Positions 1 to 64,000 of a stretch of DNA of 64,000 bases are shown here, one piece after another. Each line of letters begins with the position of its first letter. Position 1 is the first letter of the stretch. The DNA is from a virus (taxonomy: Duplodnaviria; Caudoviricetes), in IMG/VR virus record IMGVR_UViG_3300012983_000031, positions 128,001 through 192,000 of that record; one strand, 5' to 3'. The position numbers were made by a program, and so were the translations under genes. The notes beneath the pieces are model-generated. The model had not been told where the DNA came from and did no database searches. It was given only the letters and a program-made list of their open reading frames with translations.

Positions 1-2
1 AC

Positions 3-1013
3 TGGAGTATTTATGATGACGGATACAACGGGAAAAACCTGATTGTGAATTCACGAATTCGTACAAATAATGGAACAAAGGTGTATTGTCATGAATCATA
101 TGCGAACGAAATGTATGACAAGTTCGAGGGCAAGATGGGCGGACAGGTATATACATCAAAGGATCAAATCAAGGGAAATATTTATAACATTAAGGATATA
201 ATCAAGATTTCAAAGAATGAAGTTCGCCTTGATACAGATGGTGGCGGTTCCGCTGTTGTCGATCTTAACAAGGAGCATCAATTCATTGAAACTCTTGGTG
301 TAAATACTGTTTCAGAGTTTATGATTGCTCTTGATGATCCAGAGAATAAGAAGATTGTTCTTAACTATGCAAAGAACGCAAAGGTTGTTGCGAATAGAGT
401 GTCCATTTGGGAGGGCATTCGATACAACATTGAGAAAGACTTCATGGATCAGTTGGTGAACGGGCAGACAAAGGGATACACTGCGAAGATTCTCATGATT
501 AATAACGGTGGTTATACTGTCGACATTAATGGTGTGAAGTGCTTCCTACCAGGTTCTTTGGCTGCAAGCGGTCCAATTGATGACTTTGAATCTCTTCTTG
601 GAAAAAATGTCAATGTTTGTGTAGTTAACTACTCAAAGAACACAAATAACTTTGTCGTATCACATAAGAAATATCTTGAACTCACTCTTCCAGATAGAGT
701 CAAGGAAATGTTATATCCAGGTCTCAAGGTTTATGTTAAGGTTACAGGCATTTCAAAAAATGGTATGTTCTGTGCCATTCGTGATGATAATGGGGATTTC
801 CCATATTCAAGCCTTATGCATCGTAGCATGATGTCACCAGAGCAGGAAAGCAATTTTGATAAGGGTGAATTCTCTGTTGGAGATTGCTTCTATGCGTATA
901 TTCAACGCGTTGACTGGAGCGATAACGGAAACTTCAGGATATATGTGTGCGACCAGAAATCATATTGTAAAATCGAACAAGAAGATTTAATAGAAGATGG
1001 ATCAACAAATTAA
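3..1013 (+). CDS. S1-domain RNA-binding protein (ribosomal protein S1-like), probably 5'-truncated by the window
   Basis: The frame is open from position 3. GGYTVDINGVKCFLPGSL...VVSHK is a typical rpS1 OB-fold repeat, and a second degenerate S1 repeat follows. Confidence 0.75.
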   Translation, partial: WSIYDDGYNGKNLIVNSRIRTNNGTKVYCHESYANEMYDKFEGKMGGQVYTSKDQIKGNIYNIKDIIKISKNEVRLDTDGGGSAVVDLNKEHQFIETLGVNTVSEFMIALDDPENKKIVLNYAKNAKVVANRVSIWEGIRYNIEKDFMDQLVNGQTKGYTAKILMINNGGYTVDINGVKCFLPGSLAASGPIDDFESLLGKNVNVCVVNYSKNTNNFVVSHKKYLELTLPDRVKEMLYPGLKVYVKVTGISKNGMFCAIRDDNGDFPYSSLMHRSMMSPEQESNFDKGEFSVGDCFYAYIQRVDWSDNGNFRIYVCDQKSYCKIEQEDLIEDGSTN

Positions 1014-1281
1014 TTATTCAGGAGTCATTGATTCTCCTAACATAGTCTGTGAATGCGGATGCAAAACGTTCACTCCAGCTGCTATCCTAAAGAAGGTTCC
1101 TATGCTTGTCACAATGACAGGACGTGATGAAATCGTTGATATACCTGTATACATCTGCACAAAATGCGGAAAGATTCCACAGGAATATATTGATAAGGCT
1201 AACTTCAAGCGTATTATGGGTGAGGAAAATGAATCATCCGATGAAAGTAACAATATAAATAATAATGGTATAATTTTATAA
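997..1281 (+). CDS. small Zn-ribbon protein
   Basis: CECGC and CTKC motifs; overlaps the upstream stop. Confidence 0.6.
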   Translation: MDQQINYSGVIDSPNIVCECGCKTFTPAAILKKVPMLVTMTGRDEIVDIPVYICTKCGKIPQEYIDKANFKRIMGEENESSDESNNINNNGIIL

Positions 1282-1292
1282 ATCAAACAATT

Positions 1293-1745
1293 ATGAGAGT
1301 TAATAATAGTGAATGGTTTGAATGCAAGGTTTGCTACGACCAGATGCAGGACAATGGATCCGTTAAGAAAGTGAAAGAACTTTATACAGTTGACGCTCTT
1401 TCATTTACAGAATCAGAAACTCGTATTATCGACGAAATGGCTCAATTTATAAGTGGAGAATATGAAGTTACTGATATGAAGAAAGCAAAGTATAAGGAAA
1501 TTTATTTCAGTGAAAACGACGATGCTGATATATATTATCAGGTGAAGATTAAACTTATTTTCTTTGACGAAAAAACTGAAAAGGAAAAGGCTTCTTTGTA
1601 TTTGATTCTTGTTCAATCAAATAGTTTGCAACAGGCTGTTAAAGATGTTGAAGAAATAATGAAAGGATCATTGTCTGATTATAGAATCGCAGAAATAAAA
1701 GAGACGAACATCGTTGATGTTATTGAGCATAAGGTGGAGGGATAA
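1293..1745 (+). CDS. DUF4494-family protein (Bacteroidota)
   Basis: WFECKV...KKVKELYTVDALSFTESETRIIDEM signature. Confidence 0.75.
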   Translation: MRVNNSEWFECKVCYDQMQDNGSVKKVKELYTVDALSFTESETRIIDEMAQFISGEYEVTDMKKAKYKEIYFSENDDADIYYQVKIKLIFFDEKTEKEKASLYLILVQSNSLQQAVKDVEEIMKGSLSDYRIAEIKETNIVDVIEHKVEG

Positions 1746-1779
1746 TCCCTCCTCCTTCTTAAACTTAAATCAAAAAGAC

Positions 1780-2139
1780 ATGCCTTTTGCTTTTGACTTC
1801 AATGCTGCTCATGGTGACGTTCATAGTGTTGAGATCTCCCCAGAAGGATGGAATGGGAAGGTTACCGTAGACTATATGGTTGCGCAGGCTCATAAATTTG
1901 ATACGATGTTGTCAATTGTATGGAAAGTTAGAGGGACTGAACACTGTTTCACAATAGAGGAAAGGAGACTTAATCAACTCTCTCATGGAAATTATAAACA
2001 ACACTTTAAAGAAGCTCTGGAAGCTTTTCGGAAAGATTATCTCAGCTGGTTCACGGACGACATGTACAAAGACTGTGAATGGAAATACGAGTACGAACGA
2101 CAGTTCTGCAAACTCATCAAGCCAGATAAAGATAACTGA
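1780..2139 (+). CDS. hypothetical protein
   Basis: ORF in operon; likely start MPFAFDF. Confidence 0.55.
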   Translation: MPFAFDFNAAHGDVHSVEISPEGWNGKVTVDYMVAQAHKFDTMLSIVWKVRGTEHCFTIEERRLNQLSHGNYKQHFKEALEAFRKDYLSWFTDDMYKDCEWKYEYERQFCKLIKPDKDN

Positions 2140-2171
2140 CGTTAAAGTGAAAAAAATAAATTTACATTAGA

Positions 2172-2972
2172 ATGAAGAAGAAAAGATATTTTCAATGGAT
2201 CGAAGGTGAACAGATTGGGGAAATCGAAACACTGGAAAGCATAGAGAAATTTGAAGATGAAACAATCTTTAATTTTGATAGCGGCGAATCGTGCAATCTT
2301 AGGTTTATATCTAAGATGACTGACAATGTTGTTGACCTCAAGAAGAAGTTCATGGTTGAAATAGATTCTCCATCAAATGCTTGGACAATTGACACAGTAA
2401 AGCCAAAGATTTACACGGACGAATCAATGAAAGGTGAGGTTGCAGAGATACCATCACTTCATGATATGCTTCAATGCAACGGTCAATCTTCAGAAATAAA
2501 TTCAAACATCGGAACAACAAAACTTGTGAAGCCACGTAATCCGCAAAGCATGCGTGAACTTCCAACAATTAATGAATATGGCGTGAAACCTGTAGTCAAA
2601 CCAAAGACTCTTGAAAATGTTTCTGCTACAATTATAGACAATACAGCTACACCTAAAGATGAACCTGTTAATGTTCAGGAAGATCAAAAGGCAAAGGTTT
2701 ATGCTGCTTCAGAACAAAAATTTTCTGACTTCGCGATAGATCCTGTAAGGATTCTTGTTGATAAATGTAAGAAGCATGATACGCCAGTTGAACTTGAGAT
2801 AACAATGAAACTTCCTGCTAAATCTGTTGCGGACATAGCAAGAAACGAATTTGATGACGGATTTGATAAATTTATAGATTGTGTTGTCGCTGACATAGAT
2901 TTAAGTAAAGTGATAGACGCACTTCGTGATTCCTTGCGTTCGGCGTATTCGGATGAAAATGAATCACAATAA
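2172..2972 (+). CDS. hypothetical protein
   Basis: 266-aa ORF, co-directional with neighbours. Confidence 0.65.
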   Translation: MKKKRYFQWIEGEQIGEIETLESIEKFEDETIFNFDSGESCNLRFISKMTDNVVDLKKKFMVEIDSPSNAWTIDTVKPKIYTDESMKGEVAEIPSLHDMLQCNGQSSEINSNIGTTKLVKPRNPQSMRELPTINEYGVKPVVKPKTLENVSATIIDNTATPKDEPVNVQEDQKAKVYAASEQKFSDFAIDPVRILVDKCKKHDTPVELEITMKLPAKSVADIARNEFDDGFDKFIDCVVADIDLSKVIDALRDSLRSAYSDENESQ

Positions 2973-3030
2973 TAACTAGAATAAATACCTTTGAACTATT
3001 GCAAAATTTTCAAAGGTATTTTTAATAATT

Positions 3031-3531
3031 ATGAAGTTCTATGGCACAATCGAACCATGCAGAAGGCTAAAAAATTTGTTTAGTAATTTAAGTTCGTTTT
3101 ACATTATTGATGTAGATACCATACTTAAAGAGTCTGGGCTTGATCCAAATAAGAATACGCATAAGTATCTTATAAACGCCGAACTCGAACGGCTTATAAC
3201 ATCAGGCGCGAAATCAAAAAGGTATCTTGGTATGATCTATATAAACAGTAAGCTTAACTGTGATACAATCATATCAATTAAAAAATCGATCGAAACGTTA
3301 ACCAATTCAGCTATAGAAAGTTTTGTCATCCTTGATGATTTCGATACGCCAAAATTACATGATTACTATACGTTGTTTGATGAGGTTGTGTTTTTCCCGT
3401 CATTAAAGAAAACGAAGATAATCGAGTGTGTACCTCGAATTATGCCAAAAATCAATAAACTAGAAAATGTTAAGAAGAATAATATCTTTTCTGAAGAACC
3501 TGTTCAAGAAGAAACGGTTCAAGCCGATTAA
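3031..3531 (+). CDS. hypothetical protein
   Basis: 166-aa ORF after an ATAAATA motif. Confidence 0.6.
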   Translation: MKFYGTIEPCRRLKNLFSNLSSFYIIDVDTILKESGLDPNKNTHKYLINAELERLITSGAKSKRYLGMIYINSKLNCDTIISIKKSIETLTNSAIESFVILDDFDTPKLHDYYTLFDEVVFFPSLKKTKIIECVPRIMPKINKLENVKKNNIFSEEPVQEETVQAD

Positions 3532-3627
3532 GCACCCTAAACAAATAGAACTTGTTGGTGGAGGTTTTGTGCCAGCCTCTGACTACATGTGCGTGAAAGT
3601 CTCTGAACTTAAGGAAATGAAAAAAGG

Positions 3628-4740
3628 TCAAGGATAGCCTGGTATTCCAAATGTGCATTTTCCAGCAGGTTCAAATCCTGTCATTAGAAACGTCATGAAT
3701 CTTATATTTGTAACATTAAGCTTTTCATATTTAGGAAGCGCCTCTGCCTCCGTCAACGTCTGAAGGATAGCATATATTGCTGTCCTTATTGTTTGTGGAT
3801 CAAATTGCGGGAGTTCACCGAACGAACCAGGGTTAAATCCAGTAGCGGATGTAACGCTGTTCATTCCAGCCATACCCATTTGTGCAACTTTGGCGTTTTT
3901 AATTTGACCTTTGGTGTGTTCCCATTGCGTTTCAGCTTCCGATATAAGTAAATCAACAATTGGAGGAATGCTATATGTGGTTGACATATTTGTGTTAGCA
4001 ACAAGAATCTCTGTCTTGATTATGCTCTTTGGTGTTGGGAAGAATGCCATTCCAGCTCCATTAACGTTCATTGCAAACTGTCCGCTTATGGCTGTTGTTA
4101 TTGAGCTAATGATGTTTAGAATGTTATTAATTGCTACAGCTGCCTGTGTAATGTGAGAAACTACAGAAGAAACTTTCGCATCAGAAGCGTCTCCTTTCCC
4201 TTCAATTATATGAAGAAGTTCATCTTTTGTTAGTTCCGCTGAGGTTATGCTTAGATTTGTCTTCGTTAATTCAAGTTCATATTGTATAATTTGATATTTT
4301 TTTAGAACAATTTGAATAGCAAGAAACGGTACGTAAACTGCATTTATAATAATAGATGTAGATGCGTCCATTGTTTGATAAAATTTCTTTGTGGCGTTCG
4401 CTATTACTGTATTCACGTCACCGTTTACTTCATTTTGAAGTTTTTGCGCTTCTGACAAAACCGTGTTAAGGGCTGATGGGAGAATGGTTGTTAACTCTGT
4501 AACATCATTTGTAACATTATTAACCTTTTGAAGAATCTCAGGTATATCACAACTTTCTGTTGACGTTGGCATAATATCAATAGATGCCTTTTTTATGTTT
4601 TTCACTTTCTTTTCAACACCATTCATTATATCATAAGCGAACGCCAGTCTATTGACGACATCCGCTTGTTCTTCGGCTTGCGATATTATTTTATCCTTTG
4701 GGTCGTTTATTTTCTCTTTGGATGTGATTTTTTTAGCCAT
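3628..4740 (-). CDS. hypothetical helical, possibly virion-associated protein
   Basis: Long ORF; likely start MAKKITS at 4740; divergent from polB with ATAAATA upstream. Confidence 0.6.
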   Translation of the reverse strand: MAKKITSKEKINDPKDKIISQAEEQADVVNRLAFAYDIMNGVEKKVKNIKKASIDIMPTSTESCDIPEILQKVNNVTNDVTELTTILPSALNTVLSEAQKLQNEVNGDVNTVIANATKKFYQTMDASTSIIINAVYVPFLAIQIVLKKYQIIQYELELTKTNLSITSAELTKDELLHIIEGKGDASDAKVSSVVSHITQAAVAINNILNIISSITTAISGQFAMNVNGAGMAFFPTPKSIIKTEILVANTNMSTTYSIPPIVDLLISEAETQWEHTKGQIKNAKVAQMGMAGMNSVTSATGFNPGSFGELPQFDPQTIRTAIYAILQTLTEAEALPKYEKLNVTNIRFMTFLMTGFEPAGKCTFGIPGYP

Positions 4741-4862
4741 TTTCTTTTCTATTTGAAAAAATAGTTGTACATTTGCAACATATTTATTTATAAGATTTAA
4801 TCGTTTTTGTTTTTTAATCGTATAATGAATAGAAGGGGAATCATTTAAGCATATCAAAGACA

Positions 4863-6368
4863 ATGATAGTAAATACAGAAATCCGAAATTACACGCAGAA
4901 CGGAATTGATGTGATGGATCCATATGGGAGACCACAGAAATTCCTATATATATCTTATGTAGGCGAAGACAAGAGAATTAAGTCATTCTATTGGATGATA
5001 CCGCAGGAATTGATGTACCAGTGGAAATATGCAACAAAGAATGATGTGCCAGATCCAACATATAAGTCGTGGGACGGCAAAGGCGTAATTAAGGTTCCAA
5101 TTGTAAACAAGTTCACCGAACAGCGCGTGCATGAAATCATCATGGATTTAGAACGATGGTTCCCAGATGATCCAAACCTAAAGCAAATCCGTGAAATGAG
5201 AAAACCTAATACAGCGTTCATGGATATTGAGGTTGATGTTGATGATGATGGGTTTCCAGCAGCGGATCAAGCTAAAAATCAAGTAAATACATGTTCAATC
5301 GTTTATAATGAAAATGTTTATGTTCTTGGTTTAGCCCCGTTAACGCAAGATGATATACAATGGATTCAGGATGAAATTGATAAGCATTGTGAAAAGTTTG
5401 ATACAAAATATAAATTCCAGTACAGATATCATCCAAGTGAAATATCATTATTCACAGATTTGTTCAGGAATTTCATAGGAACAATTGATTGCATAACTGG
5501 TTGGAACTGGTTCGGATACGACTGGCCATACTTATGCAACAGGGCAGAACGAATAGGGTTTGATATATCCTGGCTTTCACCTACAAAGACATGGTATACC
5601 TATAAGCTGCAGATTGGCAACAACAGCATGATTAAACTCCCAATGCATAAATGTATGTATGACTACATGGAAGTTTACGCAAAGTATGACAGATCCATCA
5701 CACCAAAAGAAAGTAATAAATTGGATTGGGTTTCAAACCGTGTTCTTGGAACAAAGAAAGTTGTACACCAGCTTGGGTTCAAGGAAATGTGGGAACGCCA
5801 GAAGAAGGAATATGTGTTCTATAACGCGATAGACAGTGTGCTTGTGAGGGAAATCGATAATAAGTTAAAGACAAGCTCAGTTGTGTTCGGTCTCGCATCG
5901 CTTATGAATGTTCCACTGCTAAATACCTTTAGCTCCACAAAGAGCATCGAAATAGTGCAGGCGGAATATCTGTATAGGGAAAATAAGGTGTTCCCTGTTG
6001 TTAAGAATGATAAGAAAAAGGAAGAGTATGAGGGAGCGTTCGTATTCAGACCAATACAAGGTATATATAATAATGTATATACTCTTGACTACTCATCACT
6101 TTATCCTACAACGATGAGGCAGTTTAATATTTCACCAGACACACTTCTGTTCAAGGATAAGGATTACGAACCCAAGGAAAACGAAATTAAATGTACCAAC
6201 GGATGTGTGTACACAAATGACTTTGAAGGATTCATACCTAAGATTCTCAGTGATTATTTTGCAAAGAGAAAGGGATATAAGAATCAGATGATAGCTGCAC
6301 AAAAAGAGAAGTACAGGCTTATATCTATACTGGAAAGACGTAAAAAGAAATTAAACAATTGTGCATAG
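4863..6368 (+). CDS. polB: family B DNA polymerase, N-terminal subunit (3'-5' exonuclease plus motif A), split gene
   Basis: ExoI DIE, ExoII GWNWFGYD, ExoIII YNAID and motif A DYSSLYP. The protein ends after KRKGYK with no KxxxNSxYG or YGDTDS. Confidence 0.85.
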   Translation: MIVNTEIRNYTQNGIDVMDPYGRPQKFLYISYVGEDKRIKSFYWMIPQELMYQWKYATKNDVPDPTYKSWDGKGVIKVPIVNKFTEQRVHEIIMDLERWFPDDPNLKQIREMRKPNTAFMDIEVDVDDDGFPAADQAKNQVNTCSIVYNENVYVLGLAPLTQDDIQWIQDEIDKHCEKFDTKYKFQYRYHPSEISLFTDLFRNFIGTIDCITGWNWFGYDWPYLCNRAERIGFDISWLSPTKTWYTYKLQIGNNSMIKLPMHKCMYDYMEVYAKYDRSITPKESNKLDWVSNRVLGTKKVVHQLGFKEMWERQKKEYVFYNAIDSVLVREIDNKLKTSSVVFGLASLMNVPLLNTFSSTKSIEIVQAEYLYRENKVFPVVKNDKKKEEYEGAFVFRPIQGIYNNVYTLDYSSLYPTTMRQFNISPDTLLFKDKDYEPKENEIKCTNGCVYTNDFEGFIPKILSDYFAKRKGYKNQMIAAQKEKYRLISILERRKKKLNNCA

Positions 6369-6395
6369 TTATAAACGTTTAAAAATAAAATAATT

Positions 6396-6833
6396 ATGAA
6401 TACAACTAATTTAAAATGTACAAGATGTATGCACGATCTTGAAGTAGAGGAATTTCTCGAAAGTGAAGATCCTGAGTTCGGTAACACAACTTTTCTTTTC
6501 TGTCCCTACTGTGGTGCCAAATATGAATGCACAGAGGCACCAGAAAATGAGAAGGATAAGTATGAATTCTATCAGAATGGGGAAGATATCGACGGAAGGA
6601 TCACCGAACCAGATATCCTTAACGGTCACTGCACAAACTGTGGGCATAAAGTTACTGTGTCCAATAATTTCATGCTTTCAGATTATGATGATACAATCAC
6701 GGATGAAAATGAAGATAAGATGAATTTCATCATGAATGAATGCCCATATTGTGGAATGTGTGAAGTTCGTTGGGATAACTCAAATAACGAACGTGAAGTG
6801 TTCCCGTACTGGAAAGAAAACCAACAAGAGTGA
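6396..6833 (+). CDS. double Zn-ribbon protein
   Basis: Four CxxC motifs (CTRC, CPYC, CTNC, CPYC). Confidence 0.65.
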   Translation: MNTTNLKCTRCMHDLEVEEFLESEDPEFGNTTFLFCPYCGAKYECTEAPENEKDKYEFYQNGEDIDGRITEPDILNGHCTNCGHKVTVSNNFMLSDYDDTITDENEDKMNFIMNECPYCGMCEVRWDNSNNEREVFPYWKENQQE

Positions 6834-7117
6834 TTATGGAAAAGAAAGACAAAAAACAGAATGTGTTCGATATAAACGATTTCAAGCCAATCACAACGGA
6901 AAAATATAAATCATGCGTTTCATATAATGAAATGATTCCTGCTGAAACACTGACAACAATGTACAGGTGGGGGTGGAAATTGATTCATTTTTCTGCGTTT
7001 GCTAAATCAAAAACAATAGGATATAGCACACAAGAAGGCGTAGGAATGGAAGTATATGCATATATGTTTGAAAATAAACGATTTATGGACGATATTAAAA
7101 ACACATTAAACGAATGA
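6830..7117 (+). CDS. hypothetical protein
   Basis: ORF coupled to both neighbours. Confidence 0.55.
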   Translation: MIMEKKDKKQNVFDINDFKPITTEKYKSCVSYNEMIPAETLTTMYRWGWKLIHFSAFAKSKTIGYSTQEGVGMEVYAYMFENKRFMDDIKNTLNE

Positions 7118-7812
7118 TAAAACATGATCGAAACAATAAAAACGTTCTTGAAGGATCCGATTCTTTTGCATTATTCGGCGACGACGTTTGTGTTCATATT
7201 GACAATAGGAATACTGGCGTTCGCAATAAAGATGAACAAGAGGCTGAAAAGACTAAATTTGAAAAACAGACTGGAGCACAACCAGCTGATGAAAAACCAG
7301 ACAAATCTGAACATGGTTCTGAGAAAACTGGACGCAAAATTAGGAGAGGATTCAGAGCACTTGAAAACAATAAAAACTCTATTGGTTCAGAAAGTGATGC
7401 CGATGCTGTCAAAGGATCAAGTCATTCAAAAACTGATGGACAACGTGAACACGTTGGAAACGAACAACAAAGCTTTGATAAAGCAAATACAAGACGTGTC
7501 AGAAGAACTCGACGAACTAAATCATCAATATCAAACGATGAAGGAGGAAATGGAGTTCAAAAGCACGGCACTACCGCTACAGAAACTGTAGATATATCAG
7601 CATATCCTCTTAGGGAATTTGAAACAACTTCTGTTATACAAAACTGTGCAATAACTGGAAGACCGAAACAAACAGATGAGTTCGGAACAGTTGAGGTTCT
7701 TATCGATGGAGTTCGCCGCAAGGTTTCTGAATGGTCAATTAAAGGCGGACAATATATTCAAGGTCTCGATAGCAGATTTCTTGTTTCAAAATATAAAACT
7801 GGAAAGAAATAA
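7114..7812 (+). CDS. hypothetical protein overlapping 7124-7591 in another frame
   Basis: ATGA coupling to the upstream gene, globular-looking C-terminus, terminator hairpin after the stop. Confidence 0.45.
   Translation: MIKHDRNNKNVLEGSDSFALFGDDVCVHIDNRNTGVRNKDEQEAEKTKFEKQTGAQPADEKPDKSEHGSEKTGRKIRRGFRALENNKNSIGSESDADAVKGSSHSKTDGQREHVGNEQQSFDKANTRRVRRTRRTKSSISNDEGGNGVQKHGTTATETVDISAYPLREFETTSVIQNCAITGRPKQTDEFGTVEVLIDGVRRKVSEWSIKGGQYIQGLDSRFLVSKYKTGKK
7124..7591 (+). CDS. membrane-anchored coiled-coil protein
   Basis: N-terminal TM helix, then heptad-rich helix; lies entirely inside the 7114-7812 ORF. Confidence 0.5.
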   Translation: MIETIKTFLKDPILLHYSATTFVFILTIGILAFAIKMNKRLKRLNLKNRLEHNQLMKNQTNLNMVLRKLDAKLGEDSEHLKTIKTLLVQKVMPMLSKDQVIQKLMDNVNTLETNNKALIKQIQDVSEELDELNHQYQTMKEEMEFKSTALPLQKL

Positions 7813-7858
7813 AATGATGGCTGGATAACGCTCCAGCCATTTTTTATTTAGATAAATA

Positions 7859-8581
7859 GTGAAAGAAAATCCAAAAACAATGCTAGTTCCACAACGAACA
7901 ATAAAAAGTGACAGAAAAGATTTTGAACAGCTGCTAAATGGTTTGGATCCAATCCATACACCTTCTCCAGTGCAAGATCCTCAACCATCGGAAAAGGCAC
8001 CTAAACCTACACCTGTTGACAATACAAGTGCAGCCGAAACGATGAAAGTAAAAATGTTTGATTACGATTACGATTTAAACAAAAAAATACTTAGGAAAAA
8101 GGCAAGAAAAACTATACTTGGGGCTGTTAAGCATATCATGAGTGATGATTTGCTTGAATATGAATATGTTAAGGATAAAATTGAACAAGATATAGATACG
8201 TTGACATCATTATATGTTCAGCTTGATAGCAACATGACGATGCAAAGATCCATCATGGAAAATGTTAACTCTGGAAACTCTGCGCCAAGAATGTATGAGG
8301 TGTTCGCGCAACTGACTGATAAAATACAGGCGATCACTAAACAAATATTCGAGTCTGAACAAAGAATCAGGAAAACATATATTGACCTGAAGTTCGAGAT
8401 TAGAGATAAAGAGGGAGAAGCCAATATAGCAGCACAGCAGCAGAAAGACCCAGCTAAACTTGAAGCTCCTACATCTATGGTTGTCACATCTACAAAAAAT
8501 CTTATCAGCGGGGCAAGGCAAAGACACATAGACAAGATAAATAACGTAAAAGAAGCTGAATTTGAAATTAAAGATTGGTAA
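7859..8581 (+). CDS. putative terminase small subunit (T4 gp16-like)
   Basis: APRMYEVFAQL resembles the gp16 PRxYEV motif; two genes upstream of terL. Confidence 0.5.
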   Translation: MKENPKTMLVPQRTIKSDRKDFEQLLNGLDPIHTPSPVQDPQPSEKAPKPTPVDNTSAAETMKVKMFDYDYDLNKKILRKKARKTILGAVKHIMSDDLLEYEYVKDKIEQDIDTLTSLYVQLDSNMTMQRSIMENVNSGNSAPRMYEVFAQLTDKIQAITKQIFESEQRIRKTYIDLKFEIRDKEGEANIAAQQQKDPAKLEAPTSMVVTSTKNLISGARQRHIDKINNVKEAEFEIKDW

Positions 8582-8585
8582 CGTT

Positions 8586-8963
8586 ATGCAAATCAAAGAG
8601 ATATATATAAGAGACGAAAATGATCCATATTACGATCCAACAATGATTGATTTTAACAACGAAATCGAATCAATCATAACGCAAATCAGAATGATACTTG
8701 GAACGCAAAATGGACAGGTGTTAGGGAACTATGATTTTGGAATTGATCTTGAATATATGGTTTTTAACACGAAACATGCAGCAGAACAGGTTTTAGATAA
8801 ACTAAATACACAAATAAGAACTTATGTGAATCATGGGGAAAATACTTACATAACAACAAACATAGAGTTCGGAGATTCAGGACTAGGATATGATTATGCT
8901 GTTCTTGACATATACATCAACGGAGTAAAAAGCATAGGTTTCCTCATAGATAAAAACCAGTAA
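8586..8963 (+). CDS. gp25/GPW-like baseplate wedge protein
   Basis: QIRMILGTQNGQVLGNYDFGIDL matches the gp25 pattern. Confidence 0.65.
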   Translation: MQIKEIYIRDENDPYYDPTMIDFNNEIESIITQIRMILGTQNGQVLGNYDFGIDLEYMVFNTKHAAEQVLDKLNTQIRTYVNHGENTYITTNIEFGDSGLGYDYAVLDIYINGVKSIGFLIDKNQ

Positions 8964-8971
8964 AGTGGAAC

Positions 8972-11065
8972 ATGGCTGAAAATACACAGGAAGGAAATAA
9001 ACGGAAACAAAGAAAGATATACTCAACAGAAAGGATCAATTCGCTCATCGAAGAACGAAACAATGGATATGAAATTGATTTTGAACCGTTCTTCATGAGA
9101 GATCTTGATCTTAGAGCGGCTAATATACCGTTCCAGATGACTGAGGAGGAAATGATAGAATATCAAAAATGCTATGATGACCCCCTCTATTATGCGTCTC
9201 ATTATGCAAAGTTCATGACGGATCATGGATTCAGAACAGTAGAGTTGAGAGATTATCAGGTGGAAATAATTGACAAGGCAACAGAAGAAGTGTATGATGA
9301 GGAAAGGGATCTTCTGCTGCCAGTTAACCGCAATATTATACTTTGCTGTAGCAGGCAAACTGGAAAAACGACCACCATCGCCGTATTTCTTTCATGGATG
9401 CTTATCTTTCATATCGACAGGAATATTCTTGTTGTAGCCAATAAGGAAAAGACATCAATAGAGATTGTTGATAAAATTATCAATATATTCAAAGGTCTTC
9501 CATTCTGGTTGAAACCTGGCACAGAAATATGGGCAAAAACACAGCTTAAACTCGATAACGGATCTAAAATACTTTCATCAGCAACAACAAACACAGCATC
9601 AATCGGTTTCACGATCCACTGTGTGCTGCTTGATGAGTTTGCGCATATTCCAGATAATATAGTTAACAACTTCTGGCGTTCAGTTTACCCAACACTTTCT
9701 TCTTCAGATGTATCACAGTGCATCATATGTTCTACACCGAACGGAACTACTAACAAATATTATGATCTTTGGTCTGGAGCACTGGAAAAGAAGAACTCTT
9801 TCATACCAATAAGGGTAGATTACTGGCAGTTCCCAGGACATGATGAGGAGTGGGCTAAGAAGATGAGGGCAGACTTCGGTGAAGATGAGTTCGCGCAGGA
9901 GTTTGAACTTCAGTTCAATAAGAACTCCAGAATGTTGATGAAGGCTGATGACATGAGATTTATCGAACGTATTGCCGTAGAATATGAACAAAAGCACATA
10001 TATATAAACAATCAGTACGTCAACGATGAACATATAACATGGCATCCAGATTTTGATCCTAATGATATAAACGAGAATGATGTGTTTGTTTTCCTTGTTG
10101 ACTTGGCTGAAGGAAACGGCGATCCAGATGAACGTGTTCAATCAAAGAAAAAAACACCAGATGCTAACTCGATACAGATATTAAAGGTTGTTCCAAATTC
10201 ACCAGCGAACTTAAGGCGTTACTCTCATCTTAGTTGCAGGATATCGGACTGCATACGTTTTGTACAGGTTGGAAAATACAAGAACAGTTCTGAGGACGAA
10301 ATACAGTGCGCACGCGTTTGTTCAGCTCTGGCATACAATCTTTTCAAAGATCATGAACGCAATAATGTAAGAGTTATGGTTGAGATGAACTTCAACGGAA
10401 AATCGTTTTTCGAGGAATTCAAGAGACATTCATCATACAGCGGTGCGACGATACAGAAAACATATCACAAGAAACCTATCCCTGGAGAAACGCAGAAAAG
10501 AAAATACGGTTTCAAGACAACCACAAACAAGGAGTATTACTGCAATAAGGGAAACAAGATGATTACAATGAAGCGAACCATTGTCACATGCAAGGAGACA
10601 TTCGATCAGATGAAATCATTCGGTTACATTAAGAGTAAGCTCGGAGGAATATCTTGCCATGATGACCTTTCTCTCCCAATTTTCAATCATATACCCAGAA
10701 TGATCGATGACAGCACATTCATTGGATGGATTGAAGAATACCTGTATTTTAAGACAGATGGAACGAAACTTTATCAGATGAATGAAATCATAAAGCAATG
10801 GGCAATAGACAATCCAGACATGACCGATGATGAATTTACATCTTTGTATGGAATTGAAGAAACTAAATCCTCTATGGTGAACTTCAATGATGTCACATAC
10901 GGACAGACGGAAATGGGATGGCTTGAACCTAGACCGTATGGAAACGCTTATGCTAGTGGATACGGATCCATTTATATCGAAGGAAGCGGTCTTGGGCTTG
11001 GTATGGGAACAATAGGAAGCAGTGTTGGACACCTTACCTACTCTCAAATCGCAGGATTAAAATAA
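8972..11065 (+). CDS. terL: terminase large subunit (T4 gp17-like)
   Basis: LRDYQ, Walker A SRQTGKTT, Walker B LLDEFAH, STPNG coupling motif, FAQEF, and C-terminal HDD nuclease motif. Confidence 0.92.
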   Translation: MAENTQEGNKRKQRKIYSTERINSLIEERNNGYEIDFEPFFMRDLDLRAANIPFQMTEEEMIEYQKCYDDPLYYASHYAKFMTDHGFRTVELRDYQVEIIDKATEEVYDEERDLLLPVNRNIILCCSRQTGKTTTIAVFLSWMLIFHIDRNILVVANKEKTSIEIVDKIINIFKGLPFWLKPGTEIWAKTQLKLDNGSKILSSATTNTASIGFTIHCVLLDEFAHIPDNIVNNFWRSVYPTLSSSDVSQCIICSTPNGTTNKYYDLWSGALEKKNSFIPIRVDYWQFPGHDEEWAKKMRADFGEDEFAQEFELQFNKNSRMLMKADDMRFIERIAVEYEQKHIYINNQYVNDEHITWHPDFDPNDINENDVFVFLVDLAEGNGDPDERVQSKKKTPDANSIQILKVVPNSPANLRRYSHLSCRISDCIRFVQVGKYKNSSEDEIQCARVCSALAYNLFKDHERNNVRVMVEMNFNGKSFFEEFKRHSSYSGATIQKTYHKKPIPGETQKRKYGFKTTTNKEYYCNKGNKMITMKRTIVTCKETFDQMKSFGYIKSKLGGISCHDDLSLPIFNHIPRMIDDSTFIGWIEEYLYFKTDGTKLYQMNEIIKQWAIDNPDMTDDEFTSLYGIEETKSSMVNFNDVTYGQTEMGWLEPRPYGNAYASGYGSIYIEGSGLGLGMGTIGSSVGHLTYSQIAGLK

Positions 11066-11134
11066 TTTTTTCATGAATATTTTTGTTATGTGAAATAAAA
11101 GTTGTATCTTTGCAATATAAAAATACAAACAATA

Positions 11135-11938
11135 ATGAAAATAATATCAAAATACAAGGATTTCTATGATTACCTGACACAGGATCATGACGCAGACCTG
11201 ATGTTCGTCAGAGATGTTAACGTGCATTATGAATATCTTGATGATATGTTCAGGAGAGATGGTGACAGGATACCATATTATTTCAAGGCATATGGATATT
11301 CAACATACTTCATGTCTAAAGAGAAAGAGGGTATGGTATATGTTGATCAATATATATTTGGTGTATATCCATATGTGTACTCTCAACCTGTAATAAGGGT
11401 GATGTATTCTGATGATAAAAATATGAACAAGTATCTGAAATTCATTGCACCAAATGAAATTATTGACGGATGCATTCAAAATGATAAAAATTCTATAAAA
11501 GAACTTGAATCTATTGCGCAGCAGGAAATTGACAATCTTGAACTTAATCATAAAGTTGTTGCCATTGTTCCAAACGAAATAGATAAAATCATCAAAAATA
11601 ATACGTGGAAGCATGAATGTAAGGATATTTTCTTCAAGCTTAGTTCGCCAGTGTTTACAAAATATTACAGAGACGTGTTTGAAAAGACAGTGTATGAAAA
11701 TGTAACAAAAGGTGACAGCATTAAAAATCCGATTCATTATATAAGCGGAATATGCTTTAATAAGCTGAATAAGAATATCACAAAGTATTGGTTTGATGAA
11801 CTTAATGATCTCAATACATATATAAATATAGAGAATTTTCTCTGGAGTTCGAAGCAGGAACCAATATCAAACCCCGATAACAACACAAAAATAGTGTCAC
11901 ATGGATTTGATTTGAAAACATCTTTCAGAAAAATGTGA
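11135..11938 (+). CDS. hypothetical phage protein
   Basis: MKIISKYKDFYDY...HGFDLKTSFRK; own TAnnTTTG promoter. Confidence 0.65.
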   Translation: MKIISKYKDFYDYLTQDHDADLMFVRDVNVHYEYLDDMFRRDGDRIPYYFKAYGYSTYFMSKEKEGMVYVDQYIFGVYPYVYSQPVIRVMYSDDKNMNKYLKFIAPNEIIDGCIQNDKNSIKELESIAQQEIDNLELNHKVVAIVPNEIDKIIKNNTWKHECKDIFFKLSSPVFTKYYRDVFEKTVYENVTKGDSIKNPIHYISGICFNKLNKNITKYWFDELNDLNTYINIENFLWSSKQEPISNPDNNTKIVSHGFDLKTSFRKM

Positions 11939-11977
11939 GATAAATATAAGGTACGAACAAAACAAAAACAATATACA

Positions 11978-12547
11978 ATGGCAAAAACTGTTAAGAAAAA
12001 TGAAGCTAAGGCAAAGGAAACTGCAGCACCAAAGAAAAGTGTTGTGGAAAATGTTGTTGCCGAAAGCAAACAGGACGAAAAGGTAATCAGCCTTGAGTCC
12101 GCAGAAAAGATTGAATCAACCGATGTATCGGAAATCATCAACAACGAAACAACTGAGGAATTTACAAACCTTAACACGGAAATCGTTGAAGAAGGAATCG
12201 TTAATCTTGAAGGTGAAACCAAAGACGAAAGTGAAACATTAAACGAAACAGAAGATACACAAAGTGAAACAACCGATGAATCATCAGATGATGATCAGCC
12301 ACAGGAAACACCAGTGGAGGAATACGCATCACTTCCAGAAGATATTTGGGTTGACGAACCTGTGACGTTAGATCCTACAATCTTTGAGAGAATCCCTGTG
12401 TATCCTATCACACCGAAATACACAGCGTGCCCTCCGACGGCGTTAACAAAAGTGTCACCTTCCGATACACCAAAATATAATGCACAATGTCCACCTAAGC
12501 CAGATACGGAAAAAGCAAAGTCATATGTTGCACAAAGACCGTATTAA
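11978..12547 (+). CDS. acidic low-complexity protein
   Basis: E/T-rich with a Pro-rich C-terminus; ATAAATA upstream. Confidence 0.6.
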   Translation: MAKTVKKNEAKAKETAAPKKSVVENVVAESKQDEKVISLESAEKIESTDVSEIINNETTEEFTNLNTEIVEEGIVNLEGETKDESETLNETEDTQSETTDESSDDDQPQETPVEEYASLPEDIWVDEPVTLDPTIFERIPVYPITPKYTACPPTALTKVSPSDTPKYNAQCPPKPDTEKAKSYVAQRPY

Positions 12548-12674
12548 TTGGCAAAAATAAAAAAAATAATGGTGGATCGTAAAAAATTCACCATTTTATT
12601 TTTCTATGTGAGAAAAAAGTTGTAACTTTGCAACAGATTTGAATAAATATAACGTTCTTTGACAATGAAAACAT

Positions 12675-12748
12675 CGCGGGGTGGAGCAGTTGGTAGCTCG
12701 CCAGGCTCATAACCTGGAGGTCGCAGGTTCGATTCCTGCCCACCGCAA
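12675..12748 (+). tRNA. tRNA-fMet(CAT)
   Basis: Cloverleaf, C1:A72 mismatch, CTCATAA loop. Confidence 0.88.
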
Positions 12749-12757
12749 CTAAGATGC

Positions 12758-12830
12758 GCCTCAATAGCACAGTGGCTAGTGCAGCTGATTTGTAATCAGC
12801 AGGTCGTTGGTTCGAATCCGACTTGAGGCT
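12758..12830 (+). tRNA. tRNA-Thr(TGT)
   Basis: Cloverleaf; GCTGA-TTTGTAA-TCAGC. Confidence 0.9.
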
Positions 12831-12868
12831 CAAATCCAAACTACCGAATGAGGATAATAATAAATTCG

Positions 12869-13094
12869 GCTGATATAGACGAAACTATCAGATGTAGCAT
12901 TAGCATCGGTTACTGGAACGAGTGGTGATCGTAAACAGATTAATAAACGTATAAGCCTGATGTGAATAACACAAAAGTTAGACGTGGGTGCAGTTTATGT
13001 TTCAAGAAAACGCTGAAATTGAAAGTCGTAACCAGCGATGTTGGTTTAATCTACTGCCCAGAACAACAAGATAAAAACTCAATACGATATCAGC
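12869..13094 (+). ncRNA. candidate structured ncRNA between tRNAs
   Basis: Closing stem GCTGATAT/ATATCAGC plus inner CATCGGTTAC/GTAACCAGCGATG pairing; no ORF. Confidence 0.4.
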
Positions 13095-13098
13095 ACAC

Positions 13099-13173
13099 GG
13101 GGGATTAGCTCAGTTTGGCTAGAGCACCTGCTTTGCACGCAGGGGGTCATCGGTTCGAGTCCGATATCCTCCA
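13099..13173 (+). tRNA. tRNA-Ala(TGC)
   Basis: Cloverleaf with G3:U70. Confidence 0.9.
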
Positions 13174-13219
13174 CAAAATATGACAGTTTAGAGAAATTGT
13201 TCATTAATTTATGCATCAG

Positions 13220-13293
13220 TGTGTATTAGTTCAGCTGGTTAGAATGCCTGCCTGTCACGCAGGAGGTCACGGGTTCGAGTCCCGTATGCACAG
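13220..13293 (+). tRNA. tRNA-Asp(GTC)
   Basis: Cloverleaf; CTGTCAC loop. Confidence 0.9.
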
Positions 13294-13352
13294 CAAATCT
13301 TTGTCATTTTTGCCTACCTCGAAAAAGAGGATGACTTTTTTGACAAGAATAT

Positions 13353-13500
13353 GGAAGACATACAGCAAAACTTTGAATAAACTTCCTAGATTCAATTTTG
13401 TTTAACTATGGCAAAAACTTTAGTCTTCTGATTATTTAAGGCACGCGTACAGCAAAAAAACTTTTATTTTCATTTTGGGATCAAAAAAGTTTGCGTGCTG
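13353..13500 (+). ncRNA. two tandem stem-RTACAGCAAAA-stem RNAs (possibly skipping-rope-like motif)
   Basis: GGAAGAC-ATACAGCAAAA...GTCTTCTG and GGCACGC-GTACAGCAAAA...GCGTGCTG, with covarying stems. Confidence 0.55.
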
Positions 13501-13505
13501 TTTTT

Positions 13506-13579
13506 AGGGTAGTATTTCAGTTGGTTAGAATTCTGCATTTGGGATGCAGAGGTCGCACGTTCGAGTCGTGTCTACCCTA
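13506..13579 (+). tRNA. tRNA-Pro(TGG)
   Basis: Cloverleaf; CTGCA-TTTGGGA-TGCAG. Confidence 0.88.
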
Positions 13580-13586
13580 CTACATC

Positions 13587-13682
13587 GGAGGGATAAGCCT
13601 AATTGGTAAGGCAGTGGTCTTGAAAACCACCAGTAATCAACTAAGACTTGATGTGTCGGTTCGAGTCCGACTCCCTCCTCCA
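13587..13682 (+). tRNA. tRNA-Ser(TGA)
   Basis: Long variable arm; encoded CCA. Confidence 0.85.
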
Positions 13683-13687
13683 GGAGA

Positions 13688-13778
13688 GGTGGGTTACCCA
13701 AGTTGGTGAAGGGGGGACATTGCTAACGTCCTAGGTCAGCTAATACCTGGCGCGGGGGTTCGAGTCCCTCACCCACCG
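13688..13778 (+). tRNA. tRNA-Ser(GCT)
   Basis: Long variable arm; G73. Confidence 0.85.
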
Positions 13779-13868
13779 CAACAAAATAACAAACATATGA
13801 TGAACTTCATAAAACATAAGAAACAATAGTTCATCCGTAACCAGATGAGTTATGGATGAATGATTTAT

Positions 13869-13941
13869 GTATCCATAGCTCAGTAGGTAGAGCAACAGAC
13901 CTTTAATCTGTGGGTCGAGAGTTCGAGTCTCTCTGGATACA
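13869..13941 (+). tRNA. tRNA-Lys(TTT), atypical C33
   Basis: ACAGA-CCTTTAA-TCTGT anticodon arm. Confidence 0.85.
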
Positions 13942-13962
13942 CAAAAGACACTAATGTGAAGC

Positions 13963-14943
13963 ATGAACAAAAATTCTACAATTCGTTCAGCACAGGTAAC
14001 AAAGAATGATGAGTTCTATACACAAACAAAAGATATTGAAAAGGAACTCCAATACTATGTAAAACATTTCAATGGAAAAATTGTTCTATGCAATTGTAAC
14101 GATGCAACGCATGATGGGTTTGCAAAGTATTTCAGCGCAAATTTTGAAAAGCTAGGTCTTAAGGAACTTATCTGCACATCATTTTCAAAGGATGGGCATG
14201 GTAGGATATATAGATATTATGGAATAAAAAACGGAAACATTGTTCCTGATATAGATGAATTGGAACAAACAGAAATGGAAGGAAACGGAGGGTTCAATAC
14301 AATTGAAGGAATTGAACTCATAAAGAAATCTGATATTATCGTAACAAACCCGCCATTCTCACTGTTTAGAGAATTTATATCCATCCTGGAGAAGTACAAT
14401 AAAAAATATCTTATCATGTCAAACGGAAACGCAGTGACATATAACGATATATTTCCGTTAATAAAGGATAATAAAATGTGGTTGGGTTGCACCCTTTTTG
14501 TTGGTGAAATGCCATTCTTCAGGGTGAATAATGACACAGACGTATCAAAGGGTGAATATTATTATGATGATGACGGGAACTTATATAAACAAGTTAACAG
14601 CATTGCGTGGTTTACAAATCTTGATCACAATAAAAGGCATAAACAAATTGAATTGTATAAAAAATATAACCCTGATGAATATCAGAAATATGACAATTAT
14701 GATGCAATAAATGTTGGAAAGACAAAAAATATTCCTATGGATTACGATGGTGTGATGGGTGTACCTATTACATTTTTGTCAAAGTATTGTCCAGAACAAT
14801 TTGAAATAGTTGATTGCAGAAATTATACATCTAATGATCATTTGAAAAATAAACCGTCATTGCTGATTAAAGATTCAGCAAGCGCAATAAACGGTAAACC
14901 TGTATATGCAAGAATAGCGATTAAACGAATTCCGAATAAATAA
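13963..14943 (+). CDS. adenine-specific DNA methyltransferase, EcoRI_methylase family
   Basis: KNDEFYT, DIIVTNPPFSLFRE and IPMDYDGVMGVPITF motifs; no cognate endonuclease adjacent. Confidence 0.85.
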   Translation: MNKNSTIRSAQVTKNDEFYTQTKDIEKELQYYVKHFNGKIVLCNCNDATHDGFAKYFSANFEKLGLKELICTSFSKDGHGRIYRYYGIKNGNIVPDIDELEQTEMEGNGGFNTIEGIELIKKSDIIVTNPPFSLFREFISILEKYNKKYLIMSNGNAVTYNDIFPLIKDNKMWLGCTLFVGEMPFFRVNNDTDVSKGEYYYDDDGNLYKQVNSIAWFTNLDHNKRHKQIELYKKYNPDEYQKYDNYDAINVGKTKNIPMDYDGVMGVPITFLSKYCPEQFEIVDCRNYTSNDHLKNKPSLLIKDSASAINGKPVYARIAIKRIPNK

Positions 14944-14961
14944 AAGAAAAAACAATATACT

Positions 14962-15186
14962 ATGAGCTGGTTTACTGAAAGCAACCGTAAAAAGCATTTC
15001 TTCTATGGCATCCCTGTTGGGTTCGTGTTTACGATCCTTTGCGCTCTTGGTGTTGCATCTGGAATGGAGTTTAAGGATAAGCTATATGGAAACAAATGGG
15101 ATTGGATTGACTGGTCGATGACAATGGCAGGAGGTCTTGTCGGACAGATTTTGCAGGCTGTTATTTTATACTTTATATTTAAGTAG
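14962..15186 (+). CDS. small membrane protein
   Basis: Two hydrophobic helices; EFKDKLYGNKWDWID. Confidence 0.65.
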   Translation: MSWFTESNRKKHFFYGIPVGFVFTILCALGVASGMEFKDKLYGNKWDWIDWSMTMAGGLVGQILQAVILYFIFK

Positions 15187-15439
15187 ATCGGAGCAGCAAA
15201 CATTCGAAATATACAATTGAACATTCAATGAAAGAAGCAAAAAATATAAAACAAAAATAGAATTTAAAGCATAAATGAGGGATGCCTTACGATATATAAT
15301 TTGAGAATTGGTGGCGATTTTGAAAAACTACGGCTAATCAAAAAAAGAGCCGTATTTTTGCAAAAAAAATAATCTAATGCTTATATAATGTACTAAACGA
15401 TAAAAATTTTTTCGTGTTTGAATTAATTTTTATCGTTTT

Positions 15440-15480
15440 TTCTTTTCTATGTCAAATAAAAGTTGTAACTTTGCAACATC
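15440..15480 (+). promoter_or_regulatory. Bacteroidota housekeeping-sigma promoter driving the TnpB/Cas12-like gene
   Basis: TAACTTTG (-7 TAnnTTTG) at 15466-15473, in the same context as the other phage promoters. Confidence 0.7.
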
Positions 15481-15514
15481 AAACGAAATTAATAACTCAT
15501 AAATTAAAAAGAAT

Positions 15515-16789
15515 ATGGCTAATATCGCTGTCAAGTACAGAATATATCCTACCAAAGCACAAAGGAATTTTATTAATAAAAACATTGGTGCGAACAGATG
15601 GTTCTGGAACTATTGCATCGAGAAGAAGCAGAACGCTTATATTGAAAGCAAAAGAACAGGTGATAAAGCGTTGGCACGTATTGATGGTCAAACATTACGT
15701 GGTCATGTTAAAACATTAAAAGAAGAAGAAGAGACAAAATGGTTAAAGGATGTAAAGTTAAATTCCTTTAATTATGTTGTTGAACATTTTGATGAAGCAT
15801 ATAAAAGGTTTTTTGAAAAAAAAGCTGGAAAGCCAAAGAAGCATAAAAGAACAAGATCTGGCGCATTCACAACTCAAATTACTAAAGCTAGAAATATAGA
15901 AAATCTTATTGATTATAAGAATAATCGTATATATCTTGGTAAATTTATCAAAAACGAAAATGGTGAACCAGAACGTTTTGTAAAAGCCAAGATTCATAGA
16001 AAGGTTGATGGTACAATCATGAACATGACAATATCAAAAGATATTGATAATAGATACTATATATCTTTTTGTTTGAAGGTTGATGATTGGAAAAAGCCAA
16101 AGTCTCCAACATTAGATGGAACTATTGGTATAGATATGGGAATGTCAGAGGCTGGCGCTCTTTACGGATCTGATTTAAAAGTTAGATATGGATCTGATAA
16201 TATTGCTGGACTAACGGATAAAATAAACCGTATGGAAAGGCATTTAAAGAAATGGAGCAAAATAAAGTCAAAACGTTATAGCATTGAACGTAAGAAAAAA
16301 CGTACAGGGCAATCCAAAGGATATGTTGAAGCTGTTGAAAAATGTGCTGTTATACAATGCAAAATAAATCGTTTAAAATCTTATATAACTCATATGATGA
16401 CATCATCGATTGTGCATTGTGAGAATATTGATTCAATCGCAATAGAATCTTTGGATGTTAAAGAGATGATCGAGAAAAAGACAACAAACAATTTAAAAGA
16501 ACAAAAGGCTCGCAAGAGGAGAGCAAGAAGAAACCGCATCGTTCGTCTTGGCGAAATTTCCAGGCAACTTGAGTATAAAGCTGAAATAAATGGAAAGAAT
16601 TTTGTTAAAATTAATAAATGGTACCCATCTTCAAAAACATGTTCAGTGTGTGGATATAAAAATGATAATCTGAAATTAACTGACAGGTCTTGGGTTTGCC
16701 CTCACTGTCATACAGAACATCATAGAGATTTCAATGCTGCTGAAAATATTAAAAATGAAGGGTACAGGATGTTAACAAGTAAGAATTGA
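15515..16789 (+). CDS. tnpB: TnpB / miniature Cas12(f)-like RNA-guided RuvC nuclease, CRISPR-associated
   Basis: N-terminal KYRIYPT HTH_OrfB; RuvC-I GIDMG; RuvC-II AIESL; YPSSKTCSVC...CPHC zinc finger; RuvC-III RDFNAAENI. Confidence 0.92.
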   Translation: MANIAVKYRIYPTKAQRNFINKNIGANRWFWNYCIEKKQNAYIESKRTGDKALARIDGQTLRGHVKTLKEEEETKWLKDVKLNSFNYVVEHFDEAYKRFFEKKAGKPKKHKRTRSGAFTTQITKARNIENLIDYKNNRIYLGKFIKNENGEPERFVKAKIHRKVDGTIMNMTISKDIDNRYYISFCLKVDDWKKPKSPTLDGTIGIDMGMSEAGALYGSDLKVRYGSDNIAGLTDKINRMERHLKKWSKIKSKRYSIERKKKRTGQSKGYVEAVEKCAVIQCKINRLKSYITHMMTSSIVHCENIDSIAIESLDVKEMIEKKTTNNLKEQKARKRRARRNRIVRLGEISRQLEYKAEINGKNFVKINKWYPSSKTCSVCGYKNDNLKLTDRSWVCPHCHTEHHRDFNAAENIKNEGYRMLTSKN

Positions 16790-16819
16790 TCATAATATAA
16801 AACGTTGGTCGCGTTTCAG

Positions 16820-17025
16820 ACCCTACCCGTGTGTAGCGGGAATGTAATGTCCGTGGACAGATTTGTCGATTTAATCGATTGAACTTTTGTTCAACAGTGG
16901 CGTTCTTGATACATTTGTAATCGTAGAATAGTTGCGGAATGTGATTTGAAGCGGAAAAAATGAAATGACATCGGTCATTTCACCAAGCAGAACGTAAGTT
17001 CTGTATACAATATTTCTCCATAGCT
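16820..17025 (+). ncRNA. omegaRNA-derived, tracrRNA-like scaffold with anti-repeat
   Basis: TnpB right-end RNA-like signature CTACCCG..CGGGAATGTAATGTCCGTGGA...TGAAGCGGAAA. Hairpins at 16961-16982 and 16988-17003 (GUAA loop). 17008-17022 matches the repeat reverse complement at 13/15. Confidence 0.65.
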
Positions 17026-17055
17026 CTTTGATATACACAATGTTATACAACATAA

Positions 17056-17532
17056 GCTGTTTATTATGGCGAAATGTTGGATGGTTACAACTTAAACCAC
17101 ATGAATGATGATGATCCAGCGCTGTTTATTATGGCGAAATGTTGGATGGTTACAACTACGGGACAGTTCAAGAGAATAAATGATGGCTGTTTATTATGGC
17201 GAAATGTTGGATGGTTACAACGATATTCATAAGGCTCCTTCCTGTTCTAAGCTGTTTATTGTGGCGAAATGTTGGATGGTTACAACCCTACGATCTTTAA
17301 GCCATCTTTCATTGATGCTGTTTATTGTGGCGAAATGTTGGATGGTTACAACAGACAGTTGCACCAGATGACTGTTTATTGTGGCGAAATGTTGGATGGT
17401 TACAACTAACCCATTCGCCTCCTTGATGACGAGCCAGCTGTTTATTATGGTGAAATGTTGGATGGTTACAACTAGGATTTCTCCCTTCAGATTCTTGCTG
17501 TTTATTGTGGCAAAATGTTGGATTGTTACAAC
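17056..17532 (+). CRISPR. CRISPR array: 8 repeats of 36 bp (GCTGTTTATTRTGGCGAAATGTTGGATGGTTACAAC), 7 spacers
   Basis: Repeats start at 17056, 17121, 17186, 17251, 17317, 17371, 17437 and 17497. Spacers are 29, 29, 29, 30, 18, 30 and 24 nt. Repeats degenerate toward the right end. Confidence 0.97.
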
Positions 17533-17576
17533 CAAAAATAAATATCAAAAGCCAAAAAACAAACCAATAAATTAAA

Positions 17577-17888
17577 ATGGCAGCTATTCAAGAAATTTTT
17601 AATGCAGCGTTTTGGTACATGGCACCAATTCTTGTTGCGCTTTCTACAACTGTTACGGGTCTTGTGAATCAATGGTTCAAAATCCCTGATAAGTTTAAGC
17701 AACTTGCATCCTGGATTGTGGGCGCAGTTCTTTCCTGTGGAGCAATCTTCTTTGGATTCCTTGGTGAAAGCATAGGATGGCCAAGTTACATTGCGTTAAG
17801 CATCGTCGTGGGTCTATCATCAAATGGTATCTATGACATTGAAGCTATTAAGAAAATTATAGATTCATGGTTTAATAAGAAGAAATAA
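17577..17888 (+). CDS. holin-like membrane protein
   Basis: Three TM helices, GLSSNGIYD, basic C-terminus. Confidence 0.6.
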   Translation: MAAIQEIFNAAFWYMAPILVALSTTVTGLVNQWFKIPDKFKQLASWIVGAVLSCGAIFFGFLGESIGWPSYIALSIVVGLSSNGIYDIEAIKKIIDSWFNKKK

Positions 17889-18078
17889 TTTCATTCAATA
17901 ATAGCGTTTTCGATCCGTTGTCATCTTACAATGGGTCGATTTTTTTATTTTTTCGTTAAAATGTTTTTCTATGTCGAAAATAAGTTGTATCTTTGCAACG
18001 GAATTAAAAATAATTACAAAATGAATATCTCATATGTTCTTAGAGAGTTCAGATGTTACATTAATTGTAAGTTGAAAC

Positions 18079-18528
18079 ATGTTGGATATTGAGTTAACAA
18101 ATAAAACCTGCCAGGATTTTCTTGATCCTCAGCATGTGCATATGTTGCTGGATGCAGGTATTGACATGAGTGACGCTAAATATTGCGTTGTATCGCGTGA
18201 TGGAAAGCAATACGTTATGATGAAGGACAATGTTGATAAAACGCAATACAGCGAATGTTTGCCCACCTATTCGACCTCTGAGCTTTTATATAAGATTCCA
18301 GAATACCTATATATTGAAAAGAATGGGGAAGAATATTCAGGGGGATTCAAATTAAGCAAGGACGCTCCATTTTATCCAGCGTATTTTAGTTTACACAACA
18401 AAAATAAATCTATGTTTGATGAAAGCATACAGTGTTGTGCAGAGTATCCCATCCTGAGTCTTGCATATATATTGATACAATGTGTTAAACATGGTCATAA
18501 AATTGTGCAGGATATCAGTTCCAAATAA
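18079..18528 (+). CDS. hypothetical protein
   Basis: 149-aa ORF behind a TAnnTTTG promoter. Confidence 0.6.
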   Translation: MLDIELTNKTCQDFLDPQHVHMLLDAGIDMSDAKYCVVSRDGKQYVMMKDNVDKTQYSECLPTYSTSELLYKIPEYLYIEKNGEEYSGGFKLSKDAPFYPAYFSLHNKNKSMFDESIQCCAEYPILSLAYILIQCVKHGHKIVQDISSK

Positions 18529-18531
18529 AAA

Positions 18532-18589
18532 GGAAGCCGTACAGCAAAAATCCTTTATCAAAAATATTCAGGTGAATTTTTGGCTTCTG
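18532..18589 (+). ncRNA. third stem-GTACAGCAAAA-stem RNA
   Basis: GGAAGCC-GTACAGCAAAA...GGCTTCTG. Confidence 0.5.
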
Positions 18590-18611
18590 TTTCTTTGAAA
18601 TAAATATAAAG

Positions 18612-18774
18612 TCTGTTTCCAGCAGTAAGGGCGAAGTCGATTAACCATCGAACCTGTCCGTGAAGGTGGATACCGTCCAGTTGTGTTGCATCTGTGGTAG
18701 GTGCATGAGGTGACTGGCTGTCAAACAATTGAAAAATAACTTAGACGTAAGACAACACGGATGTTGGGTTCAGA
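18612..18774 (+). ncRNA. candidate structured ncRNA
   Basis: GC-richer non-coding tract with paired ends (TCTG..CCAGCA / TGTTGG..CAGA) and an inner TGCATCT/AGGTGCA hairpin. Confidence 0.35.
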
Positions 18775-18911
18775 TTTTTATAACTATTTCTATATCAGTA
18801 AGAACACTGAGTGAAAAATAAAGTTGAAATAAATACAAGGATAGACGAAAACAATTAGTGATATTTTAACAATATTTTCTTAAAACACTTAAAACAAAAA
18901 TTAAAGAGAAA

Positions 18912-19085
18912 ATGAAAAAGATTCTTTTTTTGGCAGCTGCCATGGTAGGCATGACTTTCGCTGCATGTAACAATGGTACAGCTACAGAAACAGTTGAAAA
19001 CGACAGCATCAGTGCAGACAGCGTTGAGGTTGTAGACACAACAGCCGTTGATAGCATCGTTGCAGATTCTGTTGTCGCTGAGTAA
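18912..19085 (+). CDS. small Bacteroidota-type lipoprotein (57 aa, missed by the ORF track)
   Basis: MKKILFLAAAMVGMTFAAC lipobox followed by an acidic DS-rich tail. Confidence 0.75.
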   Translation: MKKILFLAAAMVGMTFAACNNGTATETVENDSISADSVEVVDTTAVDSIVADSVVAE

Positions 19086-19298
19086 TTTAATCAATGTAAA
19101 TGAAAAAGATCATGAATCGTTCCATTCTTACATTATCAAGACATGCTCTTATTTCCTGTGAGAATCAGGAACGATTGTACGAGCAGACTGACTCTGTTTT
19201 GGATTAATTTCCAAGACAGAATATCTAATATTTCAAAGACGGTCTCTTGATACAAAAGTCAAAAGACCGTCTTTCTTTTAAAACTAACACATTTATGG

Positions 19299-19736
19299 AT
19301 GAAGAAAATTATCACGTTTCTCGTAGCAGCGTTCATCGCTGTAGCTCTTAATGCACAGGAAGAAGATTTCCTGCACAAGAAATGGCACTATGTTGTGGAT
19401 GCTATCGCCACAGTTGAAAGCGGAAAAAACCCTAAAGTAGTTTCAAAGAATGGTCTTTATGTCGGCTACCTTCAGATAGCAAAGATTATGGTAGACGAAT
19501 GTAACAGAATTAACGGTTATAAGAAATACACCTATGCAGACCGTTATAATAAAGAGAAAAGTATAAACATGTTCATTGATTTCCAGGAGCACTACAATCC
19601 TGATTGCAATGTTGAGAAAGCAATCCGCCTATGGAATTCTGGTGATATAAAGTGCATGGAAAGGAAAGCAAGAACAGAAGGTTATTTTCAACGTGTGATG
19701 AAACATTACGTTGTACAGGAAGAAAAAATTATGTAA
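19299..19736 (+). CDS. lysozyme-like / lytic transglycosylase with signal peptide
   Basis: AIATVES catalytic Glu, GYLQI, AIRLWN. Confidence 0.75.
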   Translation: MKKIITFLVAAFIAVALNAQEEDFLHKKWHYVVDAIATVESGKNPKVVSKNGLYVGYLQIAKIMVDECNRINGYKKYTYADRYNKEKSINMFIDFQEHYNPDCNVEKAIRLWNSGDIKCMERKARTEGYFQRVMKHYVVQEEKIM

Positions 19737-19826
19737 AACTTAAAAAAATGTTCAATTTGTTTTTCTGTTTTGAAAAAAAGTTGTAACTTTGCAACAGATT
19801 TAGAAATCGTTCTTTGAAATATAACT

Positions 19827-19961
19827 GGCAAAGCAGTTGATTTTGATCAATAAATTAAAGAACAAGGTTCGAAACCAAGATGACCTCAAGATAATATCGG
19901 TTGAAGGCGTTAGTTTAGTTGGAATAAAACGATAATTTATCAATCAATAAAATTGCTTGCC
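19827..19961 (+). ncRNA. YrlA/Y-RNA-like permuted tRNA mimic
   Basis: Long terminal stem enclosing a T-loop (GGTTCGAAACC), a closed acceptor-like stem and then a D arm (TAGTTTAGTTGGAATAAAAC). Confidence 0.6.
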
Positions 19962-19968
19962 GTTTTTT

Positions 19969-20692
19969 GGACCTGTAGCTCAGTCGGTTAGAGCAACAGA
20001 CTCATAGTAATTGTGTGCTATGGCGAGAAATCCCATAGTAGAATCTTCCTAAAACGGTGGAAGACCTTTAGATGAATGTGATGGACCCCAAGTGGCGAAA
20101 GTGAAACGATTGACGTATGCAGTAAAATTCCTATATGGTTTGCATAATTGGAGGTGGAAACCCTCCCTTGAGAAGCATTCATCGAACAAACAAAACACTA
20201 ATCAATAATGTGTAAGGTTAATACCGTGCTAAATTGAGAATGCGTGAGAATAAAGAATCGGTCTATGAGAATAAACCATCTGCATAGAATCCCCTTTCTT
20301 ACGTTTTTAAATGAATAAATAATCGATGATGGCTCTTTTGTTTATTCCGTTCTCATAAATGTGTAGAGAGTATATAGGAGATATGAGGGAAATACATTGA
20401 ATACCCTCACATTCCATTCAGATGTATCTGATAAGAATGCCTAAGTTGAAATTAGAATATACAATGATAAAAGTAGTTCAAACGCAGAATTAAGAATGGT
20501 GTCCCATTTGGTCAGAGCAGATTGGCCTTCTGTAAGAATAATTGTATTGACACTTGCAAGAATTTCAATATGGTAATAATGTATTCCAGACTACAACAAC
20601 TTAATGAGTCGCCAAGCGTCTGAAAAAGTTGGCTATGGTAACATAGAGCAGCAGGAATCTGGAGGTCGTAGGTTCAAGCCCTACCTGGTCCA
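19969..20692 (+). tRNA. tRNA-Ile2/Met(CAT) interrupted by a group I intron
   Basis: Exon 1 19969-20005 (...ACAGACTCAT) plus exon 2 20656-20692 (AATCTGG...GGTTCAAG...GGTCCA) rebuild a cloverleaf. Confidence 0.85.
20006..20655 (+). mobile_element. group I intron, about 650 nt, no homing endonuclease ORF
   Basis: U.G P1 at the 5' splice site; P AAACGGTGGAA; Q AATACCGTGCTAA; R GTAGAGAGTATA; S AATGTATTCC; terminal G. Confidence 0.82.
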
Positions 20693-20701
20693 CATATCTT
20701 C

Positions 20702-20775
20702 GCTCCAGTAGCTCAGTTGGTTAGAGCAACGGACTGTTAATCCGTGTGTCGGTGGTTCGAGCCCACCCTGGAGCG
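20702..20775 (+). tRNA. tRNA-Asn(GTT)
   Basis: Cloverleaf. Confidence 0.9.
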
Positions 20776-20848
20776 CAAAATAAGAAAAATAAGTAATTGT
20801 ACCACAGACCGCTGAAAGCAGTAAGGATTCCAAATTAGATAAATCAAA

Positions 20849-20993
20849 TAGGTAGCCGTACTACCGAATTTACGCTTGTGGACTATCCAACTATGGATGA
20901 ACGTGGTTTACCACCTAAAAAGTAGTGATAGGTTGAAGCAAGAAATAAAATGTATGAGATTCATAGATTTTCATAGAATTTTATATACGGTAA
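20849..20993 (+). ncRNA. orphan TnpB omegaRNA-like scaffold
   Basis: GGTAG..CTACCGAATTTACGCTTGTGGA...TGAAGCAAGAAA with no tnpB ORF; nested inside a 14-bp inverted repeat (20779-20792 / 21063-21076). Confidence 0.55.
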
Positions 20994-21078
20994 TATCATA
21001 TGTAAAGACTTACAGGCGTACAGCTATTAAGAGGAAATAAACGTTAAAGCGAGGTTGTTCCTTTATTTTTCTTATTAT

Positions 21079-21162
21079 GGCTTCATGGTGGAATGGTAGA
21101 CACGAGGGACTTAAAATCCCTTGGGCATTGCGCCCGTGCGGGTTCGAGTCCCGCTGAAGCTA
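21079..21162 (+). tRNA. tRNA-Leu(TAA)
   Basis: Cloverleaf with long variable arm. Confidence 0.9.
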
Positions 21163-21167
21163 CAACC

Positions 21168-21249
21168 GTTCCTGTGGCGGAATTGGTAGACGCGTCAGAC
21201 TTAGGATCTGATGTCTCATGACGTGCAGGTTCGAGTCCTGTCAGGAACA
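21168..21249 (+). tRNA. tRNA-Leu(TAG)
   Basis: Cloverleaf with long variable arm. Confidence 0.9.
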
Positions 21250-21254
21250 CAAAT

Positions 21255-21326
21255 TGCCCTGTAGTATAATTGGTAGTACAACAGATTTTGGTTCTGTCGG
21301 AACAGGTTCGAATCCTGTCAGGGTAA
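21255..21326 (+). tRNA. tRNA-Gln(TTG)
   Basis: Cloverleaf. Confidence 0.88.
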
Positions 21327-21350
21327 CAAGTAACAAACTTAAGCATAAAT

Positions 21351-21524
21351 ATGTTAAGACGTGATGAATTGATAGAACTTTCTGGACAGGTCATTAATGG
21401 CATGATGTCTGCTGACAATAACATATGGGTACAGTTGCTTGACAGAACTGTACACATTCAGGCAGCAAAGACAGCTGTAGCGATTGCAAATGACATGCTT
21501 AAGGAAATTGATAAGCTTGAATAA
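21351..21524 (+). CDS. small protein (57 aa, missed by the ORF track), likely paralog of 35705-35965
   Basis: NGMMSAD...QAAKTAVAIANDML versus TGLFAAD...WAAKTAMFTVERL. Confidence 0.6.
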   Translation: MLRRDELIELSGQVINGMMSADNNIWVQLLDRTVHIQAAKTAVAIANDMLKEIDKLE

Positions 21525-21525
21525 T

Positions 21526-21600
21526 CTCTGGTTGGCTGAGTGGTCAAAGGCGACGGTCTGCAAAACCGTAAAACCAGCGGTTCGAATCCGCTACCAGAGT
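21526..21600 (+). tRNA. tRNA-Cys(GCA)
   Basis: Cloverleaf; U73. Confidence 0.88.
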
Positions 21601-22179
21601 CTAATTATAGTTGACAAAATCAATGAGTAGTATTTCTCTGTTTGTTCCTTTGCTTATATTTTGTTTATTATTGAAGTAAGCGTAGATTCTTGGGAACCAA
21701 TCGTCAATTAATCTCGGTGCCATAACCGAAGAATACTTTCCTTCTTCCGATGGTTTGTGTTTGAATGAATAATCATTTTCATAATTATACAAATTATTGC
21801 CGCACCAAAACTTGATGTCTGGCAATTCTTTTTCTATTGCACTGCAAAAATTACGGAATCGTTCGACATTATTTGCAGTGTATTCTTTTTTTGTCCTTGC
21901 TTCGTGCAACACTCTGACGTAGCAGTCTTTCTTGTTGTTGATGTATTGAAGATCCTTTGCCATTTGTTTAGGTGTGTAGTCATACACATATTTTCCATGA
22001 GCGAACAATGTTTTACCGTCTTTGTCATATTTGACACGAAGATCGAAGCATCTTACTCCATATTTTTCATATTGTGTCTGGATGTCATAATCCTGACATT
22101 GAGCCATAAAGTGAAACAGATTCATCCACCATTTTTTACCTTTCAAATATGACCATGAATTGTGTGATCCGAGTATCAT
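21601..22179 (-). CDS. PI-PLC-like phosphodiesterase
   Basis: GSHNS, Q..GVRCFDLRV and FAHG motifs. Confidence 0.75.
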   Translation of the reverse strand: MILGSHNSWSYLKGKKWWMNLFHFMAQCQDYDIQTQYEKYGVRCFDLRVKYDKDGKTLFAHGKYVYDYTPKQMAKDLQYINNKKDCYVRVLHEARTKKEYTANNVERFRNFCSAIEKELPDIKFWCGNNLYNYENDYSFKHKPSEEGKYSSVMAPRLIDDWFPRIYAYFNNKQNISKGTNREILLIDFVNYN

Positions 22180-22420
22180 ATGTATATATTTTTTCTTTTA
22201 TTATATTTATATTAATAAATGATTATGAAAATATTAATAAAAATAATGTACAAAATGTATCTTAATATTTTTCATATTATCGTATTTTGTGTCACATATG
22301 TAGAAAATTAGATACAAAATTGTAACTTTTTCAAAACATTTCAGGAATTTGGAAACATAACAAGATAAATAAGGAAACGATGATCAGCGGGTAGAATATT
22401 AAACCAAAACGATAATCATT

Positions 22421-23230
22421 ATGAAAAAATTCTTTATCAGCGTGTTATGCTTCTTGTCATTCGGATTATATAATTCCGCAATGGCACAAAATTCTACGGT
22501 TGATCAGAAAATTCCAGATTTCAACAATAGTGGTAAGTACATCGGAAGTAAGAAGAACGGAAAGATGCATGGAAAGGGAACGTTCGAGTGGACAAATGGA
22601 GACAGATTTGAAGGAAATTTCCAGGACGGAAAGATTAACGGATATGGTCGTTATTCATGGGTAGATGGTGATGTGTATCAAGGAGACTTTAAGAATGGGG
22701 TTCAAGATGGATTTGGTTCAGCATTCTATGCTTCTCGTTGCAACACTTACGAAGGTGAGTGGAAGAATGGAAAGAGAAACGGTCATGGTAAGTTGACATG
22801 GGCGAACGGTGATGTTTACGAAGGTGAATGGATCGATGACGTTCGAGTTGGGGATGGTGTGTTCACGTCTGTAAATGGTGACAAGTATGTTGGTCATTAT
22901 GAAAATAATCAACGTAATGGTTACGGTACATATTATTATAATAATGGTGACGTTTATGTCGGTCAATGGATAAATGGAGAGAAAGAGGGTCTTGGCAAGT
23001 ACACTTATGCGAACGGCAACGTTTACGAAGGTCAGTTCTGCAATTCATACATAGAGGGTCAAGGAACTTTCATTTGGTCTTCAGGTGCAACTTACACAGG
23101 TCAGTTCAAAGAGGATATGCGAAATGGTGTAGGTACATACACTACTGCTGGAGGGAAAGTTATTTCTGGTAGCTGGAAAGACAATCGTTTTGCAGGTGAC
23201 AAGGGAAATATTGATGTGGCGATGAGATGA
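22421..23230 (+). CDS. secreted MORN-repeat protein
   Basis: Signal peptide plus about 9 YxGxWxxGxxxGxG repeats. Confidence 0.9.
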   Translation: MKKFFISVLCFLSFGLYNSAMAQNSTVDQKIPDFNNSGKYIGSKKNGKMHGKGTFEWTNGDRFEGNFQDGKINGYGRYSWVDGDVYQGDFKNGVQDGFGSAFYASRCNTYEGEWKNGKRNGHGKLTWANGDVYEGEWIDDVRVGDGVFTSVNGDKYVGHYENNQRNGYGTYYYNNGDVYVGQWINGEKEGLGKYTYANGNVYEGQFCNSYIEGQGTFIWSSGATYTGQFKEDMRNGVGTYTTAGGKVISGSWKDNRFAGDKGNIDVAMR

Positions 23231-23284
23231 ATAATATAATTATTCAGATAAATAGCTGTAAAGATTAATTCAAAAGATAAAAAG

Positions 23285-24568
23285 ATGAAAAAATTATTTT
23301 ACTTGCTGTTTGTTTTTTGCTTTGTTGTGTCTTGCCAGGACTATGATTATTACACTGACGAGTACAAGAGCAACGGTATTGAATACGAGAATGTTTTCAG
23401 AAGTTATGTTGGCGGCGATGTCGCTCCCGATCAGACATGGGGATTTGGTTCAAAAGATGTTGGTACGAGAAGCACATATCCTAATTCAAACATGTGGGAA
23501 GATGAAGGATATGTAGTTCCTGATCCCATCACAGATGCTGAGGTTGAAAAGGTAAAGGCTGTGTTCGCAGAGAAGATGCCAGAAGGTTATGTGTGTGAAA
23601 GCCTTGTTGACTGGGATAGTTTCTTTGTTCAGCATGTTTACAAGGGTGATTCCATATATAAGAACGGATACAACCAGGATGTTGTTGGTTCTGATCATAT
23701 GGATTGGCTGTGTTCATATTCTGACAAGGAACGCCAGATTATATCATATTATCCATATGAGGATAGGCTTGTTAATGTGGAAGGATATGACGACCACATC
23801 TACAATTTCAACGCGGCGTTCGGCTCCATACAGTTGATGTATGATACAACAACAAAGAGATTCGGTTTCCACAATTCAGAGGACAGTAAGATACATTACA
23901 ATTTCAGGATGGTTGAAATTGATGGCGCGTATTATGTTGGCTTTGATTTTGAGGGAGATTTAATGGTTCCTTGGGGCGAGAACCTTAATTCTGACGTTCC
24001 AAGAGACTATGTGTTCGATGATTGGATTGTAAAAATATGTCCAGGAAAGGGTGACGGCGGAAACAAAAAGAAAGATGAAGACAAATATTGCAGGATAATT
24101 GTAGAAGATCTTGTTGCAACAAATAATCTTGAACACTTAACGGAATCGGATTGGGATTACAATGATGTTGTATTTGATGCATATATTGAAGATGGAGTTG
24201 CTCATATTAGAGTTGTCGCAGCAGGAGGTACTCTTCCTTTATATGTTGCTGAAAGAGAAGTTCATGATTTGTTTGGTCTTTCACAACGTCTTCCTGTTAA
24301 CGTTGGCACTGGATTGGATCTCGATCCTGTTGAATTCACAATAAATGTTCCGTTCACTGACATCAACATGATACCAGTTGTTGTTTACAACAATGGAACA
24401 GGATACGAACTCCTTTCAAAGATGGGGCAGGCTCCAGCAAAGATTTGCGTAGGAACAGATTATCAATGGTGCAAGGAACATCAGCACATAAAGAGCAAGT
24501 ATCCTAAGTTCGTTGAGTGGGCTACACAAAACCCAAAGGATTACGAAGACGGTTATTGGTACAAATAA
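23285..24568 (+). CDS. Bacteroidota-type lipoprotein (DUF4842-like C-terminus)
   Basis: Lipobox VVSC; EDL...SDWDYNDVVFD motif. Confidence 0.7.
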   Translation: MKKLFYLLFVFCFVVSCQDYDYYTDEYKSNGIEYENVFRSYVGGDVAPDQTWGFGSKDVGTRSTYPNSNMWEDEGYVVPDPITDAEVEKVKAVFAEKMPEGYVCESLVDWDSFFVQHVYKGDSIYKNGYNQDVVGSDHMDWLCSYSDKERQIISYYPYEDRLVNVEGYDDHIYNFNAAFGSIQLMYDTTTKRFGFHNSEDSKIHYNFRMVEIDGAYYVGFDFEGDLMVPWGENLNSDVPRDYVFDDWIVKICPGKGDGGNKKKDEDKYCRIIVEDLVATNNLEHLTESDWDYNDVVFDAYIEDGVAHIRVVAAGGTLPLYVAEREVHDLFGLSQRLPVNVGTGLDLDPVEFTINVPFTDINMIPVVVYNNGTGYELLSKMGQAPAKICVGTDYQWCKEHQHIKSKYPKFVEWATQNPKDYEDGYWYK

Positions 24569-24685
24569 ATGACAACAAATTATATTACTTTTGAAGGTTT
24601 TTAGAAATAGAAACCTTCTTTTTTACATTTTTAACATAATTTTTTTTGTTATTTAAAATAAAAGTTGTAACTTTGCAACATCAAT

Positions 24686-24758
24686 GCAGCAATAGCTCAT
24701 CTGGCAGAGCGTCAGGCTTCCATCCTGAAGGTGGTGAGTTCGATCCTCACTTGCTGCT
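24686..24758 (+). tRNA. tRNA-Gly(TCC)
   Basis: Cloverleaf directly behind a TAACTTTG promoter. Confidence 0.88.
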
Positions 24759-24767
24759 CAAACAACA

Positions 24768-24951
24768 TTAGGCTCATCATAGTTTGGCTTTAGGATAAGC
24801 GCGGTTGAGGATTTGATCACCTTGGCGACGTTGTGCTGACACCGATGGCGAATTAAGATAAGAATTGTAACACTACGAGACGGCTCTGTGAGTGTCTGAC
24901 ATGATAGGTTACGCCTGCAGGAATTCTGATTTTGATTATATGTGAGTCTAA
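24768..24951 (+). ncRNA. candidate ~184-nt structured RNA between tRNAs
   Basis: Ends pair: TTAGGCTCATCATAGTT / GATTATATGTGAGTCTAA. Confidence 0.4.
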
Positions 24952-24954
24952 TTC

Positions 24955-25028
24955 GCTCTCTTAGCTCAGTTGAATAGAGCAACAGATTTCTAATCTGTGG
25001 GTCGAGGGTTTGAATCCCTCAGAGAGTA
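24955..25028 (+). tRNA. tRNA-Arg(TCT)
   Basis: Cloverleaf; T-loop TTTGAAT variant. Confidence 0.85.
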
Positions 25029-25049
25029 CTATTTTAAAATCAAAACATT

Positions 25050-25403
25050 ATGAAAAGAATAGATTTATCAGGAATTAAAAAAGGAGATTCGGTGTATGTT
25101 GTATCACCAGATACAAGAAATAAGCCGTATGAGGCAACTGTTAAAACGGTTGGAAGAAAATACATCACCATTGATAATGGGTGGAATTCTAAATATGATA
25201 AGGAAACTGGGTTTAATATCGAGTGGAGCGCGTGGAGAATATATCCATCAAAAAGAGAATATGAAGTTGAACAGGAACGGTATGAAATGCTGAAATACAT
25301 CAGTCGTAACATTGACAGGGCTGATCTTTCATGCGCTGAAATTAGAACAATATATAACATCATTAAATCATCAATTGAACGTGATGGCAAAAAACCTTTG
25401 TAA
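25050..25403 (+). CDS. hypothetical protein
   Basis: ORF; VKTVGRKYITI beta-barrel-like segment. Confidence 0.6.
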   Translation: MKRIDLSGIKKGDSVYVVSPDTRNKPYEATVKTVGRKYITIDNGWNSKYDKETGFNIEWSAWRIYPSKREYEVEQERYEMLKYISRNIDRADLSCAEIRTIYNIIKSSIERDGKKPL

Positions 25404-25794
25404 GGAAATACGAAATAATATATTCGAGTTTCCAATTGATATATATCATCGCAAACTATGGATTGCCGTTGGAGCAGACGTAAACGATTTGAATAAGTTA
25501 TTTCCAGAGGGTGATACAATTGGTGATCCATTTAGAGAAGTTAATGGATATGTTGCTGTTACGGATAGAGTTCGTAAAGTTAGACCAGAAATGTTGGGAG
25601 GGATACTTATTAGGTTCTGTGATGCTACGGAGATTACGTTTGAGAATGTTACACATGAATCTTCACATGCCGCCTTGTTCATATTTTCTTTTATAGGGGC
25701 AACCGTCGATGCTGAACATCAGGAAACGTTTGCTTATCTTGCTGGATATATTTCAAAATGTATAGGAATTGTTAAAGAAAAACTTTACTCCTAA
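25384..25794 (+). CDS. HExxH putative metallopeptidase-like protein
   Basis: THESSHA...ETFAYL. Confidence 0.55.
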   Translation: MAKNLCKEIRNNIFEFPIDIYHRKLWIAVGADVNDLNKLFPEGDTIGDPFREVNGYVAVTDRVRKVRPEMLGGILIRFCDATEITFENVTHESSHAALFIFSFIGATVDAEHQETFAYLAGYISKCIGIVKEKLYS

Positions 25795-26834
25795 TGACTA
25801 CAATTATAGAAATATTATTAATAGTTATTACATTAATTCTTTTGGATCTCAAGGGAATTGTATATTGGTTCTGCTCATTTGATAAGGAGTTTGGAACCGT
25901 CATCTGTAATTTTGGGCAAGGTGGTAAATATATTATCGAGGTAAGAAAATGGATATTTTCTTATGATATTGCAGCAACATCTACCAATCCGTATATAATG
26001 GAAGGAACAAGAGTTTGGCTTAAAGGAAATAGGAAAGATGGATATAATATAAATATGTATATAACAGATGAGGACAATGATGAAAACAATGGTTGATGAA
26101 ATAGTAAGCTTTGATGAGGCAAAGAAACTCGCAGAGGATTATGGATATTCTGAAAATGTCAAGTACTGCTACATCATCGGGGACAAAAATGTCCTTGATG
26201 AATGCGAACGCCCGATGAACGCAAACGCGAAGACATGGACAGGACGTTCATTCACTCATCAGACATATTCGGCTCCTACAAGAAAGGATGCGCTGGCGTT
26301 CATGGTGAGAATAGCTGACAGTTTGAAAGATGATGTTGAATATGTGAACAATAAAGTTACAAACATAGAAATGAAATGATATGGAAGCAAATCCAAAGAA
26401 GGTTTATCTTCTAATACAATCTTTGATGAACGGTTCCATTGTGATGGAATCATATTATTCAGTTTTCAGCACAGAGGAATTGGCGAAAAAGGCGGAGGCT
26501 GCTGTAAATTCTGCAAACACAGCGAACAGGATAGCTCTTGGCGTTCGTATGATCACTGATGTTAAAGAGATAGATTTGTATTCCAATGAAGATCATGTTC
26601 CGATTTTAAACAAAAAATAATCTTAATACAATGGCACTTTGCAGAGAACAAATTGAGCACTTTGAACACGAATGGATTGAGAATTCGGATCAGCCGTGGA
26701 GAAAAAAGTCAGATTCAAACAAGTGGCGCAAACGTCAGTACAACAAGTACCTGCGCATAAAGAACAAGGAGATAGATGAAGACGAGACAGGGTTCAAGCG
26801 AGGTAAAAAACATTTTAAAGGTTATCAGTATTAA
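25794..26834 (+). CDS. run of four small hypothetical genes (25794-26096, ~26079-26379, 26381-26620, 26631-26834)
   Basis: Tightly packed co-directional ORFs. Confidence 0.55.
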
Positions 26835-26875
26835 GTTACATCCGTAAATTTTATCGGCATAAAAAATAATACATA

Positions 26876-27664
26876 ATGGTTACAAGCGTAAAGATAAATG
26901 ACAACACTAATTCAGCTGTCAGGTATATATGTGAGGTTCCAGCATTCTCGAACGGTAAGGAATGGGTTTTTAAGCCTGGAATCAATATAATCGTTGGAGA
27001 GAATGGTTCTGGAAAGACAACATTGCTTGAGATTATTCGTCGTTATCTTCTTGTGGATTTTGATGAATGCGGTTGTGGTATGTTTAATAATCGCATAAAC
27101 ATGATTTGCAAAGGAAAATCGAATAAAGGGTTTGATGGTGTTGATGTTTATGCTGATTACAAGAAGAATACGTTCAGGCTTTGTCATAAGGATGAGAAAT
27201 CTAATGATGACATCATGACGAACTTTAATAGTTTCGGAACATTTTTCACGCAGGCTACGTCGTCAACTGGTGAAAGTGTTTCAATTGCTTTGAGTTCACT
27301 TTTTGAGAAGATGTTTTCCCAAGATGCAAAGCTTACATTTGATTATGATCACATTGATAAAATATATGATTTCTATATTCAATATGTCAAGAAGCACCGT
27401 ATAAAGTTCAAGCAAGGTGATGATAATGACAGGTACACTATATTGATGGATGAACCAGACAGGAACTTAAGCATACAGAACATTGATTATCTAAATGGAA
27501 TGTTGTCATATGATCGTCCAGACACACAGGTTATAGCAACAATTCATAATCCGTTATTAATATACAGTCTTTCAAATGATGAGAACATAAATATCATTGA
27601 AATGTCAGAAGGGTATGTCGAAACGGTTAAACAATACATTGATAAAATAATAAACAAAAAATAA
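26876..27664 (+). CDS. ABC-type (AAA_21-like) ATPase
   Basis: GENGSGKTT, STGE signature, LMDEPD, H-loop. Confidence 0.8.
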   Translation: MVTSVKINDNTNSAVRYICEVPAFSNGKEWVFKPGINIIVGENGSGKTTLLEIIRRYLLVDFDECGCGMFNNRINMICKGKSNKGFDGVDVYADYKKNTFRLCHKDEKSNDDIMTNFNSFGTFFTQATSSTGESVSIALSSLFEKMFSQDAKLTFDYDHIDKIYDFYIQYVKKHRIKFKQGDDNDRYTILMDEPDRNLSIQNIDYLNGMLSYDRPDTQVIATIHNPLLIYSLSNDENINIIEMSEGYVETVKQYIDKIINKK

Positions 27665-27666
27665 TT

Positions 27667-28296
27667 ATGGAAAAATTTTTAGATAAACATTTTGGAAAAA
27701 ATCTTATCGACAAGGAAAAAATAGATAAGTTTCTTGATAAGGTATCGGATAAGGTAGCGGAAATAATCGCGAACTACATTATTGTGAATGTGTTTAACGG
27801 AGAAAATAAAAAAAGCAACATAGGTGTCGAACCATTTAAACCATATAATCCTCCGACAATAACAAATCCTCCGTTTGGACCAAACACGGTTGTGATGTAT
27901 GGTTGTATATCTGCACCTTACACATCAAACGTTGATGATATGAATAATCAGTTTACGGATACAACTTCATGTACTGTAAATACAAAACAAACCACATAGA
28001 AAATGAAAAAAGATCCATTTGATTATCAATCTTTTAAGAAAAGAAACATTAATAATCCAGATGAAAATGAGAAGCTGTGCAAAATATTTAATGAAAACTG
28101 TATAGCGTTGTCCGATTTGGAATTCGCAAGGTATAAGGAATTCTGTCAGAACCATTTACACAAAGAAGTATATAAAGGTGCAAGTGGAGGAACCATAAGC
28201 CTTAGATTGACGTTAACATCAATAGGAACAGGAAAATCCTGTCATTGTTCAGTGTGCGATCAGGTTGCGAACATCACGGATTACGATATTTGGTAA
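27667..28296 (+). CDS. two hypothetical proteins (27667-27999, 28003-28296)
   Basis: Packed ORFs. Confidence 0.55.
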
Positions 28297-28333
28297 TGAG
28301 ATAAATAAAGCGAAAAGGAACCTGCTTTTAAAA

Positions 28334-28588
28334 ATGAAGAAGATTCTTGCGCTTATTCTGATTGCTACATTCACATCCTGCATAGGATTGGTAGATTATG
28401 GATATGATTATCCTGTGATGCCTCCACCACCTCCAAGACCGATGGTGACCTATGTTACAAGAACATGCTATTCATGCAACGGATCTGGCAGAGTTAGGTT
28501 AGTTGACAGATATGGAAGGGTTATGTCAAGACGTTGCCATAGCTGCGGAGGAACTGGAAGAGTTACAATTAAAAGTTCGAGATATTGA
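28334..28588 (+). CDS. lipoprotein with DnaJ-type Zn finger
   Basis: MKKILALILIATFTSC lipobox, poly-Pro, and two CxxCxGxG motifs. Confidence 0.65.
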   Translation: MKKILALILIATFTSCIGLVDYGYDYPVMPPPPPRPMVTYVTRTCYSCNGSGRVRLVDRYGRVMSRRCHSCGGTGRVTIKSSRY

Positions 28589-28691
28589 TTTTTGTAGTCA
28601 TAATTTAGATTTTTTGTTTTTGGGTCGAACTTTTTTGTTCGATCCTTTTTTATTTAAAAGAAAAGTTGTATCTTTGCAACAAATTTAAAAT

Positions 28692-28901
28692 ATGTTTATA
28701 GTGATGGAAGATAATAAAAACACAAATGTCAGCTGTGGCGGATGCGGATGCGGATGTCTTTCGCTTATTGTCACATTTCTTTTAATTACATTTACAGTTA
28801 CATGTTTGGTTAATTCATGCAAGAGAGGCTCTCTGTGGGAAGGATGTGTGGAGACAGCACACGAGTATTATCAGACGGCGGATAGTGTTTGGAACAAATA
28901 A
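28692..28901 (+). CDS. small Cys/Gly-rich membrane protein
   Basis: CGGCGCGC followed by a TM helix. Confidence 0.55.
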   Translation: MFIVMEDNKNTNVSCGGCGCGCLSLIVTFLLITFTVTCLVNSCKRGSLWEGCVETAHEYYQTADSVWNK

Positions 28902-28922
28902 TTTAAAAATAAAAAAACAATT

Positions 28923-29357
28923 ATGTTAAACATCAACGATTTAATTATGAAGGCGATGAAGGAACGCCAGGAGCGTACTGTCATCGACACTTACCGTGCA
29001 ATTAAGGCAAAGATTCTTGAGTTTAAGACACAAAAGAACGCACCAGTATATGATGAGGCTGCTGAAGTTAAGCTGCTCCAGAAGATGTTAAAGGAACGCC
29101 AGGAGTCAGCTAATATCTACAAAAGCAACGGAAGAACAGATCTTGCTGACAATGAACTTCAGCAGGCGGATGTTATTTCACAATTGATTCCAGATCTGCC
29201 AAGCGAATTAGATGTTGAGGAATATATAGTTTCTCATTATCCTGATTTAATAGAGCAAAAGAAGATGGGTGCTGTTATTAAAGATGTTAAGTCAGTTTTC
29301 CCGTTGGCTGATGGATCTGTTATCGCTAATGTTGTTAAGAAATATATAAAGAAATGA
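28923..29357 (+). CDS. GatB/YqeY domain protein
   Basis: AMK...KMLKERQESANIY..GRTDLA.NE..KKMGAVIK. Confidence 0.85.
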   Translation: MLNINDLIMKAMKERQERTVIDTYRAIKAKILEFKTQKNAPVYDEAAEVKLLQKMLKERQESANIYKSNGRTDLADNELQQADVISQLIPDLPSELDVEEYIVSHYPDLIEQKKMGAVIKDVKSVFPLADGSVIANVVKKYIKK

Positions 29358-30136
29358 TTATGTCTCAAAAAACCATTGCAGACGTTTTGCGCAATTGTCC
29401 GTTGAACAAAAAATTGTATTCAACGGCATATGGTGATTTGCTTTTTAAGTACGTTAAGTTTGACGACATTGTAACATTTTCAAATGAACATAATAAAGAA
29501 ATAATATTCGATAGGAATGGTTATCTTTGTTATGGCGAGGTTGTCTTTAGTTGCACAGTAAAAGGAATGAAAGATGGTGGCGGATTTGTAAAAAAAAGCG
29601 ATTCGTGCCTGTTGTTCCCGTGCAGAGGTAATCATACATGGGAAAATTGGAGGTCTGTGTTATTCGATCAAGGAGACATTCTTTTTGATGATGTTAGAAC
29701 CAATGATGCTTATCAATTTGTTGCCTATGATGATATTGGTTGGATCGAGGTAGAAAATTCAAAAGCTCAAATATTAAATATGCCAATCAGTCATTTTCGG
29801 TTTGCATCGTTTGATGAATGTGAAAAATTTTATAATGATTTCACAACATCTGATGATGTAAAAAAAGATGAACCATCATGTGATTTTGACAAAACGAAAT
29901 ATTTCTGTAAGCAGGATGAAAGTGAACATGATCCTAAGTTCAAACCATACGATAAGGTTATCATTCGTAATAACGACAATGATAGCTGGAAAGCGACATT
30001 CTATTCACATGGTGTGATGAATCCAAATGGAACAATTGAACACTATACAACTGGCTGCACATATTGTGGTTACTGGCAATGCTTACCTTATAATGATCAA
30101 ACAAAACATCTTATCGGAACAGCAAACAAACCATAA
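29354..30136 (+). CDS. hypothetical phage protein
   Basis: LLFP..W..W and FKPYDKV..R..W...CLPYN motifs. Confidence 0.6.
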   Translation: MIMSQKTIADVLRNCPLNKKLYSTAYGDLLFKYVKFDDIVTFSNEHNKEIIFDRNGYLCYGEVVFSCTVKGMKDGGGFVKKSDSCLLFPCRGNHTWENWRSVLFDQGDILFDDVRTNDAYQFVAYDDIGWIEVENSKAQILNMPISHFRFASFDECEKFYNDFTTSDDVKKDEPSCDFDKTKYFCKQDESEHDPKFKPYDKVIIRNNDNDSWKATFYSHGVMNPNGTIEHYTTGCTYCGYWQCLPYNDQTKHLIGTANKP

Positions 30137-30142
30137 AACAAA

Positions 30143-30706
30143 ATGGTAAAGGATAGACTATATGTTTTTTGCTTTTCCCATGAGGACTTTAATGACTACA
30201 TGAGGATGTCAAACCTGTTCGAGTCACCTGATTCTGAAATGGCTGTTATATCCATATGCTCACAGAACGATGATGACCCGTTCCATTGGTTTCAGGAAAA
30301 CCCATACGGAAATGTACTGAACATAGATTTTGATGATATGGATCCATCAATATGGTGGAGATCAAACATGTATGATATTCTTATGGATAAGTATCTTGAT
30401 GGGAAAAATGTGGATGATGAATTTAAGTTTTATGTTGATGATTGCCAATCATGTGAATTACATGCGATGACATATAATCAGGCTGAAAAAATAACAAATT
30501 ACATACGAACTAATATAGATCTTGGAATAAGAAAATTTTTCATCCATTGCTCCGCTGGAGTCTCGCGATCCCAAGGTGTTGTCAGGTATATCATGGATAC
30601 ATATGGCAATGAGTTTCAGGTGATAACAAGAAAAGAAAATCCATGCATCACACCTAACATACACGTTGTCAGAATGCTTAAACGAGTTGATCGTTTCAAG
30701 AGATAA
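30143..30706 (+). CDS. protein-tyrosine/dual-specificity phosphatase-like protein
   Basis: HCSAGVSRS (CX5R) and PN motif. Confidence 0.8.
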   Translation: MVKDRLYVFCFSHEDFNDYMRMSNLFESPDSEMAVISICSQNDDDPFHWFQENPYGNVLNIDFDDMDPSIWWRSNMYDILMDKYLDGKNVDDEFKFYVDDCQSCELHAMTYNQAEKITNYIRTNIDLGIRKFFIHCSAGVSRSQGVVRYIMDTYGNEFQVITRKENPCITPNIHVVRMLKRVDRFKR

Positions 30707-30729
30707 ATAAAAAAAAAATGTAATACGCA

Positions 30730-31632
30730 ATGGTACATAAACTCAATGAGCAACGCAGAATACATAAGGCTGTTCAGATTGTAACAACTGTGGGAAACAA
30801 AACGGCTAAAGCTGGAGATATTACTGCGGAAACGATATATAATTCTACTAAGAATGAAGCGCATAATGAAGCAATTAATAAAATCGCAAATTATGTTGTG
30901 TATGAACTAAAGAGAAATAAAAGAAAAACTGAGGCAGAAAAGAAACCAGTGCTGAAGAATGGTGACTATTTTGCAGTGGATGGTGGCGCGGTAGGGATAT
31001 TCAAAGAATATAGTAACGACGGTTTTATATCTGCATACGCTATTGTTGACAATGAAGGAAGATTGTTCGCTTCACCAAACGGAACGCATACCGTTGAAGT
31101 TCGTAACGATAGCACACGATTTGCTTATAAGCATGAAATATCAATGATAAACAGCGAACTCCAGGAACATGGATATACATGGAAAGCTGACACAAAAGAA
31201 TTAATATATGGAAGATGGACACCTAAGATGGGTGAACTCTATTATTATCTTCTCATAAAAGGAGCGTGCGAGTTCTTTGTTGCAGATGGTGAATGGAAGG
31301 ATTCCGCAGCAGATAAGAACAGGAACGAGAACGGTAACTGCTTCATGACAAGACAGGATGCTGCTGCATGGATGAAGAAACTTAATGATGCAACAAAAGA
31401 AGTTCGTGAGGAAATGATGAACAAGGCGAACCCTTGGATTGGATATGTGCCGAAGGATGAGATCAAAGATGAGATTAAAGATGAGCCGATTGTTCCAAAG
31501 GATGAGTCAAAGGATGAGCCGATACAGGAACAGATTGAAGAAGAAACTCCAAAAACAACAGAAACAGATAATGTCGAAAAGAAAAGTAAAGTTGGCATAC
31601 TTATCAATGCCTATCACAGGTTATTCGGTTGA
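30730..31632 (+). CDS. hypothetical protein
   Basis: 300-aa ORF with PKDE/KDE repeats at the C-terminus. Confidence 0.6.
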   Translation: MVHKLNEQRRIHKAVQIVTTVGNKTAKAGDITAETIYNSTKNEAHNEAINKIANYVVYELKRNKRKTEAEKKPVLKNGDYFAVDGGAVGIFKEYSNDGFISAYAIVDNEGRLFASPNGTHTVEVRNDSTRFAYKHEISMINSELQEHGYTWKADTKELIYGRWTPKMGELYYYLLIKGACEFFVADGEWKDSAADKNRNENGNCFMTRQDAAAWMKKLNDATKEVREEMMNKANPWIGYVPKDEIKDEIKDEPIVPKDESKDEPIQEQIEEETPKTTETDNVEKKSKVGILINAYHRLFG

Positions 31633-31885
31633 TGAAAGAATTAAACGGGCTGATATGCTGAAGGTCGCTCTGGCACATGAATACGACTGTGGCGTTATCA
31701 GCCCTTTTGATGCAGCACCGTATGATCCGAACAAGCCTTATGGACAATGCATGAAAGAATGTATTTCCAAATTGATTGATTGCGATATGGTTATATTTGA
31801 TAGCGGATGGTATAACTCCAACGGTTGCAGGATAGAAGCAGAGGTAGCAAGAGGATGTGAAAAGGAAATGATATTCTTGCACTGA
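31571..31885 (+). CDS. DUF4406 / nucleoside deoxyribosyltransferase-like protein
   Basis: YLSMPITG...CD....GWYNSNGCRIE. Confidence 0.75.
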   Translation: MSKRKVKLAYLSMPITGYSVDERIKRADMLKVALAHEYDCGVISPFDAAPYDPNKPYGQCMKECISKLIDCDMVIFDSGWYNSNGCRIEAEVARGCEKEMIFLH

Positions 31886-32730
31886 TGAATGATTATCATT
31901 ATAATATTGATGTCATGAAATATGTTGACAAGATGAAGCATTTCTGCCAGGTAAACGGAGTAAAGCTTAATCTTGTAAATCCTATAACGATACAGGATAA
32001 GCTTGCATGGCTAAACATTTATGATGAAAATCCGCTTAAGGTAAAATGTGCAGATAAAATTCATCTTCGTGATTATTCTTTAGATGTTCTCGGAGAAGAT
32101 TTGTGCATTCCAATAATCAAAGTTTATGATAATGTGAATGATATAGATTGGAATGAATTACCGAACCAATTCGTTATCAAATGTAATCACGGTTCTGGTA
32201 TGAACATTATTGTAAAGGATAAAAGCAAGTTGGATGTTAACAAAGCTGTTCGTCAACTAAATGTATGGATGAAAGATGATTTTTCTATGCGTAACGGATT
32301 TGAAGCTCATTATCATGATATACCACATAAAATTTTTGTAGAGGAATATAAAGAATGTAACGGAACAATTCCATACGATTATAAGTTCCTGTGTTTCAAT
32401 GGAGAACCAGTGTATGTTCAGTTGTTTGCTGAACGGTTTGGAAAAGATAGGCACATGAATTATTATGATATGGATTTCAATTATGTCAATCTCTGCAGAA
32501 GAGATTTCAAAAACAATCTGAAAGCGAACCACAAAAAGCCGATAAGATTTAATGACATGATCGAAATGGCAAGGAAACTGGCAAAGCCGTTCAAGTTCGT
32601 TCGCGTGGATCTTTATTGCATAGATGACAAGATATATCTTGGCGAACTGACATTTACCCCAGGGGCGTGCGTGTTCAAATACAAAAACGATATGGATAAC
32701 AAAAGGGTTGGAGATCTTCTTAATATATAA
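31885..32730 (+). CDS. TupA-like ATP-grasp amidoligase
   Basis: ADK, LPNQFVIKCNHGSG, DYKFLCFNG, FVRVDLY, GELTFTPG. Confidence 0.88.
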   Translation: MNDYHYNIDVMKYVDKMKHFCQVNGVKLNLVNPITIQDKLAWLNIYDENPLKVKCADKIHLRDYSLDVLGEDLCIPIIKVYDNVNDIDWNELPNQFVIKCNHGSGMNIIVKDKSKLDVNKAVRQLNVWMKDDFSMRNGFEAHYHDIPHKIFVEEYKECNGTIPYDYKFLCFNGEPVYVQLFAERFGKDRHMNYYDMDFNYVNLCRRDFKNNLKANHKKPIRFNDMIEMARKLAKPFKFVRVDLYCIDDKIYLGELTFTPGACVFKYKNDMDNKRVGDLLNI

Positions 32731-32748
32731 AACAAAAACAGAAAAGAA

Positions 32749-34740
32749 ATGAACATTTATCTTACTGCGATAGCAAAAAACGAATACAAATACATTTATG
32801 AATTTGTATCTCATCACATCAATATAGGGTTTGACAAAATCATAATATATGATAACAACGATCCGAATGGAGAGTCATATAATGATCTTCTTAAAGAATA
32901 TTTAGATAACGGAAAGGTTGAGATAATTGATGTTCGTGGTAAAAAGTGTCAGCAGCTTATTGTATATCATGATGAATATATTCGTAATGCTAATGTTGAC
33001 GGATGGATGTTCTTTCTTGATATTGATGAATTTATCATCATGCAGTCATGTGCTGACATTCATGAGTTCATGTCAAAGGAAATATTTAATGGATATAACC
33101 AGATTCTTTTCAACTGGATGACAATGAGTGATGATAATAAAGTATATTATGAGCCGCTTCCTCTCCGTAAACGATTCAAGAGACCAGTGATGACAATGGA
33201 GGGATCATTACTGTGCGACATGAATCGCCATGTAAAGTGTGCAGTTCGTTTGAATTGCGTTAAGAATATAATATTCTACACACCTCATAATGCTTTTAAT
33301 GTTCTTCCAGTGTGTGACCCGTTGGGAAAGGAACTCCAGAACGGACCATTTAACTACAATCCAGATTATTCAGAAATTTTTATCAAACATTACCATTATA
33401 AAACCATAGAGGAGTTTGTCACAAACAAGATGACAAAGGGATTCTCCGACGGTTCTTTCAACGAGTCAAATAAGTTTCAGGATTTTTTTGATAAAAATGA
33501 TCTTACAGTTGAAAAGGCGAAATGGATGATTGATTACATATTCAAATTGCAAAATGGTTTGATACCGACAAATGTGTCAAACAATAAGGTTTCATTATCT
33601 AATAGTAGCAAGATGAAACTTTTCATCAGACTATATTATAAATTCGAGGCTATATACACCTGTGCCGATTATATAGGCAGAGAGGATGACGCGCTCATCA
33701 AAAATCAATTTAACATTATTGTCAACAATGTTCTTGATGAGATAATGCCTATCATAAGATCGTTTTCAAATTTATTTGATAAGATTGAACCAGAACTTGT
33801 TTACTTAAAAAATAATGTTATACCATATATCAATTCAAAATCAGATAACATTTCAACCGTTAAAAATGATATATTGTCATGGAGCTATAAATGGCGTTCG
33901 CTTATAAAGCTTGCTGAAAATCTTTATGGGGCAGAAAATGTTCCAGATGAAGACATAAAAAACCATGACAACATGTTGACGAGATTCAAGGTTGATTTAT
34001 ACACCGTTTGCTGGAACGAAATAGATCTTCTTCCGTTTACCATTGATTATTGGAAACGATTTGTTAACCATGCGTATGTATTTGACAACGGATCGAATGA
34101 TGGAACCATAGAGTATCTGAAACAATTCAAATGGATAACTGTTATACCATTTGAAACAGATGGAATAAATGATGAGGTTATGCTGTCTATAAAGAATGAA
34201 ATGTGGAAACATTCAAAAGGTTCTGCAGATTATGTTGTTGTGTGTGACATAGATGAATGCCTATATGCAAAGGATCTTGAAGCGGAACTTGTTTACATGA
34301 ATCATGCAAAACAATCTGTATGTCATCCAAGATGGTATAATATGATTGGTACAGAATTGTATGAACACCAAGAAGGTAAGTACCTTCATGAGATTATGAG
34401 AAACTCGTATGAAGGGAACATTTATGATAAAGCACTTCTGTTCAACCCAAATTACATTACTGATATAAATTATGAACCTGGATGTCATGTTTGCAAACCT
34501 TCTCCACAAGATTATGATGTGTATAATGGAAATAGAATATTCTGTTTTCACTATTCACGGGCGTTCGGTGTAGATTATGCCATAAGAAAAACTCATATAA
34601 ACGGTAAACGCCTGTCCGAAACAAACAGGATAAAAGGATACGGAATACACTATACGTATTCTGATGAAAGAGTCAGAGAAGCGTATGAGAGAAATTTACA
34701 GAAATCATTTGATGTAAATCCAATCATTGATGAAGAATAA
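32749..34740 (+). CDS. two-domain GT-A glycosyltransferase (GT2/GT92-like)
   Basis: Two modules: KNE..YDNN..DIDEF and WNE..FDNGSND..DIDE. Confidence 0.8.
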   Translation: MNIYLTAIAKNEYKYIYEFVSHHINIGFDKIIIYDNNDPNGESYNDLLKEYLDNGKVEIIDVRGKKCQQLIVYHDEYIRNANVDGWMFFLDIDEFIIMQSCADIHEFMSKEIFNGYNQILFNWMTMSDDNKVYYEPLPLRKRFKRPVMTMEGSLLCDMNRHVKCAVRLNCVKNIIFYTPHNAFNVLPVCDPLGKELQNGPFNYNPDYSEIFIKHYHYKTIEEFVTNKMTKGFSDGSFNESNKFQDFFDKNDLTVEKAKWMIDYIFKLQNGLIPTNVSNNKVSLSNSSKMKLFIRLYYKFEAIYTCADYIGREDDALIKNQFNIIVNNVLDEIMPIIRSFSNLFDKIEPELVYLKNNVIPYINSKSDNISTVKNDILSWSYKWRSLIKLAENLYGAENVPDEDIKNHDNMLTRFKVDLYTVCWNEIDLLPFTIDYWKRFVNHAYVFDNGSNDGTIEYLKQFKWITVIPFETDGINDEVMLSIKNEMWKHSKGSADYVVVCDIDECLYAKDLEAELVYMNHAKQSVCHPRWYNMIGTELYEHQEGKYLHEIMRNSYEGNIYDKALLFNPNYITDINYEPGCHVCKPSPQDYDVYNGNRIFCFHYSRAFGVDYAIRKTHINGKRLSETNRIKGYGIHYTYSDERVREAYERNLQKSFDVNPIIDEE

Positions 34741-34742
34741 CA

Positions 34743-35501
34743 ATGGCAAAGATAGTTATATATACTTGCATCATTGGAAAATATGATACACCATGCGATG
34801 ACTTTGAAAAGCGTGAAGGATATGATTATAAATTGTATTCAGATATTGCAATAAATACGAACTCCTGGAATAGCTATATAATCAAGTTGGCGAACTTAGA
34901 TGAGCTTGGCGAGACGAAATGCCAGCGGTACATAAAGACGCATCCGTTCGAGTTTCTTAACGATTATGATGTTGTTGTGTATATTGACGCGAACACAAGG
35001 ATTGACGATAAGCTTTACAGATACATAGAGGCGAACATGGAAAATCCGATAACGTTTAAGGTTCACCCTAAAAGGAAATGTATATATGAGGAACTTAAAG
35101 AGTGCTGCATACGGATGAAAGAGGATCAAAAAATGTGCAATTTTCTTTATAGCAGGTATGAGAATGAGCGTTACCCAGCAAAAAATGGTTTGTTCGAGAA
35201 TAATATAATCATATCACATCCAAAAGATCCTAACGTTCAGGAAATATTCAGGCGTTGGTGGGATGAGATAAACATGTATTCAAAAAGGGATCAGCTTTCT
35301 TTGAATTATGTTTTGTGGAAATATGATTTAAAAAAATATGTGCATGCTGCTGCGACAAAGGATTTCCCTCCACGGAAGCATCACCCGTTGGGTTCGTTAG
35401 TGATCGAGGACAAAGAATCAGATAAAAAACCAAAACAAAAATCAGAAAAAAAAGTGGCAGAATTTTTCGGAAAAAAAATTGAAATATTCTATAAAAAATA
35501 A
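34743..35501 (+). CDS. DUF616-like glycosyltransferase
   Basis: IYTCIIGKYD, YIDAN, HPKRKCIYEE, RDQLSLNY. Confidence 0.78.
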   Translation: MAKIVIYTCIIGKYDTPCDDFEKREGYDYKLYSDIAINTNSWNSYIIKLANLDELGETKCQRYIKTHPFEFLNDYDVVVYIDANTRIDDKLYRYIEANMENPITFKVHPKRKCIYEELKECCIRMKEDQKMCNFLYSRYENERYPAKNGLFENNIIISHPKDPNVQEIFRRWWDEINMYSKRDQLSLNYVLWKYDLKKYVHAAATKDFPPRKHHPLGSLVIEDKESDKKPKQKSEKKVAEFFGKKIEIFYKK

Positions 35502-35704
35502 TTGAAAATTTTTTTTGAAATATTTTATAAAAAATAATTGGGAAAATTTTTTGAAAATTTTTTTGAAAAAAAATGAAAAATTTTTTAAAAATATTTTTTT
35601 ATATAAAATAAAAGTTGTAACTTTGCAACAGAATTTAATAACATACAAGTAATGTTGCTTGCATTTTCGAAATACAAGTATATACGCTTTCAAAAAACAT
35701 TTAT

Positions 35705-35965
35705 ATGAATAATATTTTATCGAAAGAACAGATAGATGTTTTTATAAAAACATATTGCGCTACACTTACAGGATTGTTTGCTGCAGATAAAAATAACACC
35801 CTGTCGGTGCATGACGCGATTGATTGGGCGGCAAAAACAGCCATGTTCACTGTTGAACGCCTTACGGATCAAATTGGTCTTCTGTCAGCGCGTCAAATGA
35901 TAGAGAACCTTAAGAATGTTGAACGTTCTAACAATCCAGATTATCCTAATGTGACAACAAGATAA
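35705..35965 (+). CDS. hypothetical protein
   Basis: Own promoter and terminator; likely paralog of 21351-21524. Confidence 0.6.
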   Translation: MNNILSKEQIDVFIKTYCATLTGLFAADKNNTLSVHDAIDWAAKTAMFTVERLTDQIGLLSARQMIENLKNVERSNNPDYPNVTTR

Positions 35966-36649
35966 AAGTACTCCATAATTATATTTCAAATTGCTTCCGT
36001 GACATATCGGCGATATATTTAGACGACAGTTATAATTCTCCATATTCAACACAGCTGAATACATGTCACGGGTTTAGGGTCATCCTTCAAAAAAAGGTGA
36101 CCCTTTTTTATTTGTGAATGATTCACAAAAAAGGATCGCCAGAGTGTAGCGATCCAATGTTCGTTAGATTAAGTTTCCACATGGTTTCCAATCTGCGATG
36201 AAAGTTTTAGAAATGGATTCTAACAATGGTGGAATCGGTTTCTGGAGTTCGCTGTTAACATTTGTTAACTTTTGAACCTCGGTTGTTTGTTTAACATCTG
36301 TTAACATTTCAGTGTTATCACCTATTAAAATATGTTTATAAATGTTAATTTGTTGCATTGTATTTGGTAGTTAAATCTGTTGCAAAGTTACATCGAATAT
36401 TTTATATAGAAAAGAAATTGTATGATGAATGTTCAATTTCACATTTGTTAACAAACGTGTTTGCGTTCAGTAATGTCAATGACATTACTTATTTTCGATA
36501 ATGTCAATGACATTACCGAACTCCAGCGAACACCACACATCTCTCATCGTATGGGTGCCACGCATTTTGTAATGTCATTGTCATTACCAAAGTTGGATAA
36601 ATAGAGAGATATACAAATGTGTATATTATATAATGAGTAGAAAATAAAG

Positions 36650-37045
36650 ATGGAAACAGAGATAAGTAAATATTGGAGAACTGAGTTAGGTCGTGAGTTC
36701 AGGGCAAAGATACTTAATAAGATAGGAATGTATGCGGAGAATCTTGGAGTTCTTGACGTTCTCGATGGTAGGAAATATCATGCAAGTTTTAACTTAAGTT
36801 CAGTAATAGCAACAATAATTCCGTTGAGTATGTCATGCAACATGTCTTCACGAAAGGTTTCGTTTGTCGCTTATATAAATGTTGACGGGCATGTGAATAA
36901 GTCTGGAGAATGGATTAGGGATAATATTGAACTTTTTGATACACAGTTAAATAAAATCAATACAGATATTGTTTGTGTTAACAGCCTTTTGATATTACTC
37001 GACTGTTTGCATACCGCTGTGCAGACAAATAAAATAATAAAATGA
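36650..37045 (+). CDS. hypothetical protein
   Basis: ORF after ATAAATA. Confidence 0.55.
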   Translation: METEISKYWRTELGREFRAKILNKIGMYAENLGVLDVLDGRKYHASFNLSSVIATIIPLSMSCNMSSRKVSFVAYINVDGHVNKSGEWIRDNIELFDTQLNKINTDIVCVNSLLILLDCLHTAVQTNKIIK

Positions 37046-37138
37046 TGGCAGTTAACAACATTTAACACAAAATATTTTGTAGTTACATATATTATGCTTA
37101 CCTTTGCAGATGAATTAAAAACAAAAGCAATTTGAATT

Positions 37139-37999
37139 ATGATTATCAACAAATCTTCGGATAGTGTTTACGTCAGGGGAAGACAGGAGGTTCTTTTCAG
37201 ATACCTCAACATGTTCAGAAAGTATAAGCCCCTAACTTTTGAAAAGGAGAATGAGTACATCACCAGATACAAGGTTGATGGCGATTTGAATGCAAGGGAC
37301 ATGCTGATTAAGTGCAACCAGCGTTTCCTTTATTCTGCTGCGAAAAGGTTTTCAAGCGATGCGGAAACCATTCTCGACCTCATTGATGAGGGAAACCTTG
37401 GTCTTATAGAAGCCATTGAAAAATTCGATTTCACCTTTGGCGTTCGTCTTCTTTCCTACGCACAGGCGTACATATCAAGAAATATGGTGAACTACTTCTG
37501 TAACGACAGGATGATAACTCGACCGATGGATACAAAAATCGGTAGCCGTGTTGCTAACGAACGTAATATCTTTTACAGCATCTATCAGCGTGAGCCAACT
37601 TATGATGAACTTCGTGACATCCTTTACAAGAAATATGGCATTGACGTAAAGTCAGATGATGACCTTTCACAAAACAGAGTTGTTCGCATTGATGATCCAG
37701 TTTTTGACGGTGAAAATTCATACACGGTTGAGAACACAGATGAATATCTTAACGCAACGAACTGCTACAACGATTACGACAAGACGATAGAGCAGGACAA
37801 CACAAAGGCTATTGTTCTGGCGGCGTTGAACAAGATTAACCCGAAAGAGGCTGAAATCGTGAAGATGCGATACGGTATCGGTTATGATCACGAATACATG
37901 CCTTGGGAGATTGCAAGCGTGTACAATGTCACTGAAACCAGAATACACCAGATTGTGGCGAAGGCAACAAAGTCGCTCGAATATGTTATGACAGCATAA
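37139..37999 (+). CDS. sigma-70 family RNA polymerase sigma factor
   Basis: Region 2 NQRFL..AK..DLIDEGNLGLIEAIEKFD..GVRLLSYA; region 3 REPT; region 4 HTH EIA..TETRIHQI. Confidence 0.88.
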   Translation: MIINKSSDSVYVRGRQEVLFRYLNMFRKYKPLTFEKENEYITRYKVDGDLNARDMLIKCNQRFLYSAAKRFSSDAETILDLIDEGNLGLIEAIEKFDFTFGVRLLSYAQAYISRNMVNYFCNDRMITRPMDTKIGSRVANERNIFYSIYQREPTYDELRDILYKKYGIDVKSDDDLSQNRVVRIDDPVFDGENSYTVENTDEYLNATNCYNDYDKTIEQDNTKAIVLAALNKINPKEAEIVKMRYGIGYDHEYMPWEIASVYNVTETRIHQIVAKATKSLEYVMTA

Positions 38000-38045
38000 T
38001 GATACAATAACATAATGTTTAATAAAAAAAATACAGAAACGATTA

Positions 38046-39821
38046 TGAGTCAAAAAAACAAACAAAGCAAAAGCAAGAAGCAGTATGCGGATAATTTTTA
38101 TTATCCGTTTGTGAACCCGAACATTACTTACGGATTCTACAAGACATCGGAAGGTGATATTCGCAAGTCGAAATTCATCAAACTAAGTTTTCAAAGGAAA
38201 GATATTTATCACGCCGAAAACTCAAAGAGCGTTGTGTGCAAACTCAAATGTTACCTTTCATTTAACGTTCCAGATTTTATGGTTACGGAAATGATGAAAT
38301 TCACATCCTTTGAGGTTACAGGTGTTGCAATCTGTTCGGATGATGACACATTTGAACTTAACAAGGGAAAACTTATTGCCAGCGCAAAGGCGGAAAACGA
38401 GGCTTATCGAGTGGCAAGAAACATGTTGAAGACGATGCTCCAACAGTATGAGAACTTCCTTATTGGAGTTCGATCCCAGTTGGATATGTTTGAGTCGTTC
38501 AGCAAACATAACAACGATTTCATTGAAAGAGTTGTCGCTGAATAAGATAAAGGGGGATCTGTGATTCCCCTTTTTATTTTTCCTTTGTTAACATAAATTA
38601 ACAATAATAATTTGCTCATGTCAAATAAAGTTCGTATATTTGCATCAAATTTATATTGATTATGGTTACAAAGGAAATGATTGAAGAACTGAAGAAACAG
38701 GCAAAAGAGAAACTGGCTTACAAAAAGGCTCATAGAAGGGAGTTGATTATTAAGCACTTACAAGAAATGATGCCTTTTGATGATGAGCATATTTCAACGC
38801 CGCCTATTATTGATAAGGAAACGTATGATGAATATGTCATTCCTAACTTCATAAGGTGCGGTGCTATACCATCTTCTCAACTTATTGTTGGAAGAAAATA
38901 CTACGGCAGTTGCAGGAATGCGAGTGAAGCGGTCTGGCTCGGTGACAAGTTTGAATATAAGCGAACTAAATTCGGCTCAACATATACAGAGAAGATTAAC
39001 AACTTTGACAACGATGACGGTTACGATCTTTTCGTTCCAATTCGTGAAATAAAAACAGAAAATAATCCATAATATTTTTTGAAAAATAAAATGGTAAAGA
39101 ATTTGAAAAAGGAACCGAAAGACGGTGACATTCTGGTGCTAAAGAATAATCATAATATAATTTACAAATACAACGGAAATTATAATGGTTATGCGTCGTT
39201 CAAATACAATGCGTTTCATGTAGCACTTTGCTTTTGGGGAGAAAATGATGTTCCTACGGTGACGCATAAGGAGCATGACACAGAGGTTGTTTCCTACGGT
39301 GCTGAATGGGAGTTCGCAACTGATGAAGAAATAAAACGTTTTAATGAAGGTCTGGAACTTGCAACCGATCAAAAGTTTCGTGAACATGTTTATGAAAATG
39401 TGGATAATATTGCAGAGTTAATGACGGAACTTTATGAAATTGATACTGATGATGAAAGAATTAAAATCGTTCTGGACACAATAAAGTCAGGATGGATTGA
39501 AAAAATAATTAAAGATAAAGATAATTTCAAAAAATTAAAGTAGTTATGGAAAACGTTATTTATAACCAAGCATCCCAAACGTATATTGATACGATTAGAT
39601 CAATTAAGGAGGAATACAAAGAAACTATAAAGAAGATGGATGAAATCATCAAGGAAGCCTCCTTGAAGAAAGAGTTTTATGTTTCTTTTACAAAGAACAA
39701 TTTCCCTACAATCGAAGAAGATGCAAAATATCTTAAGATGTATTACATAGCAATGGGGTTCAATGTTGATTATTACATAGCGGATGTTAAAGGATCAACC
39801 CTTGTTATCAAGTGGAAATGA
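38046..39821 (+). CDS. four hypothetical proteins (38046-38545, 38662-39072, 39091-39543, 39546-39821)
   Basis: Co-directional ORFs in promoter-terminator units. Confidence 0.6.
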
Positions 39822-40076
39822 GTTCATTTCAATGTCTTTTATTTTTATAAGTTGGTGGGATCGCCGAAAGGCGATCCTTTTTTTGTTGATGCCGAGGCAG
39901 AAATCTGTCGTCAGGCGTGGTTTGATAATGTCAATGACATTACTTAAATTAAGTTGATGGAAAAATATTATTGATACGTTAACATCATTTAACCAAAATA
40001 ATTTGTCAGTTCAATAATAAATTTGTAACTTTGCAACATAATTCAATAAAGTATAAACCAATAAAACAAAAACAGA

Positions 40077-41220
40077 ATGAAGAAAGTTATAATCAATGCA
40101 AGTATGGCGAATGCGCTTGATAAGATTGCAACACGGTCAAAGATGAATGACTGGTTCATAATTCACACAGATGAAGAACATAACCTGTATGTGGATGTGG
40201 ATGATGTAATAACTTTGTTTGAAGGTGCAACAGAATTTGATCTATCTGCACTTAAAAGTATTGATGTATATAATATCATCGAACTTTTTTTGCGTATTCA
40301 TAAAAATTAAATAGAAATAATATGGAAAAGATTTATATTGTGATAGATGAAATCAAACGCAGATTGAATAATCTTGAAAAATGTAATACGGATAACCCTT
40401 TAATCAAACAGGATATTGGGTGCTATAAAAGTTTGCTTACGTTTATTAACTCCTTATAAAAATAAATTATGGGTACAACATTTTTTCAGGCATCGACGAT
40501 TTTGAAACACAAATTTCAGATGTGTACAATTTCCTGAACAACTGCAAGGAAACTGTAATCAACTATCTACGCAGCAAGGGCGGAAAGATTGAACTTTCTC
40601 CAATAGAGCAAACGAACTTCAAATTTTGCTTTCAGGAAATGGAAGGATTCTACACCGTAAAATCAATCGAACTCGACAAATCAGACGGGTATGTACTTAT
40701 CGTTGAGTCAAAATCAGGCGACACATACATAATCGCAGAGGATATTTTTCACACCGATCTCTACATTCAATCAACGATTATTGATAAAATTTTGAAGGAT
40801 AAATAACAAAAACATGTAACAATGAAAGGCGATTTTAGTATTTATATGGATGACCAAACAAAATTGTTTGGAATATCTGACAGCGACGGAAACATCATCG
40901 TTAACGCAAAATATGACTCTCTTAACGACATGGGAGAACTTTACACTATGCTCGTTCTTGGAGAAATAGATAAAATGTCAATTCCTGACAAGGAACAATG
41001 GCTTGAAGATAACGAAATCGAAACGTTAAGAGTGTGTGAAAACTGTGGCAAACTGATGCACGAAGGGTACACGCTCGCTGGCGAACACGCTTGTTCAGAT
41101 GAATGCGCAATCAATCTTTATGTTGACAGGAACGGAAACGTGCTGCCTAACGCAGAGGAACTGTTCAATGAGGACATCGAGAACAATGGTGATGATTGCT
41201 ACTGGACTGCATGGGAATGA
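40077..41220 (+). CDS. cassette of small hypotheticals (40077-40310, 40322-40459, ~40469/40522-40806, 40822-41220)
   Basis: Promoter near 40025, terminator near 41300. Confidence 0.55.
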
Positions 41221-41522
41221 AAATAATTTAGTTTTAATATGTTTCATTTCTTGAAAGGATAAACTACGTTTCATAATGATAAAAAACATTTTACATTTGC
41301 GGATCATCGAAAGATGATCCCTTTTTTTGTTGTGCTTCAATAAGTTAAAAATAAAATGCGTAAATATGGTAATGTCAATGACATTACTAAAACGCAAATC
41401 CTGGTGTTAACAAACGTTAAGAACCAATCACTGGAGTTCGACTTAACACCATTTAACAGAAATATTTTTGCCATGTCATTTTTTATTCCTACCTTTGCAG
41501 ACGTTTTTCAAATTAATATAAT

Positions 41523-42137
41523 ATGGTACTTACAACAAAATTTATCGAAGACAATTTCAGAAGATTTAATGCAGATTATTTTGACGGAAAACTTATAACA
41601 CCTATGTTCGCAGTAAGCAATAAAAAGATGGCGTTCGGTACATTACAGGTTGGCAATAAAAGATCGACAAAAGAAGTCACATATAAAATGAGTGTATCTG
41701 ATTACTACATAAGAAGCGAACAGGATATTCAGAATACAATCCTTCACGAAATGATCCACCTTTACATAAGACAGAACGGTCTTCGTGAAAGGGGTGATGC
41801 GCATGGTAAACTTTTCCAGTCGATTGCTGATAAGATAAATAAGCATGGTTGGAATGTTACCACAAAAACATCATCCAAGAATCTTGTTCCAAAAACAAAA
41901 ACGCTTTATAATATGGTCGCATTCATTGATGCAAACGGAAAACCGTTTCTAATGCGATACAGCAGAACAAAAAAGTCTAACTTGATACGTTGGTTTATCA
42001 AACAGGGTGTTGACGACAATAGCGTTATATGGTTTGTTTCAGATAACATCCATTATGACGGCTTCCCTTTGTGTGTAAAAAGAATCAGGGGAAAGTACAT
42101 CAGTGATGATGAATACAACGGCATTAAGAAAAGTTAA
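41523..42137 (+). CDS. SprT-like zinc metalloprotease
   Basis: TILHEMIH...AHG..F. Confidence 0.8.
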   Translation: MVLTTKFIEDNFRRFNADYFDGKLITPMFAVSNKKMAFGTLQVGNKRSTKEVTYKMSVSDYYIRSEQDIQNTILHEMIHLYIRQNGLRERGDAHGKLFQSIADKINKHGWNVTTKTSSKNLVPKTKTLYNMVAFIDANGKPFLMRYSRTKKSNLIRWFIKQGVDDNSVIWFVSDNIHYDGFPLCVKRIRGKYISDDEYNGIKKS

Positions 42138-42208
42138 CTAAAATATTTTGTTCAATACAAATAAAAGCGGTAACTTTGCAACAAAATAAAACTAAACATA
42201 AAACAATT

Positions 42209-45200
42209 ATGGGAACAAAAGTTTATTTCATTGAATATACTGGAAACCACACAGGGACACAGTACAACGATGATTTGGTAGGCATTGCCTTAAGTATGAC
42301 AGACGCAATCAATCTTATGTTTGACATCATACAACATGATCGGGAACTGTACGGAAATTTCATCAGCACAAAAGAAATGATTGAAGAAGATCGAAAATAT
42401 TTCCTGTCCGCTGGAAAAATGGATGAATATATCCGTTCGACAAAAGGTTACAGTTATACAGATGAAGCAGGAAACGTTAATAATGTATTGGGGTATTTCA
42501 GTTTCCGTATAAAGGAAAAAGTTATCTTTATAGGTAAGTATCAGGAAGACTGACCGATATCTTTAACATCATTTAACTAAAATAATTTGGTTATGTCAGA
42601 ATAAGTTCATAACTTTGCATCATCAGAATAAAAAATAGTATTAACCAACAAAAACAAAAACAATTATGGATAGTGAACTTATTTTCAACATGGCGGCGAA
42701 CAAAACAGTTTCCGAGATTAACAAGATGTATAATTACAGGAAACTCATTGACGATGTGCTGCCAGAAGCAATCAGGATGTACCTGTCAAGAAACTTGATT
42801 GATACGAATGAAAATAAAAAACTGTATTGCAGCATTTGCCTTGAAGGTGATGCACAGGGTCTTTCGTCGCTTGAGTTGCCAGAGGTTAAATCAATATGGC
42901 AAGATCCAGAAGAAGGAATAATATGGCTCGACATCTACGGTGCTGAACAGCCAATAGAACTTGATGACATTTATCTCGAAGATCAACTTTTAATCGTTAA
43001 CGAATTGAAGTTCGATGACAACAAAAATAAAATCCATTTCGTCAACGATAGAAGCGAAACACAACGTGGTGTTAAGTTGAATGACGGTCGTATCGTTTCA
43101 TTGTATGATGAAAATAACCAGTTCTACCTCCGTTTCGATGATGTAATCGATCTTGAAAAAGGAATTATTGTTTCTGGCTCAAAAGGCGTTCACCAACCAG
43201 AGTTGACAAAAGATGAACTCGCAAACGGTTACACTACGCTTAACAAACTCATTCGAGAAGGAAAGGCTGAAAAGGAAGAAGTTCATTGTTACGATGAATG
43301 CAGTTATGATGCAAGTGTGTGGCTTAATGAATATGAAAATGATTCAGAATGTATTGACATTAATGAAATTATTGATTATTTTGCAGAACATGGGTTCAAC
43401 GTTACCAAAGAAGCGTTGCAGCATAACATTGATGCGTGGAGTTCTGATTTCAAGTCAGGTTATCGTGATGATGAAAACGGCTATCATCTTTTTACACCGT
43501 GCGGCTGCAACAAACTTTCTTTCAAAGCAACATCACTTGATGCTAACTGCATCACATGGCAGTCAACATACGAAGTTTAACATTTTTTACTAACCAGAGG
43601 GTTGGGTTCGCCTGAAAAGGTTTCTGTTCTCAACCCTCATTATTAAAAAACATTATGGACATTTGAACGAACACGGCAAAAGTATTTTTGATAAAAGTTT
43701 TGACGATTAACATTTTTTAATCAAAATAATTTTGTCAGTTCAAATATTATCTGTAACTTTGCAACAGAAAAATAAAAAATAGTATCAACCAACAAAAACA
43801 AAAAGCAGTATGACTACAACATTGGAAAATGGAACGAAAATCGTTTCGAGTGTACTTACAGAAGACCAGCATAACGCTGCCGTTGAAATCATTAAAAAGA
43901 ACCTTCGCACGAACGGAAACTATACAGCCGTTGAAGCAGATGAAGAAATGGTGAAGGAGTGGGCTAAAAATTACAATGATGAAAGTGTTCTATTAAACGA
44001 TGCACTTGAACATTACGGTGACGTTTTCACCCTGATGGATCAAATCTCCTATGGTTTCGCACAACCTCTTGGTGAATTTGTCGTTTATTAATAAACTAAA
44101 AATCATACAGTTATGACAACAAAACAACTTATTGCCAGAGTCAAAAAGTACTTTCGTGTTAATGGTTCTATATCTCTAAAAGGTATGTCAGTTCACGAAA
44201 TGACACAAGGTATGGGAAAGATGATCAATCTCGACAGGCTTTGTGTGGATGATAACCAACTTGGAGTTATGGCTGTACAGAACTCATGGTTTATTCCTCT
44301 GGAAGAACTTACATTCAGCGAATTAAAGAACGTTCTAAAACATTTTTAAGAAATGAAAGTAGTAAAAAAGCATACAATATCTGATTTGACACACGAGAAT
44401 CTCGTGGATTTGTTCGCAACCGCCCTGTATGGATCGTCTTACTTGTATGCGTATTATGACGATGTGTTCTACAACTCATTGCCAGATGACAAAAAGCAAG
44501 GTGATTGTCTTGAAGACAAACTTGCAGACACCCTTTTGAACGGCGGAGAAATTTATTTTCTCGACTCCTATGCAGAAGGTGAACTGTACGGCGAACTCCA
44601 GAAAAAGGAAATTGTTGAAAGCGAGGATGGCTGCGAGGATGGCAAATACACTTTGACCTTGAAGGACATCATTGAAGGTCTGGAACATGCGGCGAACGGA
44701 ACGTATAAAAAATATAATGAGGATGAAGATTATGGTGAAACTGCGTTCGATTATTATGCCAAAGATTCCTCGGCATTTGATTTGACAGAAGCAGACATTC
44801 TCATTCAAATCATCCTGTTTAATGAAGTCGTTTACGGATAAGAATGAATGTGATATAAATAAGTCAAAGATCAATTAATGATGGGAAGGCTCCACAGCGG
44901 TGGATAAAGCCTTCCCTTTTTTTTGTTGTGTATCAATAAGTTACAACAAAGATTAAGACTGAATAACGTTGACAGGGGGTACCCGCAAAGTAATGTCATT
45001 GACATTACCAGTTCTGAAATGGTTCCAAGTTGGAACCAATTAAATTCAAATTATTAACAAAATTTAACTAAAATAATTTTGCAGTTTCAAATATTGTTTG
45101 TAAATTTGCATCACGATTAAATAAAGTATAAACCAGCAAAAACAAAAATCATTATGAGTAAGGTATTAAACAACACAGTCAGGTTCTACGGATACGGCAA

Positions 45201-45853
45201 CGAACTGACGATGAAGTTTTCCGACAGGGAAATGAAAGATCTCCGTTATTACACAATCCCGACTCGTGGTTATGACAGATCGAAATTGACATACGGCGAA
45301 CTGTATAATTTCTCCCTGCACGCGTTTTGCAGTCATGAACTCCGCAATTCATCAAAGGGTGGAAGGCTTGCCGCCGCTTTTCCATATCACAAGAACGAAA
45401 GGGTGATTTGGAACCTTGAACATCATTTTAATATAAACCAGTAAATCTTTTGAATGATGAAACATCTTAATGTAATAGTGTTGGCGATAGGAATTATATC
45501 ATTCCTAATTCCAGTTGTATTTTCATACATCAGGCTTAACGAACCAATGGATGAAACGGTTTCAGCGACATTACTGATTATTGGTTCTGCTTTGATTGTA
45601 ATTTCTTATGTATGGACTATAATCGAAAAATCAAATGACATTAAAAAAAATGAGCAATAAACTGTTTATATGTAGCATATCTCTGATTTTCGCTTCGCTT
45701 TTGCTCGCTGCAATATCAGTTGTTCTTGCTATGCTGTTTGAACTGTATGAAATTTCAATCACAATCGCAATGATAGGTCTTATTTCTGAGGTAATCGGTT
45801 TTGGGCTTTATATCGTCGCTTTGGTTAGAGATCCCTATTGTGATTTGTGGTGA
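42209..45853 (+). CDS. cassette-borne hypotheticals (42209-42553, 42666-43580, 43810-44091, 44113-44349, 44353-44841, 45154-45444, and membrane proteins 45454-45660 and 45650-45853)
   Basis: Each unit sits behind a copy of the repeated promoter-leader. Confidence 0.6.
42563..42668 (+). promoter_or_regulatory. example of the repeated ~100-bp promoter-leader module (about 29 full or partial copies, 35.6-63 kb)
   Basis: TTAACATCATTTAACTAAAATAATTTGGT.ATGTCA.AATAAGTTC.TAACTTTGCATCATC...AATAGTATTAACCAACAAAAACAAAAA..ATG; TTTG (-33) plus TAnnTTTG (-7); no Shine-Dalgarno. Confidence 0.85.
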
Positions 45854-45971
45854 AATTATTTTCAGCGGTTTAACATCATTTAACTAAAAGAATTTGGTGA
45901 TGTCAAAATAAGTCCGTAACTTTGCAACATCAAAATAAAAAACAACCAACAAACAAAAAACAAAAGACATT

Positions 45972-46805
45972 ATGGAGAATTACAAAAAGACTTTGAAAGA
46001 ATGTGGTTTCAATTACCTTGGCGGTCTTAAAAGATCAGCAAAGATGACGAAGTCGTTCAATCACAATGTAGCCACATACTGTGTGTACCTTGCACCAGCA
46101 AACATGGCTGGGAGAACTAAAAAGGGAACAAGAATCAATGTGTGTCCTATGAGCACACACTGTAAGGAACTCTGCCTTAATTCCTCTGGACACAATAAGG
46201 CTGACATCCTTTCGCATGGCAAAGAAAATTCCCGTCAGTCAGACATCAACAAGTGCCGTATCAAGAAAACGAAACTGTTCTACAACGACAGGGATTTGTA
46301 TATGGATATTCTTATCCATGAAATCACCCGTGATCGCAAATATGCACAGAACAACGGCATGGAATTTTCAGTTCGCCTCAACGGTACATCTGACCTTTCA
46401 CCTGAAATCATGTGCAAAGATGGAAAGAACATTCTTGAAATCTTCCCTGATGTTCAGTTCTACGACTACACCAAAGTCCCAAACAGAATTAAACTGATGA
46501 AACTTTATCCTAATTATGACATCACATTTTCGTTCGATGGCTACAACTGGGATACATGCGAGGAATTTCTTAACAACGGCGGCAAGGTTGCTGTGGTGTT
46601 CGACAGCGAAAAGATGCCAGCATACTATAAGGGATATAAAGTAGTGGATGCAAACGAATATGATATGCGCTACCTCGATCCAAATGGTTGCATTATGGGA
46701 CTGGAATTTCATCCAATCGTAAAGGATGGAAAAGTGATGAAAGCACAGGATGTTGACGATCCGTTTGTCATTAAGACACAAAACAATCCTGATGTGAAAT
46801 TCTGA
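45972..46805 (+). CDS. Gp88-family phage protein
   Basis: YLAPA..NVCP...C...CL; VRLNGTSD; QFYDYTK. Confidence 0.7.
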   Translation: MENYKKTLKECGFNYLGGLKRSAKMTKSFNHNVATYCVYLAPANMAGRTKKGTRINVCPMSTHCKELCLNSSGHNKADILSHGKENSRQSDINKCRIKKTKLFYNDRDLYMDILIHEITRDRKYAQNNGMEFSVRLNGTSDLSPEIMCKDGKNILEIFPDVQFYDYTKVPNRIKLMKLYPNYDITFSFDGYNWDTCEEFLNNGGKVAVVFDSEKMPAYYKGYKVVDANEYDMRYLDPNGCIMGLEFHPIVKDGKVMKAQDVDDPFVIKTQNNPDVKF

Positions 46806-46913
46806 TAACAAAACTTACATAAAACCATAACTAAACATATACATTTTGTTTTTTTGTTGGTTGGGTCGGCTCGGTGCTCCTTATGGTTCGAGCCGACCTG
46901 TTTTTTGCATCTT

Positions 46914-47024
46914 ATGAAATATGTTAACGAATGTTAACACCAGGAGGACAACTCTGGTAATGTCAATGACATTACTTGAAATTCGTCGCTGACGCGTTTT
47001 TTAATCGACACCTGTACAACTTAC
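46914..47024 (+). repeat. ~111-bp inverted repeat, left copy (partner 58580-58690)
   Basis: Near-identical reverse complements; each copy contains the 19-bp palindrome. Confidence 0.9.
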
Positions 47025-47169
47025 CAGATGATAATCAATAATGCAGCAGACAAAGAATTTGATGCCGTTTAACGTACTTTAACACAATATATTTGTTTAT
47101 TACAAATATTATCCGTAACTTTGCACCAGATTATAAATAAATCCGTGAGGATTAAATAACAATTTACTT

Positions 47170-48526
47170 ATGACAAAGACTGAAATAATGTACAGGATAA
47201 CCGATACTTTCGGAAAACCTGCAAGCCCGCTACCAAAAAAATGTAAGATGCTGGGCGTAAGAGTGTTCGCAGATAGAACCATTCTGATTGACGGCAACAA
47301 CCAATGCCGAAGGATTGAGTATTACACCAAAGACAAACTCGCCACAATACTTTATGAAATAGGAACTGACAAGGACAGGATCGATCTCCTGATGTCAAAG
47401 AATGTTTCACAAAAGATAGTGGATGACTATCAGAAGATAAAAAAGGATTGTTAATAAATAATGATTGAATTTTTAATTATGAATAATGAGTGTTTTGCCG
47501 TGCAGTTCGTGAGAATAGTACGGCATTTTTACATTCTTTAACTAAAATAATTTGGTAATGTCACAATAAGTTCGTAACTTTGCATTATAAAATAAAAAAC
47601 ATTATGAAACGAACAATAAAGCGAAAACAAAATCTGTACGATGTTGACTGCATATCCGAAGGAGGAGTGTGTTATGTTACACATTTGTTTTGTGACTGGG
47701 ATACAGTTAAATCATACAGGAGAATTGCACGAATGCTCGGCGAAACAATAAGATACGAGAAATCAGGAACTAAAGAATATACATACACATTATAAACCAA
47801 TTAAAAAACAACATCAACTATGACACCAATTAAAATGAACAATGTGGCTAATTACGAAGCAATTTCCGTAACGCTTACACCAGAAAGATTCCCAATCGCT
47901 TACAAGAACAAACTTGAAGAACTCATGGATGTTCAGGCGTTCGATACGATTGAAGAAGCGGAAGCGTGGATCAAGTCAACGCCGATTGAACTCGAACTGT
48001 ATTACGAAAACGGCTACGGGTTGTTCGGAGCAGAAGCGGAAGTAATCGAAGACGGATGGATCAGATCACCGTATTCAACAGCACCAGTTCTGGATGATGA
48101 CGAATATGAAATCGTCAAGAAGCAATCAGACCTGACAACGGATGAAATCGTCAATAAGGCGATTGAACTCGCACGTCAGCACAGATTGAGTGAGTTGAAG
48201 GATTTTGTATGCAACACAATCTAAAAAGGCATAAAAGGATTGAAGGTCATTCTTCAATCTTTTTTTGTGCGAATAAATAAATGGATAAAACAAACACCAG
48301 AAACAATATGGGAAATAGAACTATCAAAGATCTCTGTGGAAATGAATATTTCATACAGGAAGCAAAGGACAAAGGCGGAACATATCTTGAAGTTCACGAA
48401 GTCGTAAACGTGGATGGAAAGAAAATGAAGACATATCTTTGCGAACTCGGAATGTCACTTAAGGATGATGACAACGAAATACTGGATGAAATAGATGATT
48501 TGAAGGCGAAGTTCGTCAACGAATGA
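47170..48526 (+). CDS. cassette-borne hypotheticals (47170-47454, 47604-47795, 47820-48224, 48281-48526)
   Basis: Last + strand units before the convergence point. Confidence 0.6.
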
Positions 48527-48766
48527 CACAGGCGAACGGCACAAACACATAATAACTGGATGATCGATTTCTCGATCATCTTTTTTTGTTCAATGGCAGA
48601 ATCGGCATGGGGTGCCACCCTGTCGGTAATGTCAATGACATTACCAGACCTTCATCCCGTCGTCTTGGTTCGCTCTGGAGTTCGACAAAAAAACAAAAAG
48701 TCCGATCCTGTCATCACGACAGAACCGAACCACAAAATCTAAATACTAACTAAATTATCTAACCGA

Positions 48767-49222
48767 TTATTTTATCTTTACGAACTTTAACGTGTCGGAA
48801 ACGTATTCACCATATTCATTCAGGTAATATGTCGATCCCTTTGGAATGATGCAATCGCAAATGAAATCATTCGCCATTGCCATCATCAGATAATGTTCCT
48901 TCATGTTATCATCAACTGTACAAAAACCATCACAATTACGAACTATCTTTTTGCATGAGTGAATACCGTAATTAATTTTATACTTTTTTTCGATCGGATT
49001 TTCAGGATAAATGTAATGGGGATAAATGTAATTGTCGTATGGATACTTGTAACTTTCCTCTGGAGTTTCAAGATAAGATGTGTTTGGCAAACTTTTCTTC
49101 CATTTATATGTACCGAAACATGGAGAAACCAAACCATAACTTGTACGGTGTAGAACCTTCTGCACCTTGATGTTCCTTTCAGCAACCTGTTTGACAGGCT
49201 TGTTTTTTGTAACCCAACACAT
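48767..49222 (-). CDS. MCW-family phage protein, paralog 1
   Basis: MCWVT..GIHS..C.IPKGSTYYLNEYGEYVSD. Confidence 0.7.
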   Translation of the reverse strand: MCWVTKNKPVKQVAERNIKVQKVLHRTSYGLVSPCFGTYKWKKSLPNTSYLETPEESYKYPYDNYIYPHYIYPENPIEKKYKINYGIHSCKKIVRNCDGFCTVDDNMKEHYLMMAMANDFICDCIIPKGSTYYLNEYGEYVSDTLKFVKIK

Positions 49223-49382
49223 AATATTATTTGATTTTAATTTGATGATGCAAAGTTAAAAATAATTTTTGAAGAATCCAAAAAATTTTTCTTAAAAAAT
49301 ATTAAAAAATTCTGGATTAAATTTTACAATTCGATCCAGAACCAAAAACGAAAATGTTTTTAACCTTGCCAAGTTGATATGA

Positions 49383-49925
49383 TTATTTATTTCCGAAAAT
49401 GTTATACAGCCTAAATTTCTGGAACCAGAAACCTTTTGGAACCATGTTCTTTCCGTACTTGTTCTTTCCGTTTTCAAGAATGTGCCGTGAAACGATTTCA
49501 CCCTGAAACGAAAGTTTATGAATTTCAAATGTGTTCTTGTAATCATAATGGTAACTGTCAATCACAATCACACCATTATCAAGAACAATCTTGAAATCAT
49601 TTGATCCGTTTATACATTTCATCACGGCATTATACAATGAGTTGTTAAACTGATCACCCTCCATCCTTAAAGGATATATCGGCTTCTCATTCTCGCCTAT
49701 GTATATCGAACCAGTAATGAGAACAGGATCGTTGTACGATTTTATGTTTTCAAGAAAATCCTTGATTATATACTTTCGTTCATCATATTTCCATGCTTTG
49801 AACGCAACACCGTTCTCCAAGTCTGGAGTTCGCTGTGAATCCATGCAGAACTTGACATAACTCTCATACGATAAGTTCAAGTTCTTTGTGTCGATTAATG
49901 TTGTTAAACTGTTTAATTTTGGCAT
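49383..49925 (-). CDS. hypothetical protein
   Basis: Cassette ORF starting MPKLNS. Confidence 0.6.
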   Translation of the reverse strand: MPKLNSLTTLIDTKNLNLSYESYVKFCMDSQRTPDLENGVAFKAWKYDERKYIIKDFLENIKSYNDPVLITGSIYIGENEKPIYPLRMEGDQFNNSLYNAVMKCINGSNDFKIVLDNGVIVIDSYHYDYKNTFEIHKLSFQGEIVSRHILENGKNKYGKNMVPKGFWFQKFRLYNIFGNK

Positions 49926-50118
49926 ACTGTTATGTATTTTAATCTGATGCAAAGGTACGAATTATATTATAAACTGCCAAAAAATTTTAGTTAAAAAATG
50001 TGAAAAGTTTTGAAAAAAGATCTGGAAAAAATTCTGGAAAAAGTAATGTCATTGACATTACATCGCTGGCGAACTTCACCGATGACTCATATCCGAAACC
50101 TGACAAAATGTCATAATA

Positions 50119-50155
50119 AAAAAAAGTTCGGCTACCTGTCACAGGCAACCGAACA
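50119..50155 (-). terminator. repeated intrinsic terminator family (also near 48695, 52121, 52376, 54812, 56357, 59954)
   Basis: GTTCGG(T/C)T...GTGA...AGCCGAAC hairpin followed by a U-run on the minus strand. Confidence 0.75.
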
Positions 50156-50203
50156 CAATCACTATAACTTTATTATTATTATGAATACTTAAATAACTTT
50201 AAT

Positions 50204-50956
50204 CTATTCCTCTATTTTTGGAACATCTTCTTCATCAATATACACATACGTTCCAAGTTCCTCGTCGTAACGGTAATCACATTCATACTCTGGATGCGTT
50301 GAGAAATAAAGTTCATACGCACGCTTTGATTCACTATCTGGATATTCGCAATCCACAAGCACACCGCCCTCATACACGCCTGTACCAGTGTTGTATGATG
50401 TATCTTCGTCAGCATAAACGAACTCCACACGAACGTCAGGGAACAACTCTGACAGTTTCTGTATAATCGGATCGGGGAAATTCCAAGCCGTTTCAAAATT
50501 CACCTCCGAAAGTTCGCCGTTTATGTCATACACGATGTTCGACTCTAAAGCGTTCCATTTCGTTCCCCAGTTATGGATTCTCCAACTGTACCAGTCTTTA
50601 TGACCGAACTTCACGATGTTTTCCATGTACTTCTTTCCAAGTTCTATTGATGCCTTGAAAGATTCTGGATTATCTGCCTTCTGCTTTTCAATAGACCTCA
50701 TGAACTCAATTTCATCCTGATTCCAAGTGATCGGATGCTTTGCTTTCAAAAGAAGGTAACGCATACCAAAATCACCTTGAGTACCAGATGTGATGTTAAG
50801 TTCCTCTGGCATTGGAATAATCTTGTTGAAATCGAACACGCAGCCAACGATGTTGTTTTTGTCGTTGATCGTTTCTGTCTTGACTAATTCGTCAAGTTTC
50901 TTGATTTGCTCTTTGTCACCTGAAAACGAAAGGCGTACTCGGATATAATTTGGCAT
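50204..50956 (-). CDS. DUF1281/YubB ferredoxin-like domain protein
   Basis: MPNY..FDFNKIIPMPEEL..WY.WR..NWGTKWNA..FETAW. Confidence 0.75.
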   Translation of the reverse strand: MPNYIRVRLSFSGDKEQIKKLDELVKTETINDKNNIVGCVFDFNKIIPMPEELNITSGTQGDFGMRYLLLKAKHPITWNQDEIEFMRSIEKQKADNPESFKASIELGKKYMENIVKFGHKDWYSWRIHNWGTKWNALESNIVYDINGELSEVNFETAWNFPDPIIQKLSELFPDVRVEFVYADEDTSYNTGTGVYEGGVLVDCEYPDSESKRAYELYFSTHPEYECDYRYDEELGTYVYIDEEDVPKIEE

Positions 50957-51058
50957 AATTCTTTTTTTGATTTTGTTGGTTAATACTATTGTTTTTTAAT
51001 TACGATGCAAAGTTACGAATAATATTTGAACTGGCAAAATTATTTTAGTTAAACGATG

Positions 51059-52013
51059 TTAACAAGGTGAAAAAATACGATCATGGACAAACTTGAACTC
51101 ATATTTCGCCAAACTATCCCTGTAATCTTTCATCATGGCAATGTATTTGGATATTGGGCAAATGCTTCTGTGATCTGGCGTTCGCTTCTCATTAAAATAG
51201 AAGAACCAGATATGACCTAACCAGTCATTCGTGAAGAAATAATGACCGTCAAGCCTTTCCTTAATCACATCATACCCTGACATCAAATCAGCATTATGAG
51301 AAAAAGAAAATGACATATCACACAAACGATTCTTTTCGTGATCGAAAACGATGTTCAAAATGTGATCGTTGTCGCAATAAATCTGATTAAAGATACGAAG
51401 CATTTCTTCATCAAGAACACCAAAAGGTGCCTCATGAAATTCGTACTCGCTGCATCTGTGCGATATGTAACCCTCGGCGATAGAATGAGGAACGCCATCA
51501 AAACGAAACGATTTCCTAAGTTCTTCGTTCGTGCCTTCTGTGAAAATAGCCATAATATTATTTCTTTTTGTCAAACATTCTTTTTGCAATCCTGTTCATT
51601 TCAGCATAAGTCATTGAAGGTTTACCTTCCATCCTGAAATGCTCACCCTTGCCGTAATGTGGCGGAATGAGTTCGATGTGTTTAGCCTCCAATTCAAGCA
51701 TCCTGCTTAAGCACCAGAGAATGACACCCATATCGAACGAAACATTATACAGGCATACATAATGATCATGCACCTCCGAATAAAAGGATGAAAGGGGCTT
51801 CTTGGCGTACCATGTGTTCTTAATTTCATCCTTAAGTTCGTCGTTTATCATATCGACAACTTTCAACATCATGTTCGCAATCTCATGTTCGCTGCCAGAA
51901 ACCCAGCCGTAAACCTGACCGAAAAGATAACCGAGATCGCTAACTACATCCGTTCGCTTGTACCATCCCTTTGCATACAGGATGATGTCATTGTATGGAA
52001 AATTCTTTATCAT
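51059..52013 (-). CDS. two hypotheticals (51059-51553, 51558-52013)
   Basis: Cassette ORFs. Confidence 0.6.
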
Positions 52014-52447
52014 AACTGTTTTTGTTTTTGTTGGTTTGTACTTTATTTAATTGTTATGCAAAGTTACGAACTCCATCCGTAACAACCAAATAATTTTAGT
52101 TAAATGATGTTAATCGGATCAAAAAAGTTCGACCATGTCATCACGACAGAGCCGAACCAAAATAACAATCTTCAATTAATCATTAAAAATGGTCTATACA
52201 TGTGCAAAGGTACGAACTTATTTTGAATCCGCCAAATAAATCAGGTTAAAATACGTTAAAGGAATATCATTTTCGTTACACTACGAAAATGGTCTGCGGG
52301 ACAAAGTAATGTCATTGACATTACCGAACTCCTGCGGAAGGCGCACCATGTTGTCTGGAGTTCCTTATCGCACATAAAAAAGTTCGGCTACCTTCACAGG
52401 CAACCGAACACAATTATTTAATTTCAAATAATAATGTACACAAATTC

Positions 52448-52846
52448 TTAAAAATTATTATGTAGATAATAAAGCCAATTCTGAATCTTTACAAATGGAG
52501 TTTCCCTTATCTCGATGAATCTTATTTTCCACTTGTACGCCGTCTTTATGTCGTTAGCGTAAAGATACTTTTCCAGAGAATGAACGTTCGATCCTCCCTT
52601 GCCTATCCACAATCCAGGCTTGTGCGTATAGATGTAAACCAAGTTATCAATCACGATTACATCATTGACAGGATAATTTACGTTGTTGTGATACATCCAA
52701 ACAGAAATGTTCTCACAAACATGATCAACAATTTCCATATCCATCACCAAATCAGAAAGGAATCGGAGTAGCCAGAAATTTTTTTTATAACTACCAAGAT
52801 GTTTTTTCAGGTAGTTCTTTATGTATTTCTTCACGAATTTGTTCAT
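52448..52846 (-). CDS. KH-domain protein (ribosomal S3 KH-like)
   Basis: IYTHKPGLWIGKGGSNV resembles S3 IHTARPGIVIGKKG. Confidence 0.6.
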   Translation of the reverse strand: MNKFVKKYIKNYLKKHLGSYKKNFWLLRFLSDLVMDMEIVDHVCENISVWMYHNNVNYPVNDVIVIDNLVYIYTHKPGLWIGKGGSNVHSLEKYLYANDIKTAYKWKIRFIEIRETPFVKIQNWLYYLHNNF

Positions 52847-53193
52847 TGCTTCTTTGTGTTAATTGTGTTAAACACTTTGGTAACAATCATTTCCTCGATG
52901 ATCAAATCGTGGTTGATGTCATCCCAATAGATGTCACGCTTCTGATTGTCTTCATCCACACTTTCCAGATAGAAACTTTTCTTGTCGTTCGTCAGGCGAA
53001 TTGCAAGAGTCGTGAATGTTCCTTCAAGTTCAAGATAATCAAATCTGAACTCATCCTGTTCGTCTTCGTCAAGTTCGATGTCGCCAGTTTCCAGCAACCC
53101 GTCAACGATTGTGTGGAAGCACATGTCGTGAAAATAATAAACAATATCCAATCCGTTCTTGAAATGATTCAAATCCTTAAATACAGTATCCAT
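52843..53193 (-). CDS. hypothetical protein, likely paralog of 40522-40806
   Basis: Shared VY.F...C...G.IEL...E.EG..T pattern. Confidence 0.55.
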   Translation of the reverse strand: MDTVFKDLNHFKNGLDIVYYFHDMCFHTIVDGLLETGDIELDEDEQDEFRFDYLELEGTFTTLAIRLTNDKKSFYLESVDEDNQKRDIYWDDINHDLIIEEMIVTKVFNTINTKKQ

Positions 53194-53282
53194 ACTGCTT
53201 TTTGTTTTTGTTGGTTAATACTATTTTTTATTTTGATGATGCAAAGTTACGAACTTATTCTGACATCACCAAATTATTTTAG

Positions 53283-53837
53283 TTAAATGATGTTAACCTT
53301 CATCTTTTTCTTGTACCATTTAAGCCAGTAGTTAATCGTATCATCAAACAAACTGTATGGTAATGTCGCTTTTTTCACCAACGAACGCCCGTAGTTGTTC
53401 TCTGGATCGTTGACTCCCAAGAACACAATCCTGTCAGAAACATATTCGCCGCATTCATTCATGTAATATGTCGATCCCTTCGGTATGACGAAATCACAAA
53501 TGAAATCATTATTTTCACATGAAAACATCATCACTTCATGCTCGCCATTCTTCGTGCTGCTCACGAACTTTGTATCTGTGCCGTAAGTTTTGCAAACCTT
53601 TCTTTCAATATGTGCTGCGCTGTGAAAGCCGCCATCTATGCCTAACTTAATGTCGCTACGATCTACATATCGGATGTTTTCAGTTCGCACCTCACCGACA
53701 TACCAATTAAATGTTGAATATACAGGTGATGTTAAAAACTTTGAAAATTTGTTCAAAGTTAACACTTTCTTCACCATGATATTCTTCTTCGCAAAATGCG
53801 GAACTGTATGTTTTGTCTTGTTTGTTATCCAGCACAT
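53283..53837 (-). CDS. MCW-family phage protein, paralog 2
   Basis: MCWIT..GFHS..IPKGSTYYMNECGEYVSD. Confidence 0.7.
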   Translation of the reverse strand: MCWITNKTKHTVPHFAKKNIMVKKVLTLNKFSKFLTSPVYSTFNWYVGEVRTENIRYVDRSDIKLGIDGGFHSAAHIERKVCKTYGTDTKFVSSTKNGEHEVMMFSCENNDFICDFVIPKGSTYYMNECGEYVSDRIVFLGVNDPENNYGRSLVKKATLPYSLFDDTINYWLKWYKKKMKVNII

Positions 53838-53843
53838 AATAAT

Positions 53844-54332
53844 TTATTTTTTGTGTAACACATTCTTCAAAATATGATCAATAAGATAATCATCAGCATA
53901 ACGAATATCCACATGAACATCAGTGAACGTAATCTGGTTGGAAACGTAGCCGCCATATTCGTTAATGTAATATTCCGATCCCTTCGGTATAACGAACGAA
54001 CAAATAACATCCGAATACATTTTTCTGAACAAATAATCTTTGTTTCCTTTTTTGTTTACCTGATAAAAAGAATATATTCCTTGATCGGATAGGTGAACCT
54101 GAATTTCATGTGCACTATGGAATCCCTTATCAATGCAGTAGTTTCCATTTTCACTGTATATGCCACCTATTTTTGTTTTCTTCGTTTCACCTATTTTCCA
54201 TCTGCAATCTACAACTGGTGATGAAAACGAATGACTTTTTATGTTATATTGAAGAACCTTCTTTACAGATATGTCTTCATCAGCGACATGCTTAATGGGT
54301 ATGCCGTTTAGTTTGTCAGTAGCCCAACACAT
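53844..54332 (-). CDS. MCW-family phage protein, paralog 3
   Basis: MCWAT..GFHS..IPKGSEYYINEYGGYVSN. Confidence 0.7.
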   Translation of the reverse strand: MCWATDKLNGIPIKHVADEDISVKKVLQYNIKSHSFSSPVVDCRWKIGETKKTKIGGIYSENGNYCIDKGFHSAHEIQVHLSDQGIYSFYQVNKKGNKDYLFRKMYSDVICSFVIPKGSEYYINEYGGYVSNQITFTDVHVDIRYADDYLIDHILKNVLHKK

Positions 54333-55165
54333 ACTAATCTTTTTTAACTGTTAAACATTACGAATCTTTGTCAGTACAGGCGTGAAAGTTGACTCCTCGA
54401 TAACGTAATCGGAGGAACCATGCAAAGAATTTTTGTAATCAACGCATTCCTGCTTCTCTGGTGTCCAGTAAGTTACTGGCGAATATTCCCGTGGGGTAGA
54501 GAAGACCACACGGAAAATCGGTGTCATTGCTATTGGCATCATAATACTATATGTTTTTAACTTTGATAATCCTCGCTCAAAGGTTCTGAATAAACCCAAA
54601 TCTTATCCACGATGTAACGCCTCGTGTTCTTGTGAAACACTTTCTTACCGAATATGTCAGTGAAATCATACACGGCGAACTTCGGCAGTTTAGATATTCT
54701 TCTTCTCATAAATGTTTTTTGTTGGTTAATATTATTTTTTATTTTGATGATACAAAGTTACGGACTTATTTTGAATCCACCAAATTATTTTAGTTAAATG
54801 ATGTTAACACAATAAAAATAGGATCGAACCTGTTTCACAACAGACTCGACCCGTCAAAAAATCTAATAATTTAATACCATGAAAAACACGTTGCAAAGTT
54901 ACAATTTTTCCATGAAATAAAAAATAGGAAAATCCCTATTTCTTTTTCCAAAATAAAATTCAGTAAATTTTACAAAAATAAATTTACAAAAATTCACAAA
55001 AACGAACTACAACCGCTGGCGTTCGTCATCAGTAATGTCAATGACATTACCAAACACCGCACCCGCGCTTTCACATTCGTTAACATATTCAATCAGGCAC
55101 ATAAAAAGGGATCGACCCCAAACAGGATCGACCCCCAGACCATGAGCGAAATATATCACACTTTA

Positions 55166-55828
55166 TCAATCTTCATATTCAATGTTCCAGCAGCAACGTT
55201 TGTAACCTTCAAGACCCTCTACTGATTCCGCAACGGAAATGTTATCGAAAGCCCATTTGCCGACATACTTTGCGTTTGGCTTCGTCTTGAGTTTGCCATC
55301 TATTGTTACATCTGTACAATAATCACCGCCTCCCCTTCCGTTACCGAACGAACACAAGATGGGTAGTGGGTGAATGATCCACTTGTCAGGATCTTCATCA
55401 GGAAACTCAACATACTGCTTCTTTGTGTGGTTGATTGCATACTTGTATTTGAAATCCTGAAAATCACTTACACGATCACAGAGTTCATTATATTCTGGTG
55501 TCTTGCTGTCATCAGAATTTCCGTAAATGAAAACATCTGCCTCGTCGTACACATCAACGCCGCTGTCATCCTTCTTCGTAAGACGATGATGTGCAGTGCC
55601 GATCCGATCAGCGTAATCTCCGCACCAAACGAAGGGAACGCCAGTCTTTTCCGTATCATACAAATCAATCATTCTCAATGCAGCCATGACATAATAATTG
55701 CCGACATAAGAGTGCTCCATCATCTTCGCCATGTTGCCGAAATCGTAAGGCGAAATGGTAGCCATGATGATGCTTTCTTCATCCTTGTAGTTCGGCTTAA
55801 GGATCACCGCCCTGTAATATTGTCCCAT
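55166..55828 (-). CDS. hypothetical phage protein (MGQYY type)
   Basis: MGQYY..KMMEHSY..W.GDYAD..HPLPIL..GNGRGGGDY. Confidence 0.7.
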   Translation of the reverse strand: MGQYYRAVILKPNYKDEESIIMATISPYDFGNMAKMMEHSYVGNYYVMAALRMIDLYDTEKTGVPFVWCGDYADRIGTAHHRLTKKDDSGVDVYDEADVFIYGNSDDSKTPEYNELCDRVSDFQDFKYKYAINHTKKQYVEFPDEDPDKWIIHPLPILCSFGNGRGGGDYCTDVTIDGKLKTKPNAKYVGKWAFDNISVAESVEGLEGYKRCCWNIEYED

Positions 55829-55862
55829 AATTGCTTTTGTTTTTGTTGGTTGATACCTGTTT

Positions 55863-58800
55863 TTATTTCTCGAATGTTATGCGAACGTTGGAAATTTTCC
55901 TTTCCTTAAAATCAATCTCGAAATCGAGGTTTTCCTTAATCCAGTCATCAGGTCGCAATGAATCAAGCGTACCTTCATCTGGCAACTGATATGCACCAAT
56001 GAGTTCATCACCGTACCACATCTTAATTGTTCCTGTGGCATTCTTTTGAGCAAGTTTGTTCACCTGCGAAATGATTAATTCTTTTTTTGTCATAATCTAT
56101 TACATTTTGAAAATCGTTTGAAAAATCGCCAATTCCATGCGGTACGATTATAATGTTTTTATTTATTGCTGCAAAGTTACGTACTTATTTTGACATGACC
56201 AAATTATTTTTGTTAAACAATGTTAATACGAACTTCATACAACACTATTTAACATCCGTTAACGATAAGACGACTTATGGAGTTCGCCTCCTTGGTGGCA
56301 AGTAATGTCAATGACATTACCGAACTGCCTTCAACGGGCGACTGCCGTGAACATGCAAAAAAAATGCCAGACTACCCTCACGGGCAATCTGGCTCTCGTA
56401 AAATTCGATTCGATTATAAAAAAACTTAAAAAAATAATTAATGTATTTCCTTTTCGGCATAAGTTACACAGGCATAAGCACCGCCATCACACGAACGTAT
56501 TTCAGAAATGCCTTCTTCATCCAAAAGTTCGTGTTCGTACTTGTCGCCGTTTTTAACGAACGTGTCTATGATGGAGTGGATCGCATCATTCTTTGCCTCT
56601 ATCACCTTTTCCCTGCTACCGTAAACAGTCGCTTTCGCAGTAGGTGGGAATCCAGCGTAACTTTCAAGAACGTTGAGAACCCATACCTTGCTTTTATCCG
56701 AATCAGGTATAGAAAGCAAACCTTCATCAATGGCATCAGTTATCATGTCCGATATGTCGGAAAGATGTTCGTCGATGCTGTCATCATCAATATACTGGGC
56801 GTTCGGGCAATCACCCAAGAACTGATCAAACGAATCATAAACATAATAACCGCCTTGTTCGCTGCCGTTAAAGTGAGGATTGATCTTCACATCACCGTAA
56901 ATAGTGTTAATTGTCTTCATGCCTGTTTGTTTTTAATTGTTTCGTATAATGCGTTAAGAATCTCCAAAAGCGAATCAACAGAAAGAGAATCTATAAGTAG
57001 TTCTTCAATACACTTTGGTCGCAAAAATATACATGTACTGTCAGGATCGATCCCGTCTTCAAAAACAGGACTCCATACATGCAGACCAGTTACGGGAACA
57101 ATCTTGCCGTTTATAATCGTTGCAACTGGCGTTCGCAAATTCACATCATACTCCATAACGTCTGAACAGTCGCCAGAATCAATTTCATTCAGGCAGATGT
57201 GAGTTATCATGTTCACCGTTTCTTTCCTCAAATCCTTGTATGAGTTAAGTATGTCACCCATCATCAGTTTAGTTTTCTCCTTCATTGTCTTTTGTTTTTG
57301 GCGGTTGATACTATTGTTTTTTAATCACGGTGCAAAGTTAAGAATAATATTTGACATAACCAAATTATTTTAGTTAAATGATGTTAATCAAACCTTAACC
57401 TGACCGCCCTGCATATCCTTTACAACAATATTGAACCTGTCCATGTTCACATCCGTTCCAGTCTGCTCCCAATAGAAATGGCGAACGCCAAACAGAACCC
57501 TTTTCTTGAAATTGCAAACAAGGATCGCCAGATTATTCACATTACCGTAATCCGCCGAACTACCGAACATGATGATTTCCTTGTTAGGCAAATCAACGCT
57601 GAACATGCCGCCGCCAAGAACATTTCGTTCCTCTTCGTCATTAACCAGATCCTTGTGGCGTTCCACCTTTCCGAACCTGAAATCAGGAGTGAAACATGAA
57701 TCGTACAATACTACAAACTTATTGCGTTTTTCCATTATAAAATCACTTTTTTATGATTTACTAAATCCTCGATCCATCCTTCTTCGATTTCACCAAGCAA
57801 GGACAGATACCCCCTTGCCTCCGAAAGTGTCTTGAAATCCATGTACACCTTGTGACGGGCACGACCATCAAGATACTTCTCGCTGTGGAAATCTATGTAA
57901 TGAAGCCTGTATCTCATTTTGTCAATAATCTTATGTAACATCCGCTGAAAGCGGTTCCGTCATCGTTGTGTAATCTCTCTAAAACGTGAAAAGGATAAAG
58001 GGATGCACGACCTTCACTTTGTCTTACAGCCTTGATAACCTGTTCTTTCGTCATTTTCATTACATCACTCTTTTTAAAGTAATCACGGTTAAACACGGCA
58101 ACCTTGTTATCACCGCTGACATCATCGTTCGGATTGTTGTCACCGAACTCGAAAGATTCAACGAGCCATCCGTAATTATCTGAAAGATAATCGGCTACCT
58201 CAAATTCATCCAGTGTGTCGGGAACTTCAACTTCAGTTGGAAGATCGACCTGTTCACCGTCTGTTTCCCATTTAATGTTTGAAATCCTCATAATGATAAT
58301 GTTTTTTGTTGGTTAATACTATTGTTTATTTGTTTGATGGTGCAAAGTTACGAACTTATTCTGACATCACCAAATTATTTTAGTTAAAGAATGTGAATTG
58401 GATCAAAAAAGTTTTCAGGAAAAAAATCTGAAAAACATTTCCAGAAAAAATTCAAGAAAAAATTCAAGAAAAAATTCAAGGCAATTTCTGGAGTTCGATC
58501 AAAATAATATGTTAAACTTTATTAAAATTAATTTTTTGCCGCCAAATTCGCTCTCTGCTGCGTTTTATTTGTTGAGGCTGTAAGTTGCACAGGTGTCGAT
58601 TAAAAAACGCACCAGCGGCGAATTTCAAGTAATGTCATTGACATTACCAGAGTTGTCCTCCTGGTGTTAACATTCGTTAACATATTCCATCAGCGCATGA
58701 AGAAAGGGATCGAACCAAATCGATCCCCCTCGCACATAAACACAAAAATGAATAAAAGAATTTCCCTAATAGTAGATGGTCTTCAAATCAGGATAGCATT

Positions 58801-59728
58801 CCTGCGTTTCATCAACCAGAACGACCTCGCTGATCTCTGTATTGATGTGACCTGCATCCGCATAATCTACACCATCCGCCGCCATCTTCTTCGCAACTTC
58901 AAGTGCTTCATCGTCGCGGCCAGCATAGATGTACTCTGAATCTGGAATGAAATCTGGATCATCTTCTACGCTGAAATCAACACGGTAACATACGTTCACC
59001 TTCATCAGTTCGTCAGCCGAAAAGTTGAACAGAATTGGTTCCTTTGAATTGTCATGGATGTTAACCGCACCGAAAGGTTTACAGTCAACTCCGCCGATCC
59101 TAACGATTCGCCATACGTTCCTGTTATCGAAAACATGCTTGAACGAATCAGGAGTAGCGGTAACATAGTCGCCGACATTGAACCCCGAACACTGCTCGCT
59201 GAAATCAGCCTTATGCACGGTCAACGTGTAGTGCTCATTATTATACTCGCCAGAACGCCAGCATGAAAACATGTTCGGTGTATCAATGAAATCCTCGAAC
59301 TGATCACATTCTGGATCCCAGAGCGAAAACGGCTCCTTTTTATATTTCTCCGCCATCTTGTGGAGTTCATTCTGCGCATCCTTCTCGCTGCCGTACACAC
59401 CGACAACGATGTTGACCACATCACCTGAAAGGTCGTTGACGAAATTCTCCACTAATACAAATACTTTTTTCATACTGCTTTTTGTTTTTGTTGGTTGATA
59501 CTATTTTTTATTTGGTAATTATATACTATTTGACCTTTTTATTTCTTCTTTTGTTGCAAGACGGAATAACTTGCCTACTGATGCTTTCTCTTCTCCGAAA
59601 TCATCATACATACATCCATCTTTATGGCAAACATATATTTTACCTTTTGTAAATGATGTGCCTAATTTTTTCCAGTTCTCTATACAAATGTATGATTTAC
59701 CTTTTTTTACTGTAATATTATTTTCCAT
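55863..59728 (-). CDS. cassette-borne hypotheticals (55863-56093, 56438-56920, 56917-57285, 57388-57735, 57735-57917, 57914-58291, 58766-59473, 59519-59728)
   Basis: ORFs behind repeated promoter-leaders on the minus strand. Confidence 0.6.
58580..58690 (-). repeat. ~111-bp inverted repeat, right copy
   Basis: Reverse complement of 46914-47024. Confidence 0.9.
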
Positions 59729-60038
59729 ACCTACTTTGACGTTTTGGATATAATTGTATATAGTTTCCTTTTATTTTGATGATGCAAAGTTACGAACTTA
59801 TTTTGACATCACCAAATTATTTTAGTTAAACAATGTTAATCGGATCAAATTAATTTCTGGAGTTCGCCCCAGTTCGCCCGTTAAGTAATGTCATTGACAT
59901 TACCGAACTCCAAACAGATGAGGTTATATTTCTGTTATCTGGAGTTCGCACACAAAAAAGGTTCGGCTACCTGTAAAAGGTGACCGAACCAAAATAAGAT
60001 ATTATAAAAAATGTTAAACTTTTGTGTATAATAATTTT

Positions 60039-63000
60039 TCAAACGTTGATGTCCTGCCATTGATCCGTCAGGTCTTCATTTGTGTCAATATCCTCTACCG
60101 ATGTGGTTTCAACGTACTGGCATCCTGAATTTGGATCATACAGACTCATGTATTCAAACTTCAACTTCGCATCTTCAAGCGAACGCCCCTTAATCGTTAC
60201 TTCCGAACGGAAAGTTACCCTGAAAAACGTTTCCTTTGATGGATTTCCGTTTCCCTTAAATGCTTGCAGGGTTTTCTGGAGTTCAATTTCGTCATGTTGG
60301 TCATTAATGGCTTGCAGGATTCTCTGGAGTTCGACTTCGTCAAGTTTGTTGGCGAATATTTCTTCCCCGTCATCTACATTAACGACAATATTCCCGTTGC
60401 CAGTCAGCCAAACGTGGTTTAGCCTGTGGGTGTTTCCGAACGCATCTTCGATGTCGATGTCACTTCCGTGGAAATCAACCATTGAGTTGAGATCCTCCGT
60501 TCCGTTATAGTTGATGATCCTTGATGTTATGTCATTCATAAGATCCTCAAGCCGCTGTATGTCAAATGTACTTGTCATGCCTGTTGTATTTTAATATTCT
60601 TTATTACTCCCTTGTCGTTCGTCGTGTAGATGATTGACAGGATATTCTTTCCGTCTTTGGAGAAGCGGACTATGTTTCCGTCTATCTCTATATTGTAGTC
60701 GGTGAAAAGGTTCTGTGCAGTTTCGATGTTGTAACTGTTGATGTTTCCTTCAACCCCAAGCCCTACCCTATTGAGAATGTCGGTGATGAATGTCTTTAGT
60801 TCTTCCATGTTGCTGTTATTTATTGTTTGGTGGTGCAAAGTTAAGCATAATGTTTTACACCACCAAACAATTTCAGTTAAATGTTGTTAACGAACTCTGT
60901 CGAAAATCCTGTGTGCATTCACCCAGCCCTCGTTCTCGGTTTCCATGCCGTCGGATGAATAGTTGAAATCATCGCCGAACGCCTTCTTAAAGCAGAGAAG
61001 CGTGAGGCACACAGCCACATCATAAGGCTTTTCAGCGGTCTTGCAGAAATTGAAACTGTAATCTTCTGGATCATCCAAAAGGATTGCGCACGTTTCGTGA
61101 GAAAAATCGTTAACGCCGTCATCGTAGCCGTTGAACCACACCTTTGTGTCGCTGAACTCTGGTTCGCCTGTACCCATTCCGCCTGCGAGCCTCAACGGGA
61201 TCAGTTCCTTAACGTACTTCATCTTTTCGCTGTCGTACACATCAGTTTCAACCCTTTCAGGTAACTTTGCGAGGCACTTTTTAAGCAGTTTGACTGCTTT
61301 CTTGAACTTCGTTTCACCATCCTTGATGTCCTTTGGATTCATTGTGAACTTCCAATAATGCGTGTAACCCATAATCGTAATGTTTTTTGTTGGTTAATAC
61401 TATTTTTTATTTTGATGATGCAAAGTTACGGACTTTATATGACATAACCAAATTATTTTAGTTAAAGAATGTTAACTGGATCGATCTTTTTTCACTCGCT
61501 GTCATACAGGATATAAATTATTTTTTCACAGACGGTAGTGTCTTGCTTCTGCCACAGTGAATGATTGATCAAAAATAAGGATGATTCAGTTTTTAGGATC
61601 ATCCTTATTCATTGTTCGGTTTTGTTTTCTTACTCGTATTGGCTGTTCACTTCTTCAAGCCAGTCCTCATTGACGAGATAACTGCCTGATTCTGCCGTGG
61701 CGATCACATTGTCGTCGTAGCCTTCTTCTTCAAATAGATTGGAAAGGTCTTGGCTTTCTGGCCAGTCAATTTTAATCCATGCCACAATGTTTACGTTTTT
61801 TAATTGTTAATAATTGTTTTCCTCATCATCCTCCTCGACAATGGAGTAGTAACGGCTGTCGTATTCATAGGATCTCGTTCCGTCATCCTGTGTTGACGTG
61901 AAATAAGGTTTCCAACATCTGACAAGCCCCCAGTTGTTGAATGATGTGTCATAGTCCTCATTGAAGAAACGAAGCAGTAGATTTTGTGCATCCTTCAATG
62001 TCATTCCCTTTGCAAGTGTGATAGTTGTCTTGCCGTTGAAATGTATGTCCCTCTGTGCAATGTAAGGGTTGGTCTGTCCTATAATCTTGTAACTCATAAT
62101 GCTTTATGCTTTATATTGTCAATACATGGATCGTTCAAGTTTAGCCTTTAATGCCGTCAGAATGTCACCCTGAATGTTATCTGGAAGATCCTCTATCTTG
62201 TAGATAGGATCGATTTCGTCATCAAAATCGATGTCCCTATAATCATAGCAGTATAAAATACCATTGATGATTTCAACCGTATTGGCGACTGAACATTCAT
62301 CATCCGTGTATGATGCGAGATCGATCAGGTACGGAAGGTTAACCATCCTTGCACTGTGTGATTGCAGAATCGACTTTATCTTTTCAAATTTATTCATAAT
62401 GCTTTTTGTTTTTTGATTACAGTGCAAAGTTACGACTATTATATGACATCACCAAATTATTTTAGTTAAATGATGTTAAACCATTTTATTTAAGACAAAG
62501 CGTGTTGAGTAATTCCCTGACCTTTTCCTGATCATCATTTGATCTTGTGCCGACATGCCATTCAATAGCCTCATCGTCATCAAAGTAACTATACTCCTTC
62601 CAGTCATAGATAGTGAACCGAAGGTTGTCATCACTGATGACATCCCATTCCCTTGTCGATTTGTTACCATAATCATCTGGCTTGTAGTAATTAGGTTCAA
62701 GACCCAACTTGCTTCTGATTTCATCAGTTGATGCAAAGATAGTCAAGCCGTGATGTGATGTGCCTAAAACGGCGGAAACGTCTGTTCTCATAATTCAATA
62801 TTTAATAATGTTATTTTATTATAGTGCAAAGGTACGGACTTTATATGACATAACCAAATTATTTTAGTTAAAAGGTGTTAACACGAACTTCAGTGAACCT
62901 TATTTAACATCAGTTAATAATACTGTGACTTCTGGAGTTCGCCTCCTGTGATCTGGCGGTAATGTCAATGACATTACTTGGCAGGCAGCATCCTACGATT

Positions 63001-63801
63001 CTGGTGATAATCTGGCGTTACAACACAAAAAGGGATCAACCCCGAAGGATCGATCCCGCCAAGCAATACGAAAAAAGAAATTTAATATGTAAATCAAGAA
63101 TGTTGCTTCCAAGAGTTGACAAGATCATCTATCAACTTCGCCTGCTCCATCGTTATGTCAGTAACCGTGTAGTTGAAAGTAGGCGGTATTTCCGATAGTG
63201 TCATCGTCTTTTCGTCAAGAACAAGCCCGTTTGCATCGACTGCGTTCATGAACTCCATTATTTCCTCTGACGTTGATGGTCGCATGTCATCAGATTCATC
63301 CAAGTTCGCAAAGTTGTTGCAAGGCTCGAACATGAGTTCGTCGTTTGGTCTGTAATATTCTGCGAGCGTTGTAACCTTGTCACCATTCATCTTGTTGAAT
63401 ATGAAAACACCGTCATTATCAGTGATGAAATCCCCGTGCCTTGCATCATTGATTGTCCACTTGTGGAATTTGCTTTCACATTCGTTGACTTCCATGCACT
63501 TGCACGTTTCGGCGAAATCGTCAGAGAAATAATTTGCGTTTGACCTGCCTGTAATCTTGACGATCTCCCGTGGTTCGATTCCATCATTGGTGACGATAAT
63601 GTCATACAGGTTGAACTTGTGGTAATGGCAATGCCTGCTGCCAACCAAAAGCGTATCGTTTTTATCCAAGGCGGCGATTTCTGCCGAACTGCCATCCGTG
63701 AAAGAATAGAACGTGTCGTTCACCGCTGATATTGTATGGAACGTAACTGTTTTATCAGTTATCATGGCGATCTTATCGCCTTCATTAAATCTGTGTGCCA
63801 T
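60039..63801 (-). CDS. cassette-borne hypotheticals (60039-60578, 60575-60808, 60887-61372, 61630-61785, 61807-62097, 62119-62397, 62486-62791, 63094-63801)
   Basis: Mostly acidic small ORFs behind repeated promoter-leaders. Confidence 0.6.
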
Positions 63802-64000
63802 AACTTTATTTGTTCTTTGTTAATTGTTTCTTATCCATTATCCCATGAGCCATCAGGCACATCAGGAGTTCGTTTTTTGGCTCAACACCGTAATAAAACT
63901 GGTTGAGAAGAAGATTTATGTAGCCTTTAAGCGTTGTTTGATCATTCCTGTGCTCTTCCATCCACCTGATTCCAACGTTGTAGGCTTCATTTCGTAAATT

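Follow-up and report, generated by a model that had tools for sequence, protein, structure and literature searches.

How does a phage come to carry a gene resembling a transposon nuclease ahead of a CRISPR array, and do the two belong together? This question is raised by a locus from a large cattle-rumen phage, which we analyzed in a stretch of 64 kb (the window) taken from a 220-kb virus record estimated to be ~60% complete. The window encodes a DNA polymerase, a large terminase and a holin, and the rest of the record a tail sheath, which supports the phage nature of the source. The parts of the locus are listed in Table 1. Judged from its sequence, the locus is real and probably active, and we consider it likely that it encodes an immobilized TnpB acting as a minimal type V-like CRISPR effector of the TranC type.

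Table 1. Features of the tnpB-like locus, with positions counted from the first nucleotide of the window
Feature	Position	Strand	Basis or remark
Bacteroidota-type -7 promoter box TAACTTTG (candidate)	15466-15473	+	Sequence read directly; 42 nt upstream of the tnpB-like ATG
tnpB-like effector gene, 424 aa	15515-16789	+	ORF; RuvC D207/E311/D405 and C4 zinc finger intact
Putative omegaRNA-derived scaffold (tracrRNA-like)	~16818-17055	+	Conservation, profile, RNA-library contigs
Anti-repeat (predicted)	17008-17022	+	Pairs with repeat nt 10-24; seen when scaffold and repeat 1 are folded together (MFE and centroid)
CRISPR array, eight 36-nt repeats (GCUG...CAAC) and seven spacers	17056-17532	+	Sequence
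Degenerate terminal repeat, 3 substitutions	17497-17532	+	Marks leader-distal end

By sequence and predicted fold, the 424-aa protein is a plain TnpB and not a Cas12f. It matches the guided_TnpB family (NCBIfam NF040570) with 216 bits against a cut-off of 100, contains the Pfam domains HTH_OrfB_IS605 and Cas12f1-like_TNB, and displays the domain order of the TnpB family (HTH-WED-RuvC-zinc finger). Scores with the equivalog models for IS200/IS605 (NF038281, 209 bits versus a cut-off of 425) and IS607 (NF038280, 121 bits versus a cut-off of 350) were below threshold, and PHROGs labels the protein a transposase. The RuvC triad, D207 (GIDMG), E311 (AIESL) and D405 (RDFNAA), and the zinc finger residues C376/C379/C395/C398 do not vary in alignments of 15 and of 57 relatives. 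The ORF, the family models and these invariant residues agree with the first-pass annotation of this DNA, which had described a TnpB architecture with three RuvC acidic residues and a CxxC/CxxC finger. The closest solved relative in a sequence search was ISDra2 TnpB (E 7e-31, full length), and an AlphaFold2 model of the protein (pLDDT 89) gave its best fold match with TnpB 8h1j (TM 0.79 by target). In IMG/VR, a single-protein scan with the 424-aa query returned no matches, and a profile scan returned solely generic TnpBs with no more than 33% identity. The dN/dS ratios, 0.24 against a 98%-identical strain copy and 0.05 to 0.24 across comparisons, indicate that the gene is under purifying selection.

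A search of the full 220-kb virus record recovered no Cas1, Cas2, Y1 transposase or serine recombinase; for Y1 TnpA it returned one sub-threshold match with an internal stop. The absence of tnpA, serine recombinase and cas adaptation genes, which had been noted for the 64 kb, therefore extends to the entire record. The record harbors a single tnpB and a single CRISPR array. Other periodic repeats in it were ruled out as CRISPR, being a 9-bp coding tandem and ~105-bp tandem repeats, as was an apparent array at the related locus L085 (a 9-bp tandem). An Rfam scan of positions 12000-19000 and 20600-21700 detected tRNAs only. The array is flanked by tnpB and a holin-like gene, and the neighbors of the tnpB-like gene are the same in the strain copies. 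The proposal that the gene is a domesticated TnpB is borne out: it is present in single copy within a phage, is not accompanied by a transposase, and appears to be maintained by purifying selection.

The TAACTTTG box upstream of the gene is a candidate promoter. The 64-kb window contains 31 copies of TAACTTTG, 16 on the plus strand and 15 on the minus strand, and all but one of the minus-strand copies are located past 49 kb, where the GC skew goes negative. A similar 35-nt promoter region is found at 17965-17999, ahead of the next gene block. The earlier suggestion that the gene is driven by a promoter common to phage genes stands as far as the presence of the box and the distribution of its copies along the GC skew are concerned, and its action as a promoter is presumed. 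A scan for sigma-70 promoters and terminators was uninformative for this Bacteroidota phage.

In each of the 13 related phage lineages that we examined, the gene is accompanied by the scaffold and an array or mini-array, in 12 of them in this order. The lineages with gene, scaffold and array are those of the window and its strain copy L001, L004, L007, L011, L013, L095, L096, L097/L177, L183, L185, L179, L180 and L181. In L185 the scaffold is present and the contig ends within repeat 1, L013 retains one full repeat and two partial ones, and in L176 the guide cassette lies ~3 kb away from the gene. In a tree of 128 TnpBs, the array-linked phage proteins form one clade with a support of 99. Close homologs of the protein do reside beside arrays, a point that the first-pass annotation had proposed to check. 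An array was absent in 44 of the 45 relatives outside the clade that had enough flanking sequence, and within the clade array linkage is kept at 35-45% protein identity. The clade has many members, which occur widely in rumen and gut data. Taken together, the comparisons support the view that the linkage of gene, scaffold and array is conserved across this phage TnpB clade and is not a chance adjacency. The neighbors of the clade are ordinary IS200/IS605-type TnpBs, and Cas12f is distant; this placement is consistent with a transition of its own, apart from those of the classical Cas12 subtypes.

The 266 nt between the tnpB stop codon and repeat 1 contain the scaffold. It comprises a 5' hairpin with a CCCTACC motif, a conserved core, two hairpins at about 16961-16982 and 16987-17004, the anti-repeat and a linker of ~33 nt; the hairpins were read by eye from related sequences. 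The scaffold is conserved right behind the stop codon in 11 further lineages, and one more has it displaced. Its place at the 3' end of tnpB agrees with that of an omegaRNA. The scaffold profile also matches the 3' ends of ordinary tnpB genes (E-values of 1e-13 for L108/L109, 6e-10 for L030 and 3e-6 for L082), which points to an origin from omegaRNA. RNAalifold on a raw MAFFT alignment of 11 scaffolds gave 5 pairs only and no consensus structure, because the variable hairpins were misaligned. A pseudoknot between the 3' end of the repeat and scaffold positions 16843-16848 displayed no covariation in relatives by eye and is not claimed here. Separately, we observed a second scaffold-like RNA, at 20843-20960, that has no array and is conserved in two phages.

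The predicted duplex between anti-repeat and repeat is short (15 bp with one mismatch), with energies of -17.4 kcal/mol for repeats 1 to 7 and -13.5 kcal/mol for repeat 8. Among 11 lineages, cognate scaffold-repeat pairs had an energy of -14.3 kcal/mol versus -10.5 kcal/mol for non-cognate pairs (permutation p<1e-4), and reverse-complement and reversed controls were negative. In addition, a clean compensatory change in anti-repeat and repeat distinguishes the near-identical scaffolds of L013 and L179. These results demonstrate covariation between anti-repeat and repeat. Detecting it required restricting the search to the homologous 95 nt and comparing lineages with one another; for the window, a scan of the gene 3' end and the gap for a long anti-repeat gave energies no better than those of shuffled sequence.

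The scaffold sequence is present in RNA libraries. Bovine metatranscriptome contigs from three runs of two studies cover 16814-17046, 16826-17030 and 16827-17016; these are assembled contigs that give neither strand nor true ends nor abundance, from libraries in which DNA carry-over is possible. At the locus, the contigs cover little or none of the tnpB-like gene. They do not cover the array, and the lack of crRNA among them is explained by the fact that repeats do not assemble.

The first-pass annotation had placed an 8-repeat array about 267 bp after the gene; the array indeed has eight 36-nt repeats, and the gap measures 266 nt. Its spacers are 29, 29, 29, 30, 18, 30 and 24 nt long, and across the arrays of the clade 55 of 72 spacers measure 29-30 nt, several having just 15-24 nt. 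If the array is transcribed together with the gene, the guide would lie 3' of each repeat. The degenerate repeat, which is likewise the last one in L001, L011 and L095, lies farthest from the scaffold, where it is expected if transcription proceeds from the scaffold side. Between the strain copies, 14 of 1,272 gene nucleotides and 3 of 266 scaffold nucleotides differ, yet no more than 2 of the 7 to 8 spacers are shared: spacers 4 and 5 of the window are common to L001, and the other five are not. Spacers thus turn over rapidly between strains of a phage that has no adaptation genes.

The targets of these spacers were sought in several collections. The spacers of both strain arrays had chance-level matches only in 50,697 phage records (E up to 10), and the 72 spacers compared with the 220-kb record and ~180 loci gave self matches only; elsewhere in its own 220 kb the phage has no counterpart of any spacer. 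Searches of IMG/VR returned nothing for a 24-mer of spacer 4 or for an exact 24-mer of the repeat, and the repeat 24-mer was likewise without a match in 185,579 species genomes. The array compared with three related huge phages gave one 22/29 match, of spacer 1, which falls in a GAT-repeat stretch and was judged to be chance. As the searches identified no protospacer, no TAM can be given.

To which known systems is the locus related? TranC systems (Jin et al., Cell 2025), as summarized in PMC13565253, have TnpB-derived effectors whose omegaRNA is split into a tracrRNA and array crRNAs. The locus resembles them in its TnpB-size effector, downstream array and lack of adaptation genes; an effector of TnpB lineage consistently adjoins an array in its clade, and the guide is, by computation, split into a tracrRNA with an anti-repeat and repeat-spacer units. 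Phage-borne CauTranC9 belongs to TranC clade 9, characterized by an average of 414 aa, no expanded domains, a Caudoviricetes genome and a short array with a 38-bp repeat (10.64898/2026.03.27.714800). Compared by description only, our locus is like clade 9 in size, unexpanded domains, location in a phage genome and short array, whereas its repeat measures 36 nt. LaTranC (9jfo/9jfq) aligns over the C-terminal third only (E 8e-14), with a fold match weaker than that of ISDra2 TnpB, which places the locus outside the LaTranC clade. With ISDra2 and ISFba1 TnpB (8h1j, 8exa and 8iaz; TM 0.79 and 0.74 by target), the protein shares fold, domain order, RuvC triad and zinc finger, and the locus likewise has its guide scaffold 3' of the gene, ending in the guide. 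Unlike IS200/IS605 OMEGA systems, it has no transposase, second copy or transposon ends, its scaffold does not overlap the ORF but begins behind the stop codon, and it carries an eight-repeat array instead of one guide fixed by flanking DNA.

The arrangement of a RuvC effector upstream of a short array, with a tracrRNA between them and no cas1, cas2 or cas4, is also that of V-U, Cas12f and Cas12n systems; 40 candidate type V-U branches, V-U6 to V-U45, have been described (PMC10691335). However, PADLOC scores for Cas12u4 (153 bits) and Cas12f (150 bits) are below the 216 bits of the TnpB model, solved Cas12f chains match with E-values of 5e-6 to ~1e-3, mostly in the C-terminal region only, and TM values against Cas12f (0.54-0.63) are below those of the TnpB matches. 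The REC/WED expansions of Cas12f and Cas12n (10.64898/2026.03.27.714800) are absent from our model. Large phages often carry CRISPR systems without adaptation modules, presumably directed against rival elements (PMC11656645), and in this respect the locus is like jumbo-phage CRISPR systems and viral mini-arrays. The effectors described in these systems are larger, with 500-700 aa in Cas12p (10.1101/2025.01.20.633832) and ~750 aa in Cas-lambda, and other phage arrays depend wholly on host Cas proteins. The Cas12p "hacker" (10.1101/2025.01.20.633832) was a weak fold match at rank 22. The claim of an independent TnpB-to-Cas12 transition can thus be kept in part: the clade lies apart from Cas12f, but it is neither a one-off nor a new type of system, because TranC and V-U systems have already been published, one of them phage-borne (PMC10691335; PMC13565253; 10.64898/2026.03.27.714800).

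The mechanism that we propose would operate as follows. The tnpB-like gene would be transcribed from the phage promoter, and the RNA equivalent to the IS200/IS605 omegaRNA would be split in two. The scaffold part, 3' of the stop codon, would build up as a discrete tracrRNA-like RNA of ~200-230 nt, and the last segment of the ancestral omegaRNA may have become the 36-nt repeat of the downstream array. Each repeat-spacer unit would pair with the anti-repeat through repeat nt 10-24, rebuilding an omegaRNA-like guide with the spacer as its 3' end; for spacer 1, this structure could form in cis. We infer that TnpB assembles with this guide into an RNP, which most likely cuts spacer-matching double-stranded DNA beside a short 5' motif by means of its RuvC site. 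New spacers would probably come from host Cas1-Cas2 or from recombination between arrays, and the system would likely serve against competing phages or other elements that share the Bacteroidota host.

Other explanations must be weighed against this mechanism. Since host type VI-B arrays have the same repeat geometry, another effector could take part: the array may have been built for host machinery, with its crRNAs loaded by a host class 2 effector of Bacteroidota, such as type VI-B Cas13b, instead of or besides TnpB. The phage would then turn the host's immunity on rivals or block it, in the manner of viral mini-arrays and RNA anti-CRISPRs. Cas13b arrays have 36-nt repeats with GUUG...CAAC ends and 30-nt spacers and likewise lack cas1 and cas2 (10.1101/092577), a description matched by the repeat and predominant spacer lengths of our clade; spacers that differ between close strains are a further common feature. 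The ends are exactly GUUG...CAAC in L013, L177, L180 and L181, the L181 repeat folds as a closed stem (z = -4.3), and there is precedent for viral mini-arrays served by host effectors (PMC11656645). Against this, the window repeat begins with GCUG, and its position 2 breaks the terminal GUUG/CAAC stem, which is missing from the predicted fold; the array is never found without the TnpB scaffold in the 13 lineages, and covariation of anti-repeat and repeat would be superfluous for an array serving Cas13b only. Furthermore, no Cas protein, Cas13b- or Cas9-like proteins included, was recognized among the seven large ORFs of the record scanned with Pfam, five of them also with PADLOC, and the exact 24-mer scan of species genomes disclosed no host repeat of this family. 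We therefore regard the host-effector explanation as quite unlikely. Slightly less probable still is a guided regulator or maintenance device with fixed guides, serving gene repression or homing-type repair and not as a weapon. TnpB relatives have repeatedly become regulators, namely TldR and sigma-linked TnpB (PMC10691335; 10.1101/2023.11.30.569447), the spacers lack targets in the other phages searched, and an array-less scaffold-like RNA is conserved in two phages. Yet the clade as a whole retains the three RuvC residues, which known regulators have lost (PMC10691335), near-identical strains differ greatly in spacers, unlike a fixed regulatory guide, and the phage's own genome record offers no spacer match.

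The remaining explanations deny that nuclease and array act together. A decaying relic of an old IS insertion could account for the shortened spacers (15-24 nt), the degenerate last repeat and the reduced array of L013, but it is very unlikely in view of the low dN/dS ratios, the invariant catalytic residues, the conserved scaffold with its presence in RNA libraries, the ongoing spacer turnover, and the size and spread of the clade. That the gene is an ordinary mobile IS200/IS605 or IS607 tnpB beside an unrelated array is hardly credible at all: TnpB models do score best and PHROGs does name a transposase, but the single copy, the lack of TnpA or serine recombinase in 220 kb and the shared neighbors in strain copies speak against mobility, and linkage conserved among such divergent proteins contradicts chance adjacency.

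The locus, read as a phage-borne TnpB effector with its own split guide, is a natural example of a recently described transposon-to-CRISPR step and not a new kind of system. What is new is the conserved scaffold in the gap, an anti-repeat predicted to pair with every repeat, the clade-wide linkage, the scaffold RNA contigs and the spacer turnover. Effectors of 385-450 aa whose short crRNAs can be multiplexed are sought after as compact editors, and the suggested scaffold boundaries, 16814/16827 to 17016/17046, provide a starting guide design. The fast spacer turnover without adaptation genes, together with a host-like repeat standard, raises the question of whether phage arrays borrow host spacer acquisition. 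One answer, which we regard as unlikely on balance, is that the phage clade took up the class 2 repeat standard of its Bacteroidota hosts (36-nt repeat, 30-nt spacer, GUUG...CAAC) and that host Cas1-Cas2, which also services cas1-less type VI-B arrays, inserts spacers during infection. If so, a TnpB without adaptation genes would still have adaptive, fast-changing guides, and phage crRNAs might also be read by host Cas13b. For the TnpB family itself, the locus offers a well-preserved snapshot of the step from nuclease to effector, in which TnpB is still unexpanded and a helper RNA together with array-encoded guides already takes the place of a single guide RNA. The clade comprises at least 13 phage lineages, in one of which the guide cassette now sits apart from the gene, and so lends itself to a comparative dissection of this step.

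Our results demonstrate that the finding is real and that the locus is a phage-borne system of a kind already known, resembling TranC (transposon-CRISPR intermediates) and type V-U. Its source was confirmed as a large phage, since the 220-kb IMG/VR virus record to which the window belongs (estimated to be ~60% complete) encodes a DNA polymerase, a large terminase, a holin-like protein, 15 tRNAs, and a tail sheath; the DNA occurs in sequencing runs made from bovine gut or rumen metagenomes. The record harbors a single tnpB and a single CRISPR array, and neither Cas1, Cas2, a serine recombinase, nor a credible Y1 transposase was found in the whole 220 kb. The lack of tnpA, serine recombinase, and cas adaptation genes, which the first-pass annotation had noted for 64 kb, thus extends to the full record, and its descriptions of an array of 36-nt repeats downstream of the gene and of a TnpB architecture with three acidic RuvC residues and a zinc finger were likewise correct. 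Two sets of tandem repeats elsewhere in the record are not CRISPR. Five large ORFs outside the window had no Pfam or PADLOC match.

Features of the locus, its record, and its relatives (window positions unless a locus is named; G000, whole virus record; L-numbers, loci of related TnpB proteins or scaffold matches)
Feature	Position	Strand	Remark
tRNA genes, three clusters around the locus	12676-13942, 20702-21601, 24686-25029		15 genes
Inverted repeat, 19 nt	15395-15438		89% complementary, 6-nt loop; just 5' of tnpB promoter region
TAACTTTG 8-mer	42 nt upstream of tnpB-like start codon	+	sequence read
tnpB-like ORF, 424 aa	15515-16789	+	ORF call
Scaffold-only metatranscriptome contigs	16814-17046, 16826-17030, 16827-17016		each is the entire contig, no loose ends
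Anti-repeat	17008-17022		pairs with repeat nt 10-24 (MFE and centroid folds)
CRISPR array, eight 36-nt repeats	17056-17532	+	266 nt after tnpB-like gene
Orphan scaffold core	20843-20960	+	between tRNA-Asn and tRNA-Leu; nhmmer E 3e-9
Repeat-like segment	21072-21097		spans tRNA-Leu(taa) 5' end and preceding 7 nt
Box/scaffold entries	L004 7334-7636, 7700-7735		Bacteroidota -7 box ahead of scaffold
Box/scaffold entry	L007 2900-2935		Bacteroidota -7 box ahead of scaffold
CRISPR array	L007 3211-4028		13 repeats, two variants interleaved
Second protein, 547 aa	L007 7206-8849		Cas12f1-like_TNB domain
CRISPR array	L165 4254-4688		7 repeats, 36/30 geometry
Scaffold and two-repeat mini-array	L176 594-902		detached, ~3 kb upstream of tnpB-like gene
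tnpB-like gene	L176 4001-5203		
Orphan core counterpart	L181 6805-6884		another huge phage
Tandem repeats	G000 1-470		~105-bp repeats at record start
Tandem repeats	G000 33243-33777		long, 9-bp unit, within 1691-aa ORF
ORFs of 1220-1585 aa	G000 5751-9458, 39708-44462, 85067-88726, 102635-107140, 121131-124967		

The tnpB-like ORF reached 216 bits with the NCBIfam guided_TnpB model, whose cut-off is 100, and contains the Pfam domains HTH_OrfB_IS605 and Cas12f1-like_TNB; alignments of 15 and of 57 relatives show no variation at the RuvC residues D207 (GIDMG), E311 (AIESL), and D405 (RDFNAA) or at any of the four zinc-finger cysteines. By sequence, the nearest solved chain is ISDra2 TnpB (E 7e-31, full length), followed by an AI-designed ISDra2 TnpB derivative and ISFba1 TnpB, with increasingly weak, partial matches to Cas12n (9j09), then LaTranC, and then Cas12f. 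An AlphaFold2 model (pLDDT 89, pTM 0.81) matched ISDra2 TnpB (TM 0.79) and ISFba1 TnpB (TM 0.74, by target) above Fanzor2, Cas12f, LaTranC, and Cas12p, and the PADLOC Cas12u4 and Cas12f models reached ~150 bits, less than the TnpB models. Because TnpB is best by sequence, predicted fold, and profile score, the effector is an unexpanded TnpB. The dN/dS ratio is 0.24 between the window gene and that of the strain copy L001 (14 differences) and ~0.05 between the genes of L004 and L007.

A database search with the effector returned one protein that was 98% identical, three at 44 to 45%, and many at 32 to 40%. We inspected the DNA surroundings of the strain copies (L001-L003), of L004-L006 and L007 from other large phages (45% and 44% identity), of L011/L012, L013/L014, L095, L096, and L097/L177, of a 385-aa group (L183/L184 and L185), and of four IMG/VR huge phages located via the scaffold motif (L179-L182). 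All of these share one layout, in which the gene is followed by a 200- to 350-nt non-coding stretch and then by an array of 36-nt repeats with ~30-nt spacers; L004 has an extra small gene ahead of the non-coding stretch, L013 has one full and two partial repeats left, and the L185 contig terminates in repeat 1. L176 has the detached arrangement given in the table. Close homologues, which the first-pass annotation had proposed to check, adjoin arrays of the same style across the series. In a FastTree phylogeny of 128 proteins, the sequences of this series formed one clade (53 rows, support 99), and the remaining 75 rows were generic TnpBs. When 46 generic rows were scored for an array, at least 900 nt of downstream sequence proved free of one in 44; L085 was a false call, and L165 has a genuine array with repeats in this style. 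Array linkage is a family trait; a single origin for it is likely but not proven, the tree having a midpoint root only and local SH-like support. The L165 TnpB (33% identity, on a 79-kb metagenome contig) is distant, lying outside the clade on a long branch; its array ends in ACAAC, and the locus lacks the CCCTACC scaffold motif, so that repeats of this style may have been captured separately here.

In all members, the scaffold starts directly after the stop codon with a CCCTACC-bearing hairpin, a conserved single-stranded core, and an A-rich stretch, and continues with two hairpins, a short repeat-complementary segment, a linker, and repeat 1. The two hairpins differ wholly in sequence between lineages yet are always paired, the second mostly with a GNRA loop. 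A scaffold profile HMM recovered all family loci (E 1e-26 to 1e-44) and gave weaker hits overlapping the 3' ends of a small number of ordinary tnpB genes (E 1e-13 to 3e-6). Since omegaRNAs are encoded at these ends, the scaffold is an omegaRNA homologue, which points to its derivation from one. A 36-nt degenerate scaffold motif gave four exact matches in IMG/VR (three phage records of 235 to 410 kb and one 45-kb fragment); 185,579 prokaryote species genomes yielded no match. The orphan core in the window has no tnpB, anti-repeat, or repeat after it; since it closely resembles its L181 counterpart, and a hairpin change between the two is compensatory, it probably functions as a small RNA akin to the TnpB guide scaffold.

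The anti-repeat duplex was predicted at -17.4 kcal/mol with repeats 1 to 7 and at -13.5 with the degenerate repeat 8, which bears three substitutions. Across 11 lineages, scaffolds bound their own repeats at -14.3 kcal/mol versus -10.5 for those of others (0 of 20,000 permutations as low), a preference that was gone with reverse-complemented and reversed scaffolds (p 0.26 and 0.68) and persisted in eight less related lineages (p 1e-4). L013 and L179 have near-identical scaffolds but compensatory changes in both anti-repeat and repeat. A candidate pseudoknot between the scaffold and the 3' end of the repeat was not confirmed.

Because a Bacteroidota -7 box precedes the scaffold in L004 and L007, it is probably its own transcription unit there; in L004, a DUF7352 gene lies between tnpB and scaffold. 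No such box was seen before the scaffold in the window, where the scaffold may be cut from the 3' end of the mRNA. Three metatranscriptome runs (two studies) each contained one short scaffold-only contig; the gene body was uncovered in two runs and represented by lower-depth pieces in the third, and the contig ends are unexplained by the repeats, which begin further downstream. These assemblies, which leave strand, exact ends, and abundance unfixed and may include DNA carry-over, hint that a discrete RNA of ~200 to 230 nt accumulates. None of the RNA contigs extends over the array, and since repeats fail to assemble, this gap carries no information on crRNA. The first-pass annotation had also assigned tnpB the promoter of ordinary phage genes. 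This is reasonable, since the window contains 31 occurrences of TAACTTTG, which lie on the + strand up to about three quarters of its length and on the - strand past 49 kb, where GC skew goes negative; the pattern stands, and the promoter function we only infer. The inverted repeat nearby is probably the terminator of the small gene before it.

The window spacers measure, in order, 29, 29, 29, 30, 18, 30, and 24 nt. Between the window and L001, 1.1% of the positions in gene and scaffold are different, and the two arrays have only spacers 4 and 5 in common, with three leader-side and two to three distal spacers unlike and repeat variants mosaic. L011 and L012 encode an identical protein, and the visible spacers of L012, whose contig stops inside the array, are L011 spacers 1, 5, and 6, with 2 to 4 absent. 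Since such near-identical strains differ in spacer content, the arrays change much faster than by point mutation, via acquisition, loss, or recombination, and do so in a phage that carries no adaptation gene. Short spacers (15 to 24 nt) are mainly distal; because TnpB guides are short, as in ISDra2, they may still be functional. The L007 repeat variants show compensatory differences in the 5' hairpin and in the segment opposite the anti-repeat. The repeat-like segment at tRNA-Leu(taa) matches repeat nt 6-30 at 21 of 26 positions, perhaps by chance. The search for protospacers gave no convincing hit in 50,697 phage records, the phage's own record, ~180 related loci, or three related huge phages, nor in IMG/VR for the one spacer searched, and the spacers therefore yielded no TAM and no strand information.

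The geometry of the repeats raises the possibility that host class 2 machinery serves these arrays, as their effector or by filling them. Bacteroidota Cas13b arrays, which lack cas1/cas2, combine 36-nt repeats ending in GUUG...CAAC with 30-nt spacers (10.1101/092577), a geometry that the phage repeats share; several relatives have exactly these ends, whereas the window repeat has GCUG...CAAC. As the effector, however, host Cas13b is quite improbable: the TnpB scaffold invariably accompanies the arrays and the anti-repeat covaries with the repeat, both of which count against an exclusive host effector, and the large ORFs of the record included nothing recognisable as a Cas13b- or Cas9-like protein. 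Host machinery might still fill the phage array, a form of host-assisted adaptation that is a bolder and likewise improbable variant of this reading.

The phage TnpB as effector has published precedents. Type V-U comprises TnpB-derived effectors beside arrays, including 40 further branches (V-U6-45), most of which lack other cas genes and have their array downstream (PMC10691335). TranC systems combine a TnpB-sized effector with an omegaRNA divided between tracrRNA and crRNA, and they evolved on several occasions from IS605 or IS607 TnpBs (PMC13565253). TranC clade 9, with a mean length of 414 aa, no expanded domains, and a Caudoviricetes genome as its source, is described as active, with a compact PAM and native spacers against phages (2026 preprint, 10.64898/2026.03.27.714800); compared by description only, it agrees with the present locus in every respect checked except repeat length (38 bp versus 36). 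The near-unique discovery implied by the first-pass annotation must therefore be given up. The system is probably active, and its biological role would be like that of other phage CRISPR systems (PMC11656645). The locus offers a comparative model and is a candidate compact editor.

What the first reader, a model, noticed from the sequence alone, without database searches (positions are those of the whole stretch)
16820..17091. The omegaRNA appears split into tracrRNA plus crRNA: anti-repeat and pseudoknot partner both match the CRISPR repeat
Seen: the intergenic RNA keeps a TnpB right-end RNA-like signature (CGGGAA-TGTAAT-GTCCGTGGA...GAAGCGGAAA) and continues through two hairpins into TATACAATATTTCTCCATA (17004-17022). 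This pairs with repeat TATGGCGAAATGTTGGATG with two mismatches and two G.U pairs. The next repeat bases, GTTACA, pair with scaffold TGTAAT (16843-16848), a position I infer forms the pseudoknot with the scaffold 3' end in ordinary omegaRNAs. Almost the whole 3' 27 nt of the repeat is therefore accounted for. Inference: the + strand crRNA (5' handle, 3' guide) supplies the scaffold end in trans, so the gene-array linkage is functional and not chance adjacency.
Basis: partly seen in the sequence, partly recalled or inferred. Interest (0 to 1): 0.9.

Follow-up and report, generated by a model that had tools for sequence, protein, structure and literature searches.

The report
Phage TnpB-like CRISPR with split guide
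A very large phage carries a transposon-type (TnpB-sized) RNA-guided nuclease whose guide RNA appears split into a scaffold RNA plus a CRISPR array. This is a well-preserved new example of the already published "TranC" transposon-to-CRISPR intermediate, not a new principle.

Summary
The main idea holds: the 266-nt spacer between a 424-aa TnpB-family nuclease gene (15515-16789) and an 8-repeat CRISPR array (17056-17532) encodes a structured RNA. That RNA is homologous to the omegaRNA of ordinary, array-less TnpB genes, and it has lost its own guide-proximal strand. The array repeats supply that strand in trans.

One detail is wrong. The conserved pseudoknot partner of the repeat's 3' end is the loop of the first hairpin (TGTA, 16832-16835). 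It is not TGTAAT at 16843-16848. The loop pairing covaries at all four base pairs across 23 split and unsplit relatives. TGTAAT pairs well only in this phage and is at chance level.

The anti-repeat is bipartite: ACCA (16982-16985) and 17008-23, either side of an inserted hairpin. Together with the pseudoknot, this engages repeat nt 9-34.

Eleven such loci from phage or metagenome contigs form one protein clade. Functional RNA splitting of TnpB guides was published as TranC (Jin et al., Cell 2025), and a phage-borne TranC has been reported. I therefore rate this a new member of a known kind. All evidence here is computational. No RNA-seq could be obtained and no protospacers were found.

The parts
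15462..15485 (+). Copy of the phage's recurring promoter-like motif (GTTGTAACTTTGCAAC, Bacteroidota-type TAnnTTTG). Predicted start of the nuclease-scaffold-array unit.
   Evidence: The motif occurs 8 times on the + strand and 0 times on the - strand of the window. Copies at 15462 and 17984 flank the unit. Promoter function is inferred.
15515..16789 (+). 424-aa TnpB-family RNA-guided nuclease (TranC-like effector). RuvC residues D207, E311 and D405 and the CxxC...CxxC zinc finger are all present.
   Evidence: Pfam HTH_OrfB_IS605 plus Cas12f1-like_TNB. NCBIfam guided_TnpB at 216 bits, cut-off 100. Full-length match to ISDra2 TnpB structures 8bf8/8h1j, E about 7e-31, with GIDMG, IAIE and HRDFN aligned to the chain's GVDVG, IGTE and HDRDEN.
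16819..17023 (+). tracrRNA-like scaffold, homologous to a TnpB omegaRNA. The true 5' and 3' ends are unknown.
   Evidence: Covariance model R1, built without this sequence, matches 16819-16986 at 48.6 bits, E 1e-11. The scaffold is conserved in 10 or more CRISPR-linked loci.
16826..16840 (+). First hairpin (S1): CCCG / TGTGTAG / CGGG. Loop bases TGTA (16832-16835) are the proposed pseudoknot partner of repeat nt 31-34 (TACA).
   Evidence: The stem covaries (CCC/GGG, CCGAA/TTCGG, GGTAG/CTACC). Loop-to-tail pairing scores 89 of 92 units over 23 loci, and 0 of 20000 shuffles reach that.
16843..16848 (+). Probably not the partner.
   Evidence: It gives 6 bp with the repeat tail in this phage only. 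The longest run in relatives has a median of 3 bp. It is one of four equivalent sites; chance expectation is 0.7.
16962..16981 (+). Hairpin H1 (GAAATGAC-ATCG-GTCATTTC), which follows the conserved TGAAGCGGAAAAA motif.
   Evidence: Found by fold and cofold. The equivalent hairpin differs in sequence in every relative.
16982..16985 (+). Anti-repeat part a (ACCA). It pairs with repeat nt 27-30 (TGGT) and corresponds to the base of omegaRNA stem 4.
   Evidence: Found by cofold. The same position pairs in L004 (GCACC/GGTGT), L006 (GCAATC/GGTTGT), L007 (ACCTT/AAGGT) and L087 (ACCA/TGGT), read.
16987..17004 (+). Hairpin H2, inserted between the two anti-repeat parts. It makes a three-way junction with the crRNA.
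   Evidence: Found by cofold.
17008..17023 (+). Anti-repeat part b (CAATATTTC-T-CCATAG). It pairs with repeat nt 9-24 as 9 + 6 bp with a one-nucleotide bulge on each strand.
   Evidence: Pair list. It is the best complementarity in the ncRNA. Array polymorphisms A11G and G21A keep the pairs, and C15T lies at the bulge.
17023..17051 (+). Possible degenerate 'repeat 0' (GCTCTTTGATAT...ATACAAC), a relic of the original cis 3' strand of the omegaRNA.
   Evidence: End-to-end alignment to the repeat scores 18, against a shuffle mean of 12.1; 22 of 500 shuffles reach it. This is suggestive only.
17056..17532 (+). CRISPR array of 8 x 36-nt repeats (GCTGTTTATTATGGCGAAATGTTGGATGGTTACAAC). Predicted crRNA has a repeat-derived 5' handle and a 3' guide.
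   Evidence: The distal repeat is degenerate, so the leader lies on the nuclease side. The near-identical locus L002 shares only 2 spacers.
17577..17888 (+). 103-aa holin-like ORF that ends the same predicted transcription unit.
   Evidence: PHROG 1299 holin, E 5e-7.
17910..17949 (+). Intrinsic-terminator-like hairpin followed by a T run.
20846..20993 (+). Orphan, unsplit omegaRNA-like scaffold between tRNA-Asn and tRNA-Leu. Its S1 loop CCGTA can pair in cis with TACGG about 140 nt downstream.
   Evidence: R1 scores it at 92.5 bits, but it was part of the training set. Sequence, tRNAs. It is used here as one data point for the pseudoknot.

Best explanation
This is a TranC-like (transposon-CRISPR intermediate, type V-U-like) system carried by a very large phage.

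Proposed mechanism:
1. One + strand transcript probably runs from the promoter-like motif at 15462 to the terminator at about 17930. It carries the nuclease mRNA, a scaffold RNA of about 200 nt, and the array.
2. The scaffold is a TnpB omegaRNA that has lost a working cis copy of its last strand.
3. Each crRNA (36-nt repeat handle plus 3' spacer) restores that strand in trans. Repeat nt 9-24 pair with 17008-17023. Repeat nt 27-30 pair with ACCA at 16982-16985; together these rebuild omegaRNA stem 4, now a three-way junction with hairpin H2. Repeat nt 31-34 (TACA) pair with the loop of the first hairpin (TGTA, 16832-16835) to rebuild the pseudoknot just upstream of the guide.
4. The 424-aa nuclease has an intact RuvC triad and would then cut DNA matching the spacer.

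Shown here (computationally): scaffold homology to unsplit omegaRNAs, covariation of the pseudoknot, cognate anti-repeat complementarity, conserved synteny, and monophyly of the CRISPR-linked proteins.

Inferred: transcription, RNA processing, trans assembly, cleavage activity, PAM and biological targets.
For: 1. Scaffold homology. Model R1 was built from other loci. It hits 16819-16986 at 48.6 bits. It hits the 3' ends of about 15 array-less tnpB genes at 50-78 bits. Those RNAs run on through a stem-4 hairpin to ...GGTAG(T/C)TCAC, after which copies diverge; that point is the guide boundary.

2. Pseudoknot. Loop nt 2-5 of S1 pair with nt -3..-6 before the guide in 23 loci, scoring 89 of 92 pair units. 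Each of the four pairs shows 2-3 different Watson-Crick types: GAAC/GTTC, GAGC/GCTC, TGTA/TACA, TGTG/CACA, TGCA/TGCA, CGTA/TACG. None of 20000 tail shuffles reaches the observed score. The register matches the ISDra2 structure, where nt -5..-3 pair with -103..-105 flanked by non-canonical pairs (PMC10097598).

3. Anti-repeat. Cofold places repeat nt 9-24 and 27-30 on 17008-17023 and 16982-16985, a gain of -11.8 kcal/mol. In a cross matrix of 12 ncRNA rows and 12 repeats, the ncRNA of 6 of 11 loci prefers its own repeat, counting L006 with its better-fitting b-type repeat. Non-terminal repeat polymorphisms preserve the pairing.

4. Linkage. Loci at 34-45% protein identity (L004, L006, L007, L087-L092), plus L167-L169, keep the order nuclease-scaffold-array. 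Those with a full-length ORF in hand (L167-L169 not included) fall into 11 CRISPR-linked tree leaves, including this window and L002, that form one clade with support 0.999.

5. Nuclease. It is TnpB-family with an intact catalytic triad. The 220-kb record has no Cas1 and no Y1 TnpA.

6. Strand. The promoter motif occurs only on the + strand and a terminator follows the unit.

7. Spacer content differs between 98%-identical loci.
Against: - There are no expression data.
- No protospacer was found for any spacer: not in GenBank phages, not in IMG/VR for the two spacers tried, and not in the phage's own genome or the fetched loci. Targets, PAM and activity are therefore unknown.
- The anti-repeat alone is only about 3 sd above shuffled repeats. 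In some relatives (L087, L092, L169) the cognate repeat is not the best partner in the crude matrix.
- The shuffle test for the pseudoknot is not corrected for phylogeny. The number of independent compensatory events is about five.
- The scaffold keeps a TACAAC 4 nt before the array (17046-17051), so a residual cis-guide form cannot be excluded.
- Alignments and helices were partly read by hand.
Confidence: 0.8

Rival explanations
1. The scaffold is split as described, but the repeat bases GTTACA (nt 29-34) form the pseudoknot with TGTAAT at 16843-16848, and a single continuous 19-nt anti-repeat (17004-17022) pairs with repeat nt 10-28.
For: Both complementarities exist in this window. TGTAAT gives 6 bp, the longest run of its kind in any locus. 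L089 has the same TGTAAT.
Against: The equivalent segment in relatives is GTTAAG, GTCAAG, GTTAAT or GTAAAG, and it does not track the repeat tails; the median best run is 3 bp. Four sites in the ncRNA fit equally well, and chance gives 0.7. The S1 loop covaries with the tail at all four pairs and matches the ISDra2 register. Cofold prefers the bipartite anti-repeat that includes ACCA.
Confidence: 0.1
2. The intergenic RNA still works only as an ordinary cis omegaRNA, with its tail at TACAAC (17046-17051) or TTCAC (about 16983). The array would be an unrelated or decaying neighbour, for example captured from the host, and not used by this nuclease.
For: A TACAAC tail and a possible degenerate repeat precede the array. 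No cas1 or cas2 is present. No protospacers were found. Published TranC systems are reported to use the ancestral right-end RNA as well (my recollection of the abstract of Jin et al. 2025; not read here).
Against: The array is conserved downstream of the scaffold across a whole protein clade. Repeat tails covary with the scaffold loop and the anti-repeats are cognate. The cis 'repeat 0' has lost most of its pairing to the anti-repeat. TTCAC cannot pair with this scaffold's loop GTGTA. Spacers turn over between near-identical phages.
Confidence: 0.06
3. The crRNA works alone, as in Cas12a- or Cas12j-type systems. The intergenic RNA would be only a leader or 3' UTR relic.
For: Some relatives (L007) have repeats with an internal hairpin that mimics omegaRNA stem 4.
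Against: The window's repeat folds weakly on its own, at -5.7 kcal/mol. The scaffold is conserved, with compensatory changes in several helices. A TnpB-sized protein depends on a large RNA scaffold in the solved structures (PMC10097598).
Confidence: 0.04

Closest known systems
TranC systems (transposon-CRISPR intermediates; Jin et al., Cell 2025, doi 10.1016/j.cell.2025.09.004; cited in PMC13565253 and in bioRxiv 10.64898/2026.03.27.714800)
   Same: A TnpB-like nuclease sits next to a downstream CRISPR array, and the right-end/omega RNA is functionally split into tracrRNA plus crRNA. There are no adaptation genes. The arrays are short and the repeats are 32-38 nt. A phage-borne, TnpB-sized member (CauTranC9) has been reported.
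   Different: It is distant from the solved LaTranC; only the C-terminal third aligns, E 8e-14. CauTranC9 is reported with 38-nt repeats; this array has 36-nt repeats. Activity has not been tested here.
ISDra2 TnpB-omegaRNA (PDB 8bf8, 8exa, 8h1j; PMC10097598)
   Same: It is the best natural solved-structure match over the full length, E about 7e-31 (one AI-designed nuclease, 9yyg, scores slightly higher). It has the same RNA logic: a pseudoknot between a 5' element next to stem 1 and the nucleotides just upstream of the guide, preceded by a stem-4 hairpin.
   Different: In ISDra2 the guide RNA is one molecule and the gene lies in an IS200/IS605 element with TnpA. Here stem 4 is opened, its 3' strand is supplied by the array repeats, and no TnpA is present.
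Cas12f (type V-F) tracrRNA:crRNA
   Same: It works alike. The crRNA repeat forms a repeat:anti-repeat duplex with the 3' end of the tracrRNA. The repeat's last bases form the pseudoknot with a hairpin loop of the tracrRNA. This description of the loop partner is my recollection of the Un1Cas12f1 sgRNA; the general equivalence is stated in PMC10097598.
   Different: The protein is not a Cas12f. Only the zinc-finger/RuvC C-terminus matches, E about 1e-3, and there are no expanded REC or WED domains.
Type V-U* CRISPR-associated TnpB branches (Altae-Tran et al., PNAS 2023, PMC10691335)
   Same: These are small TnpB-derived effectors with a downstream array and no cas1, cas2 or cas4. Many are known only from metagenomes.
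   Different: That survey did not define the tracrRNA anatomy. Whether this clade is one of V-U6 to V-U45 could not be checked.

Membership tests
TranC / type V-U-like CRISPR-associated TnpB | TnpB-family RuvC nuclease with an intact catalytic triad | tested here: met
   NCBIfam guided_TnpB at 216 bits. D207, E311 and D405 align with the GVDVG, IGTE and HDRDEN motifs of ISDra2 TnpB.
TranC / type V-U-like CRISPR-associated TnpB | An evolutionarily conserved CRISPR array downstream of the gene | tested here: met
   The array is at 17056-17532. Arrays are present in L002, L004, L006, L007, L087-L092 and L167-L169. The CRISPR-linked proteins form one clade with support 0.999.
TranC / type V-U-like CRISPR-associated TnpB | A scaffold RNA derived from the omega/right-end RNA that needs the repeat in trans (anti-repeat plus pseudoknot strand in the repeat) | tested here: met
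   Homology to unsplit omegaRNAs. Pseudoknot covariation. Cognate anti-repeat. This is sequence evidence only.
TranC / type V-U-like CRISPR-associated TnpB | crRNA-guided DNA cleavage | not testable with these tools
   This needs a PAM-depletion or cleavage assay. No protospacers were found.
TranC / type V-U-like CRISPR-associated TnpB | Placement in one of the published TranC clades | not testable with these tools
   The Cell paper and the preprint's sequence tables are not held. The match to LaTranC is only partial.
IS200/IS605 TnpB-omegaRNA (OMEGA) transposon module | A single contiguous omegaRNA whose 3' end is the transposon right end, followed by a flanking-DNA guide | tested here: not met
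   The cis tail is degenerate and is followed by a repeat-spacer array. Unsplit relatives show the canonical form.
IS200/IS605 TnpB-omegaRNA (OMEGA) transposon module | Association with TnpA, or multiple mobile copies | tested here: not met
   There is no Y1 TnpA and only one copy of the nuclease in the 220-kb record. The record is only about 60% complete.
Cas12f (type V-F) | Protein homology to Cas12f with its REC and WED expansions | tested here: not met
   Only a C-terminal zinc-finger match, E about 1e-3, compared with 7e-31 to TnpB.

The most novel reading that the evidence does not exclude
The phage may run one TnpB-sized nuclease on two guide formats at once: the adaptive split format (scaffold plus CRISPR crRNAs), and a hard-wired unsplit omegaRNA encoded 3.7 kb away inside a tRNA cluster (20846-20993). 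tRNA-processing enzymes would release the second RNA, which carries a fixed guide. If so, this genome would capture both sides of the TnpB-to-Cas12 transition in simultaneous use. The possible 'repeat 0' relic would show that the array arose by tandem duplication of the last strand of the omegaRNA.
Probability: 0.15. Interest if true: 0.65.

Novelty: new member of a known kind. Interest (0 to 1): 0.4.

Why it matters
The principle is already published and tested (TranC, 2025): a TnpB guide RNA splits into tracrRNA plus crRNA, and that step created type V CRISPR.

This locus adds a natural comparative series:
- unsplit omegaRNAs of ordinary TnpBs;
- a monophyletic phage-associated clade with split guides;
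- within that clade, a lineage with a larger scaffold and protein (424-453 aa).

The series pins the split to the apical loop of stem 4. It also shows that the pseudoknot register is kept exactly.

Practically, it gives a ready design for a compact (424 aa) editor candidate. A single-guide RNA could be made by joining 17023 to repeat nt 9. The analysis also shows which scaffold bases must be co-varied with the repeat.

It adds to the evidence that very large phages carry minimal CRISPR effectors without adaptation genes.

Tried and rejected
- Protospacers: the whole array against GenBank phages gave only chance hits. Two spacers searched exactly in IMG/VR gave none. All 69 spacers of the family, searched against this phage genome and every fetched locus, matched only themselves. 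The orphan scaffold's putative guide has no second site in the genome.
- Rfam: no family matches the region.
- The scaffold pattern in genome contigs returned 6 hits, all chance matches inside GC-rich coding sequence.
- A single-protein scan of IMG/VR found nothing. The alignment-based scan was needed.
- RNAduplex on whole ncRNAs gave uninterpretable structures with large interior loops. One run with shuffles timed out.
- RNAalifold on the MAFFT alignment recovered only S1 and one G.U-rich helix. That helix (GTCTGTGG/CTATGGAT) conflicts with the better-supported CTACC/GGTAG helix, so I left it out.
- One treekit run was lost. The tree was redone with MAFFT and FastTree on 71 sequences.
- 'Repeat 0' relics before the array are significant only in W (22 of 500 shuffles) and L087 (7 of 500), not in the other loci.
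- The preprint's supplementary sequence tables and the Cell paper are not held, so the TranC clade could not be assigned.
Full report
WHAT IS THERE

The window is part of a 220-kb IMG/VR virus record estimated at about 60% complete, so this is a very large phage. At 15515-16789 (+) lies a 424-aa ORF. It carries Pfam HTH_OrfB_IS605 and Cas12f1-like_TNB domains. It scores 216 bits on NCBIfam 'RNA-guided endonuclease TnpB family', where the cut-off is 100. It aligns over its full length with the solved ISDra2 TnpB (8bf8/8h1j, E about 7e-31). Its GIDMG, IAIE and HRDFN motifs (D207, E311, D405) lie opposite the chain's GVDVG, IGTE and HDRDEN, and both CxxC pairs are present.

After a 266-nt gap comes a CRISPR array at 17056-17532. 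It has eight 36-nt repeats and seven spacers of 18-30 nt. The three proximal repeats are identical and the distal repeat is degenerate. The 220-kb record has no Cas1 and no Y1 TnpA.

A promoter-like motif, GTTGTANCTTTGC, occurs eight times in the window, always on the + strand. One copy sits at 15462 and the next at 17984. A terminator-like hairpin lies at 17910-17949. The nuclease, intergenic RNA, array and a small holin-like ORF therefore look like a single + strand transcription unit. This is inferred, not shown.

CHECK OF THE OBSERVATION

All quoted strings are at the stated coordinates. TATACAATATTTCTCCATA (17004-17022) pairs with repeat nt 10-28 as 15 Watson-Crick pairs, 2 G.U pairs and 2 mismatches. 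RNAcofold recovers this duplex on its own. In an ungapped scan it is the best complementarity in the ncRNA, scoring 29 against 19.9 +/- 3.1 for shuffled repeats.

TGTAAT (16843-16848) does pair with GTTACA, but this is not special. Four sites in the ncRNA satisfy the same rule (16832, 16843, 16916, 16940), and shuffles give 0.7 on average. A 10-bp match to repeat nt 26-35 also exists at 16915-16924.

RELATIVES

A search of 5.8 billion proteins found one 98%-identical protein, a few at 44-45%, and then a continuum of TnpBs. Fetching contigs, two alignment-based scans and a scaffold-pattern scan gave 14 loci with the same order: nuclease, a conserved RNA of about 150-310 nt, then a 36-nt-repeat array. 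These are L002, L004/L005, L006, L007, L087-L092 and L167-L169. L171 is cut off before any array. The IMG/VR members lie on contigs of 44-409 kb.

The repeats differ strongly between loci except for a shared ...ACAAC 3' end. L002 is 98% identical in protein to the window but shares only two spacers with it, so spacer content turns over.

A FastTree of 71 family proteins puts all 11 CRISPR-linked proteins with a full ORF in one clade (support 0.999). No array-less members fall inside that clade in this sample.

THE INTERGENIC RNA IS AN OMEGARNA HOMOLOGUE

The scaffolds align well over their 5' 130 nt: CCTACC-hairpin-GT.AA.GTCYGYGGA...CTATGGATGA...CTAAAAAG...TGAAnCAGAAAAA-hairpin. Several helices keep their pairing through sequence change: S1; CTACC/GGTAG, which becomes CGTG/CACG, CTGCC/GGCAG or TTACC/GGTAA; and two hairpins.

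I built a covariance model from nine other loci plus an orphan copy. It scores the window's scaffold, which was not in the model, at 48.6 bits (E 1e-11, 16819-16986). It also scores the 3' ends of about 15 ordinary, array-less tnpB genes at 50-78 bits. These come largely from human-gut contigs and their proteins are 28-33% identical to the window's. In those genes the RNA continues through a stem-4 hairpin (CCGCTAAA...TTTAGCGG) to ...GGTAG(T/C)TCAC. Beyond that point, otherwise identical copies diverge. This is the classical scaffold/guide boundary at a transposon right end.

WHERE THE SPLIT IS, AND THE PSEUDOKNOT

In the unsplit RNAs the 5-nt loop of the first hairpin (GGAAC or GGAGC) is complementary to GTTC or GCTC at positions -6..-3 before the guide. 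In every CRISPR-linked locus the same loop (GTGTA) is complementary to TACA at -6..-3 of the repeat. There are matched exceptions:
- L006: loop GTGTG with repeat ...CACAAC.
- L091: loop GTGCA with repeat ...TGCAAC.
- The orphan copy in this window: loop CCGTA with TACGG in cis.

Over 23 loci the four pairs score 89 of 92 possible units. Every pair shows two or three different Watson-Crick types. None of 20000 reassignments of tails to loops reaches the observed value. That control ignores phylogeny; I count about five independent compensatory events.

The register matches the ISDra2 cryo-EM structure. There, nt -5..-3 pair with -103..-105, flanked by two non-canonical pairs, and the helix stacks on stem 1 (PMC10097598).

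In relatives it reads GTTAAG, GTCAAG, GTTAAT or GTAAAG, and it does not follow the repeat tails; the median best run is 3 bp. The conserved pseudoknot partner in the window is therefore TGTA at 16832-16835.

THE ANTI-REPEAT

Cofolding the last 95 nt of the scaffold with one repeat gives 19 intermolecular pairs:
- 17008-17016 with repeat nt 16-24;
- 17018-17023 with repeat nt 9-14;
- ACCA at 16982-16985 with repeat nt 27-30.

Hairpin H2 (16987-17004) sits between these parts, forming a three-way junction. ACCA lies directly after hairpin H1. In the unsplit RNAs the 5' strand of stem 4 follows H1 after only a 4-nt GAAG linker. The paired repeat bases are followed at once by the pseudoknot strand. 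So the split sits in the apical part of stem 4.

The same short helix is kept with different sequences in L004 (GCACC/GGTGT), L006 (GCAATC/GGTTGT), L007 (ACCTT/AAGGT) and L087 (ACCA/TGGT). In L089 and L091 the anti-repeat is one continuous helix of about 13 bp starting right after H1.

In a crude 12 x 12 matrix of cofold gains, the cognate repeat ranks first for 6 of 11 loci, counting L006 with its b-type repeat.

Within the arrays of the window and L002, non-terminal polymorphisms are mostly neutral for pairing. A11G gives U.G, G21A gives U-A, and C15T falls at the bulge; one repeat has a breaking T12C. The terminal, degenerate repeats break pairs.

With the pseudoknot included, repeat nt 9-34 are all engaged.

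A POSSIBLE RELIC

The 29 nt between the anti-repeat and the array (17023-17051, GCTCTTTGATAT...ATACAAC) align end to end with the repeat. The score is 18 against 12.1 +/- 2.6, and 22 of 500 shuffles reach it. This fits an origin of the array by duplication of the omegaRNA's last strand plus guide, followed by decay of the original cis copy. The signal is weak and is absent in most relatives, so I treat it as a suggestion.

COMPARISON WITH WHAT IS KNOWN

Nakagawa et al. proposed that tracrRNA-crRNA pairs arose by splitting an omegaRNA (PMC10097598). Altae-Tran et al. catalogued 40 CRISPR-associated TnpB branches, V-U6 to V-U45, with downstream arrays and no adaptation genes (PMC10691335). Jin et al. 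(Cell 2025) named such systems TranC and showed experimentally that functional RNA splitting is the key step; I know this only through citing papers. A 2026 preprint tested several TranC clades, including a TnpB-sized one from a Caudoviricetes genome, and predicted their tracrRNAs by the same anti-repeat logic.

The present locus fits this kind in every feature I could test. I could not assign it to a published clade. It is distant from the solved LaTranC. The RNA architecture works like that of Cas12f, but the protein is not a Cas12f.

VERDICT

The general interpretation is right but already known. The specific pseudoknot assignment is probably wrong and is corrected here. Function (transcription, processing, cleavage, targets) remains untested: no RNA-seq could be obtained and no protospacers were found. 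The same scan noted this locus and the orphan scaffold in other first-stage notes. The orphan note supplied a useful data point for the pseudoknot.

Noticed in passing
window 20846-20993: An orphan omegaRNA-like scaffold lies between tRNA-Asn (20702-20776) and tRNA-Leu (21079-21163), with no nuclease ORF or array beside it. It resembles the scaffolds of other phages (subfamily of L090/L007) more than the window's own. Its first hairpin is GGTAG-CCGTA-CTACC, and the loop can pair in cis with TACGG at about 20987-20991. That would start a guide near 20993 (AATATCATATG...). This guide has no other match in the 220-kb genome.
   Followed up: partly
L006:3211-4030: One array holds two repeat types, GGTGTTAAAGGCCTGAC... 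and GGTGTTAGACACCTTCA..., and one copy of the second type sits among the first. The single upstream anti-repeat fits the second (distal) type better: cofold gain -11.7 against -6.8 kcal/mol.
   Followed up: partly
L004:5334-5990: In this 45%-identical relative a DUF7352 gene lies between the nuclease gene and the scaffold. The scaffold then has its own Bacteroidota-type promoter motif (TACCTTTGCA) about 30 nt upstream. In this locus, then, the scaffold and array can be a transcription unit separate from the nuclease.
   Followed up: no
L007:4380-4430: The scaffold contains a hairpin plus tail (GACCTTAAAATAATGGTCTTTTACATCAC) that closely resembles the array repeat (GACCTTAAAAATAAAGGTATATACAAC). 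This relative may keep an intact cis omegaRNA next to its array, with each repeat carrying its own stem-4 hairpin.
   Followed up: partly
L158:2188-2529 and L119:3592-5617: Some array-less TnpB loci carry two copies of the omegaRNA scaffold. In L158 they are 240 nt apart in tandem; in L119 they are 1.9 kb apart with different tails (GCTCAC and GTTCAC). These may be early stages of guide-module duplication.
   Followed up: no
window 17353-17370 and 17473-17496: Two spacers are abnormally short, 18 and 24 nt against 29-30 nt for the rest. The 18-nt spacer is shared with L002, so it is stable and not an assembly artefact.
   Followed up: no
window 11101-35614: A block of about 40 nt, TTTTTCTATGT...AAAAGTTGTAACTTTGCAAC, recurs 8 times, always on the + strand and ahead of genes or tRNA clusters. 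It is probably the phage's own strong promoter, of Bacteroidota -7 type, which suggests a Bacteroidota host.
   Followed up: partly
L116:3619-4180: A different TnpB lineage (34% identity, outside the clade) also has a 7-repeat array whose repeats end in ...TCACAAC. A GGTGTGA motif in the short upstream RNA could form the analogous pseudoknot. This may be an independent origin of the same arrangement.
   Followed up: no

Follow-up and report, generated by a model that had tools for sequence, protein, structure and literature searches.

A 19-bp palindrome between the gene cassettes of a Lak-like megaphage as a putative operator in helical phase with early promoters

Introduction

In huge phages, small early genes, which probably serve host take-over and anti-defence, are grouped in long arms. 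Sites of dyad symmetry near promoters are known from several regulatory systems. LacI (O1/O3, 92 bp), GalR, DeoR and AraC are dimer-of-dimer repressors which loop the DNA by means of auxiliary operators, and in phage phi29 the proteins p4/p6 form a nucleoprotein switch at the early and late promoters, binding phased inverted repeats upstream of promoters, bending the DNA and turning early transcription off. The operators of phage P1 C1 form a dispersed regulon. A dispersed operator regulon has also been described for plasmid RK2, where it is formed by KorB/OB together with KorA/OA (PMC11790492). T4-type phages, in turn, contain promoter-early stem-loop (PeSL) cassettes (Arbiol et al. 2010, PMC2839356; Comeau et al. 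2014, PMC4122927).

The palindrome analyzed here resembles each of these systems in part. It belongs to a huge, uncultured, Lak-like megaphage of the bovine gut with Bacteroidota-type promoters, of which a 220-kb contig (about 60% complete, about 40% of the genome being missing) is available. An initial annotation of a 64-kb stretch of this contig, in the following called the window, had proposed a binding site for a dimeric phage protein, acting as a global early-gene operator, as a parS/matS-like domain organiser or as a recombination site for integron-like cassette shuffling.

Results

Within the window 15 matches to GTAATGTCA-N-TGACATTAC were found, 12 of them perfect and three (36498, 36569 and 39925) with one mismatch, where shuffled sequences lead to an expectation of 0.00 (Table 1). 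All 15 are located exactly where the initial annotation had placed them, and the motif scan also returned the tripling at 36470-36587 (spacings of 28 and 71 bp) and the absence of the palindrome from window positions 1-36469. The extent of 15 copies over 27 kb, however, is that of the window only. Mapping of the motif over the entire contig yielded 62 palindromes (39 perfect), all of them confined to one 50-kb hypervariable arm (genome 164,470-214,386, corresponding to window 36,470 to about 86,386), with none in genome 1-164,469 or anywhere in the remaining 170 kb of the contig. Similarly, the recurrence every 1.3-3.6 kb applies to the window outside the triple (1.26-3.6 kb) but not to the dense arrays past the window end, in which the palindromes are spaced by 73-109 bp, and the A or T noted for the centre base applies to the sparse part, whereas any base is allowed and the dense part mostly has G or C.

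Table 1. Palindromes and associated features in the window (window coordinates).
Feature	Position	Strand	Remarks
Palindrome copy 1, perfect	36470..36488	.	opens the triple; left domain border
Palindrome copy 2	36498..36516	.	1 mismatch, position -9 G>A
Palindrome copy 3	36569..36587	.	1 mismatch; 9 bp upstream of GATAAATA late-type promoter motif
GATAAATA late-type promoter motif	36596-36603		heads P131-sigma-P176 operon
Sigma-70-family factor, regions 2 and 4	37139..37999	+	first operon behind the triple palindrome
Intrinsic terminator (example)	39857..39878	+	closes cassette just before palindrome
Palindrome, 1 mismatch	39925..39943	.	47 bp past terminator 39857-39878; centre 92 bp before -7 box, promoter 40002-40033
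Palindrome	41369..41387	.	past terminator 41301-41320; 112 bp before -7 box, promoter 41467-41497
Palindrome	44990..45008	.	102 bp before -7 box, promoter 45078-45108
Palindrome	46957..46975	.	150 bp before -7 box, promoter 47092-47123
Internal cassette promoter	47551..47582	+	no palindrome nearby; exact half-site GTAATGTCA at 47555-47563
Palindrome	48626..48644	.	flanked by convergent terminators (+ 48558-48581, - 48731-48699); without a nearby promoter
Palindrome	50043..50061	.	past minus-strand terminator 50154-50126; 95 bp before -7 box, minus-strand promoter 49950-49981
Palindrome	52306..52324	.	past minus-strand terminator 52409-52382; 103 bp before -7 box, minus-strand promoter 52205-52236
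Palindrome	55032..55050	.	past minus-strand terminator 55136-55107
Palindrome	56302..56320	.	132 bp before -7 box, minus-strand promoter 56172-56203
Palindrome	58629..58647	.	inverted near-identical partner of the 46957 module
Cassette-class promoter (example)	59785..59816	-	-33 TTTG; GTGATGTCA half-site box in spacer; -7 TAACTTTG
Palindrome	59885..59903	.	102 bp before -7 box, minus-strand promoter 59785-59816
Palindrome	62959..62977	.	134 bp before -7 box, minus-strand promoter 62827-62858

The palindrome consists of two arms of 9 bp around a single base (9+1+9), with no internal sequence between the arms and unconserved flanks. It is AT-rich, lacks a consistent T-run, and the spacers between the palindromes of an array differ, i.e., they are not tandem copies of each other. 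Arm positions -8 to -2 are constant in 123-124 of 124 half-sites, and variation occurs at the ends of the arm (-9 on the outside, -1 next to the centre). Among 26 variant arm positions there is not a single compensated one (21 break the pairing and five are G-T-like), so that the palindrome is conserved as a sequence and not as a hairpin structure. Folding of the 19-mer into a stem of 8 bp closed by a loop of 3 nt is possible (-6.8 kcal/mol; z = -3.8 relative to shuffled sequences). This would fit with a role as RNA hairpin, be it as a back-up terminator, in RNA stabilisation or for processing, or with extrusion of the DNA as a hairpin or cruciform, such as the hairpin promoters used by the virion RNA polymerase of phage N4. 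A structural role appears nonetheless very improbable: besides the uncompensated variants, one sequence is kept in all 62 copies and another one in all 20 copies of a sister phage, the sites are located downstream of strong terminators, the distances between them match the helical repeat of duplex DNA, and a symmetric element with unconserved flanks would give a promoter no direction.

All 62 sites lie outside plausible genes, though about 66% of the arm is coding. Cassettes own their promoters and terminators, and the typical order is an intrinsic terminator, 45-65 bp and then the palindrome. Indeed, seven of the nine strong in-domain intrinsic terminators in window 36000-55999 are followed by a site about 45-65 bp further on, a distance which holds in both orientations. 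These terminators are separate GC-rich elements with T-runs. On the other side of the palindrome, its centre is found 92-150 bp upstream of the -7 box of a promoter in 23 cases. Ten window promoters have a site at this distance, and the terminator-palindrome-promoter layout described initially is thereby confirmed. The cassette promoters match the host-type (Bacteroidota) consensus. A site is only present at the first promoter past a terminator; many internal promoters are without one, and about every second cassette promoter lacks a palindrome within 160 bp. Promoterless sites between convergent terminators exist at 48626 and, beyond the window, at 78952 and 80351. The first of these is followed by a cut-off module linker ending in CTGGAGTTCG, and as palindrome, linker and CTGGAGTTCG abut an inverted terminator it looks like a module truncated by rearrangement. 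The palindrome at 62959 carries a one-sided outer arm, CGCCAGATCAC.

The half-site-like motif which had been noticed in cassette promoters, with an exact instance near 47555, was recovered as well, as [AGT]ATGTCA, which in many of these promoters follows the -33 TTTG immediately on its 3' side. It is not tied to a nearby palindrome (four of ten window promoters with a site versus nine of 16 without), and as promoters outside the palindrome domain also contain it, the ATGTCA half-site may be a mere feature of the promoter family. The promoter at 59785..59816 is additionally preceded by a TTAACA..TTTAAC element.

The distances between these elements are helically phased, with a period of about 10.2 bp. 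Spacings between sites peak at T=10.5 bp (p~3e-5) and distances between site and promoter at T=10-10.5 bp (p~1e-3). Pooled with those of the sister phage (n=58), the distances exhibit a peak at 10.0-10.25 bp (R=0.58, p~4e-9) with a phase near 0, although paralogous modules render the distances not fully independent and, owing to their narrow range, the period is defined only broadly (9.5-10.75 bp).

Pfam surveys of the 207 ORFs of the contig, which is about 60% complete, unveiled no HTH, RHH, ParB or other classical regulator, no MatP-like or SMC-loader gene, no Phage_integrase, Resolvase or invertase match and no Y1 transposase. TnpB (window 15515-16789) was the sole transposase-type gene found. 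Candidates for the binder by position are ORFans with low-confidence models. REP/BIME and MITE elements, which would be imperfect palindromes with variable internal sequence, target duplications and a cognate RAYT/Y1 or other transposase, were considered and dismissed, as only TnpB and no Y1 transposase was found on the contig and no internal sequence separates the arms.

The strict limitation of the sites to one domain, their position past terminators in both orientations, the single sites at promoterless convergent junctions and the restriction to the first promoter past a terminator would also be compatible with a bound protein that mainly serves as roadblock or insulator between units, or that bridges sites and folds the 50-kb arm into loops (matS/MatP-, Noc- or ParB/KorB-like), control of the adjacent promoter not being its main role. 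KorB demonstrates that a palindrome-loaded protein can silence distant promoters (PMC11790492). Such a boundary function is nevertheless regarded as unlikely, since a roadblock needs neither register with a promoter nor phased arrays directly upstream of promoters, and since the promoterless site at 48626 appears to be a truncated module. The parS/matS-like option of the initial annotation is not supported. Repeated short palindromic sites are present as for ParB/parS or KorB/OB, but no ParB-family protein (ParBc + HTH, usually accompanied by ParA) was found among the 207 ORFs, with about 40% of the genome missing. matS, NBS and SBS sites are mostly found within genes, whereas the palindromes never are. 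A macrodomain marker of the matS/MatP type gains no support either: the palindromes are domain-restricted, but all of them are intergenic, phased to promoters and tied to these rather than scattered.

The stretches from palindrome to promoter form paralogous modules which are 70-88% identical, with the palindrome being as invariant as the -7 box, the linker sequence being free and the linker length shifting in steps of about 10 bp. Module homology ends at the terminator-side edge of the palindrome: among 23 alignments, the stop coincides exactly with this edge in eight and is no more than 3 bp away from it in 15. Promoter modules without palindromes are repeated equally. A 114-bp segment around 46957 is 94.7% identical, in inverted orientation, to the segment around 58629, and this pair brackets 11.6 kb including the strand-switch point.

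As paralogous regulatory modules begin exactly at the palindrome, homologous, PeSL-like shuffling of modules is plausible from their sequences. Shuffling of this kind is mediated by the PeSL modules of T4-type phages (PMC2839356, PMC4122927). It could further be argued that the palindrome itself is a recombination seam for the gain, loss or inversion of cassettes, used by a site-specific enzyme or marking the edge of PeSL-like homologous exchange, and that its conservation reflects this role. The homology stops, the inverted pair and the hypervariability of the arm, which has almost no genes in common with a more distant relative (G002), would fit with this idea. Yet it appears improbable, as the contig revealed no integrase, resolvase or invertase and as homologous exchange neither needs nor would maintain an invariant 19-mer in modules otherwise diverged to 70-88% identity; furthermore, helical phasing would be left unexplained and palindrome-free promoter modules are equally repeated. 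Serine or tyrosine recombinases act on a staggered core of 2 bp or 6-8 bp, for which a perfect palindrome of 9+1+9 has no room. A recombination check in public data only yielded joints with sides of 21-47 letters, at repeats, the contigs being too short. The integron-like option of the initial annotation is not supported. Integron attC sites would be expected next to a tyrosine or serine recombinase, as imperfect, variable sites with an asymmetric core and between promoterless cassettes, whereas the palindromes are perfect, invariant and centred on 1 bp, and the cassettes come with promoters and terminators of their own.

The sister phage (G001; portal 75% identical) exhibits the same layout with 20 copies of another palindrome, CAATTCCA-W-TGGAATTG, which shares AAT..CA-W-TG..ATT with the one described here. 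Within its arrays the sites are 93/103 bp apart, and 91-105 bp separate the proximal site from the -7 box. Such a concerted change is the pattern that would be expected of an operator co-evolving with its cognate protein. The more distant relative (94% complete) contains the arm, its own cassette promoters and a sigma homologue, but no inverted-repeat family.

As the promoters are host-type and no phage-encoded DNA-binding regulator was found among the 207 ORFs, a transcription factor or nucleoid protein of the Bacteroidota host might read the site, the palindrome of the sister phage then pointing to a different host. There is little probability for this. In 596 Gb of genomes the exact 19-mer only occurs as chance singletons, and the more distant relative manages without the palindrome. 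The 13-bp core is not enriched over a control pattern in 301 Bacteroidota genomes (at most three per genome), a sample which probably does not include the true host and is therefore weak evidence on host use of the core. Taken from these searches, the palindrome is apparently no general host operator.

Discussion

With a rough probability of 0.55, the palindrome is the operator of a dimeric regulator which binds cooperatively and has been added atop host-type early promoters. Among the three options offered initially, the global early-gene operator fits best. The dimeric protein proposed along with it is well supported in an indirect manner by the invariant 9+1+9 sequence, the uncompensated variants, the intergenic placement, the helical spacing and the concerted change in the sister phage; the protein may also be phage-encoded, as had been assumed, but no binder was found among the 207 ORFs.

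A symmetric dimeric protein would read the palindrome on double-stranded DNA. Its dimers at neighbouring sites would lie on the same side of the helix, in phase with the cassette promoter that follows. This arrangement could allow cooperative binding as well as contact with the transcription complex, or with a partner bound at the promoter, via a short DNA loop of 8-13 helical turns. One protein could by this means control about 30 transcription units of the 50-kb early accessory-gene arm. As the cassette promoters match the host consensus and the arm of a related phage runs without palindromes, such control would be an added negative or timing layer and not an obligatory activator. We lean towards a shut-off of the early arm or an insulation of its cassettes.

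A more far-reaching version, which is put forward tentatively and is rather doubtful as a whole, would be a dedicated early-arm control system new to the literature. In it, one ORFan protein would nucleate at the palindromes and build up on a single side of the DNA, where it would insulate dozens of cassettes as well as switch them in synchrony. Its specificity would have been re-set between sister phages in a heteroimmunity-like manner, so that co-infecting relatives could not control each other's arms. The specificity change between the sister phages allows one to ask whether lytic megaphages diversify their regulatory 'immunity' like temperate phages do. In practical terms, the 19-mer could be used as bait to fish out the master regulator, and the palindrome as a marker delimiting transcription units in uncultured phage genomes. 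The two specificities visible in this phage and its sister might furthermore provide portable orthogonal operator/regulator pairs for Bacteroidota genetics.

Like the looping repressors, whose activity depends on an integral number of helical turns, the phage has dyad-symmetric sites about 80-130 bp from the promoter and at whole helical turns from it; cooperative binding at separated sites would be a further common feature. Unlike these repressors, which use two to three sites for one operon, the phage has 62 sites for about 30 units, and no strong promoter-proximal operator was seen in it. With phi29 p4/p6 it has in common phased dyad sites upstream of promoters. There, however, a single control region contains four sites, whereas here one site type is used all along an arm of 50 kb, and no protein resembling p4 or p6 was recognised in this phage. 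As in KorB/OB and P1 C1, where one element-encoded protein thereby controls many operons globally, a short site is repeated at many promoter regions, some of them distant. The copy number is several-fold higher here and, unlike in those systems, no ParB-family (KorB) or C1-like gene was detected on the contig. The palindrome arrays are also helically phased, whereas phasing is not required by KorB, a sliding clamp. The arm as a whole resembles the PeSL cassettes, in which conserved terminator/promoter modules of about 100-200 bp flank ORFans in hyperplastic or hypervariable regions, early promoters are host-type and the modules are dispersed repeats able to recombine. Yet the only dyad of PeSL is the stem-loop of the terminator, while here a separate terminator is joined by an extra, invariant 19-bp palindrome in front of the promoter, which is helically phased, often arrayed and different in sequence between sister phages.

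Distribution and architecture of the palindromes

A search of the window with the pattern GTAATGTCAWTGACATTAC, allowing at most two mismatches, returned all 15 palindromes that the initial annotation had listed, each at the position assigned to it there, where dinucleotide-preserving shuffles expect 0.00. When the whole contig was mapped with the centre base left free, 62 sites were obtained, 39 of them perfect and every one located within genome 164,470-214,386; the 164 kb before this stretch and the 6 kb after it are free of sites. The 27-kb region described initially is therefore real, but it is only the left, sparsely populated end of a domain of 50 kb; dense arrays with a spacing of 73-109 bp follow beyond the end of the window. 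Up to genome 201 kb, in the sparse part, the centre base is A or T in 24 of 24 sites, while in the dense arrays past this point it is G or C in 26 of 38, and variants with a CG step beside the centre are confined to these arrays. The difference in the centre base may reflect sub-families or a tuning of affinity.

The contig (220,295 bp, IMG/VR viral, completeness of 60% according to CheckV), of which the window covers bases 128,001-192,000, carries 15 tRNA genes and encodes a UvsX-like recombinase, a NAD ligase and a family-B polymerase. Its portal protein shares ~44% identity with that of Prevotella Lak megaphages, and 70-75% with those of three uncultured contigs, G001 of 164 kb and G002 and G003 of 364 kb. 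DNA of this phage is present in bovine gut metagenomes from several studies, and none of the sequencing runs listed with it is an RNA run. The promoters are of the Bacteroidota type (-33 TTTG, -7 TAnnTTTG), which is the consensus in the Bacteroides literature. A nucleotide search of the region against a phage collection, from which near-identical records may be missing, gave no match. As hardly any gene from ~139 kb to the end of the contig has a homologue in G002, the palindromes belong to an accessory arm that is hypervariable and made up of small ORFan genes. The coding share of this arm is ~66%, and its few recognisable genes encode a sigma-70-family factor, SprT-like, GP88-like and Api92-like proteins and glycosyltransferases. 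The left and central part (genome 1-153 kb) encodes an EcoRI-class adenine methyltransferase (E=7e-115), a TnsA-like endonuclease N-terminal domain, a RE_endonuc domain and the thymidylate synthase ThyX. A homologue of the TnpB-like protein (see table) is found in G001.

All sites are situated outside plausible genes, the ORFs containing them being only short or on the wrong strand. The succession of terminator, palindrome and promoter proposed initially was borne out: in the direction of transcription, and on both strands, a gene is followed by a GC-rich intrinsic terminator, after 45-65 bp by the palindrome and after a further 92-150 bp by a promoter. Between window 36000 and 55999 a site follows seven of nine strong in-domain terminators, the two exceptions being compact terminator-promoter junctions. 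The cassette promoters form a distinct class restricted to 165-213 kb, composed of an upstream TTAACA-N-TTTAAC, AATTTGG, often a (T/C/A)GATGTCA box, and then TAACTTTGCA. The modules reaching from palindrome to promoter are dispersed paralogues (70-88% identical), in whose alignment the 19-mer is invariant to the same degree as the -7 box; the linker between the two is not conserved, and its length shifts in steps of ~10 bp. GGCGAACTCCAG and its complement CTGGAGTTCG(C) recur in the inter-cassette gaps of window 36-64 kb and beyond. They often form an inverted pair in the linker, immediately ahead of the TTAACA element, and are found close behind terminators as well. At a fixed offset, 21 of the 62 sites carry an outer arm on one side only, nnCCWGATCAC. 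As this arm contains GATC and the phage encodes a Dam-class (D12) adenine methyltransferase, its methylation is conceivable.

Features of the palindrome domain and of related loci
Feature	Location	Strand	Remarks
TnpB / IS605-OrfB-like protein, 424 aa	window 15515-16789	+	Cas12f1-like TNB domain and HTH_OrfB_IS605
GATAAATA, examples	window 36596-36603; window 40798-40805		first copy at the left border
Sigma-70-family factor, regions 2 and 4	window 37139-37999	+	first operon of the palindrome domain
Arm gene shared with G001	window 40822-41220		preceded by GATAAATA
114-bp inverted repeat, 94.7% identical	window 46911-47024 and 58580-58693		centred on two palindromes
Outer arm nnCCWGATCAC, example	window 62947-62958		most others at genome 198-214 kb, beyond the window
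phrog_10841 copy	L012:5589-6116	-	
phrog_10841 copies	L013:2954-3433, 4446-4832, 5056-5445	+	
phrog_10841 copies	G001 145.6-157.2 kb; G002 about 308.1-308.4 kb		

Helical phasing and the nature of the site

The spacing of the sites follows the DNA helix. Site-to-site spacings of up to 330 bp (n=28, Rayleigh test) peak at a period of 10.5 bp (R=0.61, p~3e-5), and the distances between the centre of the proximal site and the -7 box (92, 95, 102-104, 107-116, 124-125, 132-134 and 150 bp; n=23) peak at 10-10.5 bp (p~1e-3). Pooling of this phage with its sister phage G001 (n=58) gave a period of 10.0-10.25 bp with R=0.58, p~4e-9 and a phase near zero. Tandem Repeats Finder detected no periodic repeat of 70-110 bp in the arrays and most array spacers have no sequence relation to one another; the spacing is thus maintained without copying. 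The initial proposal of a binding site for a dimeric protein remains the best-supported reading, with the palindrome as a putative operator of a symmetric dimer, but no binder was found among the ORFs surveyed with Pfam. Such dimers would occupy one face of the DNA cooperatively, helically aligned with the promoter that follows.

It was also considered whether the palindrome acts as a nucleic-acid structure, for example as an RNA hairpin. The 19-mer can indeed fold as RNA with an 8-bp stem (-6.8 kcal/mol). However, of the 26 arm positions that vary, not one is compensated and 21 disrupt pairing. All copies in this phage share one single sequence and all copies in G001 a different single one, the sites are located behind strong terminators, and their spacing matches the helical repeat of duplex DNA, all of which argues against a structural role. 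Two other resemblances were rejected as well. The TTGACA within the palindrome is not a plausible -35 box, because the host uses Bacteroidota-type promoters and TTGACA does not keep to the strand of the genes. The Fur box is TAATG-N5-CATTA, whereas the spacing here is TAATG-N7-CATTA.

A role of the palindrome in recombination, as the initial annotation had raised with cassette shuffling, finds limited support. Homology between the modules breaks off at the palindrome on its terminator side, in 15 of 23 alignments no more than 3 bp from the edge, and an inverted pair of 114 bp surrounds sites 46957 and 58629. As this pair brackets 11.6 kb including the switch in gene orientation from + to - at ~48.7 kb, a past inversion is suggested. 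On the other hand, no integrase or resolvase was found among the Pfam-surveyed ORFs, and recombination leaves both the invariance of the palindrome and the helical phasing unexplained. Logan contigs from four bovine runs (0.2-2.4 kb in length) were compared with the region: the apparent joints have sides of 21-47 letters and fall within repeated promoter or palindrome sequence, which makes them uninformative on recombination, and sites 41369, 46957, 52306 and 55032 are bridged unchanged by several of these contigs.

The left border and the search for a binding protein

At the left border three sites with spacings of 28 and 71 bp are flanked by a divergent promoter of another class, lacking the TTAACA element, and by a GATAAATA motif, which heads the operon of P131, a sigma factor and P176 at window 36650-38545. 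Genome-wide this motif occurs 43 times. It behaves as a late-type promoter of this phage, similar to that of T4-type phages, since 28 of the 43 copies precede ORFs by 8-57 bp, mostly where the structural and replication genes lie. The palindrome domain is nearly devoid of it, the exceptions being the copies before the sigma operon and before the one arm gene shared with G001. A homologue of the sigma factor is encoded inside the G002 arm (G002 282412-283212). A second sigma-70-family factor, which is ECF-like (regions 2 and 4_2), is encoded in genome 1-153 kb.

Pfam searches of 117 right-arm ORFs and 90 further ORFs of at most 420 aa revealed no HTH, RHH, ParB, integrase or resolvase. The same surveys detected two sigma factors, Dam-class and EcoRI-class methyltransferases, a TnsA-like endonuclease and a small WYL_2 protein, the last of which was rejected as a binder candidate because G001 lacks it at the syntenic position. 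Neither the genes common to this phage and G001 but absent from G002 nor the border genes around the triple site yielded an informative Pfam family, and a PHROGs search for a binder family was likewise uninformative. P176 is an ORFan with zero homologues among 5.8 billion proteins. Single-sequence AlphaFold models of P176 and P131 (mean pLDDT of 54 and 39) are unreliable and too poor for fold searches. A T5orf172 match was not found again by six-frame search. That a host protein reads the site is not favoured: its 13-bp core is no commoner than a control pattern in 301 Bacteroidota genomes, although the true host is probably not among them, and the exact palindrome is absent from all other viral contigs searched and turns up in metagenome and genome contigs just as isolated copies, no more often than chance predicts.

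Comparison with related phages

Among the relatives compared, a similar arrangement was found in the closest one, G001. Word counting revealed 20 copies of CAATTCCA-W-TGGAATTG there, within the final 6 kb of the contig, in arrays of 2-4 sites that are 93 or 103 bp apart, with the proximal site 91-105 bp before the -7 box of each cassette promoter. The layout is thus the same as in our phage, but the palindrome is its own; the half-sites of both have AAT..CA around a W centre in common. A 14-base search with the G001 palindrome gave only chance singletons among the matches listed. A de novo palindrome scan, which singled out the motif of our phage as positive control, found nothing in G002. A comparable arm is present in this relative at 270-301 kb, complete with the sigma homologue and with conserved cassette promoters of its own, yet G002 lacks an inverted-repeat family of any kind, from which we infer that the palindrome layer is a lineage-specific addition to an older cassette-promoter architecture. 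No high-copy palindromes occur at 21 loci around the flanking multi-copy gene family in related phages, and five further relatives contain no AAT..CA.TG..ATT sites.

This flanking family, phrog_10841 (130-175 aa), borders the dense-array end of the domain in our phage as well as in G001, and with 21 loci it is common among huge phages related to them. The G002 repeat ACCTTGNGTACC was dismissed as an analogue of the palindrome, as it appears to read in frame as a Gly-X-Y (collagen-like) coding repeat. G002 carries a very large array of GGTACACAAGGT / GGAACTCAAGGA type words at 185.8-197 kb (loci L038-L039), several of them with 20-77 copies. Since these words read in frame as Gly-X-Y, the array probably encodes a giant collagen-like repeat protein.

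Possible function and comparison with known systems

The cassette promoters agree with the consensus of the host and G002 does without palindromes, so that a negative or timing role of the sites is proposed with modest confidence: bound dimers might mediate a shut-off, perhaps an insulation, of the early arm. Three observations are at odds with a plain promoter operator. Half the cassette promoters lack a nearby site, some sites lie at convergent junctions (one of them, site 48626, looks like a module truncated by rearrangement), and the promoter half-site shows no association with palindromes in its vicinity and is also present in promoters outside the domain. The last point led us to reject looping of every palindrome to a promoter half-site as a general rule. 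The main rival of the operator is an architectural or insulator role.

LacI, GalR and AraC are systems of auxiliary-operator looping, and the geometry observed here resembles theirs. The cassette architecture corresponds to the PeSLs of T4-type phages, which, unlike the cassettes described here, have no separate protein-type palindrome (PMC2839356, PMC4122927). One site serving many operons is reminiscent of KorB/OB on plasmid RK2 (PMC11790492), with the difference that a ParB-family gene was not detected among the Pfam-surveyed ORFs. The palindrome system is real, striking and coherent, and it is a variant of kinds already known, namely a putative phage operator regulon together with PeSL-like cassettes.
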